Positions 1 to 57,308 of a DNA stretch of 57,308 nt are shown here, piece by piece. The stretch is from a virus. Taxonomy: Duplodnaviria > Heunggongvirae > Uroviricota > Caudoviricetes. The notes beneath the pieces are model-generated. The model saw nothing but the letters and a program-made list of their open reading frames with translations, searched no databases and was not told the origin of the DNA. A program made the translations under genes and the position numbers. The stretch spans positions 64,001 to 121,308 of IMG/VR virus record IMGVR_UViG_2886837984_000001; one strand, 5' to 3'. The number at the start of each line of letters is the position of its first letter. Positions within the stretch are counted from its first letter, which is position 1.

Positions 1-2
1 TG

Positions 3-170
3 AGCGATATCAATGTGTCTGACGAATTCTATATTTCAAAGTTCTCTAGTGACAAACGTAAGACAGTAAAACTTACGGCTAAAGATAACTTTGGATATCG
101 AGGTAAATTCAGCTTTGATCTTGAGACGGATAGCGATCGGTTTGATGTAAACGACCTAGTCTCTCATAAC
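3..170 (+). mobile_element. C-terminal end of an intein in NrdD (5' part outside window)
   Basis: Translation ...FSFDLETDSDRFDVNDLVSHN|CRTR shows intein blocks F/G ending in His-Asn followed by Cys(+1). The frame is open to the window edge. Confidence 0.85.
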
Positions 171-1109
171 TGCCGTACTAGAACACTTGAAAATGTAAAT
201 GGTGAAGCTCGCGCAATCGGACGAGGGAATCTCTCATTCACTTCGATCAACCTACCGTTGCTTGCCTTAGAGTCAGAGAACTTTGATGAATTTATCGATA
301 ACGTCGAGACTTTTACAACAATCGCTTGCGAACAATTGCATGACCGCTATCGGTATCAAATCAAACGATCTCCCGAAAACTTTGGGTTTATCTATGACCA
401 ACAGACGATGGTTGGTGCTGAGGACGTAAAAGAGAGCCGAAATCTCGAAGACGCCTTAAAACATGGGACTCTGAGTGTCGGGTTCGTCGGACTGGCAGAG
501 GCGATGATGAGACTCTTTGGCAAACATCACGCCCAGGACGAAGAGGTGTTAGAAAAAGCACTACATACGATCGAAGTGATGAAATCGGTCACAGACAAAT
601 ATCGCGAAGCGTTATCGCTTAACTATGCGGTGATCGCCACCCCTGCCGAATCATTCGCCGGGAAAGCGCTCAAGAAGACGGTCGCCCTACACGGTGTCGT
701 AGAGGGCGTGACAGATCGCGACTACTTCACGAACTCGTTCCACATCCCGGTGTGGCACAGCATCCCGTACCGCAAGAAGTTAGAGGTCGAAGGAAAGTTC
801 CATGAGCTCTGTTTGGCCGGACACATCTCCTATGTCGAGATCGGAGAAATGCCTTCAGGAAATATCGAGGCGATGAAAGATATCGTATACTGTATGGCCG
901 AGAACAACATCGGATACGGCGCGATCAACATCCCTGTGGACAAATGTAATGAATGTCGTCTCACGACAACTATCTACGACGAGTGTCCGAAGTGCGGAAG
1001 CAAGGACATCAAGCGCATTCGGCGCATCACAGGGTATCTTGTGGGCGACATGGGACGTTGGAACGGTGGTAAGGAAGCCGAGGAGCGTGATCGAGTGAAA
1101 CATGTATGA
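3..1109 (+). CDS. nrdD: Anaerobic (class III) ribonucleoside-triphosphate reductase, C-terminal part, 5'-truncated
   Basis: CRTR...GRGNLSFTSINLP, ATPAES, CxxC...CPxCGS Zn site and RITGYL glycyl-radical motif. Confidence 0.95.
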   Translation, partial: SDINVSDEFYISKFSSDKRKTVKLTAKDNFGYRGKFSFDLETDSDRFDVNDLVSHNCRTRTLENVNGEARAIGRGNLSFTSINLPLLALESENFDEFIDNVETFTTIACEQLHDRYRYQIKRSPENFGFIYDQQTMVGAEDVKESRNLEDALKHGTLSVGFVGLAEAMMRLFGKHHAQDEEVLEKALHTIEVMKSVTDKYREALSLNYAVIATPAESFAGKALKKTVALHGVVEGVTDRDYFTNSFHIPVWHSIPYRKKLEVEGKFHELCLAGHISYVEIGEMPSGNIEAMKDIVYCMAENNIGYGAINIPVDKCNECRLTTTIYDECPKCGSKDIKRIRRITGYLVGDMGRWNGGKEAEERDRVKHV

Positions 1110-1579
1110 GAATCATGGACATCAAATTTGATTCCGTCGCTGACGGGGAAGGGGTTCGTTCTGTCGTGTTCACGGCAGGATGTCCTCATTTCTGTCGGGG
1201 GTGTCATAATCCGAAGTCGTGGAACATCAATAACGGCGAGGAGATGGATATTAACGAAATCGTCGAGAGACTTGAATACGCCGGACACAAAAAGGTGACG
1301 ATATCGGGCGGAGACCCATTCTTTCAATCGAACGCACTCTCAGGACTGGTCAAAGAGTTGAGGGAGCGAGACTACGATATATGGGTGTACACGGGGTATA
1401 CGTTCGACGAGTTGAAGAATATGGGGTCTCAGGACGTCGATTCTATCCTAGCTTCCATCAATGCGCTCGTGGACGGACGCTTCGTAGAAAGTCTGAAATG
1501 CCCGTTGATTCAGTACAGAGGAAGTTCTAATCAAAAAATCTTGCATCTAAAGGACGGATTAATATGCAAAACGAGCTAA
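1106..1579 (+). CDS. nrdG: Anaerobic RNR activating enzyme (radical SAM)
   Basis: GCPHFCRGCHN CxxxCxxC motif, SGGDPF, YRGSSNQ. Overlaps the nrdD stop. Confidence 0.95.
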   Translation: MRIMDIKFDSVADGEGVRSVVFTAGCPHFCRGCHNPKSWNINNGEEMDINEIVERLEYAGHKKVTISGGDPFFQSNALSGLVKELRERDYDIWVYTGYTFDELKNMGSQDVDSILASINALVDGRFVESLKCPLIQYRGSSNQKILHLKDGLICKTS

Positions 1580-2055
1580 AATTCACACACGATGGCGTCC
1601 AACAGACGTTGAAGCTAGGTGGACGCTTCGAGATCGACGGAGAAGCAGCGGTGATCGTAGAGTTCTTCAAAGACTTGAAGAAACGACGTGTCGAGGTGTT
1701 GACCGAGGTTGTTGACGAAGACGGGTTTACGTTCGTCCAGAAAAGCTTCGAACCGCACGAGTTTGCCGGTTTCAAGCGGATCAAGGTGGTTCCGGCGCAT
1801 ATCCACGAGGAAGCGGTGGCAGCCATCTGGCGAGCGAAACTATTACACGCAGAAGAGGAGTTGGCTGAGGCTGAATACGACTCGTCTTCTGCTAGTTCCA
1901 GAAAAGCATATGATTCTTTATTGAAATCAAAAAATAAAGCATTATATGAGACGTATTCTTTGGTTAATTTTGAAGAAAATAAAGGCGAAGTGATCGTTTA
2001 CGGCAACGGATACAAACGAGAGTTAGTCGTTTTGGTTGATCTTAAAAACACATAA
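1564..2055 (+). CDS. Hypothetical protein
   Basis: 163-aa ORF with upstream AAGGA, coupled to nrdG. Confidence 0.7.
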   Translation: MQNELKFTHDGVQQTLKLGGRFEIDGEAAVIVEFFKDLKKRRVEVLTEVVDEDGFTFVQKSFEPHEFAGFKRIKVVPAHIHEEAVAAIWRAKLLHAEEELAEAEYDSSSASSRKAYDSLLKSKNKALYETYSLVNFEENKGEVIVYGNGYKRELVVLVDLKNT

Positions 2056-2075
2056 AACAAAAGCGAGGGAACAAA

Positions 2076-3281
2076 ATGAATATTGTTGATCTATATAACG
2101 AGCAAGTTCAACCGCATTTCACAGAAGAAGAACGTATGTATAAGGGCGGAAAGTTGAAGATGAAGAAGATGTGGCATCAGACTCGCGCCGAGAAAGACGT
2201 AAGATATGCTCACTATCGATCTCACAAAGAAGTAGATATCTTTACTAAAGAGCGTTGGGCGATCGATTTGATCAAAATGTCTATCCAACGATCAAAGAAG
2301 CCGGTCGTATCTTGTAGCTTCGGGATCGACTCGATGATGGTGTTATACCTCACTCGAAAAGCGCTTATTGAACTAGGCAGAGAACCTAACGAGGTTGAAG
2401 TTGTTTGGAACAACACGCTTAATGAGTTTCCAGAGGTTCGCGCATTTGCAGAAACGATGATTGAGGCTTGGGATTTAAACATCACGATCACAAAGCCCAA
2501 AAAGCCTCTTAAGAAAATCATCGACGACAATGGCGGTATTGATTCTTCGTATTTTACCGCCCGGAAGGGATCTCGAAAAGAAGGAATGCCGTTGAGCGAA
2601 CGTTGTTGCAACACGTTGAAGCATGAACCGATGAAACGAGCAACAAAAGAGAACAATTGGGATCTAATCATGGTAGGGTTGCGAGCAGACGAATCGAACC
2701 AACGTAAGTTAGCATCGTTGCGAGACGGAGAATACTTCTACTCGAGCGGTACATGGAATGGAACGATGATGTTGCGTCCTATCCTTTGGATGACAGATGA
2801 TGATATTTGGGATTACGTAAAACATTACGATGTTCCGCATGTAGGCTTGTATCACAATAACTTAATCCAAAAATATCCTACCGATATTACGAAGACGGTA
2901 ATGTTCCAGAAGAAGATTAAGGAAGTTGGGATCGATTACGATAAACTGATGGATCAGCAGATCCAAACAGTAAACCGGGAACAAGCTAACGTTCTATCTA
3001 AGCTTGGCTACAAAGTATTCACCCCTCGCGTTGGCTGCCAGATGTGTCCGATTCCGGTTAAATACGGATATCTTCAGTGGATGCGTACATACTACCCACG
3101 TACATATAGCGCAATGGTTCATAATCTAGGATATGGGAAAGCGTTGCTAGATATGATTCCTGACGACGTAAAGAACGAGATCCTAGAATTTACGGGTGTC
3201 GATATCGACGCCGAAAATGCTCACGAACACCTAAAGGAAATTCTGGAAGCTAAACCATGCGTGTTCGACTCGTTCAAATAA
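2076..3281 (+). CDS. PAPS/APS-reductase-family (PP-loop) protein with probable Fe-S ligands
   Basis: SCSFGIDS (PP-loop-like), RCCNTLKHEP, GLRADES..R, RPIL.MT..DIW.Y, RVGCQMCP. RBS GAGGGA. Confidence 0.85.
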   Translation: MNIVDLYNEQVQPHFTEEERMYKGGKLKMKKMWHQTRAEKDVRYAHYRSHKEVDIFTKERWAIDLIKMSIQRSKKPVVSCSFGIDSMMVLYLTRKALIELGREPNEVEVVWNNTLNEFPEVRAFAETMIEAWDLNITITKPKKPLKKIIDDNGGIDSSYFTARKGSRKEGMPLSERCCNTLKHEPMKRATKENNWDLIMVGLRADESNQRKLASLRDGEYFYSSGTWNGTMMLRPILWMTDDDIWDYVKHYDVPHVGLYHNNLIQKYPTDITKTVMFQKKIKEVGIDYDKLMDQQIQTVNREQANVLSKLGYKVFTPRVGCQMCPIPVKYGYLQWMRTYYPRTYSAMVHNLGYGKALLDMIPDDVKNEILEFTGVDIDAENAHEHLKEILEAKPCVFDSFK

Positions 3282-3324
3282 TACATAATCAGACGGGGAG
3301 AAATCCTCGTCTAAATTTTAGGAG

Positions 3325-3708
3325 ATGATTTTTATGGAAACGGTAAAAAAAGAGTTCTACATGGGGTATATCACATGGGTAGCGCAGCAATACAATGATC
3401 ATAGTATCCATGTGAGCGAAAAACACGCGAAGACATATCGTGGAGAAGCAGGAAACGAGCGTCTGGTGGCAGAATCCAGTTCGATTCTCGATACATACAA
3501 GATCAACAAGGTAGACAAAGAGGAGTACGAGCGCTCTTACCATCACTTTCTGGAGATCGATGTGAAGAAGAATTTCTCTGACAAAGAGGTTTATCCGGTC
3601 ATGAACTATCTTTGGTCTTATTTCCAAGAACAAGGGCATGTAAAGACGGACTGGCTGGTGTCGAACAAGGACGGATTGCTCAACATATTGAGCCTTAAAA
3701 ATGTCTAA
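3325..3708 (+). CDS. Hypothetical protein
   Basis: 127-aa ORF, RBS AGGAG. Confidence 0.7.
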   Translation: MIFMETVKKEFYMGYITWVAQQYNDHSIHVSEKHAKTYRGEAGNERLVAESSSILDTYKINKVDKEEYERSYHHFLEIDVKKNFSDKEVYPVMNYLWSYFQEQGHVKTDWLVSNKDGLLNILSLKNV

Positions 3709-3756
3709 ATCAAAAAGTATTTATCTATTTACTTTTTGATTTCGGTTCGGTATAAT
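3707..3756 (+). promoter_or_regulatory. 13-bp inverted repeat (operator-like) overlapping a sigmaA-type promoter
   Basis: AAATCAAAAAGTA (3707-3719)-N10-TACTTTTTGATTT (3730-3742). TTTACT(3728)-17-TATAAT(3751). Confidence 0.6.
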
Positions 3757-3787
3757 GAAGATACGAGTTAAGAAAGGTGGAATTTAT

Positions 3788-4063
3788 ATGAAGATACACG
3801 AAGAAGAGAAGGTTGATCTTCAGCAAAAGGTTCTCGAACACCACATGGGGTTGGCGAACAAGAAGTCTGAAGCAGAAAAGACGCAGAAACTCCGTACACA
3901 CAACAAGATCCGTCGTGTCGGTGAGCGTGTGAACACGTTGGCCGAACTATCGATGCTCGAGAAGAGCGGTGAGAACCTGGCGACGATGTGGTCGCTGCTC
4001 GACATGATCGAGGAAGAGTTAGATATCGTCGAGGTAGAAGTCAAGCGGATGTATCTGCAATGA
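3788..4063 (+). CDS. Hypothetical coiled-coil protein
   Basis: ORF 3755-4063. The ATG at 3788 has the RBS AAAGGTGG. Confidence 0.65.
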   Translation: MKIHEEEKVDLQQKVLEHHMGLANKKSEAEKTQKLRTHNKIRRVGERVNTLAELSMLEKSGENLATMWSLLDMIEEELDIVEVEVKRMYLQ

Positions 4064-4160
4064 ACTCCATCTAAATAAAAAAGTATATAATTAAATAATT
4101 ACATAGTTTCGGCCGAAATATCCAAGAAAACGACTATTTTATTAGGAGGGATAAAGAGCG

Positions 4161-4586
4161 ATGATATTAAACACACAAAACAAGATAAAGAAGATGCGAG
4201 CTTCTTACTTTTATCAAGAAAATGGCGAATCGAAATTCAATCATATTGATATTTTGATTCGAGATGCTAAGGACTTAGATTTGAATAAACTTTTTATCGA
4301 TCAGATTGTAAAATCTAAGAGCTTAAAGAGCGAAAAAATCACAATTCGCGAAATACGAGAACTCTATTTGCATACCTCTGAAAACCCAACGCTTTACGTG
4401 TCTTACGAGGATCATCGCTCAATTATCGCTAAATCAGAATACGATATCAAAAATAGTATTCCAGGACGACGTTACACGAAACAAAAAGATAACGAGGGTG
4501 AATATGTCGTTATTGAGCATATTCGAGTTAAAAATGTGTCGAAAATTAAATCTACAAAAGAAGACTGGATCTATGACAACGTATAA
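4161..4586 (+). CDS. Hypothetical protein
   Basis: 141-aa ORF, RBS AGGAGG. Confidence 0.7.
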   Translation: MILNTQNKIKKMRASYFYQENGESKFNHIDILIRDAKDLDLNKLFIDQIVKSKSLKSEKITIREIRELYLHTSENPTLYVSYEDHRSIIAKSEYDIKNSIPGRRYTKQKDNEGEYVVIEHIRVKNVSKIKSTKEDWIYDNV

Positions 4587-4749
4587 AAAGACGAACACTG
4601 AGTCGGAAGACGTTGTGACGCTCCGTAGAATTTACGGTAATGCCACGACACGCAAAGCTTTCCTAGAGTTAGAACGACTGAAGTTCGTTGCGAATGACTA
4701 TGTAAAGATTAAGGAGATGATCGATGATGGAAAACGAAATCGTAGTTGA
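4573..4749 (+). CDS. Small hypothetical protein
   Basis: In-frame ATG at 4573 of ORF 4498-4749, overlapping both neighbours. Confidence 0.5.
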   Translation: MTTYKKTNTESEDVVTLRRIYGNATTRKAFLELERLKFVANDYVKIKEMIDDGKRNRS

Positions 4750-5092
4750 ATATCTGAATGCGAATGGTGTTCCTGGAACGGAAAGATTTAAAGCGTGGGA
4801 TAAGAGTGGCAGCTTCACATTGTTGTACAACGATGTCTCAAAAGACAGCTTGCGCCTTATGATTCCTACTCAAAACATTCTCAGCTTACGAGTTATTCGT
4901 CCAGAGGATCGCGCCGAAGAGGAACGAGATTTTGTTGAGAAGTATGTCGATCAAATCTGTGATTCGGGAGCCGCAATCGTAGAAGGGTATCTCGTTAATA
5001 GAGTTACAGATTTCTTAGACAAGATCTGTAAAAAGTACGAAACCGAAAATCTAACGTCCGGCTACTTTCGAGTTTCGCTGATCAAAGGGTAA
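4724..5092 (+). CDS. Hypothetical protein
   Basis: 122-aa ORF, RBS AAGGAG. Confidence 0.7.
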   Translation: MMENEIVVEYLNANGVPGTERFKAWDKSGSFTLLYNDVSKDSLRLMIPTQNILSLRVIRPEDRAEEERDFVEKYVDQICDSGAAIVEGYLVNRVTDFLDKICKKYETENLTSGYFRVSLIKG

Positions 5093-5124
5093 TCAAAGAT
5101 AAATTTTATAGGGGAGTGGATGAA

Positions 5125-5331
5125 ATGAAAAAATTATCCGAACTGCATGAAGATACTTTTTTGTACAACGAAAATTCGGGTCGTGTGTTAACTGCCGGGA
5201 TTTTGATTGATGAAATCGAAGCTGGGCAATCTTTCGAGGGTGTGCATCACACAGTGCGTATTAACCGTTATAAAGGGGCGGACGAAATTATATTTTTGGA
5301 AGAAGTCGAAATCGATGTAATCAACCAATAA
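5125..5331 (+). CDS. Small hypothetical protein
   Basis: RBS AGGGGAG 8 nt upstream of ATG 5125. Confidence 0.6.
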   Translation: MKKLSELHEDTFLYNENSGRVLTAGILIDEIEAGQSFEGVHHTVRINRYKGADEIIFLEEVEIDVINQ

Positions 5332-5356
5332 AATTATGAATTTAAAGGAGAATCAG

Positions 5357-5578
5357 ATGGGCAACAATACAAAAACAATCAAGATTGGATGCGGTAGCTT
5401 TTGCATCCCACTTGCCATCCTGTTCATTATCCTAAAGGTTGAGAACGTGATCGAATGGAGTTGGGTGTGGGTGTTATCTCCGCTATGGATTCCTTGGGCG
5501 GTATTCGCTCTAGCAGCAATTTTTACACTAGGGTTTATGCTATTAGTCGTTATCCTTAAAGCTGTAACAGGTCGTTAA
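5357..5578 (+). CDS. Small phage membrane protein (two TM helices)
   Basis: Hydrophobic LAILFIILK...IEWSWVWVLSPLW pattern common in phage membrane proteins. RBS AAGGAG. Confidence 0.7.
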   Translation: MGNNTKTIKIGCGSFCIPLAILFIILKVENVIEWSWVWVLSPLWIPWAVFALAAIFTLGFMLLVVILKAVTGR

Positions 5579-5607
5579 AAGTCTAATTTTATTAGGGAGT
5601 GAATAGA

Positions 5608-5850
5608 ATGGGGAAATATACGAAGAAACCGATCGCGGTTGAAGCAACTCAATACAAACCAGGCATGGAAGATGGGTTTGACAAGGTTTTTGACGAAGAC
5701 CAGAATCATCCAATCAGACCGTTTATCCACACTCTTGAAGGTCGTTTGTTTTTCGACACAGACGCCTATATCGTGACTGGCGTCAAAGGCGAACGTTACG
5801 CAGTTCGTAAGGATATATTTGAAGAAACTTATGAAAAATCAAGCTCTTAA
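5608..5850 (+). CDS. Conserved small phage protein (PGDYG-like family)
   Basis: KKPIAVEA...IHTLEG...YIVTGVKGERYAVRKDIFEETYE pattern. Confidence 0.7.
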   Translation: MGKYTKKPIAVEATQYKPGMEDGFDKVFDEDQNHPIRPFIHTLEGRLFFDTDAYIVTGVKGERYAVRKDIFEETYEKSSS

Positions 5851-5895
5851 AAGGACAGTTTTATAACCTACAAAAGCGCGGTTTTATGAGGAGGA

Positions 5896-6132
5896 ATGAT
5901 GAAGATGGAACTAAGAGTAAGCTACTTACGGGCGGTGCATCAGTACGGATTTCGATGGGGTAAAGAGAATCCTCAGATTGTAAATGTCATGTGGGATAAA
6001 GATCGAGAACGATCTGTTCTTCAATTGTTATTTACAAGCGACTTTCAGGTGGATTTTGTGCCAATGCTATCTGTGATCAACGGAGACTTCGTAATCACGT
6101 CCAGCAAAGAACCTTGGCCGTCAACAAACTAA
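5896..6132 (+). CDS. Hypothetical protein
   Basis: 78-aa ORF, RBS GAGGAGG. Confidence 0.65.
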   Translation: MMKMELRVSYLRAVHQYGFRWGKENPQIVNVMWDKDRERSVLQLLFTSDFQVDFVPMLSVINGDFVITSSKEPWPSTN

Positions 6133-6162
6133 TCAATTTACATACAGAGAGGCAGTATTAAA

Positions 6163-6288
6163 ATGTTAAATCATGATTCAATTAAAAAAGTATACATAGA
6201 CAATAAGCCGCGGATCAAAGAAATCATGAAAGAGATTCGTAGCGAGCTTGAACAGAAAGAGCGTGACGTAAACGCTCTTTTCCGGTGA
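6163..6288 (+). CDS. Small hypothetical protein (41 aa, not in ORF track)
   Basis: MLNHDSIKKVYIDNKPRIKEIMKEIRSELEQKERDVNALFR with upstream GAGAGG. Confidence 0.45.
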   Translation: MLNHDSIKKVYIDNKPRIKEIMKEIRSELEQKERDVNALFR

Positions 6289-6358
6289 AAGGGGGGATGC
6301 AAATTGCATGGATAGTACGGTAATTTGTAGACAAAAAACAAACCAGGAGGTGGATTAG

Positions 6359-6986
6359 ATGGGTAGATACGGTGTGATCGCGTGTTATCAGTGCGGAGAA
6401 GATGTTCATATTGAACACAAAATCAGACTTACGGCTCCTTCGATTTGTTGCTCTCGAGAGTGCGCTGCGAAATATAAAAAATCTCAAAGAAAAAACAATA
6501 TGATATGTCCGGTTTGTAGTAAAGAATTTTATTTAAAACAATATTCGGTCAAAAAAAGCCAAACACGACTCCTGCTGTTCGTATGAGTGTATGGGTGAAT
6601 ATCGTAAGAAAGTTTACTACGGAGACAAAAATCCAAACTACGGCAACAGAGGTAGCAAAAACCCAATCTTTAAAGGCGGACGAAAGCGAAACGGCTACAC
6701 TCTGATCTACATGAGGGATAAGCATCCGTTTACGGACTGCAACAATTACGTGTTTGAACATCGATTAGTCGCTGAAAACGAGCTTCCGATGACAGATGAG
6801 CAAAAAGTTGAAATTGACGGCAAATTTTACTTGAAACGAGAATACGATTTCCATCATAAGAATCAGATTAAAGATGATAACAGGTCTGAAAATCTTGAGA
6901 TCGTATCTAGATCAGAACACATGGCCATACATAGCTTTATTAATCGAGGATATACAAGAAATAAACAGATTGGGGAGAAATACAGA
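6359..6986 (+). pseudogene. Free-standing HNH homing endonuclease with Zn-binding N-terminus, frameshifted at A7 (6551-6557) and lacking its own stop (runs into dut)
   Basis: CxxC/CCSxxC repeats. Removing one A joins ...YSVKK to AKHDSCCSYECMGEY. Then YVFEHRLV...FHHKNQIKDDNRSENLEIVSRSEHMAIH (HNH). Confidence 0.8.
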
Positions 6987-7457
6987 ATGAAGAACAAAAA
7001 AGACGGACGAGGATTTGAAGAGGTTGATTTAACGTTTAAAAAGTTTGACTCAGATACAAGCCTTCCAGAACGATCAGACAAAGGTTCTGCGGGGTATGAC
7101 TTCTTTAGCAAAGAAGATTTTCTTCTCAAACCGGGTGAGCAACATGTGTTTTGGAGCGATGTGAAGTCCTATATGGGCGATGGCGAATATTTATCTGTAT
7201 ATCCGCGATCTTCTATGGGTATCAAACACGGAATTGTGCTATCGAATTCGGTAGGTATCATCGATGGGTCGTATTGGAGTAACCCTGCTAACGATGGGAA
7301 TATCGGCATCTGCTTAAAAAACACATCGGATAAGCCGTATCGGATCTCTGTCGGAGACAGAATCGCACAAGGGATTTTCCAAATGTTCTTGACGGTCGAT
7401 GATGACGAACCAATGTACGAGGGTCGGATCGGCGGATTTGGAAGCACAGGAGAGTAA
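6987..7457 (+). CDS. dut: Trimeric dUTPase
   Basis: SAGYDF, PRSSMG, GIIDGSY, GDRIAQGIF, RIGGFGSTG. Internal RBS GGGGAG (6972-6977) before ATG 6987. Confidence 0.93.
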   Translation: MKNKKDGRGFEEVDLTFKKFDSDTSLPERSDKGSAGYDFFSKEDFLLKPGEQHVFWSDVKSYMGDGEYLSVYPRSSMGIKHGIVLSNSVGIIDGSYWSNPANDGNIGICLKNTSDKPYRISVGDRIAQGIFQMFLTVDDDEPMYEGRIGGFGSTGE

Positions 7458-7458
7458 G

Positions 7459-7839
7459 ATGTTAGTCGTCTTTGACTCAAAAACAGGAAACGTCCGACGA
7501 TTCTGTCAGCGATTGAATGGACTCGGTGTCGAAACCGTCCACATCGATGAATATAATACCGAAGACCCCTTCATCCTGATTACATATACGACAAAGTTTG
7601 GACAGACGCCCGAAACGACGGATCGGTTCATGGTTTTACATCACAAGAATTGCAAAGGTGTCGTGTCGAGCGGAAACCGAAATTGGGGAGATTATTATGC
7701 GAAAGCGGCAGACAATCTTTCCTTTGCGTTCGGTATCCCTGTACTACATAAGTTTGAACTCTTTGGATTAAAGAGCGATCTAGAAAAAGTAAAGAAAGAG
7801 GTTGAGAAATTTGCAGACATCCCTCCCGAAGTGGATTGA
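7459..7839 (+). CDS. nrdI: Class Ib RNR flavodoxin NrdI
   Basis: [37 protein letters not shown]. Confidence 0.95.
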
Positions 7840-8527
7840 ATTGAATAGCGCCATCATCAAACAGGGTGGTGGTTTTGATTTTGAGAAAGACAAAGAGGCC
7901 ACGAAGAGTTACTTCGTCGACTACGTGAACGAGAATACGGTTTTCTTCCACGATCTAAAAGAGAAATTAGAGTACATGGTTGAAAACGAATATTACGAAC
8001 GAGAGTTTTTGGAGAAGTACACATTCACTCAGATCAAGAAGCTGTTTAAGTATGTGTACAGCAAAAAGTTCCGTTTCCAATCGTTTATGTCAGCCTTCAA
8101 GACATACAACAACTATGTATTGAAGACAAATGACGGGAAACGTTTCCTGGAGCGCTACGAAGACCGTGTGTCAATCGTCGCCCTCTATCTGGGTCGAGGT
8201 GATTTCGAACTGGCGATGCGACTGGCCGAGGCGATGATCACGCAGCAACTTCAACCGGCAACGCCTACCTTCTTGAGTGCTGGACGAGCACGTCGAGGAG
8301 AATTGGTAAGTTGCTTCCTGCTCAACGTGAATGACTCGATGAATTCGATCGGCCACAACTTAAACAACGCCTTACAGTTATCGAAACGCGGTGGCGGTGT
8401 AGCAATCGATTTGACGAGTCTTCGAGCTCAAGGTGAGGCGATTAAAGAGATCGAAAACGCAGCGAGCGGTGTAGTTCCTGTCATGAAATTGTTGGAGGAT
8501 TCGTTTTCATATGCAAATCAACTGGGT
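7811..8527 (+). CDS. nrdE: Class Ib RNR alpha subunit, exon 1 of 3 (spliced product about 698 aa)
   Basis: [34 protein letters not shown], ends ...YANQLG. TTG start with RBS GAGGT. Confidence 0.93.
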
Positions 8528-8815
8528 TAATTCGGCTCAGTATAAATGTGGTCAATTGCTGGAACTCCCGAGTATATCCGAGTAGGATACCATCCAGAGA
8601 TGAGATGGCGACCCCTGAAAATCGAGGATTGCGGAAAATCAGCAGCCAAGCTTCTTTATCAGAAGAAGGTTCAACGACTAAGTGATTGTAAGAGCAATCT
8701 TTCAATCCGAACCACACGCAATAGCGAATATATAGTCTGATCCTTATGGCGACATGAGGAGTACGGCAGAAATGACCGTACCGCCAACAATTGTTGGTCT
8801 ACAAGTAACAGAATG
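8528..8815 (+). mobile_element. Group I intron nrdE-I1 (288 nt, no ORF)
   Basis: Exon ends in U and intron ends in G. IGS GCTCAGT (8535-8541) pairs with ACTGGGT. P/Q/R/S: AATTGCTGGAA, AATCAGCAGC, GTTCAACGACT, ATATAGTC. Splicing restores QLG|QRAGSG. Confidence 0.93.
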
Positions 8816-9238
8816 CAACGCGCCGGTAGCGGAGCTGTTTACCTAAATATCTTCCATGCGGATGTTGAAATGTTCCTCAGTACAAAAAAAGTAAACAGCG
8901 ACGAAAAGGTTCGAATTAAAACGCTCTCGCTCGGTCTGATTGCGCCCGATAAGTTCTTCGATCTGGCCGCAAAAGACCAGGATATGTATGTCTTTTATCC
9001 TCATACAGTCTATAAAGAGTACGGTGTGCGTTTAAACGAAATGGATATGACCGAAATGTATGACAAGTTGGTCGAGAACCCGAACGTCCGTAAACGACGT
9101 GTTATTGCTCGAGACTTGCTGAATGAGATTGCTAAGACTCAGATGGAGTCAGGTTATCCGTACATCATGTACATTGACAATGCGAATAAAGACAATCAGT
9201 TAAAGGACATCGGAAAGATTAAGATGTCAAACTTGTGT
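8816..9238 (+). CDS. nrdE: Class Ib RNR alpha subunit, exon 2
   Basis: QRAGSGAVYLNIFH...ESGYPYI...KMSNLC, ending on the thiyl-radical Cys. Confidence 0.93.
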
Positions 9239-9503
9239 TAGATTCTAGCACCTTCTACGAGCGATCGTAGTCGAAAACTCCGTTAAACGGGGAAACTCTC
9301 ACATGAGACAATCCCGTAGTAAAGATTCGCATATGCGATAAAAAACTCTAACGACTATCCCATTTGGGAGTACGCCATAAGCGATTGATGGCGGAAAAGC
9401 GGAGCATCTTACATAGATGATGATATAGTCTCCTCTGCATGGCGACATGTAGCAGTTCATAAGAGAACGCGTTGTTCGGTAGCGTGAATAACGGAAGACA
9501 AGG
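9239..9503 (+). mobile_element. Group I intron nrdE-I2 (265 nt, no ORF)
   Basis: TGT|tag ... acaagG|ACA. TAAACGGGGAA, AATCCCGTAG, TCTAACGACTA, GATATAGTC. Splicing restores SNLC|TEILQ. Confidence 0.92.
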
Positions 9504-10460
9504 ACAGAAATCTTACAAGTACAAGAAGAATCAGAGATCAACGGTTACGGAGAAGAAGACGTCATTCGTCGCGACATCTCGTGCAACTTGGCATCACTAA
9601 ACATCGCGAACGTCATGAAACATAAGTCTTTTGAGAAGACGGTTTCGGCAGCGATCGATGGTTTGATCGCGGTAGTCGAAGAAACGAACATCACAGAAGT
9701 TCCTTCGGTCGCCAAGGCGAACAGCGAGATGCGTTCGATCGGCCTCGGTGCGATGAACCTGCATGGCTATCTCGCTTCAAACAAGATTATGTACGAGAGC
9801 GAAGAGGCCAAAGACTTCGCAAATGCGTTCTTCATGACGGTTCGCTACTATGCGACAAAACGTGCGATGGAGATTGCTCGTGATACAGGTAAGGTGTTCA
9901 AGGACTTCGAGAAGTCAGAGTACGCAAAAGGAACGGCTCTTACGAAGTATACGGTGAATGATTACTCACCTAAACTCGACAAGATTAAAGAGTTGTTCGA
10001 TGGCGTATCCATCCCGACGCAAGAAGATTGGGCTCTGTTGATTAAAGATATTCAACAGTATGGCTTGACGGCTTCGTATCTCCTCGCTATCGCACCGACT
10101 GGAAGTATCAGTTATTTGTCGAATGCGACAGCATCGGTATCTCCGATCACTCAGAAGATGGAGATGCGAGAGTACGGAGATTCTACGACCATCTATCCGA
10201 TGCCGTATATGAACGACAGCAACTACTTCTTCTACAAAGAAGCGTATGACATGAGTATGTTTAAATATCTAGATCTCATCCGTGTCATCCAGGAACACGT
10301 CGATCAAGGTATCAGTACGACGCTCTATGTGAAATCAGATATGACGACACGAGAGCTCGCACGACTCTACGTTTACGCTCACCGTATCGGACTTAAAACA
10401 CTATACTACACACGCACAAAACTTCTTTCTGTTGAAGAATGTGTGAGTTGTGCGGTATAA
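9504..10460 (+). CDS. nrdE: Class Ib RNR alpha subunit, exon 3
   Basis: TEILQ...ISCNLASLN, IGLGAMNLHG, IAPTGSIS, DQGIS, KTLYYTR, C-terminal CVSC. Confidence 0.93.
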   Translation, partial: TEILQVQEESEINGYGEEDVIRRDISCNLASLNIANVMKHKSFEKTVSAAIDGLIAVVEETNITEVPSVAKANSEMRSIGLGAMNLHGYLASNKIMYESEEAKDFANAFFMTVRYYATKRAMEIARDTGKVFKDFEKSEYAKGTALTKYTVNDYSPKLDKIKELFDGVSIPTQEDWALLIKDIQQYGLTASYLLAIAPTGSISYLSNATASVSPITQKMEMREYGDSTTIYPMPYMNDSNYFFYKEAYDMSMFKYLDLIRVIQEHVDQGISTTLYVKSDMTTRELARLYVYAHRIGLKTLYYTRTKLLSVEECVSCAV

Positions 10461-10472
10461 GGAGGACTATTG

Positions 10473-11060
10473 ATGACACAAACGACACATAAGGCGGTCA
10501 ATTGGGACACGCCGACAAATGATTACGCTGAGATGTTCTGGCTTCAGAACACGAAACAAGTATGGTTTCCCGAAGAGATTCCGGTGTCGAAAGACGTAAA
10601 AGACTGGTCTCTCATGAATGAAGATGAGAAAGACGCTTATTCTAAGGTGTTAGCCGGACTCACAGCACTCGACACGATCCAAGGAGGGAGCGGTATGCCG
10701 CTCCTCTCTCTTATGATGGATGACCTTCAGGTGAAAGCTGTATTTACATTCCAGGCAGCTATGGAGTGCGTTCACGCAAGAAGTTATTCGACCATCTTTA
10801 CAACCCTTCTTCCGAAATCTAAGATTGACGGATATTTCAAGTGGGTTGAAGAGAACGAATTGCTTCAACGTAAGGCAGAGTTATTCGAGGGTGTATATCG
10901 CAACTTAGAGAAAGATAATCCTTTGTCTGTCTACAAGGGTCTTGTCGCTTCGGTAGCCCTGGAAACGGGAGCGTTTTACAGCGGTTTCTACTATCCACTC
11001 CTTCTTAAAGGTCAGGGTCGGATGACATCGAGCGGAGAGATTATTAAATTGATCGTGCGT
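10473..11060 (+). CDS. nrdF: Class Ib RNR beta subunit, exon 1 of 2 (spliced product about 327 aa)
   Basis: WFPEEIPVSKD, LTALDTIQ, ECVHARSYS, LETGAFYSGFY, ends IIKLIVR. Confidence 0.93.
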
Positions 11061-11308
11061 TGAATATGAAAGATGGCGCACGTAAAACCTTTTGAATTCA
11101 GGGAACATCCTAACGTAGAGACGAGGACAATCCTGAGCCAAGGTCGCATATGTGACAAGGTGCAACGACCATCTCGAAAGAGAGTACATCGTAAGCGATT
11201 GACGATGGAAGCGGAAGGCGACGAAAGTCGATGATATGGTCTGATCTGCATGGAGACATGTAGCTGCGAAAGCGCCCCTCTTAGTAGCGTGAGAGGGGGA
11301 ACATTATG
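11061..11308 (+). mobile_element. Group I intron nrdF-I1 (248 nt, no ORF)
   Basis: CGT|tga ... ttatG|GAT. IGS GCGCACG (11076-11082) pairs with CGTGCGT. GAATTCAGGGAA, AATCCTGAGC, GCAACGACCA / ATGGTC. Splicing restores IVR|DESIHG. Confidence 0.93.
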
Positions 11309-11704
11309 GATGAAAGTATTCACGGGATTTTCACGGGTCTCATCGCGCAAGACATCTACAAGAAGCTTGCCTCGAACGAACAATTGGAAGCGGATGAGTT
11401 TACGGCAGACCTGTTCGCCAACCTCTATGACATCGAGAAGCTATACACCAACGAGGTTTACGATAAGATCGGACTTGCTCACGATGTCCGCAAGTTTGTT
11501 CGATACAATATGAACAAGGCGCTCCAAAACCTCGGACAGACCGACATGATGTTCGAAGAAGAAGAGGTTAACCATGTCGTCATGAACGGTCTTAGTACCG
11601 ATTCGACGACGCATGATTTCTTCTCGCAAAAAGGGAACGGCTATCAAAAAGGCAAAGTTGAAGAACTTCGAGACGAAGACTTTGACTTCGACTGGCTCAA
11701 ATAA
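11309..11704 (+). CDS. nrdF: Class Ib RNR beta subunit, exon 2
   Basis: DESIHG iron-ligand motif, FVRYNMNKALQNLG, HDFFSQKGNGY. Confidence 0.93.
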   Translation, partial: DESIHGIFTGLIAQDIYKKLASNEQLEADEFTADLFANLYDIEKLYTNEVYDKIGLAHDVRKFVRYNMNKALQNLGQTDMMFEEEEVNHVVMNGLSTDSTTHDFFSQKGNGYQKGKVEELRDEDFDFDWLK

Positions 11705-11712
11705 CACACACG

Positions 11713-11737
11713 CCCCGAAAATTCTTTCGGGGTTTTT
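11713..11737 (+). terminator. Intrinsic terminator after nrdF
   Basis: CCCCGAAA-ATTC-TTTCGGGG followed by T5. Confidence 0.85.
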
Positions 11738-11748
11738 CGTTTTAGCTA

Positions 11749-11777
11749 TTGAAATCAAAAAGTATTTTGTATATAAT
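11749..11777 (+). promoter_or_regulatory. sigmaA-type promoter for thyA
   Basis: TTGAAA-17-TATAAT, overlapped by the GAAATCAAAAAGTA motif. Confidence 0.8.
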
Positions 11778-11809
11778 CAAGTTAGAACTTAACAAAGGAG
11801 CTAATACAT

Positions 11810-12412
11810 ATGTCATTAAACCTAGCAGATATGCACTATCAAGCAACGTTAGCCGATCTTTTGGACTTCGGTGTCGCCAACTCTTACGAGGCAAGAACAA
11901 AACTTTCAGATGGTTCGACGATCAACTATCGCTCGCTGCCGTTCCCGGTACTACATAACTATCGTCTGTCACACGGAGAGTTTCCGCTCACGACGGTACG
12001 TCCGACCGCATGGAAGTCGGCCATCAAAGAGATTCTTTGGATCTTTCAAGATAAATCAACCGACGTTAATTTGCTCGAGAGCAAGTATGGTGTCAAATGG
12101 TGGAACGAGTGGAAACTTGAAGACGGTACAATCGGGAAGTCTTATGGGTATCAGATTGCCAATCAGAAACGTCGTGTGAAGCACGAAGATCTGTCGTCTA
12201 CATATCAAAATGAAGTAACCAAACTTGTTGGTTACGCTTATCTCGATCAGATGGACTGGCTCATCAACAAGATTGAGACGAAACCCGACCGACGTATGAT
12301 CATGTCGATGTTTAGTCCTGAAGAAGAGGGCGAGAAATCGTTACAGGAGTGCGCTTACGAGACGATCTGGCGTGTGGTGGGAGACGAACTGCATATGACA
12401 TTGGTACAGCGT
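11810..12412 (+). CDS. thyA: Thymidylate synthase, exon 1 of 2 (spliced product about 301 aa)
   Basis: FPLTTVRPTAWKSAIKEILW, IGKSYGYQ, PDRRMI, LQEC, ends HMTLVQR. Confidence 0.92.
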
Positions 12413-13906
12413 TAATCTGTGAGCGCCTTTACGTGGTGACACGTATAGCAAACCTGTCTAAACGGTGAAACTCTCGACTGATCCTCGAGACAATACCGTA
12501 CTAAATAAACCCTTGAGAAAACAAACTAAATGAAAAAATATTCTTTATATGTTATCATGAACAAGAAGGCAAAGAAGTATTACGTTGGAATTTCGTCTAA
12601 TCCAGAAAAAAGAAAAATCACCCATTTTTCTTCTCTCTCTCGAAACTCTCATCACAATCTCTATCTTCAAAGATCCTACAATAAAAATGGCGCAGACGCT
12701 TTTGAGTTCATCGTTTTATTTGACGAACTAAGCAAAGAGAAGGCGTCGGAAATTGAGGTTTACACAATCAAAACCTTTAAGAAGTTTCTCTACAACATAT
12801 CGAGAGTATCTTCTGGAGGAGATATTGTATCTTACCACCCCAACAACGCTGAAATCAGAAAGAAAATATCCAAAGCTTCCAGAGATCAGTGGGCAAATCG
12901 AGACGAAGAGTTTAAAAGGAGGATGTCTGAGCGCATGAAAGGTTCGAATAACCATATGTACGGTCAGACACACGACGAAGAAGCAAGAAGAAAAATTTCT
13001 GCCGCCCACACAGGAAGAAGACTAACAAAAGAGCACAAAGAAAAAATGGTTAAAACTAGACGAGAACGATATACGCAAGAGGATTTAAGTAGAATTGCTT
13101 CTGCTGCTTTAAAAAAACGATATTCCAAGCAAGAAGAGCGTGATCGAACAGCAGAAAGTTCGCGCAGAAATTGGCAGAATCCAGAGTATCGTTCGAAGAT
13201 GGAAATCAAGCTTAAAGAGATATCCGAGAATCGAATCGTAAAAGTGGTTTATAAAGGAGAAGAGTACGAAGGTAACAACTATCAAAGAATAGCCGACAAG
13301 ATCGGACTTTGTGTTCCTACTCTCTACAAGCGTTTAGATTCTAAAGACGAAGAGTGGTCGGATTGTTGGAGGGTGACACACGAAAAAAGAACCAACAACT
13401 TCGACTACTCTAAGAGAAAGAAAGCTCCTCCGAAAAGCCAAGCTTCAAAAGATAAAGTCGGTAGAGCGTCATCTATGGATCACGTCATCTACTTTCCAGA
13501 TGGTAAAGAAAAAAAGTTTTATAGTGGAAAAATGCTTTCTGAATATCTCAGAGACTTTCATTCTGTTGGTGGTGGTACGGTGAGCAGTCTAGTTAAGACT
13601 GGTGAACCGTGGAAGCCTAAGAAATACATACACAAACACCTAGAAGGAATTGTGATTAAAAATATCGGTATGATCAACCGGAAGTGAAAAGGAGGAAATT
13701 CTCAGGGGTTTTAAATGTCTAACGACTATCCCATCGGCCTTAAACGAGGCATTAGGAGTAGGGCGCAAGCTAACGGCGTGGGTGAGAATCCCTTAAATCG
13801 AAACGGCAGGGGTCTGATAAATCAGATCGTGATATAGTCTAATCTCATATGCGAATATGAGCTGCGCAAGCGGGATTGTTGTTGCGAAACAATCCGAATA
13901 CCAATG
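12413..13906 (+). mobile_element. Group I intron thyA-I1 (1494 nt) with endonuclease ORF looped out of P6
   Basis: CGT|taa ... ccaatG|TCA. CTAAACGGTGAA, AATACCGTAC, TCTAACGACTA, GATATAGTC. AAACCCTTGAGAA (12507-12519) pairs with TTCTCAGGGGTTT (13699-13711) around the ORF. Splicing restores QR|SSD. Confidence 0.93.
12530..13687 (+). CDS. Intron-encoded GIY-YIG homing endonuclease with NUMOD3-like repeats
   Basis: SLYVI...KYYVGISSNPEKRK..H..HHN..LQRSYNKNG..F.F, then GSNNHMYGQTHDEEARRKISAAHTG. Confidence 0.9.
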   Translation: MKKYSLYVIMNKKAKKYYVGISSNPEKRKITHFSSLSRNSHHNLYLQRSYNKNGADAFEFIVLFDELSKEKASEIEVYTIKTFKKFLYNISRVSSGGDIVSYHPNNAEIRKKISKASRDQWANRDEEFKRRMSERMKGSNNHMYGQTHDEEARRKISAAHTGRRLTKEHKEKMVKTRRERYTQEDLSRIASAALKKRYSKQEERDRTAESSRRNWQNPEYRSKMEIKLKEISENRIVKVVYKGEEYEGNNYQRIADKIGLCVPTLYKRLDSKDEEWSDCWRVTHEKRTNNFDYSKRKKAPPKSQASKDKVGRASSMDHVIYFPDGKEKKFYSGKMLSEYLRDFHSVGGGTVSSLVKTGEPWKPKKYIHKHLEGIVIKNIGMINRK

Positions 13907-14209
13907 TCATCAGATTACCTATTAGCATCACAAATCAACGCGCTCCAATATTCTGCATTACTTATGATGGTCGCTCAGGTGACAGGATATAAACCAGGGA
14001 CGTTCTCGCATTTCATCTCGGACGCCCATCTCTATGACAACCAGGTCGAACAAGCGAAAGAGATTTTGAAACGCTCATCTATCGACTGTAAACCACGCCT
14101 TCACCTGAACGCCTACGGCAAAAATTTCTACGACATCACGTTGGACGACTTCGAGATCGAGGACTACATCACACATCCTCAGATCAAGTTCGGAGAGATC
14201 GCCCAATGA
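13907..14209 (+). CDS. thyA: Thymidylate synthase, exon 2
   Basis: SSDYLLA..IN..QYSAL..MVAQVTG, DAHLYDNQ, FYDITLDDF. Confidence 0.92.
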   Translation, partial: SSDYLLASQINALQYSALLMMVAQVTGYKPGTFSHFISDAHLYDNQVEQAKEILKRSSIDCKPRLHLNAYGKNFYDITLDDFEIEDYITHPQIKFGEIAQ

Positions 14210-14266
14210 ATGTAAACGTATACCGAAATATAAAAGTAAAGTATGAGAAAAGAGGTTTTCTGCATT

Positions 14267-14845
14267 ATGTTGCAACTATCATTGATCGCTTGCGTCGATA
14301 AGAAGCTCGGTATCGGCAAAGGGAACGACCTAATCTATACATACAAGGAAGACATGGAGCACTTCATCAAGACGACGAGAGGCCATATCGTCATCATGGG
14401 GTCGGAGACATACCTGTCGCTGAAGCGTCCGCTCAAAGATCGCCTGAACATCGTCCTCACCTCGGGCAACAATAAAGAGGTGAACGAGCGACGGAAAATA
14501 GACGGGAAATACTTGACCGACAAAACTGATATTTTATTCGTCAACTCTGTCGAGGAAGTGCTTCGATTCATCGCAAAACCGCGCCAAAAAGACCGTAAGG
14601 CTTTCGTTATCGGAGGCGAGTCCATCTATACACAGTTCCTATTGTTCGCAAGCGAGCTGATCCTTACGGAAGTGGACGACGTCCGACCTGCGGATAAATA
14701 TTTCCCTGAATTCAATTGGCTTAAATTTGAGGTCGTCGAAGAGCGGTCATTAATCGAGAATGTAACCATCAAAATCTACGAAAGAAAGGTCGATCGACAT
14801 GTTGAAACAACTATTGAAGAACTATCCGCAAGTGGCGTCACTTAA
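14267..14845 (+). CDS. folA: Dihydrofolate reductase
   Basis: IACVD..LGIGKGNDL, EDMEHF, VIMGSETY.SL.RPLKDRLNIVLT, VIGGESIY. Confidence 0.92.
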   Translation: MLQLSLIACVDKKLGIGKGNDLIYTYKEDMEHFIKTTRGHIVIMGSETYLSLKRPLKDRLNIVLTSGNNKEVNERRKIDGKYLTDKTDILFVNSVEEVLRFIAKPRQKDRKAFVIGGESIYTQFLLFASELILTEVDDVRPADKYFPEFNWLKFEVVEERSLIENVTIKIYERKVDRHVETTIEELSASGVT

Positions 14846-15485
14846 GCAGCGCAAACACAAGACGCATAGCGAGTTACCAGAAGCAATGAAATTAAAGGTG
14901 TTGAAATCGTGGTCTAAAGGCGGTGGACGTGTGTTGTTCTGCCGTCTGAACGCCATCACGGAGGATGAGTATAAACTTATCGTCAAGGACGTCGTCTCTG
15001 AGGCGAAACACACGGGGCGGCGGATTCAGATCTCCCCGAAAATCACCTTGTCAGAAGGGATTCTCTATCTGTTCGGTCATATCTCGGAGCGGTACAACCC
15101 TCACGGAGCGATCGATAGCCTCGGTCTGACACGCAGTATGCTTCGCTATTACAAGGCAGGGTTCGAAGACTTGTCGGGCGAGCGGGTCGAGATCCGTCTG
15201 AAGACGAAAGAGCGACAGTATTTCCGAATGATCGATACGGAATACGTCTACATTTCACCGTCGACGGGGAAACCGATGAACGTCCTTGACTCCTCTACCT
15301 TCTACTCGGACGAGATCAAGTCGACGAAGATGAAGTCGGGAAATATCGAAGCCGTACTGTTCTGCAAAGACTCGTTGCGCGAATTCATGTTATACAAGGG
15401 TGACAAGAACACACCCAAGGGTACATATGAGTTTCGGTTCGAGTTTTTGACCGACACGGAACAGCGCCAGGAGATCGCGTCATGA
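14799..15485 (+). CDS. Hypothetical protein, paralogue of the next gene
   Basis: 228-aa ORF with visible similarity to 15482-16138. Confidence 0.75.
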   Translation: MLKQLLKNYPQVASLKQRKHKTHSELPEAMKLKVLKSWSKGGGRVLFCRLNAITEDEYKLIVKDVVSEAKHTGRRIQISPKITLSEGILYLFGHISERYNPHGAIDSLGLTRSMLRYYKAGFEDLSGERVEIRLKTKERQYFRMIDTEYVYISPSTGKPMNVLDSSTFYSDEIKSTKMKSGNIEAVLFCKDSLREFMLYKGDKNTPKGTYEFRFEFLTDTEQRQEIAS

Positions 15486-16138
15486 TCAAAGAGTTGTTGA
15501 AGAATCAGGATGGCGTCAAGCGCCTTCAACAGTATCGGTACAAGTGTTTCTCGGTTCTAACATTAGAACAGAAGAAGAAGGTGTGTCGCTCGTGGATACG
15601 TGGGAGTGACGCAAAATGGATCTCGTGCTACTACGAAATCTCAGAAAAAGACGTGACGACCTGTACGAAAGAGCTTTATCAGATGGCGATGTCTCTCGGA
15701 CAAAAGAACGAACTGACACGAGACTTCGTCTGCTCGGACGGACTCGTTTATCTGATCGGTGAGATGTTGAACCATTGGAGTGTAAGAGAATTGCGTAAAG
15801 AGATCGGACTTACGACCAAGCAGCTTAGTGCGATTCGTGAACGTTATGAGCTGTTGACAGGGATTCCTTCAAAGCGAACGCCCGATAAAGACCGCAATCA
15901 TTTTAGCTTTGTGCGAGATGAGATTTCTCGGACGAGCCCTCATGACGGGTCGAAGATGAAGGTGCTGGACTGCCCGCTTCAGATGACGACGGAGCTCAAG
16001 TTCGACGGGATGGACTTCACGAAGGTCAAAGATTCGTACTACTGTATGGAATCATTGCGCGAATTCTTCGGATATGACGGAGACGACAACGGAAATCCGA
16101 AAGGGTTATACGAGATTCGCTACGAATACATCGATTGA
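15482..16138 (+). CDS. Hypothetical protein, paralogue of the previous gene
   Basis: 218-aa ORF with ATGA overlap. Confidence 0.75.
   Translation: MIKELLKNQDGVKRLQQYRYKCFSVLTLEQKKKVCRSWIRGSDAKWISCYYEISEKDVTTCTKELYQMAMSLGQKNELTRDFVCSDGLVYLIGEMLNHWSVRELRKEIGLTTKQLSAIRERYELLTGIPSKRTPDKDRNHFSFVRDEISRTSPHDGSKMKVLDCPLQMTTELKFDGMDFTKVKDSYYCMESLREFFGYDGDDNGNPKGLYEIRYEYID
15554..15569. repeat. Single consensus 16-bp palindrome inside a CDS
   Basis: GTTCTAACATTAGAAC. Confidence 0.7.
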
Positions 16139-16169
16139 TACCGAAATCAAAAAGTAAAGGTGTGAGAAA

Positions 16170-19100
16170 GTGAATAAGAACTATGTCATCTACCATTTAC
16201 ATACGGATATGAGTAACGCCAACTCGACAGGAGCGGATTCGATCACGAAGGCCGAGGAGTATATCGAGAAGGCGAAAGAGTTGGGTATGAAGGCCATCGC
16301 ATTCAGCGAACACGGAAACATCCTGGGATGGGTCAAGAAGAAACAGATGACCGAGAAGGCAGGACTGAAATATATCCATGCCAACGAGATCTATATGACC
16401 GAAACGCTCGAGGAGAAGGTTCGGGACAACTATCATATGATGTTGATCGCACGAAACCTCGAGGGCGTCAAAGAACTGAACAAGTTATCCTCTGCTGCTT
16501 ACGAGAAGGACGGTCACTACTACTATGACCCCCGTGTATCGATGGACGAGGTGATGAATACCTCTGACAACATCATCGTGACGTCTGCTTGCCTTGCGAG
16601 CTTGCTCTGGAAGGGTCGGGTACGTCTCGGACGACAAGACGCTGCAAACCGATTTATTGCGTGGATGAAAGAAAACAAACACCGCTGCTTCTTAGAGGTT
16701 CAATATCACGACATCGACGACCAAAAAGAGTTCAACGAATATTTGGTCAACCTCAGCAAAGAGACGGGTATTCGTCTGATCGCAGGGACAGACACCCACG
16801 CGCTCGACCAAGATCATTACAAGGCTAGACAGCATTTGATGAAGGCGAAGGGTGTCAGCTACGGATACGAGGATGATTTAGACCTCACGATGAAGTCGTA
16901 TGACGGACTGGTCGAGATGTTTGAGAAGCAAGACGTCCTCGAGAACGAGCTCATCTTGGAAGCAATCGAGAACACGAACGTCATGGCCGATATGGTCGAA
17001 GAGTTTGAGCTCGACTACTCGTACAAGTATCCGAAGATCAGCAAGAACTCTGAGAAGGAATTTCTAGATGCCATCAACAAAGGGATCAGAGAGCGCGGAT
17101 TACATAAACTACCAAAAGAGAAACGTAAGATGTACAAAGAACGTGTCCAAGAAGAGCTGAACGTCTACCGCGAGGTCGGGGCGATTGACTACATGTTGCT
17201 TCAGAAAAACATCTTAGACTACTCACGATCGATCGGAGCGGAGCCTGGATACGGACGTGGTTCGGTGTCGGGCAGCTTGATTGCCTACCTGATGAAGATC
17301 ACGGAGATGGATTCCGTGAAGCATAAGTTGAGCTTCCCACGGTTCATGAGTAAAGAGCGAATCAGTCTTGCGGATATCGATATTGACAACGAAGTCTCTC
17401 GACGTCAAGAGATTATTGATTATGTAGCGAGCATGGAGAACAGATTTGAGAACTTCTACTTCTCTGAAATTCTAACGTTTCAAACACTAAAGGCAAAAGG
17501 CGCGATCAAGATGGCCTTCAAGCCATTCGGTTACTCTGAGGCTGATTGCAACGACATCACGAGAGATCTAGACGAAACGAAAAAAGAGCGTTTTGAAAGT
17601 CAGTGGCGTTCGTTGGGCGAAAAATACCCCGAACCGATGTGGTTTGCCGAACGATTACGTGGCGTCATTCATGCAATAGGGTCTCACCCGTCTGGATTCG
17701 TCGTAGCACCCCTGCCTATCGATGAGAATATGGGGACAATCTATACTAAAGATTCATCACGTCGAGTTTCAGCAATCAATATGAAAGACATCGATGGACT
17801 CAACTGGATCAAGTTGGACATTCTCGGTTTGAGCTCAATTGAGCTTACAAATGAGGTTTGCCGAATGGCTGGTATCGAGCGGTTGACACCGGACAATGTT
17901 GATGATCAAGATGAGGCCGTATGGAGATCGATGTTAGAGTCCACGCTCTCATGTTTTCAATGGGAATCAGACACAGCTTTCTCATATTACAAAAAACTGT
18001 TCAATCCTAACACCGTATCCTTGCTAAAAGAAAAAATTGGCGACGATCTTACATACATGAATTTATTCTCTATTGGCAACGCCGCTATCCGTCCATCAGG
18101 AGATTCTTATCGAGACGAATTAGCAAGCGGGGTGACAGTTGATTATGGACACAAGGCACTCAACGACTTCCTTGCTCCCACCGCTTCTCGGATGATTTTC
18201 CAAGAACAAATCATTGAATTTCTCAAAGAGTTTTGCGGCTACTCGGGAGGAGACAGCGATTTGGTGCGTCGCGCCATTGGAAAAAAAAGGAAGGAAGATT
18301 TGGATATCTACATTCCTCAAATCAAAGAGCGGTTCATTGAGACGATGACGTCGAAGCACAACGTCACAAAAGAACGAGCGGAAGAGCTGATTGTCTCGTT
18401 CCTTCAGGTCATCCATGACGCCTCGAACTACGGATTCTCAATCAACCACTCGCAAGCCTATTCGTACATCGGATATATCAACGCCTACTTACGGTATTAC
18501 TATCCGCTCGAGTTCGCAGCAGTACAGCTCCAACTCCTTGCCGACGATGCCAAGCAGGGATATATGGAGAAATCGGCAGAGGTGATCCAATATGTCGCTC
18601 AACGTGGGATCAAACTGTCTCCTCCGAAATTCGGATTCGCCAAATCGAAGTATTCGGTCGACAAGGAGTCGAAGACGATCTTCAAGGACACGAAATCCAT
18701 CAAAGGTGTCGAGTCCGTCGCGGGAGACAATCTGTACGCGCTCCGAGACAACAAATATGAGTATTTTGTCGACCTTTTGATCGATATCGAAGAAAACGGC
18801 CTCTGTAACAAAACGAGTTTGGTAAATTTGATAAAACTCAACTTTTTTGACGTACACGGGCAGAATATGAAGCTTTTGGAGATTTATGACGAATTTAAGG
18901 GCGGTAAGGCGCAATATAAGAAATCGCACAAGGAGAACACTAAAAATAAGCGCCGTCAGTTACTTCGAGAATTCGAGAGTAAGGTAATCGACCGTTCGTT
19001 ACCGCTCACAGAGCAAATAGTGGCCGAATTGGAGCTCCTGGGATATGTCCAAACCCTCCCAAAGAGCACCGATAAAACCCTTCTTTTAACGGTCAATATC

Positions 19101-19373
19101 GACACGAAATACAGCCCGAAACTGACGGTCATCCGTCTTTCCGACGGGAAGTCGCGGACGATGAAGGTATCGAAGCAGACGTTCTATGACTATCAGAACG
19201 GCGGACACGCCCGAGTGAAGCTGGGCGACATCATCCGTATGAAGCAGACGAACATGAAGAACCGCTCGAAGTTCGTCAAAGGTGAGAACGGTGAACCTGG
19301 CGAGTGGGTCAAACTTCCCGAGAAAGAATTGTGGCTTGCACAGTTTGAGGTGGCGAATCATGAGTTTTGCTAA
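16170..19373 (+). CDS. dnaE: DNA polymerase III alpha subunit (phage DnaE)
   Basis: PHP domain YHLHTD/AFSEHG, GYGRGSVSGS, ADIDID, GSHPSG, KLDILGL, FSINHSQAY. Confidence 0.95.
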   Translation: MNKNYVIYHLHTDMSNANSTGADSITKAEEYIEKAKELGMKAIAFSEHGNILGWVKKKQMTEKAGLKYIHANEIYMTETLEEKVRDNYHMMLIARNLEGVKELNKLSSAAYEKDGHYYYDPRVSMDEVMNTSDNIIVTSACLASLLWKGRVRLGRQDAANRFIAWMKENKHRCFLEVQYHDIDDQKEFNEYLVNLSKETGIRLIAGTDTHALDQDHYKARQHLMKAKGVSYGYEDDLDLTMKSYDGLVEMFEKQDVLENELILEAIENTNVMADMVEEFELDYSYKYPKISKNSEKEFLDAINKGIRERGLHKLPKEKRKMYKERVQEELNVYREVGAIDYMLLQKNILDYSRSIGAEPGYGRGSVSGSLIAYLMKITEMDSVKHKLSFPRFMSKERISLADIDIDNEVSRRQEIIDYVASMENRFENFYFSEILTFQTLKAKGAIKMAFKPFGYSEADCNDITRDLDETKKERFESQWRSLGEKYPEPMWFAERLRGVIHAIGSHPSGFVVAPLPIDENMGTIYTKDSSRRVSAINMKDIDGLNWIKLDILGLSSIELTNEVCRMAGIERLTPDNVDDQDEAVWRSMLESTLSCFQWESDTAFSYYKKLFNPNTVSLLKEKIGDDLTYMNLFSIGNAAIRPSGDSYRDELASGVTVDYGHKALNDFLAPTASRMIFQEQIIEFLKEFCGYSGGDSDLVRRAIGKKRKEDLDIYIPQIKERFIETMTSKHNVTKERAEELIVSFLQVIHDASNYGFSINHSQAYSYIGYINAYLRYYYPLEFAAVQLQLLADDAKQGYMEKSAEVIQYVAQRGIKLSPPKFGFAKSKYSVDKESKTIFKDTKSIKGVESVAGDNLYALRDNKYEYFVDLLIDIEENGLCNKTSLVNLIKLNFFDVHGQNMKLLEIYDEFKGGKAQYKKSHKENTKNKRRQLLREFESKVIDRSLPLTEQIVAELELLGYVQTLPKSTDKTLLLTVNIDTKYSPKLTVIRLSDGKSRTMKVSKQTFYDYQNGGHARVKLGDIIRMKQTNMKNRSKFVKGENGEPGEWVKLPEKELWLAQFEVANHEFC

Positions 19374-19821
19374 GAAGAAAACGACAACACCGAAGGCGAG
19401 CAAGTACAAGGCGAAGAAGACGGTCGTGGACGATATCAAGTTCGACTCCAAGATCGAGTCACAGTATTACCTGCTTCTCAAACAGGAGAAGGAGAGAGGT
19501 CTGATCAAAGACTTCTCTCTCCAACCTGCCTACGAGTTGCAGTCGAAGTACGAATACATGGGCGTGAAACGTCTCGCCATCAAGTATGTGGCCGACTTCC
19601 TGATCTACCATAACGACGGAACTGAGGTGGTCGTAGACGTCAAGGGACAGCCGACGACGGACGCCAAGCTGAAGCGCAAGCTGTTCGAGTACAGATACCC
19701 CGACAAGCATCTACGGTGGATCGTGTGGGTCGCCAAGCGCGGTGGATGGATCGATTACGACGACAACGAGCGGATGAAGCGTGAAGAGAATAAGCTGAAA
19801 AAGAAAATGGAAACAAAATGA
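19360..19821 (+). CDS. DUF1064-like PD-(D/E)xK nuclease
   Basis: SKYKAKKTVVDDIKFDSKIE..YY, QPAYEL, IKYVADF, VVDVKG. RBS GAGGTG. Confidence 0.8.
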   Translation: MSFAKKKTTTPKASKYKAKKTVVDDIKFDSKIESQYYLLLKQEKERGLIKDFSLQPAYELQSKYEYMGVKRLAIKYVADFLIYHNDGTEVVVDVKGQPTTDAKLKRKLFEYRYPDKHLRWIVWVAKRGGWIDYDDNERMKREENKLKKKMETK

Positions 19822-19849
19822 AAGATGGTGGGCATATGCTCACCATCTT
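19822..19849. terminator. Hairpin between convergent gene blocks
   Basis: AAGATGGTGGGC-ATAT-GCTCACCATCTT. Confidence 0.65.
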
Positions 19850-20349
19850 CTTCGTTTAGCTTCTTCTCTATCCGCAATGATCTTATCCACCTTGCCTTCC
19901 ATCTTCTGAAAGTATCGAGGCGTGTTTGCGTCCTTGTTCGTATAGTATCTCGACCGACGATAATGATATTCGATATAGTCCGAGAACACATATATGAAAG
20001 GGGTTTTCGTCGTGGCCGAATAATCCTTGATCTCTCCATACAGTGCCGTCGGGATCAGAAGGCTTTTGACTTTCCAGTCGATCTTTTTGACACGAATCGG
20101 GATCAAGGGGGGAGTGTAGTCGCCGCTCTCGACGTTTAAGGGGAAGTCGTCCGCGATCTCTTTCATAAGATCGTTGACGGGAGTACCCGAATAGTAAGAG
20201 AGCATCTTAAGGATCTTATAGTCCCGCTCGTACACCTTCACGATCTTCCCTCTATCCTTGTTTCGTCTTGCCATATCCTCTTCGGTCAAGATGCTCGACT
20301 TCTTGTCCAACACCTTGTTCTTGTCAAAATTACTGTTTAACTTCTTCAT
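19840..20349 (-). CDS. Putative centromere-binding protein with two ribbon-helix-helix-like segments (type Ib ParB analogue)
   Basis: Directly downstream of and overlapping parA. Flexible basic N-tail, then IVKVYERDYKILKMLSYYSGTPVNDLMKEI and SLLIPTALYGEIKDYSATTKTPFIYVFSDYI. Confidence 0.6.
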   Translation of the reverse strand: MKKLNSNFDKNKVLDKKSSILTEEDMARRNKDRGKIVKVYERDYKILKMLSYYSGTPVNDLMKEIADDFPLNVESGDYTPPLIPIRVKKIDWKVKSLLIPTALYGEIKDYSATTKTPFIYVFSDYIEYHYRRSRYYTNKDANTPRYFQKMEGKVDKIIADREEAKRRRW

Positions 20350-21238
20350 TGCTCTCACTCATTTCCTTGATCCGCAGCAACACCTCGTCCACGACGGTCT
20401 CGAAGTGGGTCATCACCTCTTTATCCCAATTGTCGTACTCCCCAAAGTTGGTTGTGTCGGGATTAAAAGACTTCCCTTTTTCCGCCGCCTTGCGCATACG
20501 GGTCTCGATCATCTTCGGCACTAAGACATTTCTGTGGTACGCATACAGGCCATGCTTGGCGTACTTGCTGATCCGTGTCCGATAAGGGATGAACGCCCGG
20601 AAGAACGTGTCGTAGTCCGATAAGTCGTACTCTCGCGCAATCTCCACCATCGTATCCTTGTTGTCCTCACGTTTGTTCACCAGGACTCCTAAGAACTGAA
20701 GGTCTTTGTTGACGTGCTGATTGATCCGTTCGGCCACATCATAGAAGTCTCCGATTCCCTCGAACGAATATGCGCTCACCTCGCTCACGACGATAAAGTA
20801 GTCGCTAGCAGCCAAAGAGCTGTTCAAGAACACGCTGAACGTCGTAGGCGGTGTGTCAAAGAAGATGTAATCATAGTCATCCTCAATCTTTTTGACCATG
20901 TTTCGGAAATACGTGAACTCATTCTTTTCGTTCAATAAAAGACCGAAATTGGCCGTGTCTTGCGAGCTTGGAATGAAGTGGAAATTGACCGTCGGTCTCA
21001 GGATCGATGGCAACAGGTCTTTTGATTTCAGACCATCGAACACGGTTGTTGCGCTCTCAGAGAATCCGTCCTCATAGAACGTTTTAAACAATGTTCGTGT
21101 CGAGTTGGATTGAGGGTCAAAGTCCATAAACAATACCCTCTGACCTCTTTTGGCGAGCTCATACGCCACGAGCAAAGATGTTGTCGTCTTCCCGGCCCCA
21201 CCCTTAGAGTTACCTATCGTTAGCTTCTTTGCCATCAT
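20330..21238 (-). CDS. parA: ParA/Soj-family partition ATPase
   Basis: Deviant Walker A GNSKGGAGKTT, DFDPQSN, YIFFDTPP. No N-terminal HTH extension (type Ib). Confidence 0.93.
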   Translation of the reverse strand: MMAKKLTIGNSKGGAGKTTTSLLVAYELAKRGQRVLFMDFDPQSNSTRTLFKTFYEDGFSESATTVFDGLKSKDLLPSILRPTVNFHFIPSSQDTANFGLLLNEKNEFTYFRNMVKKIEDDYDYIFFDTPPTTFSVFLNSSLAASDYFIVVSEVSAYSFEGIGDFYDVAERINQHVNKDLQFLGVLVNKREDNKDTMVEIAREYDLSDYDTFFRAFIPYRTRISKYAKHGLYAYHRNVLVPKMIETRMRKAAEKGKSFNPDTTNFGEYDNWDKEVMTHFETVVDEVLLRIKEMSESNEEVKQ

Positions 21239-21277
21239 CTCACACCCCTAATTGTTGATACTTTTATATTACCTTAA

Positions 21278-21338
21278 GTTCTAACATTAGAACATTAAAA
21301 GTTCTAATTGTAGAATATATAAGATACAACGTTAGAGT
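21278..21338. repeat. Palindrome array 1, at the parA promoter (3 copies)
   Basis: Copies start at 21278, 21301 and 21323 (third degenerate). They overlap a candidate minus-strand promoter TTGACG-18-TATCTT. Confidence 0.85.
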
Positions 21339-21426
21339 TTAATGCGTCAAAATATGGCTCTAACAAACAATTAAAGTATATTATTTCAGATACCTTAATT
21401 AAAATAAAAAAAGAACCATAATGCAA

Positions 21427-21684
21427 TTAGGATTCGATAAACCCCACGATTTCGTCAACCAGTTCTGCGTTGGGCGTGTACAGTTCTCCGTCGACAGAAG
21501 GCCAGTCAATCGCGACCAACGTAGACAAGTAGCTATCCGAACCAATGTTTGTCAGGATGACGATCAACCCGTCTTCCTTCCCGACAAACACATCAGACTT
21601 TTCGGAATGTCCGATGATCCTCCGTGTCGCCATGTATTCTCCCCATATATCAGACGAGACTTCTTTTTGCGCTAAAATCTTCAT
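21427..21684 (-). CDS. Small hypothetical protein
   Basis: RBS GGAGGTG before ATG 21684 within ORF 21427-21825. Confidence 0.65.
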   Translation of the reverse strand: MKILAQKEVSSDIWGEYMATRRIIGHSEKSDVFVGKEDGLIVILTNIGSDSYLSTLVAIDWPSVDGELYTPNAELVDEIVGFIES

Positions 21685-21945
21685 TTCATCACCTCCATTT
21701 TCAAACCTTGCGTGAAATGAACATTTCACGCAAACATACCGACCTAAATAAGCCGTTTCAATAAAACAAGATCCATACAAGCCATCCATTTGCATCGAAA
21801 CCGTATGTCGTGCGTCTTGATACATAGATTTTCGTATGAGACAGGGTTACATAATTAATTATTTAGAAACCAGAAGTGGATCTTGGAAATGGATATCTGC
21901 CATTCCTAACCTCATGCCTTTATCTTTCTCAACGACAACAAAAGA

Positions 21946-21954
21946 TGTGGATAA
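21946..21954. promoter_or_regulatory. DnaA box
   Basis: TGTGGATAA, the reverse complement of consensus TTATCCACA, in an AT-rich intergenic region. Confidence 0.55.
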
Positions 21955-21999
21955 CTTGTATCGCAAAAATATAAAATAGTATTGGTGTCCACGTATTTA

Positions 22000-22037
22000 T
22001 ATCTAATGTTAGAAAATAAATATTACAAAGTTAGAAG
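22000..22037. repeat. Palindrome array 2 (2 degenerate copies)
   Basis: TATCTAATGTTAGAAA (22000) and ATTACAAAGTTAGAAG (22022), 22-bp phase. Confidence 0.65.
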
Positions 22038-22105
22038 ATAAAATGTACAGAAACCCTTTAACAGAGCCGTTTTTGTCCTACCTACACACCGACAATTAAA
22101 CAAAT

Positions 22106-22137
22106 AAAAAACGACGACTCTCAAAAGAGAATCGCCG
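22106..22137 (-). terminator. Minus-strand intrinsic terminator
   Basis: CGGCGATTCTC-TTTT-GAGAGTCGTCG + T6 on the minus strand. The two G-U wobbles only work in this orientation. Confidence 0.8.
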
Positions 22138-22144
22138 TCAAGAC

Positions 22145-22173
22145 TTGCATTTCAGAAATTTTAGCTATACAAT
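22145..22173 (+). promoter_or_regulatory. sigmaA-type promoter facing the ORF-free structured region
   Basis: TTGCAT-17-TACAAT. Confidence 0.65.
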
Positions 22174-22206
22174 TAACTCAACAACTGAATTAAGACGCAA
22201 ACCTAC

Positions 22207-22215
22207 TGTGGATAA
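22207..22215. promoter_or_regulatory. DnaA box
   Basis: TGTGGATAA, same orientation as the box at 21946. Confidence 0.55.
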
Positions 22216-22469
22216 CTTTTCTGACGGCTGCAACCTTCAGATCAGAATCCTTAACTCTTGAAACAACAAAGCGTTGCAAGAATACAAGAAAAACTTTTCC
22301 TACGAGTTTTTTCTTAAATTCATTGTACCTTGCAGCGCGGAAAAATTCAAGAGAAGTTGGTCTATTAGCCATGCCTTTTTTAGAAAAAGTGCATTTTGGC
22401 ATAGACCTTTTTGCGTTGCAAGGAATTGCCTGATACCTTGTCTTAAAAACTGACAGAGGCTAGTTGGTG

Positions 22470-23225
22470 CCTCGTGCGTCCGTACACAAACGGAATGGGA
22501 GCTACCCCTCAATCAACGGCCACATGCGATCGGAAACGATACGATCATGTGTGGTGACTTTTATCTCGAAGCGATCTCCCAATCGGTCGCTCGAGAGGGT
22601 GATAGCTACCATAAAAACGCTGTACGAGGACGGATGATGTCTCTACGGAGACGAAGGATCACACATAAGTACGTTGCCAAACATCGTAAACGAGTCCGTA
22701 ATGGACGCCTGTGAGAACGGGCGGACGAAACAGAATGGACGAATCCCGAAAGGGTAGGGCGCGGAAACCGCAAGGGGTCATTTGAGTGTGTAGTGTGGTC
22801 ATAGGGAAACCTTAGGATTGATTGGGCTGATACGACGGAAACCGAGCATGAAGCAAGGGATGAACCGATCAGAATCTCTTCCTTCTTGCACCCTGTAAAA
22901 AATTTTTACGGGATGCAGGAAGGAATTTTCTGTCCACCGTTTCCGTCATTTCGCTTCAGGATGATGTGTTCTCCATCGAGGTCAAGTGTTAACTGTCCCT
23001 TTGGGACAGAAAATTCCTTAAGTAATTAAGTAATTGAATGAGCGAAAGCGAATGACTTCGCAAAGCGAAGAAGAGGTTTATTAGTCTGTGCTACGAGGGA
23101 TACGAGTCTAGCGAAGTCTGACGAAGTGTTCCGCAGTAGCGAGCAATGAGTGTTTGGCGTAAACGCCGAAACACGAAGCGGTAGGGGAGAGTAGATAAGC
23201 TAAGGCAGATCGACCGCTTAATCCG
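22470..23225 (+). ncRNA. Candidate large structured non-coding RNA
   Basis: No credible ORF. Many stems with GAAA loops (22529-22540, 22745-22754, 22803-22812), a cUACGg loop (22639-22652), long stems, and G-U pairs favouring the + strand. Confidence 0.55.
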
Positions 23226-23344
23226 TCAGGATTTCAGGGAGATCTAAAAGGACTGAGATGAAGAAAAGGGAAGTTTTTACCACTGAATTGATTATTATTT
23301 ACATGAGGTATCTGAAATAAAAGAGAGGTTTTAATCCATAACGC

Positions 23345-23379
23345 AAAAAAAATGCGGACACCCCCGAAGGAATGCCCGC
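23345..23379 (-). terminator. Terminator ending the lysis/late transcript
   Basis: GCGGGCATTCC-TTCG-GGGGTGTCCGC + T8. Confidence 0.85.
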
Positions 23380-23385
23380 TCGTAT

Positions 23386-23694
23386 TCAATTTCCTAACTG
23401 TTCCTTGACGTCGACGATGACCTTCTCAAGCATCACCTTGTCGACGTCTACGCCGATATCTTCGAGCTTGAGACGACCGAACTCGATCAAGAAATCGATA
23501 TCCTGAGTCTGCTCGATCTCGAGACCTTGTGTCTTCGCCATGTCGACGAGGAAGTCCAAGACCGCCTCCTCCTCGATGACGTCCGCAGGGACGAAACCGC
23601 CATACGATTTCTTCCAAAGCTTCGCCACCACGCCTAACACGGCCACGATACCCGTCGCGACGATCGCTAACAGGTTTTCCATGATCATTTCCAT
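23386..23694 (-). CDS. Membrane-anchored lysis-cassette protein (holin LL-H-like)
   Basis: One N-terminal TM helix, acidic soluble tail, located after the holin. Confidence 0.5.
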   Translation of the reverse strand: MEMIMENLLAIVATGIVAVLGVVAKLWKKSYGGFVPADVIEEEAVLDFLVDMAKTQGLEIEQTQDIDFLIEFGRLKLEDIGVDVDKVMLEKVIVDVKEQLGN

Positions 23695-23706
23695 ATGTAA
23701 CACCCC

Positions 23707-24270
23707 TTAATTGATTTTTTCTTGCTCTAGCCTATTACCTTGCGAGTCTTCCTCTTCTGCTGACTCTGCCAGTTTCTCCAGAGACTCACGGTTCCGTTTC
23801 GTCCACACGAGCCAGATGCTCAAATCCTTATGTCCCGCCTGTACCATGTTCTCGAAGATGGACTGCATCTCCCGTAAAAACATGATGGCGTAAGAGATAT
23901 TGCCGATCATCAGCGCAAGCGCGGAAAGCTGCTCGAACCGGTAGGCGAGCCCTACGAAGACCATGATTACGAGGTAACTCAGCAACTTCTTGCGAGTACC
24001 GATCCACATGGCCTGTGACGTCAGCTTGCCGATTCGGATCGAGTTTAGTAGCCCGCCGTTCGTCTTGGAGATCGCATAGTATTTTGTCAACAGGTCTGTC
24101 GTCAATACCCCTAACACGATCATCGCGTATGTCTGATACGAGTCGACCGGGAAAAGGATGTAAGACACAAAACCCCAAGTTATCAGCAGATACGGGTTGA
24201 TGGCGAGCCAGGCCTTCAACATATATTCAGTCGATTCTTTCAAGAACAAATTTGCTTCTTTGATCATCAT
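23707..24270 (-). CDS. Phage holin (family 4-like)
   Basis: TM segments, D(L)LTK, TS...G..KKL, FLRE.QSIFEN pattern. Confidence 0.8.
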   Translation of the reverse strand: MMIKEANLFLKESTEYMLKAWLAINPYLLITWGFVSYILFPVDSYQTYAMIVLGVLTTDLLTKYYAISKTNGGLLNSIRIGKLTSQAMWIGTRKKLLSYLVIMVFVGLAYRFEQLSALALMIGNISYAIMFLREMQSIFENMVQAGHKDLSIWLVWTKRNRESLEKLAESAEEEDSQGNRLEQEKIN

Positions 24271-24288
24271 GGCTCACCCCTCTCTTTA

Positions 24289-24933
24289 TCAAACCCGGAT
24301 GAAGTTCGCTGCCGTCGAACGTCCATCGTGTCTTAGTGTGTAGATATCGTCCTGATCCAAGAATGACTGGTTGCGGCGCTCATAAGAGAACGTCTGTCCT
24401 CGAGCCACCTTAAACACGTCCATCGGGTTGATGGTGCTGTCGGTTCCGCCCTTCCAGATCGTCGAGTTGCCTCTGAAGCTAGGCGAGTAGTTCGGGAAGC
24501 TGACGTCCGCGTCCAACTCGATATGGGCGTGTGGCGCACCTCCGTACTTACCTGTACCACCGTAGTTGCCGAGCGTCGTACCCCATTTCACTTTCTGTCC
24601 GCGCTTGACGTTCAGACGGCTCATGTGAGCGATACGGATAGCGATGTGCTTACGTCCCTTGTGTTTCCCGTAATGGATGTCGATGGGAAGGAGCGAACGC
24701 GCGATGACCGTGTAACCCATGAGGTAATCGAGTCCCGCGTAAACAATCTCCATATCGAAAGGCGCGCGAAGCTGTGTGTCCTTGCGTTGACGGTCGACGA
24801 AGTCAGACCCGAAGTGGACGACCCCCGCCGAGCGGTAAGTCCGCTGGAACCATCGTGTGTACTCGGGATGCTTATACCCGCATGTGATCACCATATCGTT
24901 GATCGGTAGGATTGCCTTTTGAAACTTAGCCAT
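24289..24933 (-). CDS. M23 peptidase, putative endolysin
   Basis: HFGSD (HxxxD), AHMS..NVKRGQKV..G..LG..G.TG....PHAHIE (HxH). Adjacent to holins. Confidence 0.8.
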   Translation of the reverse strand: MAKFQKAILPINDMVITCGYKHPEYTRWFQRTYRSAGVVHFGSDFVDRQRKDTQLRAPFDMEIVYAGLDYLMGYTVIARSLLPIDIHYGKHKGRKHIAIRIAHMSRLNVKRGQKVKWGTTLGNYGGTGKYGGAPHAHIELDADVSFPNYSPSFRGNSTIWKGGTDSTINPMDVFKVARGQTFSYERRNQSFLDQDDIYTLRHDGRSTAANFIRV

Positions 24934-24966
24934 TAAAATCTCTCCTTGTTTTCGTAGTTGTATATG

Positions 24967-24991
24967 AAAAAGACCCGTCCGAAGACAGGTC
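24967..24991 (-). terminator. Intrinsic terminator
   Basis: GACCTGTC-TTCG-GACGGGTC + T5. Confidence 0.8.
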
Positions 24992-25003
24992 TCTGTTGAA
25001 CGA

Positions 25004-28000
25004 TTATTGGATCTCTTCCAAGTCTGCGATTCTGGCCTCTAACGTCTCGATGAGCGTTTGTTGCTCTTGTACGGCCTTCCAGAGTACGGATGTCATCGCA
25101 TACGGGTTGACGGCCTTGTTTTCTCCGCCACGCAGTATCTCTGGGACTGCCTCTGCCAGTATCCCGATTTGTCGATTGTCAAAATTAAAATCGTCCACGT
25201 CAGACTGGTAGTAGTATTCGTATATGTTCACGTCCTTAAGGACTGAGATCGCACCGTCCTGCAAGGGTTTGATGTTTGTTTTGAACGTCACGGATGACGT
25301 CAATCTCGTCCCTTGGGCGTAAACCATCCCTGGTACGGCGATATTGTTTACGTTGATGATCGTGTTCGACGGGTTGATCGTGTTCTGATACGAGCCGCCG
25401 ACACCGATCGCATTGAAGTAGACGGTAGTCCCTTCTTCTGCATATTGTGAGTGCGAGTGATATCTCGAAGCATAGTTCGAGGACACCCAAGACTCGGTCG
25501 CATAGTCGTTAGAACCGCCAGACGAGCTGTAACCCTGATCCAACACCCACTGTCTCGTTGCGATCGCATTGCCTCGCAACATCGCTGAAGCCGCGCCGTT
25601 CGTCGGATATAAGTTGATTGCCGGGGCGTAAATCGTCAAAATATCGCACGTCGTGTTGATCTCGAACTCAGACGTATAATTGTTAGACGTTCCAGAGAAC
25701 GGGTTGAGTCTGATGTACCCGGAGCGTGTAGACGAGTTGTACGTGTTGCTGAAAGAGATCCGACCGTCTGCGAGTTTTGTGGTCGAAGATTCCGACCCTG
25801 ATTGATAGTAGGTGTATATCTCACTGTTCGACATCTCTATTTTGTTGTAGGCGGAACCGCTCGTGATCGTCGTACCCGAGATCGTCGTACCCGAGATTGT
25901 CGAGCCCGTGATCGTATTACCGGTAATCGTTCCGCCGGTAATCGTACCTGCCGACAAAGTTCCCCCTTCGATCAATCCCCCCTGGATAAGAGGCGACCAG
26001 ATCCGGTCGCTATCGAGGTACGTCGGTTTCCCGACCATGCTCTCCCATGAGACGTCCGGCATCGGTTGGCTGTTTACCCCTCCCCACGAGATGCTACCGC
26101 TGTTGATGACGATGTCTCGGACATTCAACTTCCCGTTCGAATCTACCCAGAACACGTCTTTGGCTGTGTTTTTGTTCCGAATCTTGATCCCGTCCGTCGC
26201 ATTGAGCGTCACTTTCGTCTTCGAGTTCTCCGACACCAGACCTTCAGCATCATTCAACCGAATCCCGTTCGCTCCGCCCGCAATCGAGATCGATCCGCCG
26301 TCGATATCCATCCCGAACGTACCAAAACTGACGACAGGGATTCCTGCGCTGTTCTTGACGACCGCAGATGCGAGATCTCCGTTGACGACCGTCATCTGTG
26401 TGGCCGTGATCTTCTGCGTGTTCAAGTTTCCGTTCGCATCCGTCCAAAGAAGCTTCTCGAGGTTTCCGCCCTGGTAACGGGAGATGTAGAACCCTTCACC
26501 GTCGATGATACCCACCTGGTTTTTACGGTTGTCCACGACCAAGCCGAAGCGCTCGTCTTCTCCTTCGTCCGTCACAAGGCCAAGTTTGACGACCTCTTCT
26601 CCGAGACGGTTCGAGATACTGGCCTTGTTCCCGAGGATACGGAAGATACCGTCCTCGTCCTCGATCGTCAGGTTAACACCCGCGATAATCTTCCCGAAGA
26701 TACGTTCCCCAACGATACCCGTAGGTGTGATGGCATGGCCCCACGTCACCCCGTCATCGTTCGTCGTCGCCAGGACGCCGTTCTGCACGACGAGATACTT
26801 GCGGTTGTCCTCATAGTCACGGGACGTCAATCCTCGTGCGCTGAACTCGGTGAGTCCTGCGACACCCCCCGACACCTTCTTCTTAACCGCGTCAAAGTTT
26901 TGTTCGATAAGGGCGTTGATCTGCCCGTTGTTCTCTTTCGATAGATCCCATTTAAACCGGTTCTCGTTGACCACCGTCGCCGCAAAACTCGACTGATACA
27001 GCATCTCGAGAAACTTGTTCGTCCCGTCGTTCGAGTCCTTGACGTTCGTGATCGTGACCGTCAGTTCTTTCGTGTCGTAGTTGCGGACGATACCTGTGAT
27101 GCGCGCCGTTGTGATGCCCCTGTTCCACGGTTCCTCGATTCGGATCTCGTCCCACATGCGGAAGTCCTTGTGGCCGTCTGGGATCTCGACCATGCTGAGG
27201 AAGTCGACCAACCCGACGTTCAGGTTGATGTTCGGCTTGATGAGTTCCTTGAGCTCCTTACGCCCCTCCTCGAGCAAGTCCTTCGCTTCGACGATCGAGT
27301 CGTTCGTCCACTCCTTGCGGATGATGAAATGTGACCGCTCCGCGATCTGAGCCGGCGTGAAGTTGTTGCGGATGAGCATCTGTTCTTTCAGGAGTCCGAT
27401 CTGGCCGCCCGAAGCACCCATGACGACGAACCCTAACTCGTAATAATCCGCTCCCGCGATGTCCGAAATGTCCTCTTTTAAGCCCAAAACCACCGATTCG
27501 ATGACATTTTTGGCCTCTAAAATACGGATTTTATCTGCCTCATATTCGGGGTTCGACTGCCCGTTGTTCAAGGCCAGGTGGATATCGACCCGCTCCTGTG
27601 CCTGTGTGAGCTCGATGTCGAGGTCTGCGAGCATGTCGTTCTGTTCGGACACCTGTGCCATCAACCCGTCCAACTGGACGACGAGCGAGTCGAATGTCGG
27701 TGTCAGTTGCGACAGCTTCCGGTTGTACGCGACCATCGCCTGTGCGAGCGAGTCGGACATGAAGTAGCTGCTCTTGACGATATTTCCTTGTTCGTCCTCC
27801 TCATACGGATAGAGGAAGTAGGAGAAGTCCTCGATGTACGGCGACCCCGTCGGAGACACCTCATGGATCGTCAGACCGTCCTTCCCGTAGAGGGCGAGCT
27901 GTGTCACCATGTTGTCGGCGTTCGTGTCCTTCGTGAGCGACTTCATGTAGTTGCGCTCACTGATTTTCAGACCACGGTTACGACCCAACGTCTCAGGGTT

Positions 28001-28609
28001 TCGGAAGTGGATCAGGTACTCGGTGTCGTCGTACTCCAAGACCGCACCGAACTTCTGTGCGACCTGAACGGCCAACTCACCCAACGACCCGTCGAACGTA
28101 AACTCACGTCGCTTCAGGTCGAACTCGGAGTCCACGTCTCCCAAGCGCCAAGGTGTATCCTCGTCCCGGTCGATCGTGGCTCTGACGATCTCTGAGAGCG
28201 TCCACGACGAGTAGTCGAGCCCGTCAGGATGTTCGTTGTCGATGGTCGTGAAGCCCTTGATCGGGATGTCCGATAACGTATAAGGGTTCAACTTGCAGGA
28301 CACGGATACCGTGAGGGCGTCCATATCGAAGTTGAACCCCGTGATCACGTAGTATCGATCCTTGTCCGTCTCTTTGTCGTGCAGCTTGATGACCATACGT
28401 TCCCGGATCATCTCGGCGTGAAGGTTCTTCTTGTTCTCCTCGAGCGTCTGATGCTTCAAGGGCAAAACAAAGGACAACTCGTTGAGCTGCCCCCCGTTGA
28501 ATGATTCGGTCTCTTGCCGAGCTTCCGACAGCCGAGCAATCGTCGTCCGATCGGGTTTTGCGAGATAAAGGATGGGTTTGGTGTTGCGTTGCTTGATGTC
28601 GAAATACAT
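25004..28609 (-). CDS. Tail hub/spike protein with C-terminal intramolecular chaperone (peptidase S74-like)
   Basis: N-terminal prophage-endopeptidase-like tail domain, coiled coil, beta-repeat region, and TSSVTFKTNIKPL...IGILAEAVP...VLWKAVQE. Confidence 0.8.
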   Translation of the reverse strand: MYFDIKQRNTKPILYLAKPDRTTIARLSEARQETESFNGGQLNELSFVLPLKHQTLEENKKNLHAEMIRERMVIKLHDKETDKDRYYVITGFNFDMDALTVSVSCKLNPYTLSDIPIKGFTTIDNEHPDGLDYSSWTLSEIVRATIDRDEDTPWRLGDVDSEFDLKRREFTFDGSLGELAVQVAQKFGAVLEYDDTEYLIHFRNPETLGRNRGLKISERNYMKSLTKDTNADNMVTQLALYGKDGLTIHEVSPTGSPYIEDFSYFLYPYEEDEQGNIVKSSYFMSDSLAQAMVAYNRKLSQLTPTFDSLVVQLDGLMAQVSEQNDMLADLDIELTQAQERVDIHLALNNGQSNPEYEADKIRILEAKNVIESVVLGLKEDISDIAGADYYELGFVVMGASGGQIGLLKEQMLIRNNFTPAQIAERSHFIIRKEWTNDSIVEAKDLLEEGRKELKELIKPNINLNVGLVDFLSMVEIPDGHKDFRMWDEIRIEEPWNRGITTARITGIVRNYDTKELTVTITNVKDSNDGTNKFLEMLYQSSFAATVVNENRFKWDLSKENNGQINALIEQNFDAVKKKVSGGVAGLTEFSARGLTSRDYEDNRKYLVVQNGVLATTNDDGVTWGHAITPTGIVGERIFGKIIAGVNLTIEDEDGIFRILGNKASISNRLGEEVVKLGLVTDEGEDERFGLVVDNRKNQVGIIDGEGFYISRYQGGNLEKLLWTDANGNLNTQKITATQMTVVNGDLASAVVKNSAGIPVVSFGTFGMDIDGGSISIAGGANGIRLNDAEGLVSENSKTKVTLNATDGIKIRNKNTAKDVFWVDSNGKLNVRDIVINSGSISWGGVNSQPMPDVSWESMVGKPTYLDSDRIWSPLIQGGLIEGGTLSAGTITGGTITGNTITGSTISGTTISGTTITSGSAYNKIEMSNSEIYTYYQSGSESSTTKLADGRISFSNTYNSSTRSGYIRLNPFSGTSNNYTSEFEINTTCDILTIYAPAINLYPTNGAASAMLRGNAIATRQWVLDQGYSSSGGSNDYATESWVSSNYASRYHSHSQYAEEGTTVYFNAIGVGGSYQNTINPSNTIINVNNIAVPGMVYAQGTRLTSSVTFKTNIKPLQDGAISVLKDVNIYEYYYQSDVDDFNFDNRQIGILAEAVPEILRGGENKAVNPYAMTSVLWKAVQEQQTLIETLEARIADLEEIQ
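25862..25960 (-). repeat. 15-nt tandem repeats encoding (T/S)I(S/T)Gx pentapeptides
   Basis: GTLSAGTITGGTITGNTITGSTISGTTISGTTITSG. GATCGTCGTACCCGA occurs twice exactly. Confidence 0.8.
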
Positions 28610-28646
28610 GGCAAGCTTCCTTTCATTCTGTGTGATTTGTGTATAG

Positions 28647-28672
28647 AAAAAAGACCGTCATCTCGACGGCCT
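28647..28672 (-). terminator. Intrinsic terminator after recombinase gene
   Basis: AGGCCGTC-GAGAT-GACGGTCT + T-run. Confidence 0.8.
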
Positions 28673-28675
28673 CCA

Positions 28676-29674
28676 TCATTGAACTAAAAACTTGCGGTGT
28701 TGCTCCCGTTTTTTCTCCTCGGTTAGTTGACAGTAGATTTGCGTGGTGCTTACGCTAGCGTGTCCGAGTAACGCCTGTACGCCCGTGATATCGGCTCCAG
28801 CATTAAGCATGGTAGTAGCAAACGTATGGCGCAAAGAGTGAGGGCTGACATGCTTTTTGACGCTCGACTGCTTAGCGATGACAGAAATCTCACGCTGAAT
28901 GCCTCGCTTCGACAAACGTCCGTGAGGTTTTCTTTCAGAGACCATCAATGCCTCGTTGTCGTCTGTGCGTGATTTTAGATATTTTTCGAGATGATACATC
29001 GCCTTGTAGCTGAAATAGACCTCGCGTTCCTTGTCGCCTTTCCCGACCACCTTACAGCTCTTGTCCTGGAAGTTGATATCTCGTCTGTTCAATTGCTGAA
29101 TCTCTGACAAGCGACATCCCGTGGCATATAACACCTCGAGAAACACCCGTTGTCGATTCGTCTTGCATCCCTCACGAAGCATTTCCAACTCTTCGATAGA
29201 CAACGCTTTGGGTAGTCGTTTTTCTTTTTTAGGTGACTTTAACTTTTTAGATGGGTCACGCAATATGTATTCTTCTGAAGTCAGCCATCCAAAGAACGAT
29301 TTCAGTACGCTCTGTTTTCTTCCGAGCGAGCTCATTTTCAGATGCGAAAATTTAGAGAGGTGACTTCTGATGTCGGCAGTAGAGATTTCATCCGTTCTCT
29401 TTTTGACATCTTCTGCAAACACCCTCAAGTCTCTCGCATATGTATTCAGCGTCAGAAAACTCAAACCTTCTAGCTTTTTAGCTGATTCAAATAAAAATAT
29501 TTTTTGATTTAAATCAGGATGAACTTCTGTGAGCGATACTGCGGTAACATTATATTTCGACACAATCTTCGACAATTCATTTTTCGTACCGTCGACATCG
29601 ACCGGGGTGGCAGACGTAAGTCTCGTTATGTAGGACGTAAGTTCCGTGACAATTTGTTCGTTTGCTGTTTGCAT
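28676..29674 (-). CDS. Tyrosine recombinase (XerD-like with SAM-like N-domain) next to tailspike genes
   Basis: LYATGCRLSE, GKGDKER, HSLRHTFAT, LGHASVSTTQIY: full R-K-H-R-H-Y catalytic set. Confidence 0.92.
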   Translation of the reverse strand: MQTANEQIVTELTSYITRLTSATPVDVDGTKNELSKIVSKYNVTAVSLTEVHPDLNQKIFLFESAKKLEGLSFLTLNTYARDLRVFAEDVKKRTDEISTADIRSHLSKFSHLKMSSLGRKQSVLKSFFGWLTSEEYILRDPSKKLKSPKKEKRLPKALSIEELEMLREGCKTNRQRVFLEVLYATGCRLSEIQQLNRRDINFQDKSCKVVGKGDKEREVYFSYKAMYHLEKYLKSRTDDNEALMVSERKPHGRLSKRGIQREISVIAKQSSVKKHVSPHSLRHTFATTMLNAGADITGVQALLGHASVSTTQIYCQLTEEKKREQHRKFLVQ

Positions 29675-29697
29675 ATGATCTTTCCCTTCTTGATTGT

Positions 29698-29743
29698 TGT
29701 GAGTACAGACTCATCATACATCATTTGAAGAGAAAAGCCAATT
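29698..29743 (-). promoter_or_regulatory. Putative promoter and palindromic operator of the recombinase gene
   Basis: Minus strand TTGGCT-17-TATGAT, immediately followed by TGAGT-CTGT-ACTCA. Confidence 0.5.
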
Positions 29744-29810
29744 GAAAAAATATAAATTGCAAAACTATTATTAACGTCATGTTGATAAGGTTTTTGTGGT
29801 TTGAAATATA

Positions 29811-29848
29811 AAAAAGAGCGATTTTTTAATGGTTATGTCGCTCTTTTT
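29811..29848. terminator. Bidirectional terminator after tailspike 2
   Basis: AAAAAGAGCGA...TCGCTCTTTTT. Confidence 0.75.
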
Positions 29849-29859
29849 TATATGTATTT

Positions 29860-29887
29860 TAGTGAAGCATTTGAACCAATTACGACG
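29860..29887 (-). repeat. Conserved 28-bp site immediately after the tailspike 2 stop
   Basis: TAGTGAAGCATTTGAACCAATTACGACG, 24/28 identical to 31871-31898. Confidence 0.75.
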
Positions 29888-31732
29888 TTATACAACAGTC
29901 CCTTGTAAGATGTTTTGGCTTTGGGTAATCGTGATGCGTTGTGTGTCTCGGTTGACGATACCTTGCTGACCGGCACGCAAACTGTACAGCCTGTTTTGGT
30001 GTATGCTGTAGTTCCCATACGTCTGATTCGTTCCTTTTAGCTCGATCAATGGGTTGACTCCTGCGAGACTCGCGGAGTTTGCTAGCCCGAACTCAGATGA
30101 CATGATATCTGCGGTGACGACATCGTCAAAAATTGCCATGTACTGCAACGAGTTTCGTAAAAACCGAACGGTAGACGCGCGCTCGATCAATGTCGTCGGA
30201 ACGTTCGTGTCTTTAATCGTCACGCTTGCGGTGTCGAGCGTTCGGATGCGCGCGTTTAACGAGAGGTTCCTCGCTTCTACACGGCCGATCACGACGACGT
30301 CCGTCGAAGGTACTACGATCAATCCGCCCAAAGCATTGTTCGCGTTCAAGAACTCAACGTTATCAATTCCGACGTAAGCACCTTTTGCCGCGTAGATTGA
30401 CGTCCCTGGGTTGCTTGCCGTTCCGACGTCGAAGATACAGTCTTTCAATATCAGCCGGTCAGACACACGCATACTTGCGCTTGTCGTTTCCTGATAAACG
30501 CCGAAGATGTAATTTTTGAAGTTACAGCTTTTAAACTTGATTTCTCCGTTTTTGACAAGAGTCTGACCTACAGCGATACGTACCGCCTTATCTTTTGTTT
30601 TGTTGAAATTACAGCGCTCGAACTCGATGTTTTTCGACCCTTCCTCAATCGTCACTGATGACAACTCTCCGCCATTAAACTCGCAGTCGATAAATTTAAC
30701 GCCATCCGTTCCGGTGTCTATCTTGACGTGCTCCGTTAATTTTAAAGCGCCGTAATTCCCATCGTCGAGCAACTCGAAATTACATTTGTTAAAAGAGACG
30801 CCCTTTACAGGGTTATTGATGTCGCCGTTCGCGATAAAGCACATACCGCCCGTTTTCAATTTACAGTCTGTAAAATTAAAGTTTTTAGGCTGTTGACCAG
30901 ACGCTGAGGAGTATACTCCGATCAAAGCATGGTTCATGAGATTTGACTTACTAAATTCCAAGCTGCATTTTTCGAAATAGACGTTCTGCGTCCCTGAAAA
31001 TTTGAACAACATTTGTTCTTTTCCTAAAGCGTCAACGTTTCTTAAAATGACTTTTTTCAGTTCGCCAAAGCTAAATAGTTGCCCGTCCGTATAAAAGAGC
31101 GTGGAACCATTAAACTCATAAGGTTGTTTAATACCCACGATGTTCGTCGCGTCGATACGTGCGTTGTTGTATACAATTTCAAATTCTTCGATTCCTTGGA
31201 TAGTCGGCATCTTGTCGAAAACATTCAGCACACCGTCTGTGATAAGTAACTTTTTGGTAGATGTCTTTGATGCAGCCAAAGCGCCACGTAGTAATTCCGT
31301 GTCGTCTCTTTTGACAAGGGCGTTCGTGACTGTGCGCTGCAAGGCGTTAGAGATTGTGATCGTCTGCCCGTTGACCGCTGAAACCGTTGACCGCAGGTAG
31401 TTGTACTCAAGCGGTTCCATAGCACTTTTGGCGCTTCCGCCGTTTGCAATAGCGATCAAGTCGCCCGCTTTTAAATTGTGGTTTGCGCCCATTGTGATCG
31501 TCGTACCCGACCCGCTAGCTAAAATATCAACAGGTTCGTTAGGTGTGACCTTTGTATATAGCGTCATTTCCGCCAACTGAGACGCAACCTCTGACTGTTT
31601 TGCGAGCTCAATATTTCCTGATGAGCTTCCAATATATGTGCGACTCTCATCCATTGTAAACCCAAATTCGCCTACGTCTAGATTCGGTATGTCGGACTGA
31701 TTCCCTCGTTTCACCTGAATCTTTCTTGCCAT
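29888..31732 (-). CDS. Tailspike / receptor-binding protein 2 (Mtd_N-like anchor + beta-helix depolymerase-like domain)
   Basis: MARKIQVKRG...LDVGEFGF..D..R.YIG anchor, SQLAE junction, then Asn/Cys-ladder beta-helix repeats (F.DC.F, F.NC.F). Confidence 0.8.
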   Translation of the reverse strand: MARKIQVKRGNQSDIPNLDVGEFGFTMDESRTYIGSSSGNIELAKQSEVASQLAEMTLYTKVTPNEPVDILASGSGTTITMGANHNLKAGDLIAIANGGSAKSAMEPLEYNYLRSTVSAVNGQTITISNALQRTVTNALVKRDDTELLRGALAASKTSTKKLLITDGVLNVFDKMPTIQGIEEFEIVYNNARIDATNIVGIKQPYEFNGSTLFYTDGQLFSFGELKKVILRNVDALGKEQMLFKFSGTQNVYFEKCSLEFSKSNLMNHALIGVYSSASGQQPKNFNFTDCKLKTGGMCFIANGDINNPVKGVSFNKCNFELLDDGNYGALKLTEHVKIDTGTDGVKFIDCEFNGGELSSVTIEEGSKNIEFERCNFNKTKDKAVRIAVGQTLVKNGEIKFKSCNFKNYIFGVYQETTSASMRVSDRLILKDCIFDVGTASNPGTSIYAAKGAYVGIDNVEFLNANNALGGLIVVPSTDVVVIGRVEARNLSLNARIRTLDTASVTIKDTNVPTTLIERASTVRFLRNSLQYMAIFDDVVTADIMSSEFGLANSASLAGVNPLIELKGTNQTYGNYSIHQNRLYSLRAGQQGIVNRDTQRITITQSQNILQGTVV

Positions 31733-31796
31733 AAGATAAAACCTCCGTTTTATTTCTTTATTTAATTTACTTTCATCGAGACCGACGTTTTTATTT

Positions 31797-31838
31797 TAAA
31801 AATCCTCTGTTACTGATCACAGTATTGACAGAGGATTT
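31797..31838 (-). terminator. Hairpin/terminator after tailspike 1
   Basis: AAATCCTCTGT...ACAGAGGATTT, with a T-run on the minus strand. Confidence 0.7.
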
Positions 31839-31870
31839 GCTCATAAAAGGCCGTTTTGGTGAATTTTAAC

Positions 31871-31898
31871 TAGTGAAGCATATGAACCAACTGTGACG
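31871..31898 (-). repeat. Conserved 28-bp site after the tailspike 1 stop
   Basis: TAGTGAAGCATATGAACCAACTGTGACG. Confidence 0.75.
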
Positions 31899-31902
31899 AA
31901 GA

Positions 31903-33813
31903 TTAGGCGCGGCTACCGATTGCGCCTTTCTGAATGTTCCAGTAAATAACGACACCCTCAGTAACCGCATTTGCGAAGTTTACGGTAAATTGGGTCGCGG
32001 TTGGGTTGGACACCCACATCCGATTACCCGAACCGATATCCGTCCCTGCGTTTATATAAATATCTTGCAAACGCGGAATTTCATCCAATCCATGTGTCAT
32101 CGTGATTGCCGTCAACCCTGCCCAAGTAGTTCTGGAGCCGCTGTTTTCGGTCAAAAATCCGTTATTGTTTTTTAAAACGAGCGAAGCGATAGGGTTACTA
32201 GAACCCCATTGGATTTTTGTGGTTGAAATATCTTTCATATCATTCCCGACGATTGACAAATAATCAATCCGACCAGTAAACCTAAGCGCTTTTTTCAGCG
32301 AATCAAATACATTCCCCTTAATCCTTAGTCTGCCGAATCCGGTTGTCGACTGAACATAAACCCCTATAGCGTCAGTGGATGACGTCGCAAAATTACGGAA
32401 GGTGTTGTCTGAAATTTCGATAGATCCGGGGATGTCGATAAGATTAATGCCGTAAACTGTTCCTCCATCAAAAGACTCGATACCATCAAACAAGTTCCCG
32501 TTTACTTGCAAATGTTCCGCTTGTGAGGAGTATATGCCATAGAAGTTCCCGTTCTTTTTGATATTTTGAAAATAATTGTTTGATATCTTCCCTCGCGACC
32601 CCCCGAGTAATACACGAATTCCGTATTGAAACACACCTTCGATAACGTTACCTTCGGTTAGTATGTTATCGTTTGCCATGCTGATCGCCCATGCAACCCG
32701 ATCTGGTTTAGTCGCTCGCAACAGATTCCCTTTAACGATTGCAGTATGACCCGCAACGCTAGCGGAAATCCCATCTTCGACCATCTGCCGATTCGCACCC
32801 TTAACGTTGATAAAACCCTGTTTAGATCCGGCGTCAATCAATGTGTTGTTTGTGATTGTCGAATACGCACACTTTGTATAAATCCCCTCGCTATCTCCTC
32901 CTTCATTCGAAACATCTTTGATAAAGTTGTTGTCGATCTTTGCATAAACTCCGTAACAAATAAAACCCTGAACATCAGACGTGCCTGAACGAAAAATGGT
33001 GTCGAGAATGTTGTTTGTGATGAAATATTTGCTTCTAAGCGGGTAGCCTACGTTGTTACCTAATTGTACCGCGCGGCCGTTCTGGATGTTTTTAATCACG
33101 TTTTTGTCAATAAATACGTGTTCCAACTTTGGCGGGGCTAAGAGGATTCCGCGAGTACATGATTCAATGATATTGTTAAGGATGAAGACATTACTTATCC
33201 CAATATTGTTAATCTCTTCTGTGCTTTTCCCTGCCACATCAATCGCGGCGCTATCCCAAATTATAAGCGCGTTGCAATTTTTCACATGAACTCTTTCGAT
33301 TCGTAGATAGTCGAGGGAAACGTCTGACCCACCAAAGTTTACGACCGTTCCGGCACCTTCGATTGTTACATCTGTCAAAATAAAACTGTTGTTAGGATTG
33401 AAAAGACTTTGCCCAGACTGTCCTTTAATAACTGTTCGTCCAACCCCCGACCCCTTGATGTAGAGTTTTTTATCAAACACAGATTCGCCCAAACCCGAAA
33501 GCTTGATTTCTCCTGCCGGGAGTAGGAGTGTTGACTTATCCGGAAGTTCTTGAATTGCGTTCATGAAGCTAATGGATGAGTCAACCCCGTCCGATGTTAC
33601 GCCAAAAAAAGAAGCGTTGTATCCTCGTTCTGTTAAATACGTCTCAGTTTCCGCCAACTGCGTCATAACTTCTTCTTTTTTAGCCAACTCCACGTTGCCC
33701 GAAGAGCTTCCTACGTAGGTGCGTTTTTGGTCTGTCGTGAACCCCATTTCCCCGACATCGAGAGCCGGTAGGTTTGCCTGAATACCGCGTTTCAATTGAA
33801 TTTTTTGTGCCAT
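31903..33813 (-). CDS. Tailspike / receptor-binding protein 1 (Mtd_N-like anchor + pectate-lyase-like beta-helix)
   Basis: MAQKIQLKRG...LDVGEMGF anchor, TQLAE junction, NASFFGVTSDGVDSS (pectate_lyase_3-like start), and many (I/V)xxNxF repeats. Confidence 0.82.
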   Translation of the reverse strand: MAQKIQLKRGIQANLPALDVGEMGFTTDQKRTYVGSSSGNVELAKKEEVMTQLAETETYLTERGYNASFFGVTSDGVDSSISFMNAIQELPDKSTLLLPAGEIKLSGLGESVFDKKLYIKGSGVGRTVIKGQSGQSLFNPNNSFILTDVTIEGAGTVVNFGGSDVSLDYLRIERVHVKNCNALIIWDSAAIDVAGKSTEEINNIGISNVFILNNIIESCTRGILLAPPKLEHVFIDKNVIKNIQNGRAVQLGNNVGYPLRSKYFITNNILDTIFRSGTSDVQGFICYGVYAKIDNNFIKDVSNEGGDSEGIYTKCAYSTITNNTLIDAGSKQGFINVKGANRQMVEDGISASVAGHTAIVKGNLLRATKPDRVAWAISMANDNILTEGNVIEGVFQYGIRVLLGGSRGKISNNYFQNIKKNGNFYGIYSSQAEHLQVNGNLFDGIESFDGGTVYGINLIDIPGSIEISDNTFRNFATSSTDAIGVYVQSTTGFGRLRIKGNVFDSLKKALRFTGRIDYLSIVGNDMKDISTTKIQWGSSNPIASLVLKNNNGFLTENSGSRTTWAGLTAITMTHGLDEIPRLQDIYINAGTDIGSGNRMWVSNPTATQFTVNFANAVTEGVVIYWNIQKGAIGSRA

Positions 33814-35183
33814 TAGAATGTACCCCCATTAATATATGATCCCGTGACGACCTCTCCGAACATGCCCCCGTTGATGTCGCTAGTGTCCACGAGCTCCGAT
33901 ACGGCTTCCATAAGAATGACAGATAAATCTATTCTCTCGAGCCAAGCAGATCCGTCGTATCGATAGACCTGACCTGTGTTTCGAACCATGACCGCCCATC
34001 CTTTTTGTGGCGATGGATACGTCGTCGCAATATTCGAGAACGTGTTGACCGGGTTTTGCCATGTGAACTTAGTAGATTCTGCCGCATCCATCGCAGCCTG
34101 TGTCGCTGACGTAGATGAGTTGGCCGCCGTGTTCGCTGCGAGCGTGGCCGCCTCTGCCGCCTCTGTCTGTTCGATCAGCTCCAATGCTTGTGCCTCTGTC
34201 GTCTTGAAGTAAACAAGCTCGACCACATCCCCTGCGTTCACGCCGTTGATAAGTGTTACCTTGGTCGGAGACGTCTCGTTAAAATCGACGCCCGAAGACT
34301 GTTTGACCCCCGAGACATACACATCGATCCGATCTTGGTTCGTAAAGTATGCCTTTGATGTCGTAAAGACCGTCTGACCTTGTGTTCCCACGAGGCGATC
34401 CTTACGGCGAGCCATGTTCTGCGGATGGGTCGGTGAGAAGCTATGACTGATCCATTTGTCGAAATGATACCGGTAGACGTTCCCGTCATCTTGTGTCTGC
34501 ACCTGATCCCCGTGTTCGGGATTCGGATATGTGGTCGAGATCCCCGCGAACTCTGAGACCGGGTTCAACCAGTTGACGACGGCCGATAGCGCCGCCTCGT
34601 CTGCGCGCTGTGCTTTCTCTAGTGCCAGGTCTCGTGCGTTATTGGCAGACAAGACCGCTGCTTCCGCGCTTCCTTTTGCCTCTAACCCCATAGACTTGGC
34701 GTAATCGCCTTGATTCAACGCAAATTCCCCCTGTGTTTGGGCGAACGTTGCCTGAGTACTGGCCGCTGCGGTTGCTTCGTTCGTCATCTCGATATCTTCG
34801 TCAAGTCTTGCTCCAAGCGCTGCGATATGACTCAAGGTGACGCCGACCGACTCGTTGTTTTCAGCATCCCCGTAATAGATACGTTCTGCCGGGATCTTGA
34901 CGACCCCTCGTCCTTTGTAGCGCACCGTGACGGTGTCTACGAGTGACGGTTCGAAGTATAAGACTCCGTTCGTGTAATCCACGTAGAAGCGAGTCCCTTC
35001 CGGTGTGTTCGTAGCTTTTTCCGTATACCCGTCCACGATCACACCGAACTCTTTGACAGGAACCTCTTCGAGAACCGCTTTTCCGCCTACCAACTTGATC
35101 GTTTCAATCTTGTCCACGTATGGATCTTCTAGAGAACCCTCCCGTGTCTGATAAAGCAATGGGTTCGTTAATTGCGAAGCCAT
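33813..35183 (-). CDS. Baseplate/tail structural protein (upper-baseplate-like)
   Basis: Position after Dit. Ala-rich coiled coils and a duplicated TTYPxP...G.VYRY motif. TAATG coupling to tailspike 1. Confidence 0.65.
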   Translation of the reverse strand: MASQLTNPLLYQTREGSLEDPYVDKIETIKLVGGKAVLEEVPVKEFGVIVDGYTEKATNTPEGTRFYVDYTNGVLYFEPSLVDTVTVRYKGRGVVKIPAERIYYGDAENNESVGVTLSHIAALGARLDEDIEMTNEATAAASTQATFAQTQGEFALNQGDYAKSMGLEAKGSAEAAVLSANNARDLALEKAQRADEAALSAVVNWLNPVSEFAGISTTYPNPEHGDQVQTQDDGNVYRYHFDKWISHSFSPTHPQNMARRKDRLVGTQGQTVFTTSKAYFTNQDRIDVYVSGVKQSSGVDFNETSPTKVTLINGVNAGDVVELVYFKTTEAQALELIEQTEAAEAATLAANTAANSSTSATQAAMDAAESTKFTWQNPVNTFSNIATTYPSPQKGWAVMVRNTGQVYRYDGSAWLERIDLSVILMEAVSELVDTSDINGGMFGEVVTGSYINGGTF

Positions 35184-35213
35184 CCAAAGACCTCCTTGTT
35201 TTCTAAGAAATGC

Positions 35214-35235
35214 AAAAAGACGGCTCTAGGCCGCC
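35214..35235 (-). terminator. Intrinsic terminator after the Dit gene
   Basis: GGCGGC-CTAGA-GCCGTC + T5. Confidence 0.7.
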
Positions 35236-35264
35236 CTTTCTTGTTAATTATGTTCTATATGAAT

Positions 35265-35346
35265 GTTCTAACATTAGATTATTAATCTTCTACAATTAGA
35301 TGTTTTAGTTTCTAATGTTAGAACCTTTATATACCAACGTTAGAAC
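35265..35346. repeat. Palindrome array 3 (4 copies)
   Basis: Copies start at 35265, 35287, 35309 and 35331: exact 22-bp phase. Confidence 0.9.
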
Positions 35347-35374
35347 ATTATGCCCCAACGGAAGATACCCGTGG

Positions 35375-36127
35375 TCAACGGTACTTCTCTCGATACTTGA
35401 TGACGAGATGGACGTCCCCGCTCAACTCCAACAGGTTGTTCCCTGTCGCGAGCCACATATAGTTCTCGTTCCACGAGTCATAGCGATAGACGTTCGGGAG
35501 CGACGACTCGACCGATTCCCGGTTGGTGTCGATGACCATCTTCTCGCCCTCGGCCATCTCATGAACGACCATCTCCTCGTTCGTCCGCAGGTTCTTCATG
35601 CGGAACGGGTTGTCTGCGGTGATGTTCGTCCTGGCGTACAATTCATAGATCGGCTTGACGAGCGTGATCCCCTTGTTGACGAACTGATAGTCACCAGAAT
35701 CCTCGTACTCGATGGCAACGACAGGCGTATGCCAATAGGACGAATTCGCCCGGACGTTGACCGTGAAGTAGCCACCGATCCCGTCGTGCGAGAGCCTTGG
35801 CGACGACTCGACCATCGCCCAGATGATACGGTCGGGCATCTCGTCGAAATAGAACGGTTTGTAGTAATCCTTGTCGAGCCACGACAACACCTTGTCGAGC
35901 TTGAAACGGTCGAAACCGTCCTCGAAATACAGCGTCATCTCGAACGAGATTGTGTCCCGAGTGACGTGCTTCAGATATGTCTCGTCCGAACCCCGAACCT
36001 GTTCCGTCTCGAGCGTCCGTGACGACATCATATCGTCCTCGAACAGCCCCCCGTTCACCGAAACCTGTACCAATCCGAACTCATATGACGGTCTGCCGTC
36101 ATAGTTGAAACCCATAAAATGCTTCAT
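35375..36127 (-). CDS. Distal tail protein (Dit, Sipho_tail-like)
   Basis: Directly after the TMP. F...G..S.EFGL, ISFEMTL.F, WL....YKP..FDE.PD, WLATGNN.LE. Confidence 0.82.
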   Translation of the reverse strand: MKHFMGFNYDGRPSYEFGLVQVSVNGGLFEDDMMSSRTLETEQVRGSDETYLKHVTRDTISFEMTLYFEDGFDRFKLDKVLSWLDKDYYKPFYFDEMPDRIIWAMVESSPRLSHDGIGGYFTVNVRANSSYWHTPVVAIEYEDSGDYQFVNKGITLVKPIYELYARTNITADNPFRMKNLRTNEEMVVHEMAEGEKMVIDTNRESVESSLPNVYRYDSWNENYMWLATGNNLLELSGDVHLVIKYREKYR

Positions 36128-36140
36128 TTATCCACCACCT

Positions 36141-36165
36141 AAAAAGGAGAGCCGAAGCCCTCCTT
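36141..36165 (-). terminator. Intrinsic terminator after the TMP
   Basis: AAGGAGGGC-TTCG-GCTCTCCTT + T-run. The Dit RBS follows immediately. Confidence 0.8.
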
Positions 36166-39100
36166 AGCGTTTTCCGTACTTGTTGTTAATGAGGTTCATC
36201 GTGCGCTTCATGAAGTCGTCCGATGCCTCTTTGCCGTCCTTGATCTCGTTGTTGCTGAAATCGTTGTTGATGTTCTCGATATGAACCGTCGGAGCGCTAG
36301 ACCCCTTGACGCTCTGCATCTTGTTGATGAGCGAACGGAGAGGTGAGATGAGGCGGTCGGTGAATTCTACCGTCTTCAACATGTTCTTCGTCTGCTCTTG
36401 GTTGAGCACGAGCTCCTTCTTGTGGAGGATCGCCGGCATACCGCCGTTGAACTCGCCCGTGTACATACCGCCCGAAGCGAACGACCCGACGAAGTTCTTG
36501 TTCACATACCCCGTCTTGTCTCCGTATTGCACCTCATACATGAGCCCACGGTCACGGAGGATTTTGATCGACGTCCCTTTCGGGATCGATGTCATGATTC
36601 CTTCTACCGAGATATACGGGTTCGCATAAAGTGCGGCGTTCGAGCTCGTCTTCGCGTTCTTGTCGATCGTCGTGCTTCCTTTTAATGATTCGTACAGGGC
36701 GTCGAACTCGCGCTTGGCTCGGATGATCTCCGACTGCATGTCCGATAGGGACTTGACGTACTCGTCGAGCGCCTTGTTTCGATCTTCGTTCGTCGATGCC
36801 GACTCGTAAGCCGAATAATACTTCTGAAGAGCCGACTGTTGTTTCGATTTAATCCGGTTCGTACTATCCGTCACCATGTCGTCATAGACACGTTTGCCGG
36901 AATCGTAAGAGATCGAGTCGACACGGGCGTTATGCGCTTTTGCCGTCACGCTGTACTGCTTCAACAACTCGTTGATCGGTGCGCTCGCCTGATTGAGCTC
37001 CGACGCTCTCGTATGGCTCATCGCCACACCCCATGAGTTCGATTGTTTCGATGTGGACAGTTCTGAATTACTTACCCAACCCGTCTGACCGTTAGAAAGC
37101 TTAACTTTAGAATGTGTACCCGTCTGCTCAAGAACCTCGTACCCTTTTCCGTCGACCAACGACCCGATCACTTTAGAACTGCCGTTCGCATCTGCTCTCA
37201 CCGATACCGGTTTGGCAGAACCCGTTTGAGCCGCATACATCGATAACCCTGTCACCGGTGCTTCTTGCGATAAGTCGTCTCCCGAGCTCGGATTCTTGTA
37301 ATCCGTATCGAAATCTTTCCCTGTCAATTGCGAAAGAAGGTCTAACGCCTCTTTCAGCTTGTCGATGTAGTTCGTCTGCAAGACCTGTCCGAGAGAGTCG
37401 AACGAACTTTGAGACGTATGCACGATATCGCCCAACGCTTTTGAAATTGTGTCTGCGAGCGCGATGGTCTCGTACTCTGTGTCGTCGTAGAGATACGACA
37501 AATCTTTGAGCACGTCCTGATACGTCTTACCGAGGTTGTCGTACATCGTTCTGAATCCTTTCGATGTATCGATCAACATCTCGTTCGCCATCCGTTTCAC
37601 TTCGTCGAAGTTCCCTTTCATGGCTTGTTCGCGGATTTCGTTCCACTTCCGCTCGTCGTTCAACACGTCGTCGTAATATTTATTCAGGTCTTCGAGCATC
37701 TTGTCGAACAATGCCGATTCCGCTTCTTCACGACGATCCATGTCTTCCTCGAACTTCTCGTAGTTCTCGTCCTCTACCTTCTGTTTGTCATCGAGGTTCT
37801 TCTCGTACAATTCACGTTCTTTATCGATGGCTTCCTTCTGTTTCTCGAAGTCTCGTTGATACAGGTATTCCTCGCGCTCCTCTTGGAGTGTCTGGAGCTC
37901 TTTCATCAACTCTTTGCGTTTCGCCTTTGCCTCGAACGAGTCGTCCATCGAGATGCGGTTGATCGAACTACGGATCTCTTGCTCACGCTCCGAATACTCG
38001 TCCATCTGTTTCTGATGGCTTCGCTCGTCGTTCTGTTCATCTAAACGTTTGATACGCTCGTCGAAGAAGTCGTTCATCTTCTCGCGCTCTTTGTCTAGCT
38101 CCTTCATCGTCTTCTCGTGGGCATTCTGTCGGACGTTGCGTTCACGCTGAATGGCCTTCTCGCGCTCCTGCTGAATCTTCTCGATCGACTTGATCTCCGC
38201 GTCGCGCTGCGCCTCCAAAGCTTCGCGGATTGTTTCAATCATGCTGTCAGAGAAACCTCCGAGCATGTCTTTTTGAGCGGAGTTAAGGCTGTTCACCGAA
38301 TCCTCGAGCGACAACAGCTCCTCGCTGTACCGCTTCACGAATTCAAGTTGTTGTTCGTACTCTTTTGAGGATGCCCCGTATTTCTTGCGAACCTCTGACA
38401 AGATGGCTCTCTCTGCCTCTAGTTGCCGCTTCTTGATGTCCCAAAGCTTGCGCTCCGTCTTTTCTTGCTCGACGGTCGTGACATATTTCTTGACGAGGTC
38501 GGTGTTCGACTCACCGTCCATGATCGCCAATTGACGTTGGAAGAAATCTTGATTTTTTTTAAGGTCACGCATTTGATTTTCGTACAGTTTATTACGAATC
38601 TCTGTACGCTCGCGCGCGATTTCCATCGCCGCCTGACGCTCTTCCTGAATCTCTTGTTTGAGAACCCATCTGAGGTCGTCGAGTCGTGCCGTGAACTCGG
38701 CTTGACGAGATAGCGATAACTGCTTGTAATAAGCGCCTTTTCGATCTTTTTCCATTTGAATGATCTCGAGCTCGACGGCACGACGTTGGAGTCTCGCGTT
38801 GTTTTGCAGTTTCTCGTAGAGAGCCAACGATTGACGGGTGTACTCGACCGTCGTCTCCATGTTCGCGCGGACAAGCTCCTCGTCTTTCCCGTATCTGTCG
38901 TACATCGACTTATACGTGTTCGCCCGAGCGTTGAGGTAGTCGAGGATAATCTGTTGTCTGCTGTCTTCGATCTTGTTGAGCTCTTCAATCTGACGGATTT
39001 CTTCGGCTTTCTGTTCAGCTAGATTCTGTGCTTTTTCTGCCTGCGCTTTTGTTTGGTCGGCAATCTTCTTCTCTTGGTCTACCTGAGTAGAAGAGACGGA

Positions 39101-42100
39101 TGCTGCCGAAGTTGAAGGAGATTTACCTTGCGAAACCTTCGTATACATCGATGTGACGCCGTTTTTCCAATGAGCATTTAGTCCAGTTGGGTCGTTCCCG
39201 GCTCCGTTTGGCGCATATTTCTTCTGGATCTCAGCAATAGATGTAAGACCTTTTGTGATGTAGTTTCGAGACAAATTGCTGATCATCGCAGAGATGCCTT
39301 CGTCTAGCGACTTGAACACCGTCTGCTTCGTCCAGTTCGAAGAAGGACTCATTAATCCGCCTGGGTTGTTGTAGTTTTTAACCCCGTTAGACGTCCCGTT
39401 TCCTGTCTCGAACATCGCTATCGCCATCGCAAGAGCAGGGTCTACCCCGTACTTTTCTCCATATTTATTGAAAAGATGCTCCTGACCCTTGAATGCGCCT
39501 TGACCGACGCCGCTCGAAACCTTATTAAACGACGACGAAGAAGTTGATGCTTTAGAAATCGATGAAGAGGCACTTGAAGAGTATCCATATGTATTTCGTT
39601 TGCTGTATACGGCTTGTCTTGCTGCTACAGTCGGGTTAAGAAGGTTTGTGTTCCATTTACCCATAGAAGAACGTTGTTCGTAGTGGACGTGAGGGCCGGT
39701 CGAGTTTCCTGTGTTACCAACCGTCCCGATGCGTTGGCCGACGCCGACTTTAGCGCCCTTTTTGGCTTCAATCTTATCGAGGTGTCCGTAGATATGGAAA
39801 ATTCCCGACGTGTCCTGGATGACGACGTTGTTTCCATACTCGGAAGGAATTCCTAGAGATTTGTTCGCTCCACCAGCATGAATGACCGTACCGTTGACGT
39901 TCGACTCTAAAGGAGTTCCGCGCTTGTTGGCAATATCAATCCCTTCGTGTTGCCACGTTTTTCCGTTGATCGTCCGCATAGAACCATATGAGGAACTAAT
40001 TTTTGCGCCAGACCAACCGCTCAACGAACGTGTCCCGGTTTTCTGAAATCCTCCTGTTGCAGAAGAGTTAGAACCATTGTATGCGACGTCGTAGCTGTTG
40101 GTTGTTCCGCCTCGAGCGACGATATTCCCGTTGGCGTCTGTGACGACTTCCTGTGTCGATGTTTGAACACCCGTACTCGCAATAACCTGTTTAGATTTGT
40201 TGGCATCTTGAAGCGCCTTAATGTAATCTGTGACAGATTTTTTCTGTTTATCCATTGCTTTGATCTCGGACTCGAGCGCCTTGATATAGGCTTTTGAACC
40301 GTTAGCATATTTGTTCTTGAACGCAGACTGCTTCTGGACGGCCAATGTCGCCTTGTCGATAGCTTCCGTATATTTATTCGTCAAGTAGGTAGAACGAGAG
40401 ATTGTATCCTGCTTGTTCTTCTCTGACTTAGATGAATCCTTGTTCGCTTCTTCAGCCGCTTTGTTCGCATTGTAAAGGTCTTGTGTCGAAGTTGTGACCG
40501 TAGCTACAATCTTACGAGCGTTTTCTTCGGACTTTTTCATTCCGTTAATGAACTCGTCTGTGCTAGATAAGTCTGCCGTAAGTCTTCCGATCATATCTCC
40601 GGCGTACATCTGTCTGCCGTAGTTCGGGTCATCCGGGTCGATCGAGTTCATTTTATTCTCAATATCAGCAATCTGCTTGGCTGTCTCTTGTTTTACTAGA
40701 ACTAAAGCCTTTTCTGCTTCTGCGATCGAGGTGATCCCTGCAATACGATCTGCCGTCAATTCTGCGGAGAACCTTGCAGTAAATTCATCCTGGAGACGTT
40801 GTGCAGTCGCCTGTTTCAGTTTTTCTTCGAACTGAAGTCGTTGCGTCTCACGAAGTTCCTCGATAAGACCTGTGTTGACCGTCACCATGCCGTTCGATAC
40901 ATCGAATGCGTCGATCAGCTCTGGATATTTGTCGATCAACCCCATCATTTCGCTCGCCGTGAATTGATGTCCTTCTGCACTCTTATGTAAAACGTCGTTA
41001 TAAGCGTCTACCGTACCGACAACATCTCTCAGCGCATCTTTCTGGTATCCCAACGCCTCTTCGAGCATTCCGATCCCTGTGGCTGCTGTTTCGGCAGACT
41101 CACCAAGATTTTCGTTGCCTTCGGTTAAGTCGGATACGCCGGCCAAAGCATCGTAGGCCGCGCTCTGCGTTTCCTCCATCTTCGCATTTTGCATGACGAT
41201 AGCCGCTGTCGCAGTATTGATCGCATGTCCCTCTTCAGAAGCTACCTGAATGATCTGTCTGCCAGAATTGGCGACATCGGTCTTCGCTTGCTCTAAGGCT
41301 TGATATTGCGCGAGGTAGCTTCCAGTTAAGCCTGAATCCGTTGCCACATTCGCAGCGCCCAATATTCTCTTCTGTTCGTTCTCAAGTTCGACGATTTTTT
41401 GAGCGTAGGTGTTGATGAATTTCGTGGCTTCTTCCATCTGTTTATTTCCGCTCGCGCTCTTAAACAACGTCTCATCAAAGCTAGGCATATCTGTAAGGAT
41501 ATTAGAAATGTCCAAGATATCCATCTTAACTTTTTCGATCTCAACCAACAGCTTGTCTACGTTGAATTCGCCGTTTTCGTCAACCGCGTTTTTCAACGCT
41601 TTGTCGACAATATCTTGATCGATGTTTGTGACGAGGGAGTCAACTAATTTCTGCTGTTCTCCAGCAAGATTTGCGTATTCATCCGAAGATTGGATAGACA
41701 GTGTGATCTGGTCTCGCGTAAGCTTGATCCGTTCCATCTGAGACTGTTTCAACAGACGTTCCGCCGCAAGTTCTCCTCGCTTGTCTCTCTCTCGAGCCTT
41801 GCCGACATCATCTGCTCCGGCCGAATAGATTGCGGAGTCGGTGATTGCGCCTTGCGCCATCTCCATGTCTCTCGCATATTCTTCATCCGTCATCTTCTTC
41901 TTGTTCAGATACTTCTCGTAGTCCTTGTTCGCTTTTTCAAGCTGTTCCGCATTATCAACCAAAGAGTCTTCGTTTTTATCTGACTTCTTCATCGCTTCGA
42001 GCTGTTGCATCTCTTTGAGCGATTTGATGTACTCTTGGGCAGAAACGGATGTCGATAGGTGCGTCCGTCCAAGTTCGTCGACGTGTGTCACGAGCTCGGG

Positions 42101-43159
42101 CAGATAGCCTCCTAGAGATTTGGCCGTCGAATACATAAGTTCGGTCTCTTCCGCCGAACGGTTCGTGTTGGCCTGAAGATTCTCGTAACGTTCTGCAAGC
42201 ATGTCGATCGTGTCAGAATTATCGCTATATGCTTTAACAAGCTCTTTTTGTTCTTGTTTTGCTTTCGCGACTTCCGCACGTTGTTTTGTGAACGCAGAAA
42301 TGAGAGCTCCGATTGCTACGGTAGCCGCTGCGATTCCTGCCCCGATGACAAGAGATGTTCCGATTGCCGCCATCGTCGTCACCATGAATCCTTTAACGGC
42401 CGTTCCTGCAATACGGAATCCTCCGGCTGTGGCGTGAGCCGCACCTTTGACTTTATCCAAAGACGTCGCGACGTTACCATTTATCGGGACGACCTTTTGA
42501 TTTTCGTTCCGACTTTTCACAACAGCAGCGGTGGCATCCTGGTAAGAAGATGTCACACCTTGCAATTTCTCTCTGAAAGCGGCCAAAGGCTTCTCGTCGA
42601 ATACGGCATTACGGACTCCACCGTTCATGAGCGTCGTAAGACCACCCGTGACCCCTGCGAGCATCGTGAAACCTGCGAGCAAGTTTCCTTTAGAGAAGTC
42701 CAGCGAGATCAATGCGTTGATGCTGTTGACCATGTAACGAAGGTCGTTCGTGACGGTCGTGATCATATCGACGAACACGGTGTTTCCTGCCGACAATGCG
42801 AGTTCTTCCCACGCCACCTTGAGCTTGTTGACCTTGGCTTGCGCCGACTCGAGATAACGGGCGTTCTCTTGCATGGCCGACCCTTGCGAGTTGATAGACG
42901 TGTTCGTCGCTTTGACGGCGACGTCGTAGTTTTGCATGAGACCAAGAAATCTCGAGATTTGGAAGCGGCCTGCCAATTGAACAGCAAGGTTTTGTTGTTG
43001 TGCATTCGTGAGATTGTTCCACTTGCCAGAAAGATCTTCTAAGATTCTTGCGTAAGCCCGTGTTGTTCCGTCTTCTTCAAATACTTCGATTCCGACGTCT
43101 TTTAAAGAACTTACTGATCCACTCATTGTTACACGAGAGAAAATTGTCTTGAGCGAGTT
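36164..43159 (-). CDS. Tape measure protein, exon 3 (contains M23 peptidase, glucosaminidase/lysozyme-like domain, two SH3b-like domains)
   Basis: Starts NSLKTIFSR. HEGIDIAN...YGHL...STGPHVHYE. YGVDPALAMAIAMFETG...NNPGGL. SH3b-like GQTGWV and KTGYV segments. Confidence 0.9.
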   Translation of the reverse strand, partial: NSLKTIFSRVTMSGSVSSLKDVGIEVFEEDGTTRAYARILEDLSGKWNNLTNAQQQNLAVQLAGRFQISRFLGLMQNYDVAVKATNTSINSQGSAMQENARYLESAQAKVNKLKVAWEELALSAGNTVFVDMITTVTNDLRYMVNSINALISLDFSKGNLLAGFTMLAGVTGGLTTLMNGGVRNAVFDEKPLAAFREKLQGVTSSYQDATAAVVKSRNENQKVVPINGNVATSLDKVKGAAHATAGGFRIAGTAVKGFMVTTMAAIGTSLVIGAGIAAATVAIGALISAFTKQRAEVAKAKQEQKELVKAYSDNSDTIDMLAERYENLQANTNRSAEETELMYSTAKSLGGYLPELVTHVDELGRTHLSTSVSAQEYIKSLKEMQQLEAMKKSDKNEDSLVDNAEQLEKANKDYEKYLNKKKMTDEEYARDMEMAQGAITDSAIYSAGADDVGKARERDKRGELAAERLLKQSQMERIKLTRDQITLSIQSSDEYANLAGEQQKLVDSLVTNIDQDIVDKALKNAVDENGEFNVDKLLVEIEKVKMDILDISNILTDMPSFDETLFKSASGNKQMEEATKFINTYAQKIVELENEQKRILGAANVATDSGLTGSYLAQYQALEQAKTDVANSGRQIIQVASEEGHAINTATAAIVMQNAKMEETQSAAYDALAGVSDLTEGNENLGESAETAATGIGMLEEALGYQKDALRDVVGTVDAYNDVLHKSAEGHQFTASEMMGLIDKYPELIDAFDVSNGMVTVNTGLIEELRETQRLQFEEKLKQATAQRLQDEFTARFSAELTADRIAGITSIAEAEKALVLVKQETAKQIADIENKMNSIDPDDPNYGRQMYAGDMIGRLTADLSSTDEFINGMKKSEENARKIVATVTTSTQDLYNANKAAEEANKDSSKSEKNKQDTISRSTYLTNKYTEAIDKATLAVQKQSAFKNKYANGSKAYIKALESEIKAMDKQKKSVTDYIKALQDANKSKQVIASTGVQTSTQEVVTDANGNIVARGGTTNSYDVAYNGSNSSATGGFQKTGTRSLSGWSGAKISSSYGSMRTINGKTWQHEGIDIANKRGTPLESNVNGTVIHAGGANKSLGIPSEYGNNVVIQDTSGIFHIYGHLDKIEAKKGAKVGVGQRIGTVGNTGNSTGPHVHYEQRSSMGKWNTNLLNPTVAARQAVYSKRNTYGYSSSASSSISKASTSSSSFNKVSSGVGQGAFKGQEHLFNKYGEKYGVDPALAMAIAMFETGNGTSNGVKNYNNPGGLMSPSSNWTKQTVFKSLDEGISAMISNLSRNYITKGLTSIAEIQKKYAPNGAGNDPTGLNAHWKNGVTSMYTKVSQGKSPSTSAASVSSTQVDQEKKIADQTKAQAEKAQNLAEQKAEEIRQIEELNKIEDSRQQIILDYLNARANTYKSMYDRYGKDEELVRANMETTVEYTRQSLALYEKLQNNARLQRRAVELEIIQMEKDRKGAYYKQLSLSRQAEFTARLDDLRWVLKQEIQEERQAAMEIARERTEIRNKLYENQMRDLKKNQDFFQRQLAIMDGESNTDLVKKYVTTVEQEKTERKLWDIKKRQLEAERAILSEVRKKYGASSKEYEQQLEFVKRYSEELLSLEDSVNSLNSAQKDMLGGFSDSMIETIREALEAQRDAEIKSIEKIQQEREKAIQRERNVRQNAHEKTMKELDKEREKMNDFFDERIKRLDEQNDERSHQKQMDEYSEREQEIRSSINRISMDDSFEAKAKRKELMKELQTLQEEREEYLYQRDFEKQKEAIDKERELYEKNLDDKQKVEDENYEKFEEDMDRREEAESALFDKMLEDLNKYYDDVLNDERKWNEIREQAMKGNFDEVKRMANEMLIDTSKGFRTMYDNLGKTYQDVLKDLSYLYDDTEYETIALADTISKALGDIVHTSQSSFDSLGQVLQTNYIDKLKEALDLLSQLTGKDFDTDYKNPSSGDDLSQEAPVTGLSMYAAQTGSAKPVSVRADANGSSKVIGSLVDGKGYEVLEQTGTHSKVKLSNGQTGWVSNSELSTSKQSNSWGVAMSHTRASELNQASAPINELLKQYSVTAKAHNARVDSISYDSGKRVYDDMVTDSTNRIKSKQQSALQKYYSAYESASTNEDRNKALDEYVKSLSDMQSEIIRAKREFDALYESLKGSTTIDKNAKTSSNAALYANPYISVEGIMTSIPKGTSIKILRDRGLMYEVQYGDKTGYVNKNFVGSFASGGMYTGEFNGGMPAILHKKELVLNQEQTKNMLKTVEFTDRLISPLRSLINKMQSVKGSSAPTVHIENINNDFSNNEIKDGKEASDDFMKRTMNLINNKYGKR

Positions 43160-43438
43160 CATGTCTGTTACTTTCTTTTGTCCTAATATTCTAATGTTAG
43201 AATATATAAGTTCTAATGTTAGAACAAAATACTGACCAACATATACCTGAAACCCGTTGGCGGAGAGGCGCTTCAACCTCTCTCTTGCAGTCTCCTGCAA
43301 AGTTCAGACTATCGCTTCACATACACATGGGTATGTGTCTTTTCGTTTAGTCGTTCACGCTGCCATTACGCTTGCGCCCTGTTGTCCCATATGAGGGAGT
43401 TCCAAGTCGATTAGAAAAGATTTTACATCGGCAACTCT
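43160..43438 (-). mobile_element. Group I intron TMP-I2 (279 nt, no ORF)
   Basis: Minus strand ATCGGT|agagttGCCGAT (6-bp P1 with U-G). TCTTTTC/GAAAAGA P3. GTGAACGACTA / GATAGTC P7. Ends ...acatG|AAC. Splicing restores ANIG|NSLKTIFSR. Confidence 0.9.
43188..43225. repeat. Palindrome array 4 (2 copies) inside intron TMP-I2
   Basis: ATTCTAATGTTAGAAT (43188) and GTTCTAATGTTAGAAC (43210), 22-bp phase. Confidence 0.9.
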
Positions 43439-43592
43439 ACCGATATTCGCTCCTGAATCTCGTGTTACTTCCTGTACTGCCGTGATATAGCCAAGTAGTT
43501 CGTCCATCGATACGCCGTAAGTGTTTGCGGCGGCCGCAGATCGACCCATCGCGATTGCCAGGTCTTTTGTAGTTGTAGCATACGAATTATCT
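43439..43592 (-). CDS. Tape measure protein, exon 2 (154 nt)
   Basis: (V)DNSYATTTKDLAIAMGRSAAAANTYGVSMDELLGYITAVQEVTRDSGANIG: TMP core motif. Confidence 0.9.
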
Positions 43593-43872
43593 CATGGAAA
43601 TTATTGTAAAATAACTAATAATTTCTAACTGTTACTTTCACCTTTCGGCTACTGACCCTTTTGGGCGGATATACATTTCTGCATACCTCTCATGCTTATT
43701 CTGAATCGCATGAGGTCGGACTGTACCTTTATCCGTTCTGGATAGGTGATGGCAGTCTCTAGCGGTCTCCTGTTTAGGATTTCCGTCGGTATTGCCCTTT
43801 GAATCAGATAGGGGTTTCACCGATATACACCATTTCGTCAATCACATTCCTGTGAAGGGAGGCAGACATTTT
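43593..43872 (-). mobile_element. Group I intron TMP-I1 (280 nt, no ORF)
   Basis: Minus strand GAGGT|aaaatgtctGCCTC (P1). TATATCGGTGAA, AATACCGACGG, CTAGAGACTG / ACAGTCC. Ends ...tccatG|A GAT. Splicing restores LNEV-DNSY. Confidence 0.9.
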
Positions 43873-46376
43873 ACCTCGTTCAACTTATCGATGATCATCA
43901 TCGATTTTTCCGCTTCTACGTTAAAGACCGACATTCCGGTGATCAACGTCTCAGACATCTCTTGTGCCGACAAATCGGATACGTTCGATGCGATGACAGA
44001 TGTCTTCGTCAATGCGTTCAACTGTTCTTCCGAATAGTTGCCCGACTTCGCGAAGTTCTCCATCGCATAGTTGATATCTGTGACCGTCTTCCCGAGTTCT
44101 TTCGCCATCTCGATGTTTCCGGCCAAGACCTCGTCAAAGTTCGTGTCGGCGTCCATGACACGTTTCAAGTTCGTCATCTGCGTGTCTACCTGCATGATGA
44201 TGTTGTACATGCTGGTCAGACCTTGGATCGGCGCATAGAACGCGCTCGAGGCGAGCATCCATACCGGGAACTTCTCGAATGCGGTACGCATCGAATAACC
44301 GACCGTGTCGGTCGCCCCGCGCAACTCTTTCATGTTGTTCCGTAGGCGGACGGTACGCGCCTGAATCTCGTCCATTTGCGTCGTCCAGTTTTTGTATGTC
44401 GTGTTACCTTTGTCGTCTGTAATCGACTGGATGAGCGAAGCGCCCTTATCTCCTCGTCTGACCGCCGAAAGACGATCTTCCGCTTCTTTGGCCAACGCTT
44501 GGATTTGTTTATATTCTTCCTTGTACCGACCTCTCATGCCTCGACTATACGATTGACGAACCTCTGCCAACAACGATTCACGTTGGGCGAACATCGAAGA
44601 TGCGCTTGCGATGTCTTCTTTTTGTCCGACACCACCGCGATAACGCTCCGACATCTCACGCTTGAGTTGACTATATTTTTTACGGATTTCGTCGATCTCT
44701 TTGATCGTTTTCGCAGAATTGATATTAACCGAGAAATCGTCAAGACGTTTAACGTCAGCTCCGAGAAGCTTATATTTGGATCTAATATCGTCAAGACCGT
44801 CAATCATCCCTCGTTTCTTGCCAAGGAATTCTTTATCGACCCCCGTCTGACCACGAAGCATCTCCCCATACTCTTTCTTGAACTCGGCCATCCGCTTGGA
44901 CGTCGGGTCGTTCTTGAGCATTTCGAGTGATTGCTGCATCGCTGAGACTTGTCTCTCTGTATATTCTACGCCTTCCTTATCGGCCATACGTCCGTCTTTT
45001 TTCATATCGTTGATACGCTTCTGATAACGAGCCGCATCGTTCATTACACGGACTTCAGCCGCGAGGTCATTAATACCCACCCCGATGACCGCATTATTTT
45101 CTGGTGTCAGCGTCTTACGGATACGTTCCCGCATCGATTTGATCCGTTTCTCGTCGACCAGTCCGTTGTTCTCGACCCAATCCATACGGGACAGCATGGC
45201 CGGAACCTGGTTGAACGCAGCCTTCATGCGTCGAATCTCGGCGTTGACCAACTTCTTCTCATCGACCGTGTTGACACCCGAGATCTTCTTATCGAACTCT
45301 GCGAAGATCTTCTGTTTCGACTTTCCGAGTTTGACACCGGCGTCTTCTAGTCCTGCCGTGATGGTCATCAACTGAGACAGTTCGTTCTGAAGTCCCTTGC
45401 GAAGCGTCTTGTGTTCGAACACTTCGCCAAGATTTTTGGTTTTTTCTTCCATGACATCCATCGTCGAAGCAAATTCTTTTAATGATTTTGTGTCGTAGAG
45501 GTCTGCACCTTGGAGCGTCTTCTCGAACTTCTTCATATCCTTCTCGAGATCCGTCCGGTCGCCGTTGTTGTTGAAGCGGTTCTGTTTGAAGCCGTCGATC
45601 TGTTTCTGAACCTCTTTTTGACGCTTCAGAAGCTTCTCTTGCTCGGCTTCGATACGTTTGTAGTCGCGGACGACCTGTTCATTCGTCTGCATGAGCATCT
45701 GGGCGATATCGCCTGTCGTCTCGTCGACGACACCGCGCATCTCATAAAACGTCTTCTTGAGAGATCCGACCGAATCTGTATATTCGACCGCAAAGCCCTT
45801 CAGTTCGCCTTGAGATTTTTTGGCCGTACTTTTCTTAACACGATTCCCCATCGCCTCGATGTCACGCTCGACGTCTGCGATATCCTTGTACATCTTCTTA
45901 ATATCTTTATTGAGGTCGTCTGTCAGCGTCTTGACGCCCTTGGCATCCGATTGGTTCTGCGCGAGAGCCGGATTCGTTTTAGCCGCTTCAGCAGATGATA
46001 CCGATTGAAGGTTCGTCTTGATCTTGATCGGTTCGGAGAAGATGTTCTGAATCTTCTTCTTCGAATCTCTCGCCATCTGTTCGATCTCTTTGAGCGTCGA
46101 CTGCATCGCGTCACGATGTTCCTTACGAGCTCCACGGAGGGCAGATGTATAGGTACTGATGATCTTCCTCGTGTTCTTCTCGATCGCTCCCTCGATATCT
46201 TCGGTCATCGATTTCATCATCTTGTCGAAGTTGGCCGTGTCGACCTGTAAAGAGACGTTAAAATTCTTGGTCAACTTTTGTAGGTCGGACAGAGCGGTCT
46301 CCATATTCGTTTTCGATACGGCACGATCGACATCGAAAGCCATGACTAAAGAGTAATTTTGAGCATTATTAGCCAT
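43873..46376 (-). CDS. Tape measure protein, exon 1 (spliced gene 9654 nt, about 3217 aa)
   Basis: Long helical ORF ending in the TP901-type TMP core (VDTQMTNLKRV...NVSDLS....IIDKLNEV). Confidence 0.88.
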
Positions 46377-46474
46377 TAAAATTCCCCTTTTATTCTTATA
46401 TTTTTGTCGTTATTCGTTCTTCTTCTCGATGCTACTGCCGACATCTTGATACCGGTCAGCAGCAGTTTCCAAAA

Positions 46475-46915
46475 TTAGAGTGCCTTTTCGATTCGTTCAT
46501 AGACGAGCTGTTCGATGATTGCTTCGTTTCCGCTCAATTCAATCTCCGACTCATCCATTGCAACGAGCAATGTTTGGAGTTCTTCCTGATACTTCTTCCC
46601 GTCGAGAACAAAAGTCTCTTCGGACAGGTCTAGCTTCTCTTTCGCGAACTGTTGGATGTCCTCGATGTCATATGCGTCGAACATCTCGCCGTCCCGCTCC
46701 TTCTTGATGATGACGGGGTTTCCGTCCTCGTCTTTTAGGGCGAACTCTTCGGCAAGATCGCTCATATCCTTCTGGAACGCATCCATCGCGGACTCGAGCT
46801 CTTTGATGATCCGCATACGGTGACGGTTCTGTTTGCCTTTCAGCTTCAGACCCAACAGGAACCCGTGGAATCCTTCCAACTCAAACTTTTTCATTTGAAG
46901 TTCGTTCATCTTCAT
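46475..46915 (-). CDS. DUF1617-like phage protein
   Basis: LKLKGKQNRHRMR....KDEDGNPV pattern. Confidence 0.6.
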   Translation of the reverse strand: MKMNELQMKKFELEGFHGFLLGLKLKGKQNRHRMRIIKELESAMDAFQKDMSDLAEEFALKDEDGNPVIIKKERDGEMFDAYDIEDIQQFAKEKLDLSEETFVLDGKKYQEELQTLLVAMDESEIELSGNEAIIEQLVYERIEKAL

Positions 46916-46924
46916 CTTCCTCTC

Positions 46925-47905
46925 TTAGTTGAACACGTCATCGATATCGTCTGAGTCATCCTTGACGACATAGATCTTCGTGGTCTCTGTGCTGTTGTGT
47001 CCCAACAATGCGCCCGCCGATTCGAGGGATTTGCCCTCGTATACGACGAGGTTTGTCGCCCGGCTCGAGCGGAACAAGTGGGGGTGAACCCGTCGTCCGA
47101 CGATCTCTGTGAACGTGTCCGTACACCAGTCGTTGAACGCCGTGAGACTGAGCGGTTCGACCTTGCCTTTTCGTTTATAGACGAAGACCGCTTCGCAGTC
47201 ATCCTCGCCACGAACCTCGATCCAACGACGGAGGTAATACATCGCCTTGTCGTCGAACTGGAAGACGCGCACCTTGCCCTCTTTGCCTCGGCCTTTGGCA
47301 CGAATCTCGTGGGTGACATAGTAATCCTTCTGGTTGTCCTTCTTGTCACGCGCCTTCGCGTAGGTGACGACCTCTTTTCTGAGCTGGATCGCCTCTGCGC
47401 GACGACACCCCGTCATATAGGTGAACCAGATATAGGCGAGCTTCTGATGCTCCCCGCGACGCTCGAGTTCGTCGGACAGCTTGATGAGCTCGTCCGGCGT
47501 GAGCGGTTCTTTCTTGTGGATCTTGTTCAACGGGACGGCAGGGATGGCGCGCGTATAGATGTTCTTGAATCGCGGATACTCGTCATCATAATAGAGCTCC
47601 ATGTAACCGCATAGTGAGCTCACGGCCGACCGTTTGAACTTGATGGCCGACGAACTGAGTCCTGCGTTGATGAGATAGTTTTGGAACAGAAGGGCGTCCT
47701 TCGGTTTCAGCTTATGTAGTTCACGGTTCGCGCAACGTTCTTTGATGAACCAAAAGAACTGCCGGAGACCGGAACGGTATTGTTTGAGCGTCTGCGGCGA
47801 GAGGTGTTGCTGTTGTTCCAGGAACTCTTCAGCGATGTCGCGGTTGAACTTGACGACCTTCTTCCACATCTCGTCGGTGACGATTGCTAGCGCCATATTT
47901 CTCAC
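46925..47905 (-). CDS. Tyrosine recombinase within the tail operon (SPbeta YomM-like position)
   Basis: MTGCRRAE, KGRGKEGK, HPHLFRSSRAT, LGHNSTETTKIY. Confidence 0.9.
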   Translation of the reverse strand: MRNMALAIVTDEMWKKVVKFNRDIAEEFLEQQQHLSPQTLKQYRSGLRQFFWFIKERCANRELHKLKPKDALLFQNYLINAGLSSSAIKFKRSAVSSLCGYMELYYDDEYPRFKNIYTRAIPAVPLNKIHKKEPLTPDELIKLSDELERRGEHQKLAYIWFTYMTGCRRAEAIQLRKEVVTYAKARDKKDNQKDYYVTHEIRAKGRGKEGKVRVFQFDDKAMYYLRRWIEVRGEDDCEAVFVYKRKGKVEPLSLTAFNDWCTDTFTEIVGRRVHPHLFRSSRATNLVVYEGKSLESAGALLGHNSTETTKIYVVKDDSDDIDDVFN

Positions 47906-47923
47906 TTCCTTGTCGATAGTTTT

Positions 47924-47983
47924 GTTCTAACGTTAGAACAAACAGTTTCTAACATTAGAATATTAAAGTTCTAACATTAGAAC
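47924..47983. repeat. Palindrome array 5 (3 copies) upstream of the recombinase
   Basis: Copies start at 47924 (perfect palindrome GTTCTAACGTTAGAAC), 47946 and 47968. Confidence 0.9.
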
Positions 47984-47984
47984 T

Positions 47985-48506
47985 TTAGAACGGGAGATAA
48001 TCGTCCCGAACCACTTTGTTGTCAGTGTTATTGAGCTTGTTACTGGTGATCGCCTGAGGCATGGTCTTCTGAAGTTGTGCCATGACGGAGGGGGTGAAGG
48101 GGCGGGCGAGTTTGCTTCGTGCGATCTGCGACTTCTTCCACGAGTACCCTTCGCCGGACTCGATGATCGGTAAGAGTCTTACGTTCGACGGTTCGTATGT
48201 ACGGGTGAACTTGTCGTAGTTCTGACCTGTTGCCGAGTTGGTGATTCTGATCGACCCTTTGTGGAAGTCGACGACCTGGCTCTGTTTGTGCGCCAGACCG
48301 TAACTTCCCCCGACGCCCATCCCGTCGAAACGACGGCGGTAGAGGGTCGGGTTGTATCGTTCGTACACGAGCTCTTCGATGTTGTTGACCATCGCCTCGG
48401 TGATAATGTAGCGCCAGGCGTCCCGGTTGATGATGGCGTTATACCAGATCGGTTCGAGCGCCTTGAAGAGCTCCTTGTCCTTCTTGATGAACGTGTGGTT
48501 AGACAT
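47985..48506 (-). CDS. Hypothetical tail-region protein
   Basis: 173-aa ORF coupled to the upstream gene. Confidence 0.65.
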   Translation of the reverse strand: MSNHTFIKKDKELFKALEPIWYNAIINRDAWRYIITEAMVNNIEELVYERYNPTLYRRRFDGMGVGGSYGLAHKQSQVVDFHKGSIRITNSATGQNYDKFTRTYEPSNVRLLPIIESGEGYSWKKSQIARSKLARPFTPSVMAQLQKTMPQAITSNKLNNTDNKVVRDDYLPF

Positions 48507-49011
48507 TTGTCATCAATTTCTTGATCTCATCATTGGCGATCGGCATTTCCTTGAACGCTTTCTCGATGAGTGTTGCGGTGCGCGAGGCGACCGCCAATTG
48601 TTTATATCGGTCGAGCATCCGCTCGTAGATCTTCTCTGTCTCCGTCTGAGGGAACGCCTTGGCGATCTTCTCGTAATAGTCGGTGTCGATCATTTCCTTC
48701 AAGGCCGACAGGACGTCCTCGACCTCCATCTGGTGCATCTTCTCCGGGAACTCCGTCGTCGTGAAATGCTTGATCATGAAGCACATCATGACGTCGTCGA
48801 TGAAGTGGGGGTCTAGCATGTCGTCGAGCTCCAATTCCTGCGCCTTGTTGACGACGGCCAACATCTCACCGAGCATCGTGTCGATCTCCGACGGGCGGAT
48901 CATCTGACGGACGTCGACGTACAGTTCTTCCTCGACGAGCCAGACTCGTTCCGTGACCTTATATAGTTCGTTGAGACCGTTCAAGTCCTTCATACGTAGT
49001 TTCTTAGCCAT
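48499..49011 (-). CDS. Hypothetical protein, possible tail assembly chaperone
   Basis: Acidic helical ORF after the major tail gene. RBS AAAGGTGG before ATG 49011. Confidence 0.6.
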   Translation of the reverse strand: MAKKLRMKDLNGLNELYKVTERVWLVEEELYVDVRQMIRPSEIDTMLGEMLAVVNKAQELELDDMLDPHFIDDVMMCFMIKHFTTTEFPEKMHQMEVEDVLSALKEMIDTDYYEKIAKAFPQTETEKIYERMLDRYKQLAVASRTATLIEKAFKEMPIANDEIKKLMTNV

Positions 49012-49038
49012 TCTTGCGACCACCTTTTTTTCAAAGAG

Positions 49039-49143
49039 ATTCCAATGTTAGAACGTTGTACGGTTCTTCCATCAGTTATGAAAGTTCTAATGTTAGAACA
49101 TTTAATTTCTACAATTAGAACTTTTAGATTCTAATGTTAGAAC
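49039..49143. repeat. Palindrome array 6 (4 copies)
   Basis: Copies start at 49039, 49084, 49106 and 49128. Confidence 0.9.
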
Positions 49144-49157
49144 TTTTATAACGAATA

Positions 49158-49192
49158 GAAAAAGAAAAGAGAGAAGGAAAGTCCTTCTCTCT
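49158..49192 (-). terminator. Intrinsic terminator after the major tail gene
   Basis: AGAGAGAAGG-ACTTT-CCTTCTCTCT + T-rich tail. Confidence 0.85.
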
Positions 49193-49201
49193 GAGGGTGA
49201 A

Positions 49202-50020
49202 TCATTCGTACATTGTGATCTTCATGAGCTCAGTGTTACCTGGCGTCTTGAGTGCGCGGAGCGTGAAGCTGAACGTCTGTGGGTCGCCGTCTGGTGCGAA
49301 AGCGAGCGAGAACGCCGAGTTGAACTTCGCACGTTGGATGTCGATCTGAGCAGGAACTTCGCGCTCTTGCGAACCTTCAACGTTTTTCACGAAGCAGTCG
49401 CCAGTGACGCGGTATGTCTTCGTAGCGAACTTGTCTGAGTCGACAACGATCTGTTCGCCAGAAGTGACTTCTGCGACGTACCATACGCGGACGATGCCGT
49501 CTTTGTCGAGGACTGCGTAAGAGAAGTTGACCGTGTTCGTCACTTCGTCATACGAGAACTCGTCTGCATCTGCGCTCGTGACTGCTGTTGCAGAGTATAC
49601 GAGTGGTGTGACGTCGCCGTCGACAGAGATGAATTCTGCGCCAATTTCAGCAGCAGTTTTCGGTGTGCGCTCAAGTTTGAACGCTGCGACTCCGAGGTCG
49701 ACCTGTTTCGAGAACGCTTTCTGTTCTGCTTTACGGATCTCTCCTGTTTCAGAAGCCGTGAACTTCTTGAGTTCTGCGCCCATACGAGCAGCGAACAATT
49801 CAGGGATGAGCAATGCGTCCGTACATTCGACCGTGATGTCACGTTGTGACTCGAAGATCGTGTAGAGCGCGTTACCACGTCCACCACGAAGGTCGGTCGT
49901 CTCAGCTCCACCTTCTACACTTGCCGACTTCAAAGAGTCGATGATAAATTCCGGGCGCTCTTTCCCGTTTGCGTCCGGTGTCCAAAAAGTTAAATCTACA
50001 ATGTCGCGTAATCCGTACAT
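49202..50020 (-). CDS. Major tail tube protein
   Basis: IDSLKSASVE..AETTDLRGGRGN...R.ITVE.TDAL and GDPQTFSFTL, typical of SPbeta-like tail tubes. Highly biased codon usage. Confidence 0.8.
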   Translation of the reverse strand: MYGLRDIVDLTFWTPDANGKERPEFIIDSLKSASVEGGAETTDLRGGRGNALYTIFESQRDITVECTDALLIPELFAARMGAELKKFTASETGEIRKAEQKAFSKQVDLGVAAFKLERTPKTAAEIGAEFISVDGDVTPLVYSATAVTSADADEFSYDEVTNTVNFSYAVLDKDGIVRVWYVAEVTSGEQIVVDSDKFATKTYRVTGDCFVKNVEGSQEREVPAQIDIQRAKFNSAFSLAFAPDGDPQTFSFTLRALKTPGNTELMKITMYE

Positions 50021-50042
50021 GCGTGTTTCCTCCAGTTAATGT

Positions 50043-50789
50043 TTAGGTTTTATTCTTGCTTTTCTCTCGTTGAGACCAGTGTTCGTTATCCTTGATATCC
50101 GCTCCATGAGCGGCGAACATCATGTTCAACTCGTATACCTCGATCTCGATGAGTTTTGTCAGATGATCTCGAAGCTGAACGATGTTCAGTTCCGACACGT
50201 TTTGATGGTTGACGGAGTGCGACTTGGAACAGATTGCGGACACCATGTCGTAGACGACGGACTCGAAAGACTCTGCGTCCTTCTTGTTCATCTTTGCGCG
50301 TATGGCGTTCGCCTTCTGTTGTTTCATCCAAATCTCTCGTGCTTTATCGCTTGTGAACTCGGGTTCGACTTCCTTCGCGACCGCCCAATCGTTGATCTCC
50401 GTGACCAACGTTCGGATGGCGTCCCATGCCTCGCGAGTGAGAGGTCGTCCGTCGATCAGCAGATAGTCCTCAGACAGAGAGGTCTCCCTGTCGAACGTCG
50501 TGCCGAAGAACGTCTCGAGCATCTTGATACATGCCCCGTAGAGCTCGTTGTTGCTTTGCAGGATGATGAACGGCATGACCGCACTCGCCACCTCTTCCTC
50601 GGGAACGTCTTGTCCTTCGAAGATCTCTTCGGGAGACGAGAGGAAGATGGCGGTGATGCGGTTGAGCTCGCCCGGCTCCAATTGAGCCAATTCTGCGACG
50701 GTCGGCAGGCGAACCATGAACCCGTCATAGTCCGTCGGTTTACCCATCAGGAATCTGAGACGGTCAATATCTCGAACCACGACGACCAA
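50043..50789 (-). CDS. Tail-region protein (possible assembly chaperone)
   Basis: 248-aa ORF in the head-tail/tail cluster. Confidence 0.6.
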   Translation of the reverse strand: MVVVVRDIDRLRFLMGKPTDYDGFMVRLPTVAELAQLEPGELNRITAIFLSSPEEIFEGQDVPEEEVASAVMPFIILQSNNELYGACIKMLETFFGTTFDRETSLSEDYLLIDGRPLTREAWDAIRTLVTEINDWAVAKEVEPEFTSDKAREIWMKQQKANAIRAKMNKKDAESFESVVYDMVSAICSKSHSVNHQNVSELNIVQLRDHLTKLIEIEVYELNMMFAAHGADIKDNEHWSQREKSKNKT

Positions 50790-51315
50790 CCCTTCCGTTG
50801 ATGATCGGAACGGTGTATGTCATGCGATGGCCGATATAGCCAGGGACAGTCCCGAGCGGTTCGCTACCGAGATAGGAGATCTGACCGATACCGATCTTCT
50901 CTGCCGTATCCTTGTCGGTGCGATAAAGTTTGTAGCCTTTCAGGGACGTATGTAGATGATCCATCAGCTTCTCGAGCCGATAGTCGCCTTCCTCGAAACT
51001 GTGATGACAGAAGACGTCGAACATGAGACGCACATCATGAAAATCTGCGTTCTCGTCCGTCGGGAACGTATCCCCGATATAAAAAATGACCCGACCGATT
51101 CGTTCGTCGGTCAGGTCGTCCACATATGGCGTCTTCTTGATATGTTTCTTCACGAGCGACCAATAGTCGTCGGAATCCACATCCACAAGGTTCGGTTTGT
51201 CTGTCGAGAGGGGATCGTCGTAGAACGTTTCCGGCGCATAATGCAATAACCGGAGTAGTGTCTCATCCGAAATCAACTTCTGCTCGATTGCGATCATGGC
51301 GTTCATCGTGTTCAC
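50764..51315 (-). CDS. Tail terminator-like protein
   Basis: Position upstream of the tail tube. FDVFCH...RLEKLMDHL pattern. Confidence 0.55.
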   Translation of the reverse strand: MNTMNAMIAIEQKLISDETLLRLLHYAPETFYDDPLSTDKPNLVDVDSDDYWSLVKKHIKKTPYVDDLTDERIGRVIFYIGDTFPTDENADFHDVRLMFDVFCHHSFEEGDYRLEKLMDHLHTSLKGYKLYRTDKDTAEKIGIGQISYLGSEPLGTVPGYIGHRMTYTVPIINGRVGRRGSRY

Positions 51316-51628
51316 GAATCATCCCCTCCTCTCGTTCGACCAGCCGGTTGATGACCGACAGGCATTTAAAGATCTCAGACTTCACGTCTTCGTGCGAAAT
51401 ATCCATGAATAAAGAGATGTCGTAGAGCGATTCGAGCGTCGAGAGAATACTAAGCACCTCTTGGGTGGATTCCTCTGACTCGATCCGATACAAAAATCCC
51501 TCGATCTCAAGGACGAGGGAGGCGATATAACGGGCAAGCCCGTCATTATTCGTTTCGTAGAGAGGAAGTATTTTGAACACCTTTCCCCTCAAAGACTTGT
51601 AGTAGATGGTTTCGTAAGTGTTGTGCAT
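51263..51628 (-). CDS. Hypothetical protein
   Basis: 121-aa ORF, KVFKILPLYE pattern seen in SPbeta-like phages. Confidence 0.6.
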   Translation of the reverse strand: MHNTYETIYYKSLRGKVFKILPLYETNNDGLARYIASLVLEIEGFLYRIESEESTQEVLSILSTLESLYDISLFMDISHEDVKSEIFKCLSVINRLVEREEGMIREHDERHDRNRAEVDFG

Positions 51629-51642
51629 TGGCCACGTCCTAA

Positions 51643-52344
51643 CTACACGACATCTCGAGCGGCCTCGACGCGAAGTACGCCGTAAGAACCGTTATCGAGT
51701 GTGTTCGTGTGGTCGATGTTTACAATCTTGAATTGTTTCCCGAGGATGGAGATCGCGTCTAGCTCTTTCCATGCTTTTGTCTCGGGACTTAGCTGCACGT
51801 AGAAATAGGCTTTCCCACCCGGTTGGTTGATCGAAGCGCCCGACTCCGTGTCCTCTCCGTCTCTCGACAGAGGTTCGAACGCGAAGCGGATCGCCACTTG
51901 TGTCGTAATGGTCTGATAGACGGGTCTCCCCATCGGATCTTTTTGCCCTGTCGCGACCTTCGTCTCTTTGGCGATGTTCAGACTTTGTGTCTGACGTAGT
52001 CCGTAAGTGCGGTCGTACATGGGTGTCTGGGTCTCGGGTGTCACGATCAGGTAGTGCAAGCCGTCAAAAGACAGCTCGTCACCGACACGAAGATCGCCAC
52101 GGACGCATAAGAACTTGAGTTGATTGGTTTTGTTGGTGGACTGTGCCACCACTTTTAAATCGATTTGCTCTTTTGTCGTCCCATTGTAGCGTGTGATCGT
52201 CGTGTCCCTTGATTCGATCGACTGCTCGATGACCTCGGCCATCGTTCCTTGCAGGTGGTTCGTCGCTTCATCTCTTTCGAGTCCGCTCAATTGACGGTGT
52301 GTTTGTGGGCTCGTAAACCAAGCCTGTTCGTTGACGTCATACAT
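51643..52344 (-). CDS. Head closure/stopper-like protein
   Basis: Position. LRVGDELSF...YLIV beta-barrel-like segments. Confidence 0.55.
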   Translation of the reverse strand: MYDVNEQAWFTSPQTHRQLSGLERDEATNHLQGTMAEVIEQSIESRDTTITRYNGTTKEQIDLKVVAQSTNKTNQLKFLCVRGDLRVGDELSFDGLHYLIVTPETQTPMYDRTYGLRQTQSLNIAKETKVATGQKDPMGRPVYQTITTQVAIRFAFEPLSRDGEDTESGASINQPGGKAYFYVQLSPETKAWKELDAISILGKQFKIVNIDHTNTLDNGSYGVLRVEAARDVV

Positions 52345-52732
52345 CGTAGACTTCCAACTCTCGGTTGTGTAACTTCGAGAAGGTTACTGCGATGTCGTCT
52401 TGCGTGGACTCGTAAGCGGCCTGAAGGACGCGCTTCGTATCTCCCATCGAGTTGAGGGAAATGTCTTTTCCTACGATATTGTTGATCTTGATCGTCCGGT
52501 CTAGCTCACGATGTTGGTATTCCGCGAACATGAGCTTCCCGAGAAGATAGGTCTCTGTGCGACCGATCTCCGTCAAAAATGTTCCATTCGAATCCACGTC
52601 GATTGGATACAACTCTAATTCGAAACGGGCGAGAGCGTTGGTGAACCATTGCTCTCGGATTCCCGGATCTGTCGGTTTATGTGTATCGAAGTGACTATGG
52701 AAGGCTTGGACGACATCTTGATAGGTTGCCAT
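52337..52732 (-). CDS. Head-tail adaptor-like protein
   Basis: Position after the capsid. Helical 131-aa protein. Confidence 0.55.
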   Translation of the reverse strand: MATYQDVVQAFHSHFDTHKPTDPGIREQWFTNALARFELELYPIDVDSNGTFLTEIGRTETYLLGKLMFAEYQHRELDRTIKINNIVGKDISLNSMGDTKRVLQAAYESTQDDIAVTFSKLHNRELEVYDV

Positions 52733-52748
52733 GTCGCATCACCGCCTG

Positions 52749-53249
52749 TTAGTTGATTTTTAGTTCCGTGTATTCCTCGATGAACAAGAGTTTGCTGTGG
52801 TCATTGAGTTTCGTCTTCTTGGCGACCTCGAGAAGTTTCGCCTTCTCCGCTACCGTCACGATCTCTTCTTTCACACGCTTCTCGAAAGCCGCTTGCGTCT
52901 TGAGCGCAAGGATTTTCTTGACGGCGTCTTCTGTTACGATCTTCTGGTTGAGCGGTGGGGCGTCTTCTTCCTCTTCGGGTTTGACGACAGTCGTTGCGTC
53001 ACGCTCGAATTCGAGCGCCACACGAAGTTCTTTGCTGTCGATATAGAGACGGGCGTTTGAACCACGACCGTCCTCACCGATGAAGAATTTGTTGCCCGTG
53101 TCTACCTGAGCTTGAACCTCTTCCACTGAGAGACGGGTTTTCCCGTTCTCTGCGATCTTTACATCCCCATGTCCTTCGAGCCGTTTGAAATAGAGCGGCC
53201 ATGCACACAAGTTTTTCACCAATACTTTGTCTTCGGGTTTCAATGTCAT
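52749..53249 (-). CDS. Hypothetical head-region protein
   Basis: 166-aa ORF directly after the capsid gene. Confidence 0.6.
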   Translation of the reverse strand: MTLKPEDKVLVKNLCAWPLYFKRLEGHGDVKIAENGKTRLSVEEVQAQVDTGNKFFIGEDGRGSNARLYIDSKELRVALEFERDATTVVKPEEEEDAPPLNQKIVTEDAVKKILALKTQAAFEKRVKEEIVTVAEKAKLLEVAKKTKLNDHSKLLFIEEYTELKIN

Positions 53250-53308
53250 AAAAAAATACTTCCTTTCATCCTAAGAGATTTTGTTTTTTGATTTCGTTAG
53301 TTAACGAA

Positions 53309-54397
53309 TCAGAGGTTCGTGTCTTTGATGACGCCGACAGTTTGAACTGCGAACGGGTCGACCAATGCACCGATCTCGAGGTCGTAGCGTGTGATGTTCT
53401 GACCAGTCACGATGTCAATGCCTGAAGCAGAAGCGAGTTCGCCACGACGAACCGTATGGAACGGTACGACGTTGCCGTTCGGTACTGCGAAGAGCAAGTC
53501 TTCTGGAAGGTATGTCTCGAAGTTGTCGCCATCAGCGTTGACTTCAGTAAGGTTGTACGTGTTTGGTACTTCGACGACGTCAGCGCCACGGAAGCCACCG
53601 ACAATACCGTTGCGACGAATTTCTTCGAGCGCAGCGTCCGCGATACGTGCAGTCGCGTCAGTCTTGCCGTCTTGTTTGAATCCGACGAAGTCAGAGATCT
53701 GCGATACCATTGCGTAGTCACCAAGAAGCGATACGCGGCCGAAGCGACGAACTTTCTTGATCAAGTCTTCGAGAGCCGTACCAGTCAAGCCGGCAGTCTC
53801 AGCGTAGTATTTGATGCCTTCGAGTGCTTTGAACTGTTTGTAGAACTCGTCATATACGAAGCCGATCGCTTTGTTTCCGAGGTCGACTTGGATCTGTTGG
53901 ATGTGCTCACCGAGACGGTCGAGGTTGCCTGTTTGGACTTCACGGTAGTTGACGGCGAAACCGGCAGAAATCGTGTGTGTCTGAACGAGCGTATCCTTTT
54001 TCTCCATTGAACCGAACGGCACGTCGCCTGATGCGGCTTGACGGCGCGAACGGACGTCATGTTTGTACGTCTGAACGAGTGCTTGCTCGTCATAACCGAT
54101 TTTCTTGTAGTTCGAGAGTACGCTCAAGAGTTCCAAGCGCTCGAGCAATTTAGGCTGTACCGTCCAACGAACGATCTCGTTGAGTTCGGCTTTCGCGTGG
54201 ATGTCTCCTGCTTGCGACAATTCAGAGAGCTCTTTGATGCGAGCCATCGCTTTGTTAGCGACGTCAGGGTGGAAGCCTTCGAGTGATTGACCTGAGACAG
54301 CGGCAGAGAATACTTCTACGATCTTAGTTTTTTCTTTTTTTGCAAATTTAGACGAGTCGACAAAACCGTTCGTCTCGATAACGTTTGTAAGTTTCAT
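53309..54397 (-). CDS. Major capsid protein
   Basis: 362 aa with strong codon bias. Follows protease and decoration genes. HK97-fold-like layout. Confidence 0.8.
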   Translation of the reverse strand: MKLTNVIETNGFVDSSKFAKKEKTKIVEVFSAAVSGQSLEGFHPDVANKAMARIKELSELSQAGDIHAKAELNEIVRWTVQPKLLERLELLSVLSNYKKIGYDEQALVQTYKHDVRSRRQAASGDVPFGSMEKKDTLVQTHTISAGFAVNYREVQTGNLDRLGEHIQQIQVDLGNKAIGFVYDEFYKQFKALEGIKYYAETAGLTGTALEDLIKKVRRFGRVSLLGDYAMVSQISDFVGFKQDGKTDATARIADAALEEIRRNGIVGGFRGADVVEVPNTYNLTEVNADGDNFETYLPEDLLFAVPNGNVVPFHTVRRGELASASGIDIVTGQNITRYDLEIGALVDPFAVQTVGVIKDTNL

Positions 54398-54425
54398 ATT
54401 ACGAATTTCCTCCTAGTGTAGTGGA

Positions 54426-54887
54426 TTATGCACCGCGAACGATCGCGATAACACCTTTCCCACGGTATGTAGTCAATGCAGTTACTTCGAGGTGAAGGGC
54501 GTGGCCTGTGACGTCAGCCTTCTTCTCCCATTTGCCGTCAAGTCCAGCGACGAGTTTGTCGCCTTTCGCGCGAGCTTCGTCTTTGAGTGCCGCTCCGCCA
54601 AGTTCGATTTCCAAACCTTTGAGTGATGCGACTTCGAATCCACGGACGAATTCGCCCGCTTTGACTTCGACTTCGTTCTTCGCAAAGACGATTTCAGGGT
54701 GAACATCGATGTTTGCGACGAAATGAAGGTCGTTGCCTTGTGCTCCGTCTGCTGTTGGAAGTTTTGCTTCCCCTGCTTGCTTGTCTAGTACGACAGCTTG
54801 ACCTTGAATAAGGTCGACTGCTGCGACGGTAGTCGGGTCGTTTTTAACGGCCTTGAATCCGCCGATCGTTAATGGTTTAAATGCCAT
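54426..54887 (-). CDS. Capsid decoration/cement protein
   Basis: 153-aa Ala/Gly/Val-rich ORF between scaffold and capsid. Confidence 0.65.
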   Translation of the reverse strand: MAFKPLTIGGFKAVKNDPTTVAAVDLIQGQAVVLDKQAGEAKLPTADGAQGNDLHFVANIDVHPEIVFAKNEVEVKAGEFVRGFEVASLKGLEIELGGAALKDEARAKGDKLVAGLDGKWEKKADVTGHALHLEVTALTTYRGKGVIAIVRGA

Positions 54888-54919
54888 GCTGTGTTGCCTC
54901 CTGTGTGATTGAGATTGAA

Positions 54920-56062
54920 TTATGAATAGATATCGACTTCGACGTCATCTTTTTCGTCGTCTTTTTGGTTGAACGACTCGAAGATTTCTGCGCCTTTGTC
55001 CTTGCTGTTCGTTTCGACGGTACGTTTTTCCAAAATGCTCGCGACGATGCCCGAGTTGATCTTGGCGACCGCTTTGTTCATGAGTTCGACAGACGGTGTT
55101 TCGTTGAAGGCGTTGATCTCGACTTCAGCGACCACTTTCTCCGACTCTTCGAAAGCGCCCAGTTTGCTGTTGAACTCAGCTTTGAGTTCTTCGAGTTTCG
55201 CCGCGTCCTCTTTCTCTTTGTAGCTGTTCAACTCTGTGACGATGGCTTCTTTCGAAGTCTCGAGCGTCGAGTTCGTCTCTTTGAGAGACTTGACTTCTTC
55301 TACGAGCGTGTTGACTTCAGCGACTTTTGTTTCAAGGTCTGCGTCAAGCGCTGCTTTGGCCGTATTCATCTCTTCAAGCTTCGCGTTCAATGCGTTGAGC
55401 TCGACGAGACGATCTTCTGCCAATTTTTGCAATTCTTTCAAATCCATTGCGGTAAATGCCCCTTTCTTCTTTGTATTGAGTTCCAACAAGACCGCGCTGT
55501 CATCCGCCGGTGTGACACCGAGGATGGCGTGACCGATATATTCGTAGGTCGTCGGGATACGTCCTTCCGCTTTCCATCCGTCCCGATAGATGATCGCCTG
55601 ATTGTCAGACGTTCTCGAGATTTCGACGGATGATTCGATAGGAGACCCTTCGGTACGTTTTGTATCCATCCAGCTCATGAAGTTTGGATAGCGGTTCGCA
55701 AAAAGATAACCCTCTGCTACGGCCGCCAGAATGGTTTTGCCATTCACATCAACCCGCTCGACATACGCCTTCTCGATCATACCCACGACGGTCGAGTTCT
55801 CGAACTGCAACTCGCCGTTGACGATCTTCTGGCTTCCATGCCCCCACGGGTAGTCTTGGTCGGAATCAAAAAACTCTGCCACGAACGGTTGTCCGACGGC
55901 AGAGCCAATATTTTGTGAGACATATGGCTCGAGCCATGTGATCCCGTTCTTGTTCCATCTCGACTCCGACTCGAACACCTCGTGCAACACGATCTTCGCG
56001 TGGCGGCGTCCGGTCTTCTTGTCGAGATTCGATAATTCTAAGACTTTAAGCATTAATTTCAC
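54920..56062 (-). CDS. Prohead protease/scaffold fusion (SPbeta YonD-like)
   Basis: WNKNGITW, SSVEI, GHAILG...PAD protease-like N-half followed by an acidic coiled-coil C-half. Confidence 0.75.
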   Translation of the reverse strand: MKLMLKVLELSNLDKKTGRRHAKIVLHEVFESESRWNKNGITWLEPYVSQNIGSAVGQPFVAEFFDSDQDYPWGHGSQKIVNGELQFENSTVVGMIEKAYVERVDVNGKTILAAVAEGYLFANRYPNFMSWMDTKRTEGSPIESSVEISRTSDNQAIIYRDGWKAEGRIPTTYEYIGHAILGVTPADDSAVLLELNTKKKGAFTAMDLKELQKLAEDRLVELNALNAKLEEMNTAKAALDADLETKVAEVNTLVEEVKSLKETNSTLETSKEAIVTELNSYKEKEDAAKLEELKAEFNSKLGAFEESEKVVAEVEINAFNETPSVELMNKAVAKINSGIVASILEKRTVETNSKDKGAEIFESFNQKDDEKDDVEVDIYS

Positions 56063-56077
56063 CTCCTCTCAATGTCG

Positions 56078-57308
56078 TCAGGTTTTTTTCGTCCCGTTCG
56101 ACTTTCCTTTGAGAGTGCTCTCGTTGTCGGTCGCATTGTCTTTCGGACGGCCACCCTTGTCGGGTTCGCCGCCTTCTGCGCCCGGTGAGGCGGTGTAGGC
56201 GGTCTGGTGGATCGGATACTTGTCTTCGTAGCCTTGCTGGAGCTCGTGATCCATCATCGATAGATAGACGTCGACACTCCAACCTGCGGCCGCGATCCAC
56301 GCCTGGAGCGAGCCACGTCCGAGCGTGTAGAGCTCTTTCGCGTTCTTCACCTGTTCCTCACGGTTCAGGTGGGTGATCGGGAGATACGAGATCCTTACGT
56401 CATACGACTTCTCTTTGATGATGTTCGCATTGAGGATCTTGTTGAGCTCGTACTCGATCTGTTCGATCATCTCGAACACCTGTGCCGAGACGAGCGATGC
56501 GTTTCCTTGCTGCGACGAGTAGTTCCCGTCCATCCCGTTCAAGAGGGATGCGGCGAAGCCGAGCGACGAGGAGATGGCGGTCATCGTGTCGTCCTTCGAG
56601 TCGAAGATGTCGGTGTTCGCTTTCAACCGTTCAAGCTTCGTCCCTGCGGCGACCGTTACGACCGTCGTCCCTGTCGAGGTACGTTTCGAGCGGACGGCGT
56701 CACGGACGAATCCGTGTTGCGCCTGTTGCTGTTTCTGCGTGAGGGCGGATTGCCCTTTTTTCTCGCCTTCCGGTAACGTCTGGACGATGATCTCGTTGTT
56801 GACCTCATTGATGACGTTCTGCTTTGTCTTCCGTAACGCTTCCTTGAAGACGATCTCGTCGATGGCCGCCAGTCCGATCGGACGACCATGTGGTTCGCTG
56901 ATCTTCGCGCGGAACTTCACGGCGAAGGTTTTGTCGTTATCCAGCACCTTCCACCGTGTGTCGGCTGTTCGTTTACGTTTGTACTCGAGGTACGCCTCAC
57001 GGATCTCTTTCGGGTAGCCTTTTAAAAGTGACATTTTATTGCTCTCCGTCACCTCGGATTCGAAATAATCGAGGTCGAAGGCGATGACGTAAGAGCTGTT
57101 GCGCCGTCCGACGATACGAATATGGTCGGTCGGGAGCGACATCATCGACACCTGGAACCCTTCGTCGTCCATCTCGTTGATCTCTTTGATGTTGTCGATA
57201 TCAAGGTCTCCAAGCGACTTCGGAAGGGGAGCGGTCTTCTCGATCCACGCATAGGCATACTGTTCGCCGTCGATGAGACCGCCCATGAGGACGTCTCGCA
57301 CGAACGAC
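56078..57308 (-). CDS. Portal protein (5' part outside window)
   Basis: Position upstream of the protease. ISSSLGF...LNG...NYSS pattern and a C-terminal GGRPK tail. Confidence 0.8.
   Translation of the reverse strand, partial: SFVRDVLMGGLIDGEQYAYAWIEKTAPLPKSLGDLDIDNIKEINEMDDEGFQVSMMSLPTDHIRIVGRRNSSYVIAFDLDYFESEVTESNKMSLLKGYPKEIREAYLEYKRKRTADTRWKVLDNDKTFAVKFRAKISEPHGRPIGLAAIDEIVFKEALRKTKQNVINEVNNEIIVQTLPEGEKKGQSALTQKQQQAQHGFVRDAVRSKRTSTGTTVVTVAAGTKLERLKANTDIFDSKDDTMTAISSSLGFAASLLNGMDGNYSSQQGNASLVSAQVFEMIEQIEYELNKILNANIIKEKSYDVRISYLPITHLNREEQVKNAKELYTLGRGSLQAWIAAAGWSVDVYLSMMDHELQQGYEDKYPIHQTAYTASPGAEGGEPDKGGRPKDNATDNESTLKGKSNGTKKT

Follow-up and report, generated by a model that had tools for sequence, protein, structure and literature searches.

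The stretch of DNA analysed here (57,308 nucleotides; hereafter, the window) comprises bases 64001–121308 of a 121,308-bp phage record, which bears direct terminal repeats. It belongs to a large SPbeta-like phage of Exiguobacterium, the relatives of which were found as contigs of 112–126 kb in assemblies of Exiguobacterium isolates, as well as in other read-run assemblies. The features considered in the following are located in the window as listed below.

15554–15569, no strand assigned: single perfect palindrome, inside a plus-strand open reading frame (ORF)
19840–20349, minus strand: gene of the ParA partner, a predicted tandem ribbon-helix-helix (RHH) protein of 169 aa; the gene overlaps the parA stop
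20330–21238, minus strand: parA, encoding a Walker-type ParA/Soj ATPase of 302 aa (Pfam AAA_31/CbiA, PHROG ParA-like)
21278–21338, no strand assigned: array P, upstream of parA, with palindromes at 21278 and 21301 and a third, degenerate copy at 21323
21427–21684, minus strand: small ORF of 85 aa between arrays O and P, present in all relatives
22000–22037, no strand assigned: array O, two degenerate palindromes (22000 and 22022)
35265–35346, no strand assigned: array T, four palindromes (35265, 35287, 35309, and 35331), flanked by the Dit-like gene and the tail gene following it
43188–43225, no strand assigned: array I, two palindromes (43188 and 43210), in a non-coding gap of the tape-measure gene
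43284–43503, minus strand: group I intron core (RF00028, 37.4 bits, E 9e-8; below the gathering score of 50)
46925–47896, minus strand: yomM-like tyrosine recombinase gene, downstream of array M
47924–47983, no strand assigned: array M, three palindromes (47924, 47946, and 47968), 27 nt before the yomM-like start codon
49039–49143, no strand assigned: array Y, four palindromes (49039, 49084, 49106, and 49128) with one 45-bp gap
49168–49192, minus strand: hairpin resembling an intrinsic terminator, immediately 5' of array Y

Scanning the window for GTTCTAA-NN-TTAGAAC (GTTCTAANNTTAGAAC) with at most two mismatches yielded 14 matches, compared to 0.23 expected from shuffled sequences (100 shuffles, largest count 1). 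Stepping outward from these matches by 22 bp recovered all of the approximately 19 copies that had been counted in a preliminary description of this DNA. The 22-bp spacing reported there for almost all copies was borne out by the start-to-start distances of neighbouring palindromes, which were exactly 22 bp in 12 out of 14 cases and 23 bp and 45 bp in one case each. Likewise, the 6-bp linkers, described as variable, proved to be A+T-rich and divergent among the relatives, with the half-sites being retained. Extension of the scan to the rest of the genome, as had been suggested, added one array of four copies beyond the window (genome positions 6109–6190). It immediately precedes a 53-aa ORF and a YonK homologue, which places it at the head of the SPbeta-type late operon. 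The early and replication genes account for approximately 65 kb, in which one weak site (genome position 7709) and no arrays were found.

Six of the eight palindrome loci are arrays in intergenic DNA 5' of minus-strand genes. The seventh, array I, is located in the 3' part of the tape-measure intron, 3' of the group I intron core and approximately 28 nt ahead of the downstream exon, and the eighth is the single copy at 15554. The latter is probably fortuitous and non-functional, because it is intragenic and its palindrome is not kept in a relative at the 71% level. The earlier proposal of one network connecting all sites was upheld for the arrays, including the one at the parA promoter, and the copy at 15554 falls outside the system. 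A terminator-like hairpin precedes four arrays, and at three units the last palindrome is followed by the start codon after 25–28 nt. Array T is separated from the gene start by a terminator-like hairpin, array Y follows the terminator located behind the YomU-like tube gene and precedes the YomO-like gene, and array O, upstream of a small ORF, is flanked by two TGTGGATAACTT (DnaA-box-like) repeats. A separate conserved palindrome (21708–21733) precedes the 85-aa ORF. The late arrays are not accompanied by a recognisable sigma-A promoter. As deduced from the sequence, the order of terminator, array, and ribosome-binding site points to promoter or operator control of the individual late transcription units more strongly than to a roadblock.

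Comparison of the studied phage (lineage A) with its relatives (lineages A', B, B', and D) revealed that the palindrome differs between lineages. Lineage B' is represented by one contig of 118,762 bp with a median protein identity to A of approximately 76%. The A palindrome is absent from the B' regions examined, and AACYTA-NN-TARGTT was found in 22-bp phase at six positions matching A arrays (late head, YomU/YomO, yomM, tape-measure intron, parA promoter, and the equivalent of array O; the Dit/tail position was not sampled). At the parA promoter of B and B', three to four copies of AACCTA-NN-TAGGTT replace the array P palindrome at the same place, and the pair equivalent to array O bears a lineage-specific palindrome in A', B, and B'. 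The third lineage, D, features ACTA..TAGT-type sites at matching structural-gene positions and at a parA promoter. At the position of array I, B' carries three copies of the B palindrome and D also has sites. Array M corresponds to four copies in B' and five in D, each being the lineage's own palindrome; the same numbers were obtained for array Y, where a hairpin likewise occupies the terminator position in both lineages. Lineage A' retains the A palindrome, array P included, while the linkers drift. The survey of relatives, also advised earlier, thus revealed arrays that are conserved in position and switched in sequence at all sites together, which indicates that the array network is real and conserved in related phages. 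Binding sites that co-evolve with a single protein would show such a concerted switch. Since the positions are fixed and the palindrome changed at all sites together, a single fast-evolving, dimeric protein of the phage most likely reads all arrays, with the partition protein as the most likely candidate. Fast changes of specificity between close relatives are typical of partition and immunity determinants and have been established for P1/P7 ParB and lambdoid repressors.

The phage ParA appears to be type-Ib-like, as judged from its alignments. It is devoid of the N-terminal helix-turn-helix (HTH) domain of type Ia proteins, as is usual for type Ib, the match to AAA_31 and CbiA starting at residue 4. 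Its PDB sequence matches, Soj/ParA and the delta protein of pSM19035, begin at residues 1–11, and P1/P7 ParA aligns to it only from P1/P7 residue 111–116; delta is of similar size (E 2e-17). In every lineage, the last palindrome of the parA promoter overlaps the -35 region of a sigma-A-type promoter, and a good -10 element (TAATAT, TATGAT, or TGnTATAAT) follows 6–11 nt past this palindrome. In the studied phage, the last unit of array P ends 6 nt ahead of a -10-like TAATAT (21266–21271, minus strand). An array placed over the -35 region would represent the geometry of a repressor, here of autorepression, and in this geometric respect the autoregulatory layout of the par promoter assumed previously is present in all lineages. 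No other iterated repeat was found near parAB as a candidate centromere. The overlap with the parA core promoter also counts against the view that the arrays are purely centromeres with no effect on transcription, or functionless selfish repeats. Dispersed centromere sites are known from N15 (Ravin et al. 2008, as cited in PMC11652158). However, the arrays of this phage are restricted to transcription-unit starts, with terminator and ribosome-binding site as immediate neighbours, they stay at the same boundaries between genes in four lineages although the half-sites are replaced, and they lack target-site duplications and mobile-element ends, which makes this view highly improbable.

The product of the gene at 19840–20349, which had been taken for an RHH protein, showed no Pfam or PHROG match. 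Its Atlas neighbours were CopG, ParG, Arc, and 56B_RHH, and in the AF2 model the disordered residues 1–21 are followed by two strand-helix-helix units (core pLDDT 85–93). Fold matches were obtained to single-chain Arc and TraY (both Z 7.2), as well as to omega, AvtR, and VirC2. The model and the fold matches support the RHH assignment and specify it as a tandem, single-chain form. Membership in the ParB/KorB CTPase family was rejected, considering the missing Pfam and PHROG matches and a model predicting RHH, not HTH. An RHH binder encoded downstream of parA and equipped with a flexible N-terminal tail conforms to type Ib systems, whereas two RHH units in one chain depart from their norm. The basic N-terminal tail is the best-conserved segment of the protein (70–94% identity). 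Of the proteins encoded beside the type-Ib-like ParA, no other is plausible as a centromere binder.

The 169-aa protein is also the best candidate for the reader of the palindromes, an assignment to which we give about an even chance. Its two beta-strands are 88% and 75% identical between A and A', and across palindrome types mostly 12–38% identical (62% for beta-1 versus B'). Residues 96 and 98 are S and L in A and A', T and N in B and B', and S and K in the D type. However, the strands of B and B' share just 25% and 50% identity, though the palindrome type is common to both, and this counts against the RHH protein as the reader. The yomM-like recombinase was rejected for this role, as it is too conserved across lineages with differing palindromes (its 90% cluster of 21 members includes lineages A, B, B', and D).

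A second candidate is a protein of 480 aa, the gene of which neighbours the HU-like and PhoH-like genes and occupies the syntenic place of the late RNA polymerase YonO of SPbeta; no YonO homologue was found in this phage. PHROG labels it 'sigma factor'; however, the sigma-70 check revealed only a weak match to a C-terminal GerE/sigma-4-like HTH (E 0.04), with GerE among the Atlas neighbours. A Pfam match was not obtained, and the AF2 model is poor (pLDDT 47). Dimers of this GerE/LuxR-type protein might bind the arrays and switch on each late unit, and at parA shut off or re-time the partition genes in lytic growth, with the RHH centromere lying elsewhere. We regard this as a possible, although less probable, explanation. 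Sites of the 7-2-7 type are known targets of GerE/NarL-type dimers, and the recognition helix is among the most variable 12-residue windows of the protein (STVVINRM in A, QSSSLNHM in B', and SSTIVNRM in D). Moreover, the protein needs late-promoter targets, and the late arrays, which lack sigma-A promoters, are the only motif common to the late unit starts, the late head leaving no space for a further site between terminator and ribosome-binding site. On the other hand, the helix changes between A and D are mostly conservative, yet the palindromes differ even in half-site spacing, and three to five phased sites with a repressor position at the parA -35 region suit a centromere binder and autorepressor better than a GerE-type activator. 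Geobacillus virus E3 and Brevibacillus phage Sundance carry homologues of the 480-aa protein, but such arrays are absent from their late heads: E3 possesses the GerE-type protein and neither ParA nor phased palindromes at the late head, and the palindromes upstream of parA in Sundance were not found at its late head. The link between partition and late genes is therefore not general in this phage group, which counts against the explanation centred on the RHH protein. Reading by the GerE-type protein would also leave the ParA partner without a candidate centromere.

Most ORFs of the phage genome are unannotated, and the arrays could be read by another phage or host protein, e.g., a small repressor, with the RHH and GerE-type proteins acting elsewhere. 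This appears unlikely, as a host protein fails to account for a concerted switch between phage lineages of one host genus. It also disagrees with the habit of the autoregulated ParA partners of type Ib systems, which normally bind ahead of parA.

In the explanation centred on the RHH protein, the arrays would be operators of a single phage-encoded, two-fold symmetric DNA-binding protein, and its regulon would comprise the promoter of parAB together with the beginnings of all SPbeta-type late units (packaging, head, and tail). Each RHH chain would form one complete DNA-reading sheet and read one asymmetric half-site (GTTCTAA), the 7-2-7 palindrome being filled by two chains. The 22-bp phasing (two turns) and the A+T-rich linkers would allow cooperative binding of neighbouring pairs on one helix face. 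Bound to the -35 region at parA, the protein would repress its own operon like type Ib centromere binders, and ParA would use identical complexes for partition, which would amount to a multi-site centromere. As the late arrays occupy the stretch from terminator to ribosome-binding site, bound protein is proposed to keep the late units shut while the prophage is carried as a plasmid. A serine integrase was not found in the phage record; the presence of a canonical-looking tyrosine integrase gene, with which integration is conceivable, counts against this explanation, as does the lack of a recognisable sigma-A promoter at the late arrays. The identity of the reader, the role of the arrays as centromeres, the sign of the effect on the late genes, and the plasmid life style are what we infer here, and the explanation as a whole, from RHH-read operators and autorepression to the multi-site centromere and late shutoff, is considered evenly poised between right and wrong. 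More tentatively, the tandem-RHH adaptor may be the master switch of the virion block, the seven loci acting as a centromere and as gates of the late units, one of them inside a self-splicing intron, and protein and sites switching together. If so, partition incompatibility and lytic-gene immunity would be a single determinant.

The SPbeta late operon starts with a promoter that depends on YonO and lies ahead of a non-coding RNA and yonK (PMC5467207); the late promoter sequence is not defined. In both phages, the HU-like gene is followed by a non-coding stretch and then by yonK, yonJ, and the terminase, with yomM and the tape-measure gene farther along, and the first array is located where the SPbeta late operon begins. 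However, SPbeta has YonO and neither ParA nor recurrent late-region palindromes, whereas the phage studied here is without a YonO homologue.

Two strand-helix-helix units per chain forming one DNA-reading sheet, as predicted here, are also found in TraY (F relaxosome, 9f0x), AvtR (4hv0), VirC2 (2rh3), and engineered single-chain Arc (1u9p), with sequence similarity to the 169-aa protein being undetectable. VirC2 partners with a ParA-family ATPase, the ParA-like VirC1. None of the four is known to be a phage partition protein or to read a multi-array regulon.

Regarding dual function, KorB of the IncP plasmids RK2/RP4 resembles the proposed reader, as it combines global repression with centromere binding on behalf of a ParA-type ATPase, with 12 OB operators scattered as palindromes at or near many promoters (PMC11790492, PMC5577506). 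However, KorB belongs to the HTH ParB family and forms a sliding CTPase clamp with action at a distance, each of its sites on the plasmid being one 13-bp palindrome, whereas the candidate reader in this phage is a tandem RHH protein, the sites are phased arrays of two to five, and the genes proposed to be regulated are virion genes. The predicted system would work like KorB outside the KorB family. In the Firmicutes type Ib system of pSM19035, consisting of omega (RHH ParB) and delta (ParA), the parS1–3 arrays lie ahead of the delta, omega, and copS promoters, and omega binds cooperatively to these promoter-overlapping repeat arrays, which are both operators and centromeres, a layout resembling the present one (PMC9499535, PMC2441792). 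In contrast to omega, a single-RHH homodimer on contiguous 7-bp heptads, the phage protein is predicted to carry two RHH units per chain, and 16-bp palindromes in 22-bp phase form seven arrays over approximately 40 kb in phage late units. The Sop system of the linear phage-plasmid N15 likewise combines several dispersed centromere sites with a documented link between partition proteins and late gene expression (Ravin, Rech, and Lane 2008, J Bacteriol 190:3538, as cited in PMC11652158). It is of type Ia (SopA/SopB, the latter an HTH ParB) with four single inverted repeats, whereas the candidate binder here is of the RHH type, and according to the title of that paper Sop facilitates late expression, whereas the array geometry here suggests repression. 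Compared to these precedents, the system predicted here appears to be a new variant of the kind represented by KorB, omega, and N15 SopB.

The 121,308-bp virus record, of which the window covers bases 64001-121308, carries direct terminal repeats at its ends, and the gene content and gene order of this phage match those of Bacillus phage SPbeta: genes for HU-like and PhoH-like proteins are followed by a long non-coding stretch, YonK (PF09642), a YonJ-like exonuclease, terminase, portal, a YomU-like tube protein, YomO, YomN, a yomM-like tyrosine recombinase, the tape-measure protein, Dit, tail proteins and lysis genes. The block from the HU-like to the lysis genes lies on the minus strand throughout, running from genome position 6083 leftward, over the record ends, to about window position 23400, and the ParA gene and a small gene 3' of it come after the lysis genes on the same strand. 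Compared with SPbeta, a 480-aa protein stands in the place of yonO, the YonO RNA polymerase not being found in this phage (tblastn E > 0.3); likewise, no serine integrase was found, ParA and its small downstream gene being present instead. The promoter sequence of SPbeta YonO is undefined (PMC5467207). The features referred to below are the following (window coordinates unless marked genome):

19840-20349, minus strand, 169-aa tandem ribbon-helix-helix (RHH) candidate
20330-21238, minus strand, parA
21278, array P, parA promoter
22000, array O
35265, array T, Dit/tail genes
43188, array I, tape-measure intron
47924, array M, yomM-like gene
49039, array Y, between the YomU-like and YomO-like genes
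genome 6109-6190, late-head array, start of the late operon
genome 9823-11265 (locus L001), minus strand, 480-aa protein gene at the yonO position

Searching for GTTCTAANNTTAGAAC with at most two mismatches yielded 14 matches in the window, compared with 0.23 expected, and extension in 22-bp steps recovered every GTTCTAA-NN-TTAGAAC copy listed in the preliminary description as well as its 22-bp spacing. Neighbouring copies were 22 bp apart in twelve cases, 23 bp in one and 45 bp in another, separated by A+T-rich linkers of 6 bp. The single copy at 15554, previously counted as a network member, was left out of the system, since it is embedded in a plus-strand ORF and a relative has not retained it. 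When the scan was extended to the whole genome, as had been suggested earlier, an additional four-copy array was detected at the start of the late operon, with a 53-aa ORF and the gene for YonK directly behind it, while the approximately 65 kb of early and replication genes contained no array, the sole exception being one weak, isolated site at genome position 7709.

Viewed on the minus strand, every array is located in non-coding DNA right upstream of a gene block, and the arrays are very unlikely to play no part in transcription. Behind the YomU-like gene, and likewise at the late head, 9-20 nt separate the first palindrome from the end of a preceding terminator-like hairpin with its U-run, and the last palindrome is 25-28 nt from the start codon at the late head and at the yomM-like and YomO-like genes, leaving little space beyond the ribosome-binding site. 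Array I occupies the non-coding gap that splits the tape-measure gene; a group I intron core, scoring below threshold, is found 5' of it, and some 28 nt separate it from the point where the downstream frame resumes. An in-frame ATG (43155-43165) is found exactly where this frame resumes (DMNSLK), and a transcript begun in the array could encode the C-terminal ~2330 tape-measure residues without splicing. At array T, the terminator-like hairpin (35214-35240) is placed downstream, in the leader of the tail gene, and not upstream as at the other arrays. Before the late-head array come long non-coding blocks of conserved sequence (genome ~6200-7000 and the equivalents in loci L017 and L018), and at their end stands a hairpin plus U-run, likewise conserved (TTAGACATGAACTCGCC...GGCGAGTCTTTTTTTT). 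These blocks resemble a structured RNA occupying the position at which SPbeta has an unannotated RNA, reported upstream of yonK. An interpretation of the palindromes as sigma-factor -35/-10 boxes was set aside as the main one because both dyad halves are kept by selection, and the similarity between the half-site and CGTTAGA, the -35 box of SPO1 late promoters, was dropped as unsupported.

Related loci were retrieved from read-run and metagenome assemblies through four proteins: the RHH protein, ParA, the 480-aa protein and the yomM-like recombinase. Among 15 billion proteins, relatives of the RHH protein form only two clusters that could be detected, P0006 being the sole other cluster in the representative search. 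The locus search with the 480-aa protein alone gave no match in viral or genome contigs, and the exact pattern of two phased motif copies was absent from viral contigs, genome contigs giving only unrelated matches (Bdellovibrio, Chloroflexota and Bacteroides). Lineage A', represented by a 123-kb contig with 71% (RHH protein) and 90% (480-aa protein) identity to this phage, retains TTCTAA-NN-TTAGAA at the parA promoter, the array-O position and the late head, with drifted linkers and flanks. Lineage B', a single 118,762-bp contig with a median protein identity of ~76%, lacks any copy of this motif and features AACYTA-NN-TARGTT at 22-bp phase instead. It was pieced together from three 20-kb loci of that contig, the Dit/tail array being outside the sampled loci, and its palindromes are distributed as follows:

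late head: 4 copies
between YomU and YomO: 4 copies
before the yomM-like gene: 4 copies
tape-measure intron, same part as in this phage: 3 copies
parA promoter: 4 copies
array-O position: 2 copies

Lineage B (contigs of 125,889 bp and 13,677 bp) has AACCTA-NN-TAGGTT at the parA promoter, and in lineage D (46.5-kb contig) the YomO, yomM and tape-measure positions carry palindromes of the ACTA..TAGT type (ATACT-N5-AGTAT), phased at 21-22 bp. A D-like site type precedes parA on contig L024, whose type C RHH protein is tied to lineage D (L029) by this similar site type and not by a common contig. Array positions are thus conserved, and the sequence was swapped at all sites together at least twice. 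Conserved positions combined with concerted replacement represent strong evidence that all arrays, including that at parA, are read by one protein co-evolving with them, and the previously proposed single network including the parA promoter was thereby reinforced. A host factor as reader is excluded by the concerted replacement across lineages. The yomM-like recombinase was also rejected as reader, its identity among A, B, B' and D being about 90% or more despite the differing palindromes, and it is unlikely that the reader is any protein other than the two candidates discussed below. The recombinase gene (46925-47896), situated amid structural genes, encodes a protein that ranks among the best conserved in the clade (90% cluster with 21 members across lineages) and always has an array in front.

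Inspection of the late heads of SPbeta, phiCD211, E3 and Sundance revealed no phased palindromes, so comparison outside the Exiguobacterium clade is uninformative on the reader. In a more distant Exiguobacterium phage lineage, with a 480-aa protein 45% identical, the late head (L028, 13300-13430) has approximately seven 12-bp repeats with a GTTAAY core in place of the 22-bp phased palindromes, and the terminator comes after, not before, the repeats.

At parA, the element TAATAT begins 6 nt past the last palindrome in this phage, and comparable -10-like elements occur 6-11 nt beyond the last palindrome in the relatives:

lineage A': TATGAT
lineages B and B': TGGTATGAT or TGGTATTAT
contig L024: TGCTATAAT

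Every lineage thus carries a host-type sigma-A promoter, often with an extended -10, whose -35 region lies under the array, and binding of a protein at this position would be repressive. No -10 element comparable to that at parA was found at the late arrays. Near parAB, no iterated repeats other than the arrays were found that could serve as the centromere of the RHH protein. Arrays O and P have a small ORF between them, and immediately ahead of it stands a perfect 12-2-12 inverted repeat (TTGCGTGAAATG-NN-CATTTCACGCAA, 21708-21733). In contrast to the arrays, this repeat is nearly unchanged in A', B, B' and L024, and it may serve as an operator of its own or as a hairpin at the 5' end of an RNA. 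Array O is flanked by two identical TGTGGATAACTT repeats (21946-21957 and 22207-22218; DnaA-box-like TTATCCACA on the opposite strand), between which a terminator-bearing block of ~190 bp (~22040-22230) is almost invariant across lineages, possibly representing a plasmid origin or a small RNA.

The RHH protein may well be the reader of the palindromes. It has no family match, its Atlas neighbours being CopG, ParG, Arc and 56B_RHH. The AlphaFold model (six sequences) comprises a disordered basic tail (residues 1-21), two strand-helix-helix units (residues 35-75 and 94-131, pLDDT 85-93) and a C-terminal helix. Single-chain Arc and TraY were the best structural matches (Z 7.2), followed by AvtR, DndE and VirC2, while single repeats match omega, PutA and NikR; the assignment of this product as an RHH protein was thus borne out, with two units in one chain. 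As modelled, one chain would supply the whole reading head, which fits an asymmetric half-site and two chains per palindrome. The N-terminal tail is the most conserved part (70-94% identity), as expected if it addresses the well-conserved ParA (82%). The beta-strands are 88% and 75% identical in A', and between palindrome types they share 12-38% identity in most comparisons (beta-1 versus B', 62%). Residues 96 and 98 are S and L in A and A', T and N in B and B', and S and K in the D type. Against the RHH protein as reader, B and B' share a palindrome type, yet their strands are only 25% and 50% identical.

Reading of the arrays by the 480-aa protein is conceivable, but rather doubtful. This protein, which is annotated as 'sigma factor' by PHROG and whose sole recognisable part is a C-terminal GerE/sigma-4-type helix-turn-helix, has to act at late promoters, and space for a separate site is lacking at the late head. 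GerE/NarL-type dimers read 7-2-7 sites, and hypervariable windows occur at residues ~238-250 and in the recognition helix (~396-415), which differs between palindrome types. The helix changes between A and D are, however, mostly conservative, whereas the palindromes are very different, and both the repressor geometry at the sigma-A promoter and the array size speak against this reader. Moreover, E3, in which ParA is absent, and Sundance have 480-aa homologues, but their late heads lack phased palindromes.

The geometry of the arrays is what the analysis shows; protein binding, the direction in which the late units are regulated, centromere function and a plasmid prophage are inferred, and a putative mechanism with the RHH protein as reader can be outlined. 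The protein would be made from the parAB sigma-A promoter, which it would itself repress, and would bind the phased palindromes cooperatively, forming a partition complex for ParA on up to seven loci. Positioned between terminator and ribosome-binding site, it would keep each late unit closed in the carried state. Hints of a plasmid prophage state are the par genes, the missing serine integrase and the recovery of relatives from Exiguobacterium isolate assemblies, and from other read-run assemblies, as contigs of 112-126 kb. The phage does have a gene for a canonical tyrosine integrase. Overall, the interpretation in the preliminary description is partly supported.

If a partition adaptor gates late genes, plasmid maintenance and the lysis decision would run through one protein in a large Firmicutes phage-plasmid family; relatives of this phage group include Clostridioides, Staphylococcus, Enterococcus and Brevibacillus phages. 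The joint replacement of ~25 sites, which exist in three sequence versions while their positions are identical, represents a natural experiment on how a regulator and its regulon change specificity, and the lineages provide ready-made orthogonal protein-operator pairs. The results also bear on late-promoter recognition in SPbeta-like phages, since a GerE-type protein replaces YonO here. Their main value lies in the clean co-evolution signal and the possible merging of partition and lysis control.

Brevibacillus phage Sundance has five copies of AAATACATGTATTT palindromes before parA, which do not recur at its late head, so the coupling of par and late genes may be special to the Exiguobacterium clade. 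These five copies lie inside 570 bp upstream of parA (L014, 3820-4391), likely forming the parS cluster of that phage, and two isolated copies are found at L014 position 6984 and record position 110872. Among known systems, the proposed logic is shared by KorB on RK2, whose operators are dispersed and which acts in partition as well as in global repression (PMC11790492), and by the RHH protein omega on pSM19035, whose repeat arrays at several promoters are also centromeres (PMC9499535). In N15, centromeres are likewise dispersed and Sop affects the late genes (Ravin et al. 2008, as cited in PMC11652158). New in comparison with these systems are the tandem-RHH adaptor, the 7-2-7 palindromes at two-turn phase, the putative gating of every unit of the virion block, including the intron array, and the documented concerted switch in specificity.

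Follow-up and report, generated by a model that had tools for sequence, protein, structure and literature searches.

The window, by which we mean the whole stretch of DNA analysed here (57,308 nt), comes from a viral record of 121,308 bp that belongs to a large Exiguobacterium phage. From the end of a minus-strand lysis cassette to a minus-strand parA operon it contains no ORF longer than 70 aa. The original prediction had singled out 22470-23225 within this interval as ORF-free, and the longest ORF there is indeed 57 aa. Comparison with related phages gives a conserved non-coding block of 22102-23385, larger than the segment first noted, of which about 22424-23250 on the plus strand (~0.8 kb) is common to phages and plasmids. 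The features of the locus are as follows.

20330-21238, minus strand: parA, partition operon
21381-21395, minus strand: left copy of the inverted motif (G)GTATNTGAAATAA
21427-21825: small gene of 132 aa, between parA and the RNA element
22110-22139, minus strand: intrinsic terminator from the terminator scan, at the left edge of the phage-conserved block
22145-22173, plus strand: promoter-like P1, TTGCAT (22145-50), 17-nt spacer, TACAAT (22168-73), with a predicted start near 22181
22207-22215, no strand assigned: consensus DnaA box TGTGGATAA, an exact match, invariant in 6/6 phage homologues
22322-22350, minus strand: promoter-like TTGAAT-17-TACAAT from the promoter scan, inside an invariant stretch
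22403-22440, plus strand: phage-invariant block of 38 nt, occurring once in the 121-kb genome
22447-23019, plus strand: core structured domain, with covariation in six phages; kept in plasmids pEM and pMC3
23020-23250, plus strand: 3′ module of type A, in five small Exiguobacterium plasmids and type A phages
23306-23320, plus strand: right copy of the inverted motif
23354-23379, minus strand: lysis-cassette terminator from the terminator scan, at the right edge of the conserved block
ending at 23386, minus strand: lysis cassette (M23 peptidase, holin, 105-aa gene)

The element lies 1.2 kb upstream of parA in the opposite orientation, and no ORF flanks it on the plus strand on either side. The two copies of the inverted motif bracket the small gene(s) and the RNA module; all six phage homologues have both copies, and their relative positions do not change.

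Conservation of the locus among phages

Homologues were found through relatives of ParA (76-82% identity) and of the 105-aa protein, which gave five distinct phage sequences: L009, L003, L010 (its core identical to those of L011 and L012), L008 and L004. Synteny is retained in these five contigs, the non-coding block lies on the equivalent of the plus strand in all phage homologues, and identity over 22102-23381 is 79-88%. For L008 and L004, blastn similarity ends at about 22825-22883, and their 3′ end is different. Relatives' loci sought through the holin yielded nothing useful, and DnaE led to a single relative at 25% identity. Blastn of the phage collection with the element gave zero matches, as did exact-pattern scans of viral and genome contig collections with the invariant blocks; the sole pattern match in a metagenome contig (L007) was a chance 22-mer within a coding region and was discarded.

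Indels whose lengths are not multiples of three run throughout the alignment of the conserved block, which excludes a coding role, and judging from the aligned sequences conserved coding potential is absent from the element. An apparent 70-aa ORF on the minus strand (22190-22402) was considered as a conserved gene and rejected, being frameshifted or broken in homologues; its conserved part coincides with promoter-like DNA.

The phage-conserved block starts at 22102, and its DnaA box, P1 and antisense unit are not common to the plasmids described below. The terminator at 22110-22139 is kept in six homologues with compensatory changes, among them compensation in the stem of L004, and two base pairs in it are G·U when read on the minus strand but A·C on the plus strand. 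Across six homologues the P1 hexamers are invariant apart from one base in L004, with a spacer that is fixed at 17 nt and variable in sequence. A minus-strand RNA of ~210 nt is predicted from about 22315 to 22105, and would be antisense to the first ~135 nt of the P1 transcript. Inside the 38-nt invariant block, GGAATTGCCTGATACC (22424-22439) marks the 5′ limit of plasmid homology. The 3′ part of the block may form an extended −10 promoter (TGATACCTT), or else the RNA may begin there, the promoter reading being weakened because the plasmids read TACCTC at the −10 position. The RNA may start near 22181, from P1, and/or near 22440, both of which are candidate starts.

A conserved fold of plus polarity

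Folded as a single sequence, the 821-nt stretch 22440-23260 has a minimum free energy of −288.3 kcal/mol, against −241.9 ± 7.9 for shuffled sequences (z = −5.85). Its reverse complement gives z = −5.96 and, as this minus-strand value is also strong, single-sequence folding alone gives no choice of strand. The consensus fold of the homologues reaches −256.7 on the plus strand, whereas the reverse complement gives −206.8; in the six phage sequences, moreover, several pairs stay G·U throughout when read on the plus strand. On these two grounds the fold is assigned to a single strand of plus polarity, and the comparative data agree with the earlier remark that the G-U pairs fit the plus strand only.

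Covariation was assessed in an alignment of six phage sequences, the window and five distinct homologues (alignment A4), using RNAalifold on three and then six sequences, followed by an all-against-all scan for covarying stacks. RNAalifold found many compensatory changes in both cases, and the stack scan returned local hairpins, several long-range helices and one loop-to-strand contact. Across 81 pairs in this alignment, 98.6% are paired and 18 have changed on both sides; column shuffles give 8.0 ± 1.9 such changes, with none of 500 reaching 18, and controls with slid partners give 1-5. When the helix strands were written out for the six phages, zero non-standard pairs appeared. The original prediction had pointed to related phages as the place to look for covariation, and their homologues covary well above the controls. 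Folding z-score, covariation and the absence of a long ORF together uphold its central claim of a large, densely structured, non-coding, RNA-like element on the plus strand.

The element is thus a conserved single-stranded fold of plus polarity, with long-range helices and a pseudoknot. The following parts of the core domain were defined.

22456-60/22469-73, plus strand: H1, covariation-backed helix
22479-83/22490-94, plus strand: H2, covariation-backed helix
22519-26/22548-55, plus strand: H3, covariation-backed helix
22564-69/22591-96 with 22573-76/22585-88, plus strand: H4, covariation-backed helix
22578-22584/22820-22826, plus strand: pseudoknot or kissing contact between the H4 loop (CCCAAUC) and GAUUGGG
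22657-64/22793-800, plus strand: H7, long-range helix, in which A-U alternates with G-C at one pair
22706-12/22717-23, plus strand: H8, covariation-backed helix
22803-05/22810-12, plus strand: GNRA hairpin, in the versions AGG/CCU, GAG/CUC, GGG/CCU and GGG/CCC
22816-19/22873-76, plus strand: Pa, with G-C, A-U and C-G at one position
22827-31/22868-72, plus strand: Pb, covariation-backed helix
22879-22925, plus strand: long hairpin of 47 nt
22923-22935/23004-23016, plus strand: P-LR, long-range helix in three sequence versions

The strands of the pseudoknot read GCCAAUU/AAUUGGC in four homologues, with two pairs changed on both sides, and the contact is kept by both plasmids that carry the whole element. 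P-LR reads GAAUUUUCUGUCC/GGACAGAAAAUUC in the type A phages, GUCAUUUUUUCAA/UUGAAAAAAAUGAC in L008 and L004, and GGCAUUUUCU/AGAAAAUGCC in the plasmids. A local hairpin at 22993-23009 competes with it. Neither the plasmids nor the type B phages (L004 and L008) have this hairpin, so that the long-range helix is taken to be the conserved state.

Three further pairings were considered and set aside. A second pseudoknot, between the H3 loop GGAAACG and CGUUUCC at 22946-22952, has zero covariation and has lost one base in the plasmids; a helix of GCUGUAC with GUACGUYGC is not retained in the plasmid; and GGAUGGA/UCUGUCC, suggested by RNAalifold on three sequences, does not hold up in L004 and L008. 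The individual hairpins first read from the sequence all lie where they had been placed: ATCG-GAAA-CGAT (22529-22540), GTCTC-TACG-GAGAC (22639-22652), CCC-GAAA-GGG (22745-22754), GCGG-AAA-CCGC (22761-22771), AGG-GAAA-CCT (22803-22812), the 47-nt hairpin (22879-22925), GGCG-TAAA-CGCC (23156-23167) and the AAGCGGT/ACCGCTT stem.

Rfam 15 was searched with the window at the gathering score and with 22300-23450 at E up to 10, and the L008 homologue was searched too. No family matched the element beyond chance at E up to 10, in keeping with the initial failure to assign it to a known family; elsewhere in the window the search found two group I introns (RF00028). ARAGORN detected neither tRNA nor tmRNA in the 57-kb window.

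These searches bear on whether the element could be a degenerate or unusual form of a known ribozyme, either an intron of group I or II or a relative of RNase P RNA. Several group I introns are present in the phage, and a decayed group II intron had been named at the outset as something that might lie behind the structure. Hits to the group II D1-D4 models are at chance level (E = 0.53 and 3, both strands). Against an intron of this kind, Intron_gpII and domain V/VI went unmatched at E up to 10, and homologues have CACGCA or CAGGCA in place of the GUGCG at 22474. RF00028 has no match here at E up to 10, and plus-strand exons are missing at both flanks; the Rfam group I model misses some introns, so that its negative is not absolute. 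Short motifs in the element resemble RNase P RNA, but scanning the entire genome of the phage with RF00011 (RNase P RNA, type B) at E up to 10 gave zero matches. We regard a ribozyme of any of these classes as extremely improbable.

Small plasmids and the 3′ module

PLSDB was searched by blastn with the element, and the whole element was found in two plasmids, NZ_CP040674.1 (4590 bp) and pMC3 (NC_023058.1, 4445 bp). Both align to window positions 22421-22974 (~71% identity) and 23080-23168. In an alignment of phages and plasmids (alignment A7) that runs from GGAATTGCCTGATACC (22424) to about 23250, the plasmids keep H1, H2, H3, H4, H7, the UNCG-type hairpin, the pseudoknot, Pb and P-LR, mostly with different sequences, and also the outer stem of the 3′ module. 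Both plasmids code for a MobV relaxase, together with several small orphan proteins. They have only the mob region (82%) and a 1.1-kb non-coding stretch (93%) in common, and it is this stretch that contains the element.

A search with the plasmid copy added three more plasmids of 4.3-4.6 kb, pEspA, NZ_CP040673.1 and NZ_CP109618.1, which carry the 3′ third. Among the small plasmids, the 3′ module shows 91-95% identity. With nhmmer the similarity reaches over the 3′ ~310 nt, at E = 1e-39 for pEspA and E = 2e-41 for NZ_CP040673.1; in pEspA the stretch that corresponds to the 3′ third of the element is 2062-1753 on the minus strand, and blastn gives 79% identity over 67 nt. In the pEspA-type plasmids, nhmmer found nothing but chance-level collinear hits for the core (E about 1-2). 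Besides other small proteins, these plasmids encode Hsp20 and a protein of 157 aa whose tail is ribbon-helix-helix-like.

Hmmscan of selected ORFs from four small plasmids found no Rep domain, and six-frame searches of four plasmids found neither Rep_OBD nor Rep_1. An initiator hidden among the small orphan ORFs is possible. Given that the plasmids are so small and that no Rep gene was found, the non-coding stretch must hold the plasmid replicon. As summarised in PMC5399880, the pEspA homology regions hr-A1, hr-AB and hr-A2 (Jakubauskas et al. 2009) are reported to be sufficient for replication in Bacillus, and the same source has Jakubauskas et al. proposing theta replication for the corresponding regions of pEspB.

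The plasmids also bear on a cis-regulatory or antisense RNA, acting on read-through into the lysis operon or as the leader of a downstream gene, which we judge to be very unlikely. The element does converge on the end of the late operon, and in L004 a 143-aa orphan ORF without Pfam or PHROG match lies 3′ of the core on the same strand. However, the suggestion in the original prediction that the RNA might act antisense to late-operon read-through does not explain an element carried by 4.4-4.6 kb plasmids that have no late operon and none of these neighbours. The ORF, moreover, is reduced to a remnant in L008 and is missing from the window and most homologues, and a structure this large is unnecessary for antisense action.

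Within the 3′ module, three hairpins stand out.

23090-23140, plus strand: main hairpin, with apex CUAGCGAAGUC at 23108-23118
23156-23167, plus strand: hairpin GGCG-UAAA-CGCC
23220-23233, plus strand: terminal hairpin

In eight sequences and over 38 pairs, the module is 95.7% paired, with ten pairs changed on both sides compared with 6.2 ± 1.5 in shuffles (3/500) and 0-4 in slid controls. Across sequences the apex of the main hairpin is CUAGCG(A/U)AGUC, giving TAGCGA in phages and TAGCGT in plasmids. This is the part of the element most widely common to plasmids, and it is missing in the phage contigs L004 and L008, which keep the core. The module moves independently of the core.

Covariation fits RNA and plus-strand single-stranded DNA alike. 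The functional fold might be plus-strand DNA acting as a lagging-strand or primosome-assembly signal of the sso/ssi type, above all in the 3′ module. The G·T-tolerant pairs suit plus-strand DNA equally, and the module is a compact, independently moving hairpin whose apex, TAGCG(A/T), appears to resemble the CS-6 hexamer (TAGCGT) of the ssoA terminal loop. Set against this, helices spanning about 140-250 nt and a pseudoknot give the core an architecture typical of RNA; the phages have conserved promoter-like sites upstream of it; and no rolling-circle Rep was found in the four plasmids searched. That the functional fold is DNA rather than RNA we consider quite unlikely.

A further reading makes the element an ornate RNA of the ROOL/GOLLD kind whose task is not replication (an RNA-only assembly, a decoy or an anti-defence factor) and which travels as cargo with phages and plasmids. 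Its GNRA and UNCG loops, its pseudoknot and its long-range helices go beyond what a simple primer requires, the core persists without the 3′ module in L004 and L008, and GC skew offers no support for an origin here; ROOL and GOLLD, too, are found in prophages (PMC5737381). Membership of either family, which the original prediction had raised as a comparison, finds no backing: neither model is matched at E up to 10, in the window or in the L008 homologue, and there are no tRNA genes nearby. The element is, in addition, the main conserved non-coding DNA of 4.4-4.6 kb plasmids in which no Rep was found, and the replication in Bacillus reported for pEspA, as summarised in PMC5399880, also argues against a non-replicative role. 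We think such a role unlikely.

Proposed function and comparison with known replication systems

In view of its distribution among plasmids and its position beside parA, we propose that 22102-23385 is probably a protein-free, RNA-based plasmid-replication module, the heart of which would be a folded RNA of about 22424/22447-23250 on the plus strand. The element is the main thing common to the 121-kb phage and the small plasmids. In the phage, the replication module and the neighbouring parA cassette would together allow persistence as a plasmid.

Under this proposal, host RNA polymerase would transcribe the element from P1 (22145-22173) and/or from a start near 22440. The core fold would position the 3′ module in such a way that the transcript stays hybridised to its template, and the hybridised transcript, used directly or after processing, would serve as leading-strand primer in the manner of ColE1 RNA II. 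On the displaced plus strand of DNA, the 3′-module hairpin might become accessible for priming or for a primosome. Phages, unlike the plasmids, might in addition set copy number and couple initiation to the host through the predicted ~210-nt antisense RNA against the 5′ leader and the invariant DnaA box. We infer the steps from fold to primer by analogy with ColE1, and likewise what the antisense RNA, DnaA box and 3′ module would do. Since the displaced DNA strand and the RNA are identical in sequence, single-stranded DNA could carry out part of what the fold does, most plausibly in the 3′ module.

Several observations count against a replicon. L004 and L008 do without the 3′ module, and the plasmids lack the upstream block that carries the DnaA box, P1 and the antisense unit. 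The cumulative GC skew of the phage has its maximum at 83-84 kb of the genome, near the element, and its minimum at 33 kb. An origin is expected at the skew minimum, although gene orientation dominates skew in phages, and we therefore dropped GC skew as support for an origin. Lastly, the phage encodes three to four tyrosine recombinases, which leaves room for integration. Searches of the phage genome found no RepA_N or Rep_3 initiator.

A more far-reaching version, which we put forward as speculative and unlikely, is that the RNA is a folded 'RNA initiator' that replaces a Rep protein and is more than a mere primer. Its conserved three-dimensional core would then recruit or position host factors (DnaA at the box close by, the helicase loader, a polymerase or RNase), or the RNA would mature its 3′ end by itself. 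If so, it would represent a class of ribonucleic initiators in Rep-less theta replicons of Bacillota, possibly including pLS20, and in phage-plasmids.

Of initiation in the initiator-free theta replicons of Gram-positive bacteria it is still said that 'very little is known' (PMC8557374). The element offers a tractable case, being a compact module with a model backed helix by helix by covariation, and occurring both in this phage of 121 kb, a probable phage-plasmid, and in cryptic plasmids of 4.4-4.6 kb from the same genus, among them one for which replication in Bacillus has been reported. Were its RNA active, RNA-based replication would extend from the enterobacterial ColE1 and the mycobacteriophages to Bacillota, and the extrachromosomal persistence of large phages that have no plasmid Rep gene would be explained. 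An active RNA would also give structural biologists a new family of large RNAs and geneticists a small replicon for Exiguobacterium, and would mean an exchange of replicon modules between phages and small plasmids.

Several known systems invite comparison. ROOL and GOLLD resemble the element in exceeding 500 nt, in being pseudoknotted and in occurring in Bacillota prophages (PMC5737381; bioRxiv 10.1101/2024.12.08.627333), but the element differs from them in lacking an Rfam match and a tRNA neighbourhood and in a plasmid distribution that points to replication. The ssoA single-strand origins have RSB and CS-6 (TAGCGT) in a terminal loop and belong to rolling-circle plasmids with a Rep gene; the apex of the 3′-module hairpin reads TAGCGA in phages and TAGCGT in plasmids, and no rolling-circle Rep was found in four plasmids.

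ColE1/pMB1, with its RNA II and RNA I, is similar in that no plasmid initiator was found and in its long structured transcript, which is predicted here and whose fold would decide whether a primer forms; the counterpart of RNA I would be the ~210-nt antisense RNA predicted for the 5′ end in phages only. The two are unrelated by sequence or in Rfam, however; the host here belongs to Bacillota, the folding is more complex than in ColE1, and plasmid relatives do not have the antisense unit.

Ori-pLS20 is a ~1.1-kb module of B. subtilis without a replication gene, with DnaA boxes and beside partition genes (PMC8557374). The present module is alike in size (about 1.1-1.3 kb), in having no rep gene, in its DnaA box and adjacent partition module, and in a Bacillales host. 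This is a likeness of kind only: the two were compared by sequence rather than by covariance model, and blastn and nhmmer against NC_015148 (64461-65774 plus 1-80) gave chance hits only.

Most mycobacteriophages with parABS have no repA, and in cluster A a ~600-bp region upstream of parA suffices for autonomous replication and expresses a non-coding RNA opposite to parA (Wetzel et al. 2020, PMC7157519). These non-RepA origins differ in their actinobacterial hosts and in their smaller region (~600 bp against about 0.8-1.3 kb), and here a small gene and a variable spacer separate the element from parA, the tertiary fold is supported by covariation, and a sequence relation is not expected. What these origins of extrachromosomal prophages have in common with our locus is a par cassette, the want of an initiator protein (RepA_N and Rep_3 in our searches) and an RNA, predicted in our case, upstream of and opposite to parA.

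The pEspA replicon, finally, belongs to a 4.6-kb plasmid and not to a phage, and its 5′ two thirds are not detectably similar to the element. It is nevertheless a true sequence relative, in which likewise no Rep gene was found, with a region that is reported to replicate in Bacillus.

An inverted motif pair and recurrent motifs

The motif (G)GTATNTGAAATAA occurs in two inverted copies around the RNA module, and the pair lies at equivalent relative positions in all six phage homologues (the window and phage contigs L003, L004, L008, L009 and L010). Between the copies, each homologue carries one or more small genes, a variable spacer and the RNA module. The pair could be a protein-binding (centromere-like) or recombination site that delimits the module as a cassette.

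21381-21395 (-), first copy of (G)GTATNTGAAATAA in the window
23306-23320 (+), second copy

Within the RNA itself, RCGAAG is present at least six times and GGAUGAUG, which is C-box or k-turn-like, twice; both fall in the recurrent-motif regions at window positions 22630-22660, 22955-22970 and 23040-23130. The RNA also gives weak Rfam matches to C/D snoRNA models, which the GGAUGAUG copies may have caused.

The palindrome TTCTAACATTAGAA is strongly over-represented in the window, with 25 matches against 0.5 expected. Its sites also include one before parA, with one copy in the variable spacer adjoining the RNA module; the matches include 21279-21315, 22001-22014, 35266-35323, 43189-43224, 47925-47982 and 49040-49142.

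Reading frames beside the module

In L004, which keeps the RNA core, a 143-aa orphan ORF (416-847, -) with its own ribosome-binding site follows the core, at the place of the 3′ module of the window. It has no Pfam or PHROG match, and L008 retains only a deleted remnant of its start region (~6440-6560, -). A 70-aa ORF in the window (22190-22402, -) was rejected as a conserved gene: its reading frame is not conserved, being frameshifted among homologues and broken in L009, and its conserved N-terminal part coincides with promoter-like DNA.

Introns and recombinases

Two group I introns, both reaching the Rfam gathering score, sit in the early/replication gene block of the window.

9229-9452 (+), group I intron, 64.7 bits
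11032-11263 (+), group I intron, 73.3 bits

Chromosomal integration of the phage is possible, judging from its gene content, because the genome encodes three clear tyrosine recombinases and one weak match (genome positions 14383-14829, 35856-36173, 92718-93188 and 110955-111503).

Plasmid copy of the RNA and the pLS20 origin

Upstream of the RNA copy on the small Exiguobacterium plasmid L013, at 3900-4172 (-), lies a conserved stretch of ~220 nt, shared at 93% with plasmid L014 and unrelated to the upstream block of the phages.

3949-3910, strong terminator on the same strand, ending the stretch
within 3900-4172, perfect palindrome ATAAACTCAT...ATGAGTTTAT

This region could serve as an operator or encode another small RNA. 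In the Rep-less origin of pLS20 (L016, 2500-3000; pLS20 ~65000-65500), a DnaA box lies within a G+C-rich stretch containing hairpins capped by UACG and GAAA, and the sequence around this box looks like a structured RNA, as does the phage element.

Follow-up and report, generated by a model that had tools for sequence, protein, structure and literature searches.

Two tailspike genes that share a short N-terminal anchor, have unrelated domains behind it and are followed by a tyrosine recombinase gene raise the question of whether the receptor-binding parts of a phage tail can be exchanged by a dedicated site-specific enzyme. Precise swaps of receptor-binding modules in phages are usually credited to homologous recombination at conserved linkers. 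For the block at 28650-33813 of the window (the whole stretch of DNA analysed, 57,308 nt), we lean towards a reading as a tandem pair of receptor-binding cassettes with a dedicated Xer-like tyrosine recombinase, here called REC, acting on them. Judging from the sites and their counterparts in other genomes, the cassettes are probably framed by the recombinase's sites and integron-like in logic, with exchange taking place between like sites.

Tailspikes and recombinase of the block

The window is part of a 121-kb SPbeta-like phage with terminal repeats, a large Bacillota phage for which database comparison found no close relatives. The genes all lie on the minus strand in the order Dit-like gene, TS1, TS2, REC and Tal, and GC content is 40-46% over 29-34 kb against 50-55% in the flanks, in agreement with a preliminary description of this DNA in which the block had looked AT-richer than its surroundings. 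The genes and their adjacent signals are:

33813..35183, minus strand: 456-aa baseplate protein (ORF), N-terminal part Dit-like, directly upstream of TS1
31903..33813, minus strand: TS1, predicted tailspike of 636 aa, Mtd_N-type anchor (residues 1 to ~53), then parallel beta-helix
29888..31732, minus strand: TS2, predicted tailspike of 614 aa, Mtd_N-like anchor (residues 1 to ~53), then right-handed beta-helix
29713..29741, minus strand: promoter-like site upstream of REC, TTGGCT-17-TATGAT, consensus match only
28676..29674, minus strand: REC, predicted Xer-type armless tyrosine recombinase of 332 aa
28650..28674, minus strand: terminator-like hairpin 3' of REC
25004..28609, minus strand: Tal, YomG-like tail-associated lysin/fibre of 1201 aa, downstream border of the block

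The 456-aa protein, whose stop codon overlaps the TS1 start, matches phrog_11315 (9e-58) and, by BLASTP, the Dit-position protein of another locus (L070), with a weak DUF2793 match near its C-terminus, while Tal carries YOMG_N, Prophage_tail and Peptidase_S74 domains and matches phrog_6211 at 5e-154. TS1 and TS2 are predicted to be phage tailspikes, each with an N-terminal anchor and a beta-helix, the latter a depolymerase-like domain by likeness. For TS1, this assignment draws on PF18454 (Mtd_N, 33.4 bits, over the cut-off), repeated N-x-I/L-x-N motifs, a match to a Vibrio phage parallel beta-helix protein and distant homologues that have PF12708. For TS2, the Pfam matches to Beta_helix and Mtd_N are both weak, and its Atlas model (pTM 0.80) aligns with beta-helix proteins across residues 51-597 (TM 0.69), the closest feature clusters having PF12708 and Mtd_N.

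The preliminary description had noted a shared anchor of ~55 aa followed by unrelated beta-helices, and the comparison bears this out, with 39/59 N-terminal residues identical and no similarity beyond. Its proposal of a single fixed anchor onto which domains are swapped does not hold, as each tailspike has its own. The anchors are 67% identical at the nucleotide level and end, as had been described, in an exact 13-bp repeat, CAGTTGGCGGAAA, of which the minus strand has exactly two copies (31567-31579 and 33648-33660; 0.06 expected by chance). With 67% identity, it is not unusual for an anchor to contain a 13-nt identical run at some position (P = 0.27), the probability for a single position fixed beforehand being P = 0.006.

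By sequence, REC is a Xer-type (simple, armless) tyrosine recombinase. It matches PF00589 (Phage_integrase) at 6e-40, has a SAM-like N-terminal domain (PF02899 and PF13495) and exceeds the NF040815 cut-off (237 bits versus 220), and the closest solved structures are XerD (1a0p) and XerA (4a8e/5hxy). The catalytic residues R188, K212, H279, R282, H305 and Y314 are all present and are invariant in five homologues. The enzyme had thus rightly been called intact, whereas the promoter attributed to it amounts to a consensus match, such matches being no more frequent in the block region than in shuffles. REC stays below the integron-integrase cut-off (TIGR02249, 124 bits versus 265, in two stretches) and scores 77 bits against a cut-off of 435 for NF011946. 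A role as lysogeny integrase was rejected, because in two proviruses the REC homologue lies inside the tail module and other recombinases occupy the provirus ends (a serine recombinase in G003, a tyrosine integrase in G004). A second integrase is likewise present in the lysogeny region of the isolated phage TPELB_ph1.

Sites framing the tailspikes

Each tailspike gene is framed by an in-gene site (class I) at the anchor/beta-helix junction and a post-stop site (class II) behind its stop codon, written here as left arm, centre and right arm:

33635..33668, minus strand: S1, class I, TS1 anchor/beta-helix junction, GACGCAGT-TGGCGGAA-ACTGAGAC, encodes TQLAETE, contains the 13-mer
31868..31901, minus strand: S2, class II, GTCACAGT-TGGTTCAT-ATGCTTCA, starts 1 nt past the TS1 stop codon
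31797..31836 (approximate limits), minus strand: terminator-like hairpin and T-run 3' of S2, read from the sequence
31554..31587, minus strand: S3, class I, TS2 anchor/beta-helix junction, GTCTCAGT-TGGCGGAA-ATGACGCT, encodes SQLAEMT, contains the 13-mer
29857..29890, minus strand: S4, class II, GTCGTAAT-TGGTTCAA-ATGCTTCA, begins on the TS2 stop codon
29806..29853, minus strand: terminator hairpin 3' of S4, 16-bp perfect inverted repeat with flanking T-runs

All four sites have the same orientation, with REC 3' of the last one (S4 lies 216 nt upstream of the REC start codon), and no significant inverted partner of any of them was found within 23-36.5 kb, in keeping with the earlier view that this is not an inversion shufflon. 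The central 8 bp are identical in S1 and S3 (TGGCGGAA), differ by one base between S2 and S4, and differ between the two classes. Within S1 and S3 the 13-mer covers the complete 8-bp centre, extending 4 nt into the left arm and 1 nt into the right, and identity over this portion is what strand exchange needs. Arm symmetry is 6/8 in S1, while S2 to S4 have one good arm each and the right arms of S2 and S4 show poor dyad symmetry.

The second conserved site that had been described after each stop codon is a 28-nt repeat at 29860-29887 (in S4) and 31871-31898 (in S2, beginning 4 nt past the TS1 stop codon), with 24/28 positions identical and these two copies only in the 121-kb genome when up to 5 mismatches are allowed. 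The copies are islands of 86% identity amid unrelated sequence on either side, which includes the hairpins, themselves not homologous to each other. The alignment of the post-stop site with the in-gene junction was also reproduced: the TS2 junction matches the post-TS1 site at 15/20 positions, and the only other such match in the genome is the TS1 junction, a match of this type being expected by chance about once per genome.

Two matrices were built with the window excluded, the first from six foreign sites and the second, refined iteratively, from ~30 recombinase-proximal sites of other loci, and the genome was scanned at 242,616 positions. With the six-site matrix, S4, S2 and S3 ranked 1st, 4th and ~8th genome-wide, and with the refined matrix S1, S3 and S4 ranked 1st, 6th and 12th, S2 falling outside the top 20. 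S1 scored 16.7 bits with the refined matrix, a value reached in 13% of shuffled genomes, and the next best position in the genome 12.3; S4 scored 8.5 bits, under the mean shuffled maximum of 14.6. By score alone, the sites of this phage are weak, and their significance lies in where the matches fall.

REC homologues and their putative cognate sites

Homologues of REC at 46-68% identity were identified in four IMG/VR loci and ~48 genome loci of Bacillota phages and prophages, where they lie behind tail-fibre genes, either in the Dit-Tal interval or in the one separating the last fibre gene from the lysis genes. The expectation that relatives would also have post-stop sites was borne out in ~30 loci, in which a conserved site on the REC strand lies 145-695 nt upstream of the REC gene, usually right next to the preceding ORF's stop codon (at many loci with an offset from -13 to +2 nt). 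The family consensus is an 8-8-8 dyad, TGCGCAGT-AGGACGAT-ACTGCGCA, in which two 8-bp arms in inverted orientation flank an 8-bp centre, as is usual for tyrosine-recombinase crossover sites. For example, in the two isolated phages TPELB_ph1 and phiCp-D, the top matrix match in 15 kb overlaps the fibre stop codon (TPELB_ph1) or lies 4 nt past it (phiCp-D), with a REC-like gene next, and the TPELB_ph1 site is a perfect 8-8-8 palindrome, TGCACAAT-TTGAATCT-ATTGTGCA. S4 agrees with these REC-proximal sites in position and strand. From their sequences, the in-gene junctions and post-stop repeats form one site family tied to the recombinase family of REC, and the layout of anchor, site, receptor-binding part, site and recombinase recurs in many unrelated phages.

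REC genes and sites also occur together on chromosomes. Ten Bacillaceae genomes, representing several genera, are homologous in DNA (82-95%) only over a 1.2-kb unit made up of REC with a site on either side, and the chromosomal loci have up to seven direct sites with cargo genes between them. L032, L039 and L059 have multi-site arrays. Between related REC modules of different phages, homology ends at the REC stop codon and 50-370 nt upstream, and REC, with or without an HTH partner, therefore moves as a unit. The operators of the neighbouring HTH are other palindromes, placed between the HTH gene and REC.

In-gene sites and natural breakpoints

Across the phage-type loci, 28 additional matches of at least 15 bits lay upstream on the REC strand, against none upstream on the opposite strand and 0 and 1 downstream, and in at least 20 other loci the upstream fibre ORF contains a second site on the same strand, 370-1900 nt from the ORF end. 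Fibre homology between loci, in both protein and DNA, starts or stops inside the 34-mer site (L033/L050, L045/L076, L045/L047, L053/L064 and L038/L071). The in-gene sites are, to judge from their codons, conserved at the DNA level: in a set gathered by DNA similarity and the iterative matrix, and so with some ascertainment bias left, one third codon position is G in 22/22 sites although the residue varies (L, K, S or Q), and the A, T and S codons at two further places are nearly always NCG. Partner sites within a locus showed no co-variation, being no more alike than non-partners (p = 0.14).

Mosaic fibres could also arise by ordinary homologous recombination, with crossovers concentrated in a conserved peptide or linker of the fibre (His-box-like or PF03406-type) and with REC and the class II site forming a separate module, inactive inside the tailspike genes, that serves, for example, Cre/loxP-like cyclisation, dimer resolution of this plasmid-type prophage or cargo capture. 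We regard this account as unlikely; it is a realistic alternative for the in-gene breakpoints, since in at least one fibre the motif lies inside a match to PF03406, a known protein repeat. It is further favoured by the frequent separation of motif and enzyme, as REC is encoded in only 2/30 IMG/VR records with the in-gene motif and five near-complete phages have the motif without REC. The earlier idea that breakpoints fall at the junction stands for the fibres of other loci, but a recombinase does not always accompany the framing. Also in its favour are the unremarkable probability of a 13-nt run within the anchors and the lack of co-variation between partners of the two classes, and a separate module would fit the large Bacillus plasmid-prophage phages, which are reported to have several Xer-like recombinases of unknown role, one of them in the structural module (PMC9703825), as well as G000 with its three to four. 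However, homologous recombination leaves unexplained why a non-coding class II matrix finds in-gene junctions with a 28:0:0:1 bias and places one as the top match of this 121-kb genome, why third-position and NCG nucleotides are conserved under varying residues, and why the fibre cassette of phages without REC still ends, on its 3' side, in a non-coding class II site. A resolution module also fits poorly, as a direct duplicate of its site around TS2 would delete TS2.

A proposed mechanism of cassette exchange

The sites, their family membership, the recurring architecture and the natural breakpoints at the site were observed directly, and the mechanism proposed here extends from them to the enzyme: REC is predicted to bind and recombine S1-S4, pairing sites that have the same central 8 bp, where strand exchange would occur. 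Like-site pairs would be S1 with S3, S2 with S4, or either with a same-class site carried by a second phage genome. In a single genome, recombination of S1 with S3 would join anchor 1 in frame to beta-helix 2, and that of S2 with S4 would delete TS2 entirely, each event freeing a circle able to re-insert. Between two co-resident phage genomes, class I x class I together with class II x class II would swap the receptor-binding part alone, a natural recombinase-mediated cassette exchange. The preliminary description had placed each domain between direct attL/attR-like sites; the framing by direct sites is supported by the site family and its recurring layout, whereas excision of each domain by attL x attR fits less well than exchange between like sites, because the class centres differ and partners do not co-vary.

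An improbable alternative to like-site exchange is that the repeats are relics of a tandem duplication of an ancestral tailspike and its 3' flank, with the beta-helices replaced later and REC a selfish mobile cassette with no tailspike role. The mobility of REC modules as units and the AT-richness of the block would suit such a history, but a duplication would decay evenly rather than leave islands of 86% identity in unrelated sequence, these islands match foreign REC-proximal sites, and the same order of anchor, site, cassette, site and REC recurs in many unrelated phages. That the dyads act in RNA (processing, stability or termination hairpins) or as regulator operators is very improbable: an RNA copy of an 8-8-8 site would form a hairpin with an 8-bp stem and an 8-nt loop, and class II sites lie in 3' untranslated regions beside terminators, but DNA homology between genomes begins or ends at the sites, the gene they accompany encodes a recombinase rather than a nuclease or regulator, S2 and S4 have little dyad symmetry, and the operators of the neighbouring HTH are different palindromes.

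Comparison with known systems

The closest phage counterpart is the Rin shufflon of Bifidobacterium prophages, in which an armless XerD-like recombinase ends the receptor-binding-protein locus, downstream of TMP and Dit, and several promoterless C-terminal segments in both orientations are flipped by recombination between 11-bp rix sites in inverted orientation (Mavrich et al. 2018, PMC6109161). Both loci end in a phage-encoded armless Xer-like recombinase, both join a constant N-terminal part to variable C-terminal parts at short repeats, and host-range variation is proposed for both. In contrast to Rin, the sites here are all direct (28:0 strand bias) with no inverted cassettes and fall into two classes, in frame and post-stop, so the expected products are deletion, insertion and exchange rather than flipping. 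Lacking inverted crossover sites, the locus is not a shufflon or tail-fibre invertase (Rin, Rci, Gin/Cin/Min).

The likeness to integrons, as had been suggested, lies in the logic of the array: a tyrosine recombinase stands beside units of variable cargo that each end in a site right after the stop codon, recombinase-less arrays are comparable to CALINs, and chromosomal relatives of the REC locus have up to seven sites. Integron attC sites are imperfect palindromes of 60-130 nt recombined as folded single strands, and attI lies beside a divergent intI. Here, the sites span ~24-34 nt, and REC, Xer-like and below the IntI model cut-off, is downstream of the cassettes and co-oriented with them, so this is not an integron proper. 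Moreover, the first site is in frame within a structural gene, so a protein domain rather than a whole gene would be exchanged. To our knowledge, no integrons have been reported in Bacillota.

REC resembles the Xer/dif, pdif and archaeal XerA systems in its Xer-type sequence and in modules bounded by short dyad core sites. However, it is element-borne rather than host-borne, and the 8-8-8 sites are unlike the dif sequence of B. subtilis. The pdif modules carry resistance genes on plasmids with alternating site orientation. Cre/loxP of phage P1, in which the single site of each genome is used for cyclisation and dimer resolution, shares the single armless recombinase and a dyad site located a few hundred bp upstream of the recombinase gene, and engineered cassette exchange, with a segment flanked by two heterospecific site types, has exactly the layout found here. 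T-even tail-fibre genes recombine homologously at conserved motifs (His-box), and Klebsiella and Acinetobacter phages swap anchor and depolymerase modules. These systems likewise show mosaic breakpoints at a short motif on the anchor/receptor-binding boundary, with the anchor conserved and the enzymatic part variable. In contrast to the present locus, where a recombinase gene, a related non-coding site and DNA-level constraint accompany the motif, they work without a dedicated recombinase, and no non-coding copy of the motif follows the stop codon.

No published description was found in the literature of this recombinase-framed exchange of host-range modules, or of cassette exchange in nature that uses two classes of site in a structural gene of a phage, and such recombinase-driven exchange would apparently be undescribed. 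More tentatively, one REC-like clade with its 8-8-8 sites may constitute a widespread undescribed cassette system of Bacillota, which would exchange host-range modules between phages, serve phages without REC in trans and assemble, on Bacillaceae chromosomes, integron-like arrays whose cassettes include defence genes and other cargo. If true, Bacillota phages would have a rapid and precise site-specific means of host-range exchange and Bacillota an integron-like capture system, while one small recombinase and two heterospecific 24-bp sites would offer a natural toolkit for phage retargeting. It would also account for metagenomic contigs often breaking just past the in-gene fibre motif. The reading lends itself to direct testing, as the same layout is present in two isolated phages and several cultured lysogens.

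Genome setting of the tailspike block

The source record of the window is 121,308 bp long, with 127-bp direct terminal repeats, and megablast and tblastn searches against isolated phages recovered no near relatives of the phage. Similarly, only distant matches (≤28% identity) came from IMG/VR scans with Tal and a 456-aa protein, and from protein searches that used the anchor or the full sequence of the first tailspike (TS1). The minus-strand order of the late region places the two tailspikes (TS1 and TS2) and the adjacent recombinase (REC) between the baseplate proteins Dit and Tal.

Gene order of the block, all on the minus strand
36164-43300, minus strand, tape measure protein
35375-36127, minus strand, Dit-like protein
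33813-35183, minus strand, 456-aa protein with a Dit-like N-terminus
31903-33813, minus strand, TS1
29888-31732, minus strand, TS2
28676-29674, minus strand, REC, tyrosine recombinase
25004-28609, minus strand, YomG-like Tal
after Tal in the late region, minus strand, lysis genes

GC content is 40-46% over 29-34 kb versus 50-55% in both flanks. Overlapping inverted repeats of 37 to 39 nt (AATGTTCTAACATTAGA..., 35256-35349) lie in the AT-rich stretch that separates the Dit-like gene from the gene for the 456-aa protein, adjoined by a terminator-like hairpin (35214-35240).

Tailspikes and their framing repeats

The preliminary description held that the tailspikes share an anchor followed by unrelated domains, with an exact 13-mer at the junction and a second conserved site after each stop codon, and these observations were reproduced: TS1 and TS2 have 39 of their 59 N-terminal residues in common and nothing beyond, the 13-mer (31567-31579 and 33648-33660, encoding QLAE) occurs exactly twice, and the post-stop 28-mers are identical at 24 of 28 positions and are the sole copies in the genome. 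TS2 has a beta-helix fold from residue 51 onwards. TS1 matches Mtd_N above the cut-off at its anchor and has distant relatives that are pectate-lyase-like. Each 28-mer is followed by a terminator hairpin, and the two hairpins differ. Two of these similarities are weak when taken alone, as a 13-nt identical run anywhere in a 67%-identical anchor has a probability of 0.27, and chance alone predicts about one 15/20 match per genome to the in-gene junction, the level of similarity seen at the post-stop site. Exact 18- to 20-mers of the post-stop sites had 11 matches in IMG/VR and two in metagenomes, all attributable to chance and in unrelated contexts. Both 28-mers read LV(H/Q)MLH-stop in the frame set by their in-gene partner, an observation not relied on here. 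The 28-mers show no sign of a conserved ORF, since each of their four differences changes the amino acid whichever frame is read.

The recombinase and its family

REC retains all catalytic residues, in agreement with its earlier description as intact, and is of the Xer type (NF040815 above the cut-off; XerD and XerA as closest structures), with integron-integrase models scoring far below their cut-offs. The best match in isolated phages is only 37% identical. Homologues with 46-68% identity number four in IMG/VR and approximately 48 in genome sequences, from Bacillaceae, Paenibacillaceae and Clostridia, and in a tree the window REC falls within a 20-member clade (100/99 support) that includes a chromosomal subfamily. 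Cultured carriers include Paenibacillus sp. DMB5, which has two REC prophages (L037 and L039), and Halobacillus sp. A5 (L031). The homologous gene lies between Dit and Tal in siphovirus-type loci, and between the last fibre gene and the holin/endolysin genes in myovirus-type loci. Upstream neighbours are highly varied and include fibres, glycosyltransferases, Ltp, and caspase-like, Schlafen-like and macro-domain proteins. When related modules of different phages are compared, the homologous DNA is confined to REC and the 50-370 nt before it, and stops at the REC stop codon. REC is regarded as an accessory recombinase because two proviruses (G003 and G004) carry other integrases at their ends.

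In approximately 12 loci, a divergent gene for a 72-aa XRE-type HTH protein lies directly upstream of REC, with operator palindromes between both genes, and together they probably form a repressor-controlled recombinase module. This HTH gene is absent from the window. In L036, L037, L038, L039, L069, L070, L072, L073 and L075, the HTH protein is 71 to 78 aa long and encoded 100-370 nt upstream of REC, and a palindrome specific to the subfamily, such as TATAAGTTATATAACTTATA or TACACGAAAAACGTGTA, occurs twice between the two genes.

A probable cognate site near recombinase homologues

In phage-type loci, the strand that encodes REC carries a motif related to the core site of the chromosomal subfamily (described below), located 145-695 nt upstream of the gene and usually touching the stop codon of the preceding ORF. 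Its consensus, TGCGCAGT-AGGACGAT-ACTGCGCA, consists of an 8-bp centre between inverted 8-bp arms. Two isolated phages, Terrisporobacter phage TPELB_ph1 (PP197244) and Clostridium phage phiCp-D, each have a REC-like 'integrase' gene that follows the gene for the last tail protein and precedes that for the holin, and the best matrix match in 15 kb lies at the tail-protein stop codon, overlapping it in TPELB_ph1, where the site is a perfect 8-8-8 palindrome, and 4 nt after it in phiCp-D. Two loci (L005:9800-9990 and L008:9770-9950) have a conserved, apparently structured element of ~70 nt between the post-stop site and REC (GCAGG..CTGATCA..CCGAGA..CCTGC, then a T-run).

Members of the chromosomal subfamily, from ten genomes of several genera, are homologous (82-95%) only over a 1.2-kb unit extending from a 22-nt core ~170 nt upstream of REC to ~40 nt past its stop codon. 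Cargo genes are separated by related sites, present in two to seven copies in direct orientation, with one copy directly after the REC stop codon; this third site, downstream of REC, was found only in the chromosomal subfamily and not in phage-type loci or the window. The arrays, of up to seven same-strand sites (L059 from Alkalihalophilus lindianensis, L042, L043, L048, L049, L056 and L068), consist of two alternating site types separating unrelated cargo genes, and the only DNA common across genera is the 1.2-kb unit of site, REC and site. These look like an integron-like cassette array in Bacillaceae.

Window sites as members of the family

The genome (242,616 positions) was scanned with matrices built from foreign sites, initially six and then those of approximately 30 loci with the window excluded. 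The six-site matrix ranked the post-TS2 site first, the post-TS1 site fourth and the TS2 in-gene junction approximately eighth, while the top match of the refined matrix was the TS1 in-gene junction (16.7 bits; next 12.3), with the TS2 junction at rank six and the post-TS2 site at rank twelve. A score of 16.7 bits was reached in 13% of shuffled genomes and is not decisive by itself; the weight lies in the top match falling on one of four places named beforehand, for which the chance is roughly 2 in 10,000. The four sites, in-gene (class I) or post-stop (class II), are listed below as read in an 8-8-8 arrangement.

Window sites as left arm, centre and right arm
33635-33668, S1, class I, TS1 anchor/beta-helix junction, GACGCAGT-TGGCGGAA-ACTGAGAC
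31554-31587, S3, class I, TS2 anchor/beta-helix junction, GTCTCAGT-TGGCGGAA-ATGACGCT
31868-31901, S2, class II, after the TS1 stop codon, GTCACAGT-TGGTTCAT-ATGCTTCA
29857-29890, S4, class II, starting on the TS2 stop codon, GTCGTAAT-TGGTTCAA-ATGCTTCA

The 13-mer covers the centre of S1 and S3 in full, reaching 4 nt into the left arm and 1 nt into the right. The classes differ in their centres, both family-wide (TGGCGGAT in class I versus AGGACGAT in class II) and in the window (TGGCGGAA versus TGGTTCAW). Reverse-complementing the left arm of S3, GTCTCAGT, gives exactly the right arm of S1, ACTGAGAC, and ATGACGC from the left side of S1 recurs as a direct copy on the right side of S3; these correspondences may be the trace of a past exchange.

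A second site inside fibre genes

Additional sites in phage-type loci were counted at a threshold of ≥15 bits, leaving out the 800 nt upstream of REC that had contributed to the matrix. Upstream of REC, 28 were found on its strand and none on the other, with counts of 0 and 1 downstream. At least 20 of the 28 lie within the fibre ORF upstream, at distances of 370-1900 nt from its end, and a second, in-fibre site is a trait of the family. The typical in-gene site, TGCGCATT-TGGCGGAT-AATGCG.., encodes A-H/Q-L-A-D/E, which the TQLAE and SQLAE of the window fit. The recurring layout thus runs from the anchor through the class I site to the receptor-binding part, which small ORFs may accompany, and on past the stop codon and the class II site to REC, with the HTH gene before REC in some loci. 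Further class II sites follow small ORFs in five loci (L032, L039, L040, L074 and L075).

When fibres were compared across loci, the common part lay either before or after the class I site, and alignments ended within 5-11 residues of it. At the DNA level, homology begins at the first base of the 34-mer site in L045/L076 and 6 nt into it in L033/L050, whereas in L045/L047 it stops 28 nt into the site, in either sequence. A search for inverted repeats indicative of a shufflon found none.

Possible peptide conservation, and framing without the recombinase

A conserved peptide combined with ordinary homologous exchange could also account for the in-gene motif, and is a serious rival because in some fibres a Pfam match to the tail-fibre repeat PF03406 spans the motif. 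However, one third codon position is G in all 22 in-gene sites while the residue varies between L, K, S and Q, and at two other codons the residue is A, T or S (at one also V or E) while the codon is nearly always NCG, a pattern subject to some ascertainment bias as the sites were collected by DNA similarity. Moreover, sites of class II do not encode protein. The case for cassettes is weakened by the lack of significant co-variation between class I and class II partners of a locus (p = 0.14), and by framing in phages that lack REC.

Of the 30 IMG/VR records with the motif TGCGCATTTGGCNGAWWAT, only two encode REC, and five that lack it are near-complete phages. In 11 of the approximately 15 motif records with enough downstream sequence, a high-scoring class II site lies 0.3-2.5 kb downstream, showing that cassette framing exists without REC in cis; in the two checked (L090 and L110), holin and endolysin genes follow this site. 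Such framing is consistent with recombinase supply in trans, as in integrase-less cassette arrays, and also consistent with a REC-independent role. Approximately half of the motif contigs (L087-L116) end 0.1-1.5 kb downstream of the in-gene site, and these ends could be assembly breaks caused by heterogeneity of the cassette within the population. One phage without REC has two class I to class II units (L093:300-3650), in a 152-aa fibre-like ORF and a 430-aa ORF, with holin-like and lysin-like genes between them.

Proposed mechanism

Tyrosine recombinases such as Cre, Flp and lambda Int generally require matching centres. As the class I and class II centres differ, recombination of like with like is favoured. 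In cis, S1 x S3 would join anchor 1 in frame to beta-helix 2, and S2 x S4 would lead to the loss of TS2. With two genomes as partners, class I x class I together with class II x class II would exchange the receptor-binding cassette alone. The tandem arrangement in the window looks like the product of a single circle insertion.

The interpretation of the block as recombinase-framed receptor-binding cassettes is partly supported, as judged from sequence comparison: the framing by sites and their link to the recombinase family are strongly supported, recombination by REC is a prediction, and the pairing rules probably differ from the proposed pairing of in-gene with post-stop sites to excise each domain. 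Excision by S1 x S2 or S3 x S4 may nevertheless occur and would leave two truncated anchors ending ...QLV(H/Q)MLH-stop, where the stop codon is the one that closes each 28-mer.

Relation to known systems

The Rin shufflon is closest in biology, with an armless XerD-like recombinase at the end of a receptor-binding locus, as for REC, but works via inversion (PMC6109161). Integrons are closest in logic, although the REC enzyme and sites fall outside the integron type. The enzyme type and site build recur in Xer/dif modules and Cre/loxP. The Wbeta-clade recombinase was discarded as a parallel, being a lysogeny-module enzyme (PMC8878798). In-frame, direct-repeat, recombinase-framed receptor-binding cassettes were not described in the literature searched (subscription journals lay outside its scope). 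The system would be a form of receptor-binding diversification and cassette capture driven by a site-specific recombinase, and there is a substantial chance that it represents a broader, undescribed cassette system of Bacillota.

One of the two nearest items in the literature concerns Tyroviruses, which have a structural-module recombinase without an explained role (PMC9703825). The phage genome encodes three to four tyrosine recombinases and no serine recombinases, and the one upstream of the tape measure gene (46925-47905, minus strand), unrelated to REC, is reminiscent of the Tyrovirus structural-module recombinase gp50. Within the Tal gene, four tandem repeats at 15-nt spacing (25859-25930) presumably encode a repeated peptide in its fibre part.

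Follow-up and report, generated by a model that had tools for sequence, protein, structure and literature searches.

An SPbeta-like phage tape measure gene probably interrupted by two ORF-less group I introns within its conserved PF10145 core

In prophages of the Bacillus cereus group, group I introns have been described in tape measure genes at three sites, designated TMP-IVS1, IVS2 and IVS3a/b, with two introns per gene in some strains and mostly without an endonuclease gene (Tourasse and Kolsto 2008, PMC2504315). According to the same study, similar introns were retargeted through P1/P10, different introns could occupy one site, and a tape measure intron is also listed for Lactobacillus phage JCL1032 (PMC2504315). 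Splicing of the tape measure intron of Vibrio phage ICP1 was followed by RNA-seq and RT-PCR and yields the full-length frame, and the tape measure gene was termed frequently interrupted (Barth et al. 2023, PMC10448857). Other virion or packaging genes with introns include terL of Lactobacillus phages LL-H and JCL1032 and the major head gene of Tuc2009 (PMC2504315, PMC4299906, PMC3706429), and Cluster J mycobacteriophages carry introns in capsid and tail genes, for which splicing was shown experimentally (PMC3706429). Tape measure genes that hold several group I introns have been on record since 2008, and the locus reported here represents no new kind of biology.

The DNA analyzed (the window) is a stretch of 57,308 nucleotides from a phage that is SPbeta-like and of Exiguobacterium type, the record of which carries direct terminal repeats, as a packaged genome would. 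The open reading frame list of the minus strand contains an 844-aa frame (46376-43842), which runs into intron 1, and a 2378-aa frame (43300-36164), which starts inside intron 2, and about 700 nt separate the conserved parts of the two. The initial annotation had called these two proteins misleading and had placed two group I introns around a 154-nt exon; its coordinates, exon lengths (2504 + 154 + 6996 = 9654 nt) and junctions (LNEV|DNSY and ANIG|NSLK) were reproduced exactly. When the exons were joined in silico, an open frame of 3217 aa was obtained in which the sole stop is the terminal one, and the Val codon at the first junction is split GT|A. The resulting gene model is as follows.

43873..46376, minus strand: tape measure exon 1, 2504 nt, ending ...AAC GAG GU, the last two letters being the first two bases of the split Val codon
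43593..43872, minus strand: intron 1, 280 nt, without a homing endonuclease gene, predicted group I-type ribozyme, not detected by RF00028
43439..43592, minus strand: tape measure exon 2, 154 nt, consisting of 51 codons and the third base of the split Val codon
43160..43438, minus strand: intron 2, 279 nt, without a homing endonuclease gene, predicted canonical group I intron
36164..43159, minus strand: tape measure exon 3, 6996 nt, encoding the remaining part of PF10145, then M23 peptidase, glucosaminidase and SH3 domains

The phage tail domain PF10145 (PhageMin_Tail) was found to be divided in order over the three exons, with profile positions 3-84 in exon 1, 87-132 in exon 2 and 136-201 in exon 3; the first match stops exactly at the end of exon 1, and the last begins at codon 1 of exon 3. 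The partial matches scored 32.9, 25.3 and 26.6 bits, each under the cut-off of 33.2 bits because the domain is split. An uninterrupted homologue is found in Bacillus phage Tsamsa, whose tape measure protein was aligned with the joined protein over 653 residues at 35% identity (E 2e-96); the alignment is free of gaps across both joints (...LNEVDNSYA... and ...SGANIGNSLKT...). By tblastn, exon 2 alone is matched by residues 775-825 of the Tsamsa protein, and residue 826 falls on base 43159. A single predicted tape measure protein of 3217 aa with lytic domains is accordingly read from the sequence in place of the 844-aa and 2378-aa frames and a spurious 64-aa frame.

Relatives were collected by a protein search with the N-terminal frame, which gave a dozen relatives truncated to a similar length, one of them from Exiguobacterium sp. 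s133; with the first 400 residues of exon 3 as the query, no relatives were found in viral contigs. Nine related contigs (L003-L011) were fetched, and the joined protein was mapped onto each of them. Gene callers had split the tape measure gene in every one. Three sites are used within the domain, namely S1 after LNEV, S2 after (A/T)(N/T)(I/V)G and S3 after Q(I/L)(S/T)R, and their occupancy is listed below.

Window and L003: S1 filled, S2 filled, S3 empty
L004, L007 and L008: S1 filled, S2 empty, S3 filled
L009: S1 filled, S2 empty, S3 empty
L005: S1 empty, S2 filled, S3 empty
L010 and L011: S1 empty, S2 filled, S3 filled
L006: S1 empty, S2 empty, S3 filled

The empty alleles are exact at S1 in L005, L006, L010 and L011 and at S2 in L004 and L006-L009. 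Filled and empty sites are mixed across the nine contigs, and the inserts are therefore considered to be mobile elements. S1 and S2 each host two unrelated intron types, and the introns at S1 of L004 and L009 and at S2 of L005 contain an ORF of 298 or 277 aa. The 298-aa ORF gave weak Vsr/DUF559 endonuclease-like matches in Pfam (E 5.5e-4, below the cut-off), and the 277-aa ORF gave no meaningful match against Pfam. When more distant phages and a Cytobacillus gottheilii prophage, which supplied the sites after DNN(Y/F)A, TFG and QIAG, were added, at least six intron sites could be counted in the PF10145 core of Bacillales phages (LNEV, DNN(Y/F)A, TFG, (N/T)(I/V)G, QIAG and Q(I/L)(S/T)R); the prophage (L018) carries three introns in a single tape measure gene. 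The much greater rarity of introns in virion structural genes, as assumed in the initial annotation, was thus overstated, since tape measure genes are a frequent group I target (PMC2504315; PMC10448857) and the relatives use this number of sites. In L011, an IS605 OrfB/TnpB (Cas12f-like) gene lies about 1 kb upstream of the tape measure gene (L011:361-1455).

Both 5' exons end in U, both inserts end in G, and a P1 guide is present in both introns, as previously noted. In each, the P10 strand lies directly 5' of the P1 strand.

43859..43868, minus strand: intron 1 internal guide, UGUCU (P10 strand, nt 5-9) followed by GCCUC (P1 strand, nt 10-14)
43427..43437, minus strand: intron 2 internal guide, GAGUU (P10 strand, nt 2-6) followed by GCCGAU (P1 strand, nt 7-12)

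In intron 1, P1 is formed by exon GAGGU with GCCUC, with U.G at the cleavage site, and P10 by AGAUA of exon 2 with UGUCU; in intron 2, P1 is formed by exon AUCGGU with GCCGAU, with U.G at the 5' splice site, and P10 by AACUC of exon 3 with GAGUU. By simulation, a 5-bp P1 with U.G and an adjacent 5-bp P10 occur in about 4-5 per 10,000 random intron 5' ends. The start of exon 2 differs among relatives (AGAUA, GGACA or AGACA), and pairing with UGUCU is always kept, including in L003 and L008. The P1 strand of intron 1 likewise follows the exon, being GCCUC opposite GAGGU at S1 and GCCAGC opposite GCUGGU at the other site, after QIAG. The motif GAAAGUAACAG is common to all tape measure introns in the window and in L003-L022, across unrelated types, and is located 3-40 nt upstream of the 3' splice site, where it may form a P9.0-type contact or another tertiary element. 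The ORF-carrying introns at S1 of L004 (L004:4990-6194) and L009 (L009:3524-4725) restore ...NEVDNN... only with a terminal A (...CAGCCGUA|AGACAAC), and all nearby alternative joints, when enumerated in these two introns, gave a frameshift or a stop. The near-universal terminal G is hence absent from the frame-restoring joint of the ORF-carrying S1 introns on two independent contigs.

The catalytic core of intron 1 was assigned as follows.

43718..43759, minus strand: intron 1 catalytic core, with the P7 5' strand G(A)GACUG at nt 114-120 and the P3' strand CACC at nt 125-128
43718..43759, minus strand: intron 1 catalytic core, continued, with the P8 hairpin at nt 129-143, J8/7 AAGGUA, and the P7 3' strand CAGUCC at nt 150-155

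The helices and junctions of intron 1 follow the same order as in RF00028, and J4/5 AAAC, J5/4 CAA and J8/7 AAGGUA resemble the consensus. Against RF00028, intron 1 gave no match even at E up to 10, and its homologues gave none at E up to 0.01. Pattern scans using the invariant core revealed intron 1 homologues at five further loci, at S1 of more distant tape measure genes in L012, L020 and L022 and after QIAG in L013 and L018, where the guide GCCAGC matches the exon GCUGGU; the scans also gave chance matches that are not introns (L014-L017 and L021). Covariation in the intron 1 family was evaluated on a nine-sequence alignment (A2) covering two tape measure sites. RNAalifold, applied unaided to A2, returned P2, P4, P5, an extended P6, P7, P8, P9 and a GNRA-capped P9.1, with compensatory changes in 26 of 52 pairs, and gave the P3 5' strand another possible partner. 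With the full group I model including the P3/P7 pseudoknot, 98.9% of cells were paired versus 35-42% when the partners were slid by 1-3 columns, double changes were present in 26 of 50 pairs, and none of 500 shuffles reached the observed values. Covariation falls in P2, P5, P6, P6a, P8, P9 and P9.1 of the nine sequences, and no variation occurs in P3 (GGUG/CACC), P4 and P7 (G(A)GACUG/CAGUCC, where the A is bulged); by analogy, these three helices of the core, together with the pseudoknot, are consistent with a group I layout. The invariant core of the lineage reads GGUGUAUAUCGGUGAAA ... GCUAGAGACUGCCAUCACC ... AAGGUACAGUCC, and its constancy together with the compensatory changes points to selection on the RNA. 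The single-sequence fold of intron 1 recovers most helices (MFE z-score -2.42). An extra AU-rich hairpin is found before the 3' splice site (43593-43627) in intron 1 of the window and of the three closest relatives and is missing from L012, L013, L018, L020 and L022. Intron 1 is, in our estimate, very probably a group I intron. Its lineage seems to be specialized on tape measure genes of Bacillales phages, in which it occupies the conserved core, and may have been retargeted between at least two sites by a change of the guide alone. Since this lineage is missed by the standard Rfam model, it could help to improve intron detection in phage genomes.

Intron 2 was assigned the following elements.

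43285..43420, minus strand: intron 2 core P3-P9, with P3 UCUUUUC/GAAAAGA, P4-P5-P6, P7 GACUA/UAGUC, and the P8 hairpin between the P7 strands
within 43285..43420, minus strand: intron 2 P9, a UUGCAG-GAGA-CUGCAA hairpin
43189..43224, minus strand: 14-bp palindrome TTCTAACATTAGAA, present twice with a spacing of 22 bp, in the peripheral 3' region of intron 2

The complementary P7 strands of both introns, which had been reported in the initial annotation, were thus located. Against RF00028, intron 2 scored 36.9 bits (E 5e-8) in a scan of 371 nt and 37.4 bits in a scan of the whole genome; the match depends on the filter, and a scan of a 1.4-kb piece was empty. The gathering threshold of RF00028 is 50 bits, which is a curation cut-off and no biological definition, and is reached by neither intron 1 nor intron 2; the score of intron 2 stays below it mainly because the P1-P2 part of the model is forced into exon 2. 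Further tape measure introns of the relatives scored 27-45 bits. The alignment of intron 2 spans the whole core, with J6/7-P7 ...AACGACUAAA, J8/7-P7' AAGCGAUAGUC and P9 with a GAGA loop. A 20-nt P6 motif of this core recurs in 50 viral contigs, and in 21 sequences of the intron 2 family analyzed by RNAalifold every P3 pair and most P5 and P8 pairs have changed on both sides and are still paired; P7 shows both-side changes in L030 and L035. The MFE z-score is -3.10, and the single-sequence fold recovers most helices. On these grounds intron 2 is almost certainly a group I intron, and the arrangement of two such introns around the 154-nt exon is well supported at the sequence level by the continuity of PF10145, the empty alleles, the guides and the covariation. 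A covariance model of the intron 2 family (R1), run with filters off, found intron 2 alone and scored the RF00028-positive introns of the plus strand at E 0.18 and 0.99; R1 is too family-specific and is therefore uninformative on intron 1.

About 80% identity was found between the first 95 nt of intron 2 and the gap by which the ribonucleotide reductase gene of Roseobacter phage CRP-118 is split (L001:2992-3391, corresponding to OR420741.1 35056-35455, between the two annotated CDS gp44 and gp45). This gap begins with a homologue of the intron 2 core, has its own P1 (UCCGU/GCGGA), was not detected by RF00028 at E up to 1, and very probably represents a group I intron missed in the annotation. 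In the homologous intron of L003 the 3' part is different and lacks the TTCTAACATTAGAA palindromes, and arrays of the palindrome occur elsewhere in the genome, around window positions 15554, 21275, 22002, 35263, 47920 and 49082. Further RF00028 matches in the same phage were obtained on the plus strand at window positions 8498-8759 (48 bits), 9229-9452 (64.7 bits) and 11032-11263 (73.3 bits) and elsewhere in the genome at C1:48321-48571 (13.2 bits). The phage genome holds many group I introns besides introns 1 and 2.

The position of the first stop codon was determined for each intron in the frame of the preceding exon.

43842..43844, minus strand: first in-frame stop, UGA, at intron 1 nt 29-31 in the P2 3' strand, ending the 844-aa read-through frame

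The initial annotation had pointed out that these introns do not begin with a stop; this holds for intron 1, in which the stop comes only at nt 29-31, and is ordinary as a feature (PMC2504315), an early translation stop inside the intron having been described for other phage introns too (PMC2504315). In intron 2 the reading frame stays open as far as nt 82-84, where the first stop falls within the core. This is deeper than usual, and ribosomes could disturb the folding of intron 2. Because of this unusual depth, it is proposed that intron 1 may shield intron 2 from ribosomes and so impose an order on the two splicing events; ribosomes would reach intron 2 only after removal of intron 1, and some dependence on splicing order is conceivable. 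The two genomes with the window-type S2 intron (window and L003; n=2) both also have an S1 intron. The combined proposal, in which intron 1 belongs to a separate group I lineage that is specialized on tape measure genes and retargeted by its guide and in addition shields intron 2, is tentative and rather unlikely as a whole. Intron 2 ends in an AUG (43160-43162) that shares the frame of exon 3 and is preceded, 8 nt upstream, by AGAAAG, and the S2 introns of the relatives likewise end in an in-frame AUG or GUG, which may explain why gene callers start the long protein there.

Four other readings of the inserts were tried and rejected. An intein was ruled out by in-frame stops in both inserts, a group II intron by the insert size of about 280 nt and the P1/P10/P7 anatomy of group I, and translational bypass by length and by the covarying RNA structure; skipping of exon 2 would give an exon 1-exon 3 joint of 9500 nt, which is out of frame.

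The reading preferred here is that of a single tape measure gene carrying two putatively self-splicing, ORF-less group I introns inside the PF10145 core, with a probability of about 0.88. If the inserts were instead never removed, the gene would work in pieces, with one product of 844 aa for the N-terminal part and another, for the C-terminal part, translated from the terminal AUG of intron 2. The frame and upstream AGAAAG string of that AUG would suit such a start, separate proteins are listed by gene callers in all relatives, and split phage genes that work as fragments have been cited (PMC10448857, its reference 8, ribonucleotide reductase). However, the cuts fall inside one conserved domain, the 51-codon piece has no start codon at its beginning, and exact guide pairings and a covarying ribozyme structure would be left without a purpose; moreover, conservation of GAAAGUAACAG is just as strong in intron 1, which has no in-frame start behind the motif. 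We regard a gene in pieces as very improbable. Decay of one or both ribozymes in a dead, non-functional tape measure gene is hardly more probable: both introns do lack an endonuclease gene, intron 1 is unrecognized by RF00028, and intron 2 has acquired, compared with L003, another 3' part that contains two DNA palindromes, but three exons are intact over 9.6 kb, the record has the terminal repeats expected of a packaged genome, and in independent samples the core of intron 1 is invariant while its peripheral hairpins stay paired via compensatory changes.

A regulatory role, also proposed in the initial annotation, would have the two splicing events time or dose tail assembly, with functional short isoforms made from partly spliced RNAs. 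Unspliced RNA would indeed give the 844-aa product and RNA lacking intron 1 alone a product of about 913 aa, and the inaccessibility of intron 2 to ribosomes before removal of intron 1 makes a dependence on order conceivable. Against this, the number of introns at these sites ranges from zero to two among close relatives, all combinations being found and the locus being otherwise unchanged, a presence/absence pattern which is that of selfish mobile elements; none of the conserved features hints at a regulatory role, and published tape measure introns are read as mobile elements (PMC2504315, PMC10448857). No support was found for gating or for truncated isoforms, the relatives with zero to two introns looking otherwise alike, and we consider such gating improbable, if somewhat less so than the two preceding alternatives. 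For the two introns we infer a selfish, non-regulatory role.

For the preferred reading of one gene with two introns, we infer the following splicing chemistry. Each intron would fold into a ribozyme after transcription, and its internal guide would pair with the end of the upstream exon (P1, with U.G at the cleavage site) and with the start of the downstream exon (P10). Free guanosine would attack the 5' splice site, the freed exon end would then attack behind the terminal G, and joining of the exons would give an mRNA for the 3217-aa tape measure protein, which includes cell-wall hydrolase domains. Both introns are probably remnants of mobile elements that homed into conserved tape measure sequence, and in relatives the same sites are empty, hold the same intron, or hold a different intron with an endonuclease-like ORF. 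The chief value of the analysis lies in annotation, through a corrected gene model with a single tape measure protein. In addition, the locus forms a well-resolved natural series, with at least six sites, two intron types per site, and introns with and without endonuclease-like ORFs, which shows group I introns retargeting within a single conserved domain.

Among the described systems, LL-H, JCL1032, Tuc2009 and the Cluster J phages resemble the present case in having self-splicing introns in late structural genes of phages of Gram-positive bacteria, and differ in the genes or phage groups concerned. ICP1 is similar in that an intron splits its tape measure gene, with two introns in isolate M4 (PMC10448857), and dissimilar in that its introns carry endonuclease genes, one of them an HNH gene, and its host is Gram-negative (PMC10448857). 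Intron 2 is like the RF00028 or T4 td type in J6/7-P7 (GACUAAA), J8/7-P7' (GAUAGUC) and the GNRA loop of P9, at 36.9 versus 50 bits. The TMP-IVS introns of the Bacillus cereus group were classed as IA1 or IA2 (PMC2504315), whereas the introns found here are without extra hairpins between P3' and P8, and the host group here is an SPbeta-like phage of Exiguobacterium type. In the remaining respects the TMP-IVS introns (PMC2504315) are alike, as they lie in the same gene at several sites, with two per gene and mostly no endonuclease gene, and share with the introns of this phage and its relatives the adaptation of P1/P10 to the site, the use of shared sites and an early translation stop.

Follow-up and report, generated by a model that had tools for sequence, protein, structure and literature searches.

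Group I introns of bacteria and their phages are usually viewed as selfish elements that carry nothing other than a homing endonuclease, and introns of this type in tape-measure genes already appear in the literature. Several described systems come close, each in part, to the arrangement reported here. The td group I intron of phage T4 contains a late promoter together with an operator of I-TevI, through which the endonuclease is autorepressed (Edgell et al.; PMC2988022). Also in T4, as in the case of segG and gene 32, promoters of essential genes lie inside free-standing homing-endonuclease genes, an association that favours the retention of the latter (PMC2988022). The omega/delta system of pSM19035 is a type Ib partition system in which omega binds arrays of heptads in three promoter regions, and these regions also function as parS (PMC9499535, PMC2441792). 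The plasmid prophage N15 has dispersed centromere sites, IR1-4 (PMC7205306, citing Ravin and Lane 1999), and the cluster A mycobacteriophages have stoperators, many repressor sites that silence transcription through lytic genes (PMC9283540). Finally, the late genes of SPbeta-type phages are transcribed by the YonO polymerase, whose promoter sequence is undefined (PMC5467207).

The DNA analysed in this study, called the window throughout, consists of 57,308 nucleotides and corresponds to bases 64001-121308 of a metagenomic virus record that is 121,308 bp long and has terminal repeats. On the evidence of the YomU, YomO, YomN, YomF, YomG and YonB families found in its close relatives, the phage is placed among the SPbeta-like phages of Exiguobacterium. 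Genes lie on the minus strand from approximately 20 kb to the end of the window, and the tape-measure gene on that strand is divided into three pieces: exon 1 (43873-46376, 2504 nt, its translation ending in ...KLNEV), exon 2 (43439-43592, 154 nt) and exon 3 (36164-43159, 6996 nt), the last of which encodes M23 peptidase, glucosaminidase and SH3 domains. They are separated by two group I introns on the same strand, intron 1 at insertion site a (43593-43872, 280 nt) and intron 2 at site b (43160-43438, 279 nt), the latter without any ORF. The spliced coding sequence is 9654 nt long, its sole stop codon is the terminal one, and the exon junctions (KLNEV/DNSYATT and SGANIG/NSLKTIFSR) are in frame and fall within the conserved tape-measure core. 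The 3' tail of intron 2 carries two perfect copies, 22 bp apart, of a palindrome, TTCTAAnnTTAGAA, that recurs in phased arrays elsewhere in the genome. In our view these palindromes are probably sites of a phage-specific dimeric regulator, placed in the linker of the intron, the binding itself being putative.

The nature of intron 2 was considered before that of its cargo. When the 821-nt region was scanned alone, the RF00028 model scored intron 2 at 37.4 bits (E 7.5e-8), which is below the gathering score of 50, and intron 1 at 22.7 bits (E 0.0019); both tape-measure introns were missed by Rfam at the gathering threshold over the whole window and by an E-value scan of 15 kb. The alignment of intron 2 covers P3, P4-P6, P7, P8 and P9, the model ending at P9 (43284). 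Direct reading of the sequence revealed P1 (AUCGGU/GCCGAU, with a U.G pair at the 5' splice site), and P10 is formed by AACUC of the 3' exon and GAGUU beside the guide, with the terminal G at 43160. P3 (UCUUUUC/GAAAAGA), P7, P8 and a GAGA-capped P9 were also readable, and the fold z-score was -3.6. Additionally, the ANIG/NSLK sequence is continuous in five related phages (L006, L007, L008, L011 and L016), all of them without an intron at site b, and the site-b intron of another relative, L010, has a core 93% identical to that of the window, identical guide and exon sequences, and a P8 helix altered on both strands in a compensatory manner. On this evidence we accept intron 2 as an authentic group I intron, its self-splicing being predicted. 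This phage was absent from the sequencing runs (shares of at most 0.14), and the contigs of RNA libraries were exclusively unspliced forms of its relatives.

The tape-measure introns of this phage group all end in the same manner, with GTCAGTA, a linker, GAAAGTAACAG and a few bases before the splice site (18 tails compared), and within this genome such a tail is found in the two tape-measure introns only. That of intron 1, GTCAGTAGCCGAAAGGTGAAAGTAACAG, has a 9-nt hairpin as its linker and no palindromes. In intron 2 both conserved flanks are present, GTCAGTA at 43236-43230 and GAAAGTAACAG at 43175-43165, and the variable linker delimited by the comparison of the 18 tails comprises 54 nt (43176-43229, minus strand) with the array inside it: copy 1 of TTCTAATGTTAGAA at 43211-43224 and copy 2, equally perfect, at 43189-43202. 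The original prediction of two 22-bp-phased palindromes in this intron, downstream of P7 and 28 nt from the 3' splice site, was borne out; the copies are downstream of P9 as well, and it is the nearer one that lies 28 nt from the terminal G. It had also been stated that none of the other five introns has them. No copy with at most one mismatch was indeed found in intron 1 or in the introns at 8498-8759, 9229-9452 and 11032-11263, so that the statement stands for every other intron located, with the correction that five introns, not six, were located in the window. With respect to the last three, all on the plus strand, that at 8498-8759 is a group I candidate scoring just under the Rfam gathering score (48 bits, E 1.5e-9), and those at 9229-9452 and 11032-11263 were called as group I introns.

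The palindrome is far from rare in this phage. The window contains 15 copies with at most one mismatch, against 0.18 expected from shuffled sequences, and none of 100 shuffles reached 15. In the whole genome there are about 24 units, spaced 22 bp within about eight arrays, and an isolated copy at genome position 7710. One array stands at the head of the late block (genome 6110-6189). Array D (21279-21337) has three units adjoining the parA promoter, array E (22001-22036) two units upstream of a small acidic ORF beside parA, and array F (35266-35345) four phased units downstream of the Dit gene. Array H (47925-47982) consists of three phased palindromes just upstream of a tyrosine-recombinase-like gene, and array I (49040-49142) of four to five phased units between the tube-gene terminator and the yomO-like gene. 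A single copy is found at 15555 (genome 79555) beside a plus-strand ORF of the replication block. All arrays except that of the intron lie in intergenic DNA, most of them just before the ribosome-binding site (RBS) of a minus-strand late gene. They are confined to the late block and parA, while approximately 70 kb of early genes hold only the isolated copies at genome 7710 and 79555. No sigma-70-like promoter was predicted at the late-region arrays, no conserved sequence was found after the arrays, and their placement relative to terminators is inconsistent. The intron array is located about 2.7 kb into an otherwise uninterrupted coding sequence of 9.7 kb, in the gene that makes up the longest part of the late block devoid of intergenic DNA; if the array were removed, the gap from array H to array F would be 12.6 kb.

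Two simple identities for the palindromes were considered and rejected. Sigma-70 promoter hexamers were dismissed in view of the inconsistent orientation of the palindromes and the lack of a predicted promoter. Core sites of a tyrosine recombinase were dismissed because a centre of only 2 bp would not suffice and because array-less relatives have the recombinase gene as well. This tyrosine-recombinase-like gene (PF00589; 46925-47905, minus strand) is part of the tail module and is located just upstream of the tape-measure chaperone-like gene. It is kept at that place in every relative whose sequence reaches the position, with arrays or without, and L008 has a second copy further downstream.

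The gene next to array D, parA (20330-21238, minus strand), encodes a 302-aa Walker-type ATPase without an N-terminal helix-turn-helix (HTH) domain (Pfam AAA_31, 7.8e-37; CbiA, 1.9e-18), with the KGGAGKT motif at residues 12-18. Its end is overlapped by the gene of a partner (19840-20349, minus strand), a protein of 169 aa that is predicted to be a tandem ribbon-helix-helix (RHH) protein and that gave no match against Pfam. The AF2 model, of moderate confidence (pLDDT 69 overall and 79-90 in the core, from a three-sequence alignment), consists of two strand-helix-helix motifs preceded by a basic, disordered N-terminal tail. Its best Foldseek matches were weak (E 0.02-2.4) but consistent, namely TraY of the F relaxosome, AvtR, DndE, VirC2 and single-chain Arc, all of which we take to be tandem or single-chain RHH proteins. 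Both parA and the partner gene were found in the three array-bearing phages for which the region was retrieved, namely that of the window, L015 and L017 (the genome of L008). The partner of L015, a phage with the same palindrome, is 71% identical to that of the window, and that of L017, with a different palindrome, 50%; the two specificity groups are distinct in both predicted beta-strands (KIVKVY and KSLLIP versus RSIKMF and KTMNFT). The layout of array D is repeated in L015 and L017, where a three-unit array of their own palindrome lies just upstream of the extended -10 element of parA. The partner family is tiny: a word search found one other cluster at 90% identity, and HMMER one 50%-identity representative among 1.8 billion proteins. 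By its adjacency and its co-variation with the palindrome in three genomes, and by analogy to ParG and omega of type Ib systems, the 169-aa partner is the leading candidate, and most likely the protein, that would bind the palindromes.

Thus, we propose that the two palindromes of intron 2 are binding sites of a dimeric regulator, most likely the tandem RHH protein encoded right after parA, and that the intron array would be one node among about eight phased arrays marking the parA promoter and the leftward late (structural) block. The bound protein would act as in type Ib partition, repressing its own parA operon and binding the late region of a plasmid prophage as a centromere protein or a silencer. 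We infer that binding occurs, which protein is responsible and what the arrays do in the phage, and among these steps the role of the intron array is the least certain. A role as operator and centromere is favoured by the link to parA, by the repressor-like position at the parA promoter, and by the fact that relatives with these same late genes can be array-free.

Both this phage and pSM19035 have a ParA without HTH domain and an RHH partner, which is predicted in our case, and both have repeat arrays at the par promoter and elsewhere; the arrays of pSM19035 are operator and centromere at once, and the same double role is suggested here. The differences are that omega is a 71-aa single RHH protein recognizing 7-bp heptads, whereas the partner described here has 169 aa, a predicted tandem RHH and putative 14-bp palindromic sites with a 22-bp period, and that the arrays of this phage number about eight, mostly in the late operon and one of them in an intron. 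As in N15, several palindromic sites are scattered through the phage genome instead of forming one sopC-like block; the system of N15, however, is of type Ia, with SopB and single inverted repeats, none of them in an intron, and the plasmid prophage state of the present phage is presumptive. The stoperators likewise are many copies of one site in short non-coding gaps across a phage genome, but they are single, asymmetric and orientation-dependent sites of a monomeric HTH repressor, whereas those of this phage are symmetric and form phased arrays. The T4 td intron resembles intron 2 in having a protein-binding DNA site (putative in our case) within a self-splicing phage intron, acting at the DNA level and independently of splicing. 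The td site controls the intron's own homing-endonuclease gene, while intron 2 has no ORF and its array would belong to a genome-wide network built on the phage's motif. In segG and gene 32 of T4 a selfish element also carries a regulatory signal of the host genome, although there it is a promoter in the coding sequence of the endonuclease gene and here a repeat array in a ribozyme hairpin.

It must be considered that the layout of the arrays is compatible in about equal measure with a regulator of late genes and with a centromere, because they are confined to the late block and parA, show no sigma-70-like promoters and are inconsistently placed with respect to terminators. The arrays could then be sites of a late-gene activator or accessory factor and the intron copy a point of internal re-initiation or boosting, and the centromere reading would be wrong. 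The array at the head of the late block and those before late genes near the RBS, none with a sigma-70-like promoter, would agree with this, as would the array-free early region with its two isolated copies and the undefined promoter of YonO (PMC5467207). We nevertheless consider this activator reading unlikely. A transcript begun in the intron tail could not splice and would begin with an untranslatable 7-kb exon unless there were an internal start; more distant relatives with the same late genes have no arrays, which are thus dispensable for late transcription as such; the same motif overlaps the host-type extended -10 promoter of parA, in a manner resembling repression; and nothing is conserved in the sequence after the arrays.

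The tape-measure region was compared in ten relatives (L006-L014 and L016), with three insertion sites: site a, after LNEV, site b, after ANIG, and site c, approximately 70 codons further on. In five of these phages (L009, L011, L012, L013 and L014) the intergenic regions are short and arrays are absent; the compared region of L011 is intron-free, and in the other four the linker of the site-b or site-c introns is a small hairpin of 12-16 nt. In L007, which has no intron at site b or c, no array was found in the 14-kb contig with a finder that is too strict for degenerate arrays such as those of L006 and L010. In the remaining four, L016, L008, L006 and L010, phased arrays occupy the intergenic positions that they also occupy in the window. 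The palindromes are of three types: that of the window is shared by L016, ACCnAnnTnGGT is found in L008, and TACTAAnTTAGTA in L006 and L010. Each of the five array-bearing phages has, within the linker of its last tape-measure intron, a 22-bp-phased array of its own palindrome, and the intron concerned is at site b in the window, at site c in L016, L008 and L006, and at both sites in L010. These expanded linkers measure 54-109 nt and have two to five units each, while in array-less introns the linker is of 9-16 nt. The introns at site a have the same tail and never an array. In the loci of L006, L008 and L010 (18-23 kb), every match with at most one mismatch is in an array or an intron tail, and so are seven of the eight matches in L016. 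A perfect TTCTAAGTTTAGAA was observed in L016 at 12697-12710, in the tape-measure coding sequence and outside any array. The linkers differ much more than the cores to which they are attached: between the site-c introns of L008 and L016 the core is 88% identical and the linker 43%, and the site-b introns of the window and L010 are approximately 93% identical up to P9.1, with unrelated linkers.

These comparisons bear on the proposal, made from the window alone, that the intron had been domesticated as a landing pad for binding sites. It holds in so far as the phage's own palindrome occupies the linker in five of five array-bearing phages and a short hairpin does so in the array-less ones. What would have refuted it, the sequence being a general P9 feature of this intron family in genomes lacking the other arrays, was not observed, the linkers of L009, L012, L013 and L014 being the short hairpins mentioned above. 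The suggestion that the palindromes serve as P9-type hairpins fits as well, since the array replaces a terminal hairpin of 12-16 nt. That the array makes the intron hard to lose is true only loosely: the same palindrome is in the site-b intron here but at site c in L016, which means that the array is not tied to one particular intron. Moreover, the array-bearing phages form one clade, and the split between five of five and none of four could stem from one gain; only the switches of motif and the difference between sites b and c argue for continued selection. We tentatively suggest, as a possibility, that the linker is an exchangeable cassette slot, that a partition or silencing array in mid-gene, and not homing, keeps the ORF-less intron, and that the array is rewritten when the specificity of the binder changes.

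The same data must be weighed against the possibility that the array is a neutral passenger, its units having spread by recombination into tolerant non-coding DNA and the intron copy having no function. The linker is certainly permissive, ranging from 9 to 109 nt among the relatives and being an unrelated 86-nt hairpin in the contig L018; the common flanks GTCAGTA and GAAAGTAACAG would permit the exchange of cassettes among introns; and there is the single clade of array-bearing phages. Yet the equally permissive linkers at site a and the other introns of this genome are all array-free, both intron copies are perfect and among the best sites of the genome, an array is present in the tape-measure intron of every one of the five array-bearing phages, and each time the palindrome type has changed, the array in the intron is of the new type and not a decayed version of the old one. 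A purely neutral insertion is for these reasons (perfect copies, tolerant introns left array-free, and retuning after each change of specificity) quite improbable.

The variation within the units points to a DNA site. Among the 24 units, 20 of the arm changes were uncompensated and two compensated, and the central dinucleotide may be CA, TG, CG or AA within single arrays, both orientations occurring. When the parA array of this phage was compared with that of the 123-kb relative (L015/L016), the arms were identical at 23 of 24 positions and the centres and spacers at 6 of 13; for the array before the recombinase-like gene in the same pair, the arms were identical at 34 of 36 positions and the spacers, by inspection, at about one third. 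The 22-bp register is kept between both phages while the spacers diverge. Uncompensated arms, two-way centres and a kept register are expected of a cooperative, dimeric DNA-binding protein on one face of the helix and not of an RNA helix, so the palindrome seems to behave as a DNA site rather than as an RNA stem, the binding of protein being putative. That the palindromes act as RNA, in the form of tandem hairpins extending P9 and used for processing or by a splicing cofactor, and likewise in the intergenic arrays, has very little probability: each unit is able to form a hairpin and the array does replace one in the ribozyme tail, but the arm changes are mostly uncompensated, conservation is of sequence and not of pairing, the strict register persists despite the divergence of the spacers, and the sites upstream of and over the parA promoter would be largely untranscribed there.

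If the palindromes are operators of a dimeric regulator, as we favour, their coexistence with the ribozyme could be explained as follows. The array would fill the one freely variable element of the intron family, the terminal hairpin between GTCAGTA and GAAAGTAACAG, close to the 3' splice site. An operator that is a palindrome is complementary to itself and would therefore fold locally in the RNA, so that its units would stand in for the original short hairpin and leave the core undisturbed, with the tail motif and the terminal G kept near it. As the array is spliced out, there would be no cost to the protein, and at the DNA level a binding array would be gained inside a long uninterrupted coding sequence. 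Since the relatives keep an array of their own palindrome in a tape-measure intron, the intron appears to be used to house protein-binding DNA within the 10-kb gene. An array so near the 3' splice site might also couple the occupancy of the DNA to the output of spliced tape-measure mRNA. The original suggestion that protein bound here could pause RNA polymerase and influence splicing is conjectural.

Intronic regulatory DNA is routine in eukaryotes and, to our knowledge, has not been described for phage ribozymes. The ORF-less intron of this phage would carry cargo of its host phage's regulatory or partition network, repeatedly retuned along with that network. If the binding is true, this would be a clear prokaryotic case of an intron that gives regulatory DNA space inside a gene, it would offer a concrete selective reason for the persistence of an intron without homing endonuclease, and the ParA partners would constitute a small orphan family of tandem RHH proteins for which three DNA specificities can be read. 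The system lends itself to direct tests, as the array can be exchanged for the short hairpin of the relatives without altering the protein. In open-access text we found no description of a ribozyme hairpin bearing an array of a phage-wide regulator or centromere network; the broader claim that no case of such dual use is known has to be qualified by the I-TevI operator of the T4 td intron, which serves the intron's own gene (PMC2988022).

With regard to the intron family in general, the tape-measure gene is highly polymorphic in its introns, with sites a, b and c occupied in varying combinations among the ten relatives by introns of one family. The site-a introns of L006 and L007 contain an ORF of 298 aa and the site-b introns of L009 and L012 one of 277 aa, both probable homing endonucleases without a Pfam match. 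The array could be imagined as the remnant of a homing-endonuclease promoter; this was rejected, as the endonuclease ORFs of the relatives occupy a different loop and not the tail. The 3' end of intron 2, ...ACAGAATG, supplies an ATG (43161-43163) which, for an intron at site b, shares the reading frame of exon 3. For the site-c introns (about 7987-8003 in L006, L008, L010 and L016) this ATG opens a frame of four codons whose stop overlaps the next in-frame ATG (TAATG). Its use as an internal start codon was also rejected, because only at site b does the frame agree and because introns without arrays conserve the ATG just as well; as these have it too, the ATG is probably incidental.

Scans of IMG/VR and of the GTDB genomes with a tape-measure fragment, a tube-protein alignment and the tail pattern as queries found no relatives. 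Introns of the same family that differ in the linker or the tail region were observed in metagenomic data. In the JGI metagenome contig Ga0265294_10013824 (L018, 7208-7316), an intron with identical tail motifs interrupts a different gene, and its linker is an 86-nt GC-rich hairpin and not an array, which indicates that this peripheral position is permissive in general. The site-b intron is also present in contigs of a wastewater metagenome and of a marine metatranscriptome, where 77 and 84 other letters take the place of the tail region (43160-43259 in the window), probably further variants of the linker. A search of a phage collection with the intron core returned just two records, both distant: over approximately 95 nt, the 5' half of intron 2 (43339-43433) shares 79-80% identity with an unannotated stretch of Roseobacter phage CRP-118 (OR420741), and its identity to the Caudoviricetes record MW202674 is 73%, so that related intron cores are present in phages of unrelated hosts.
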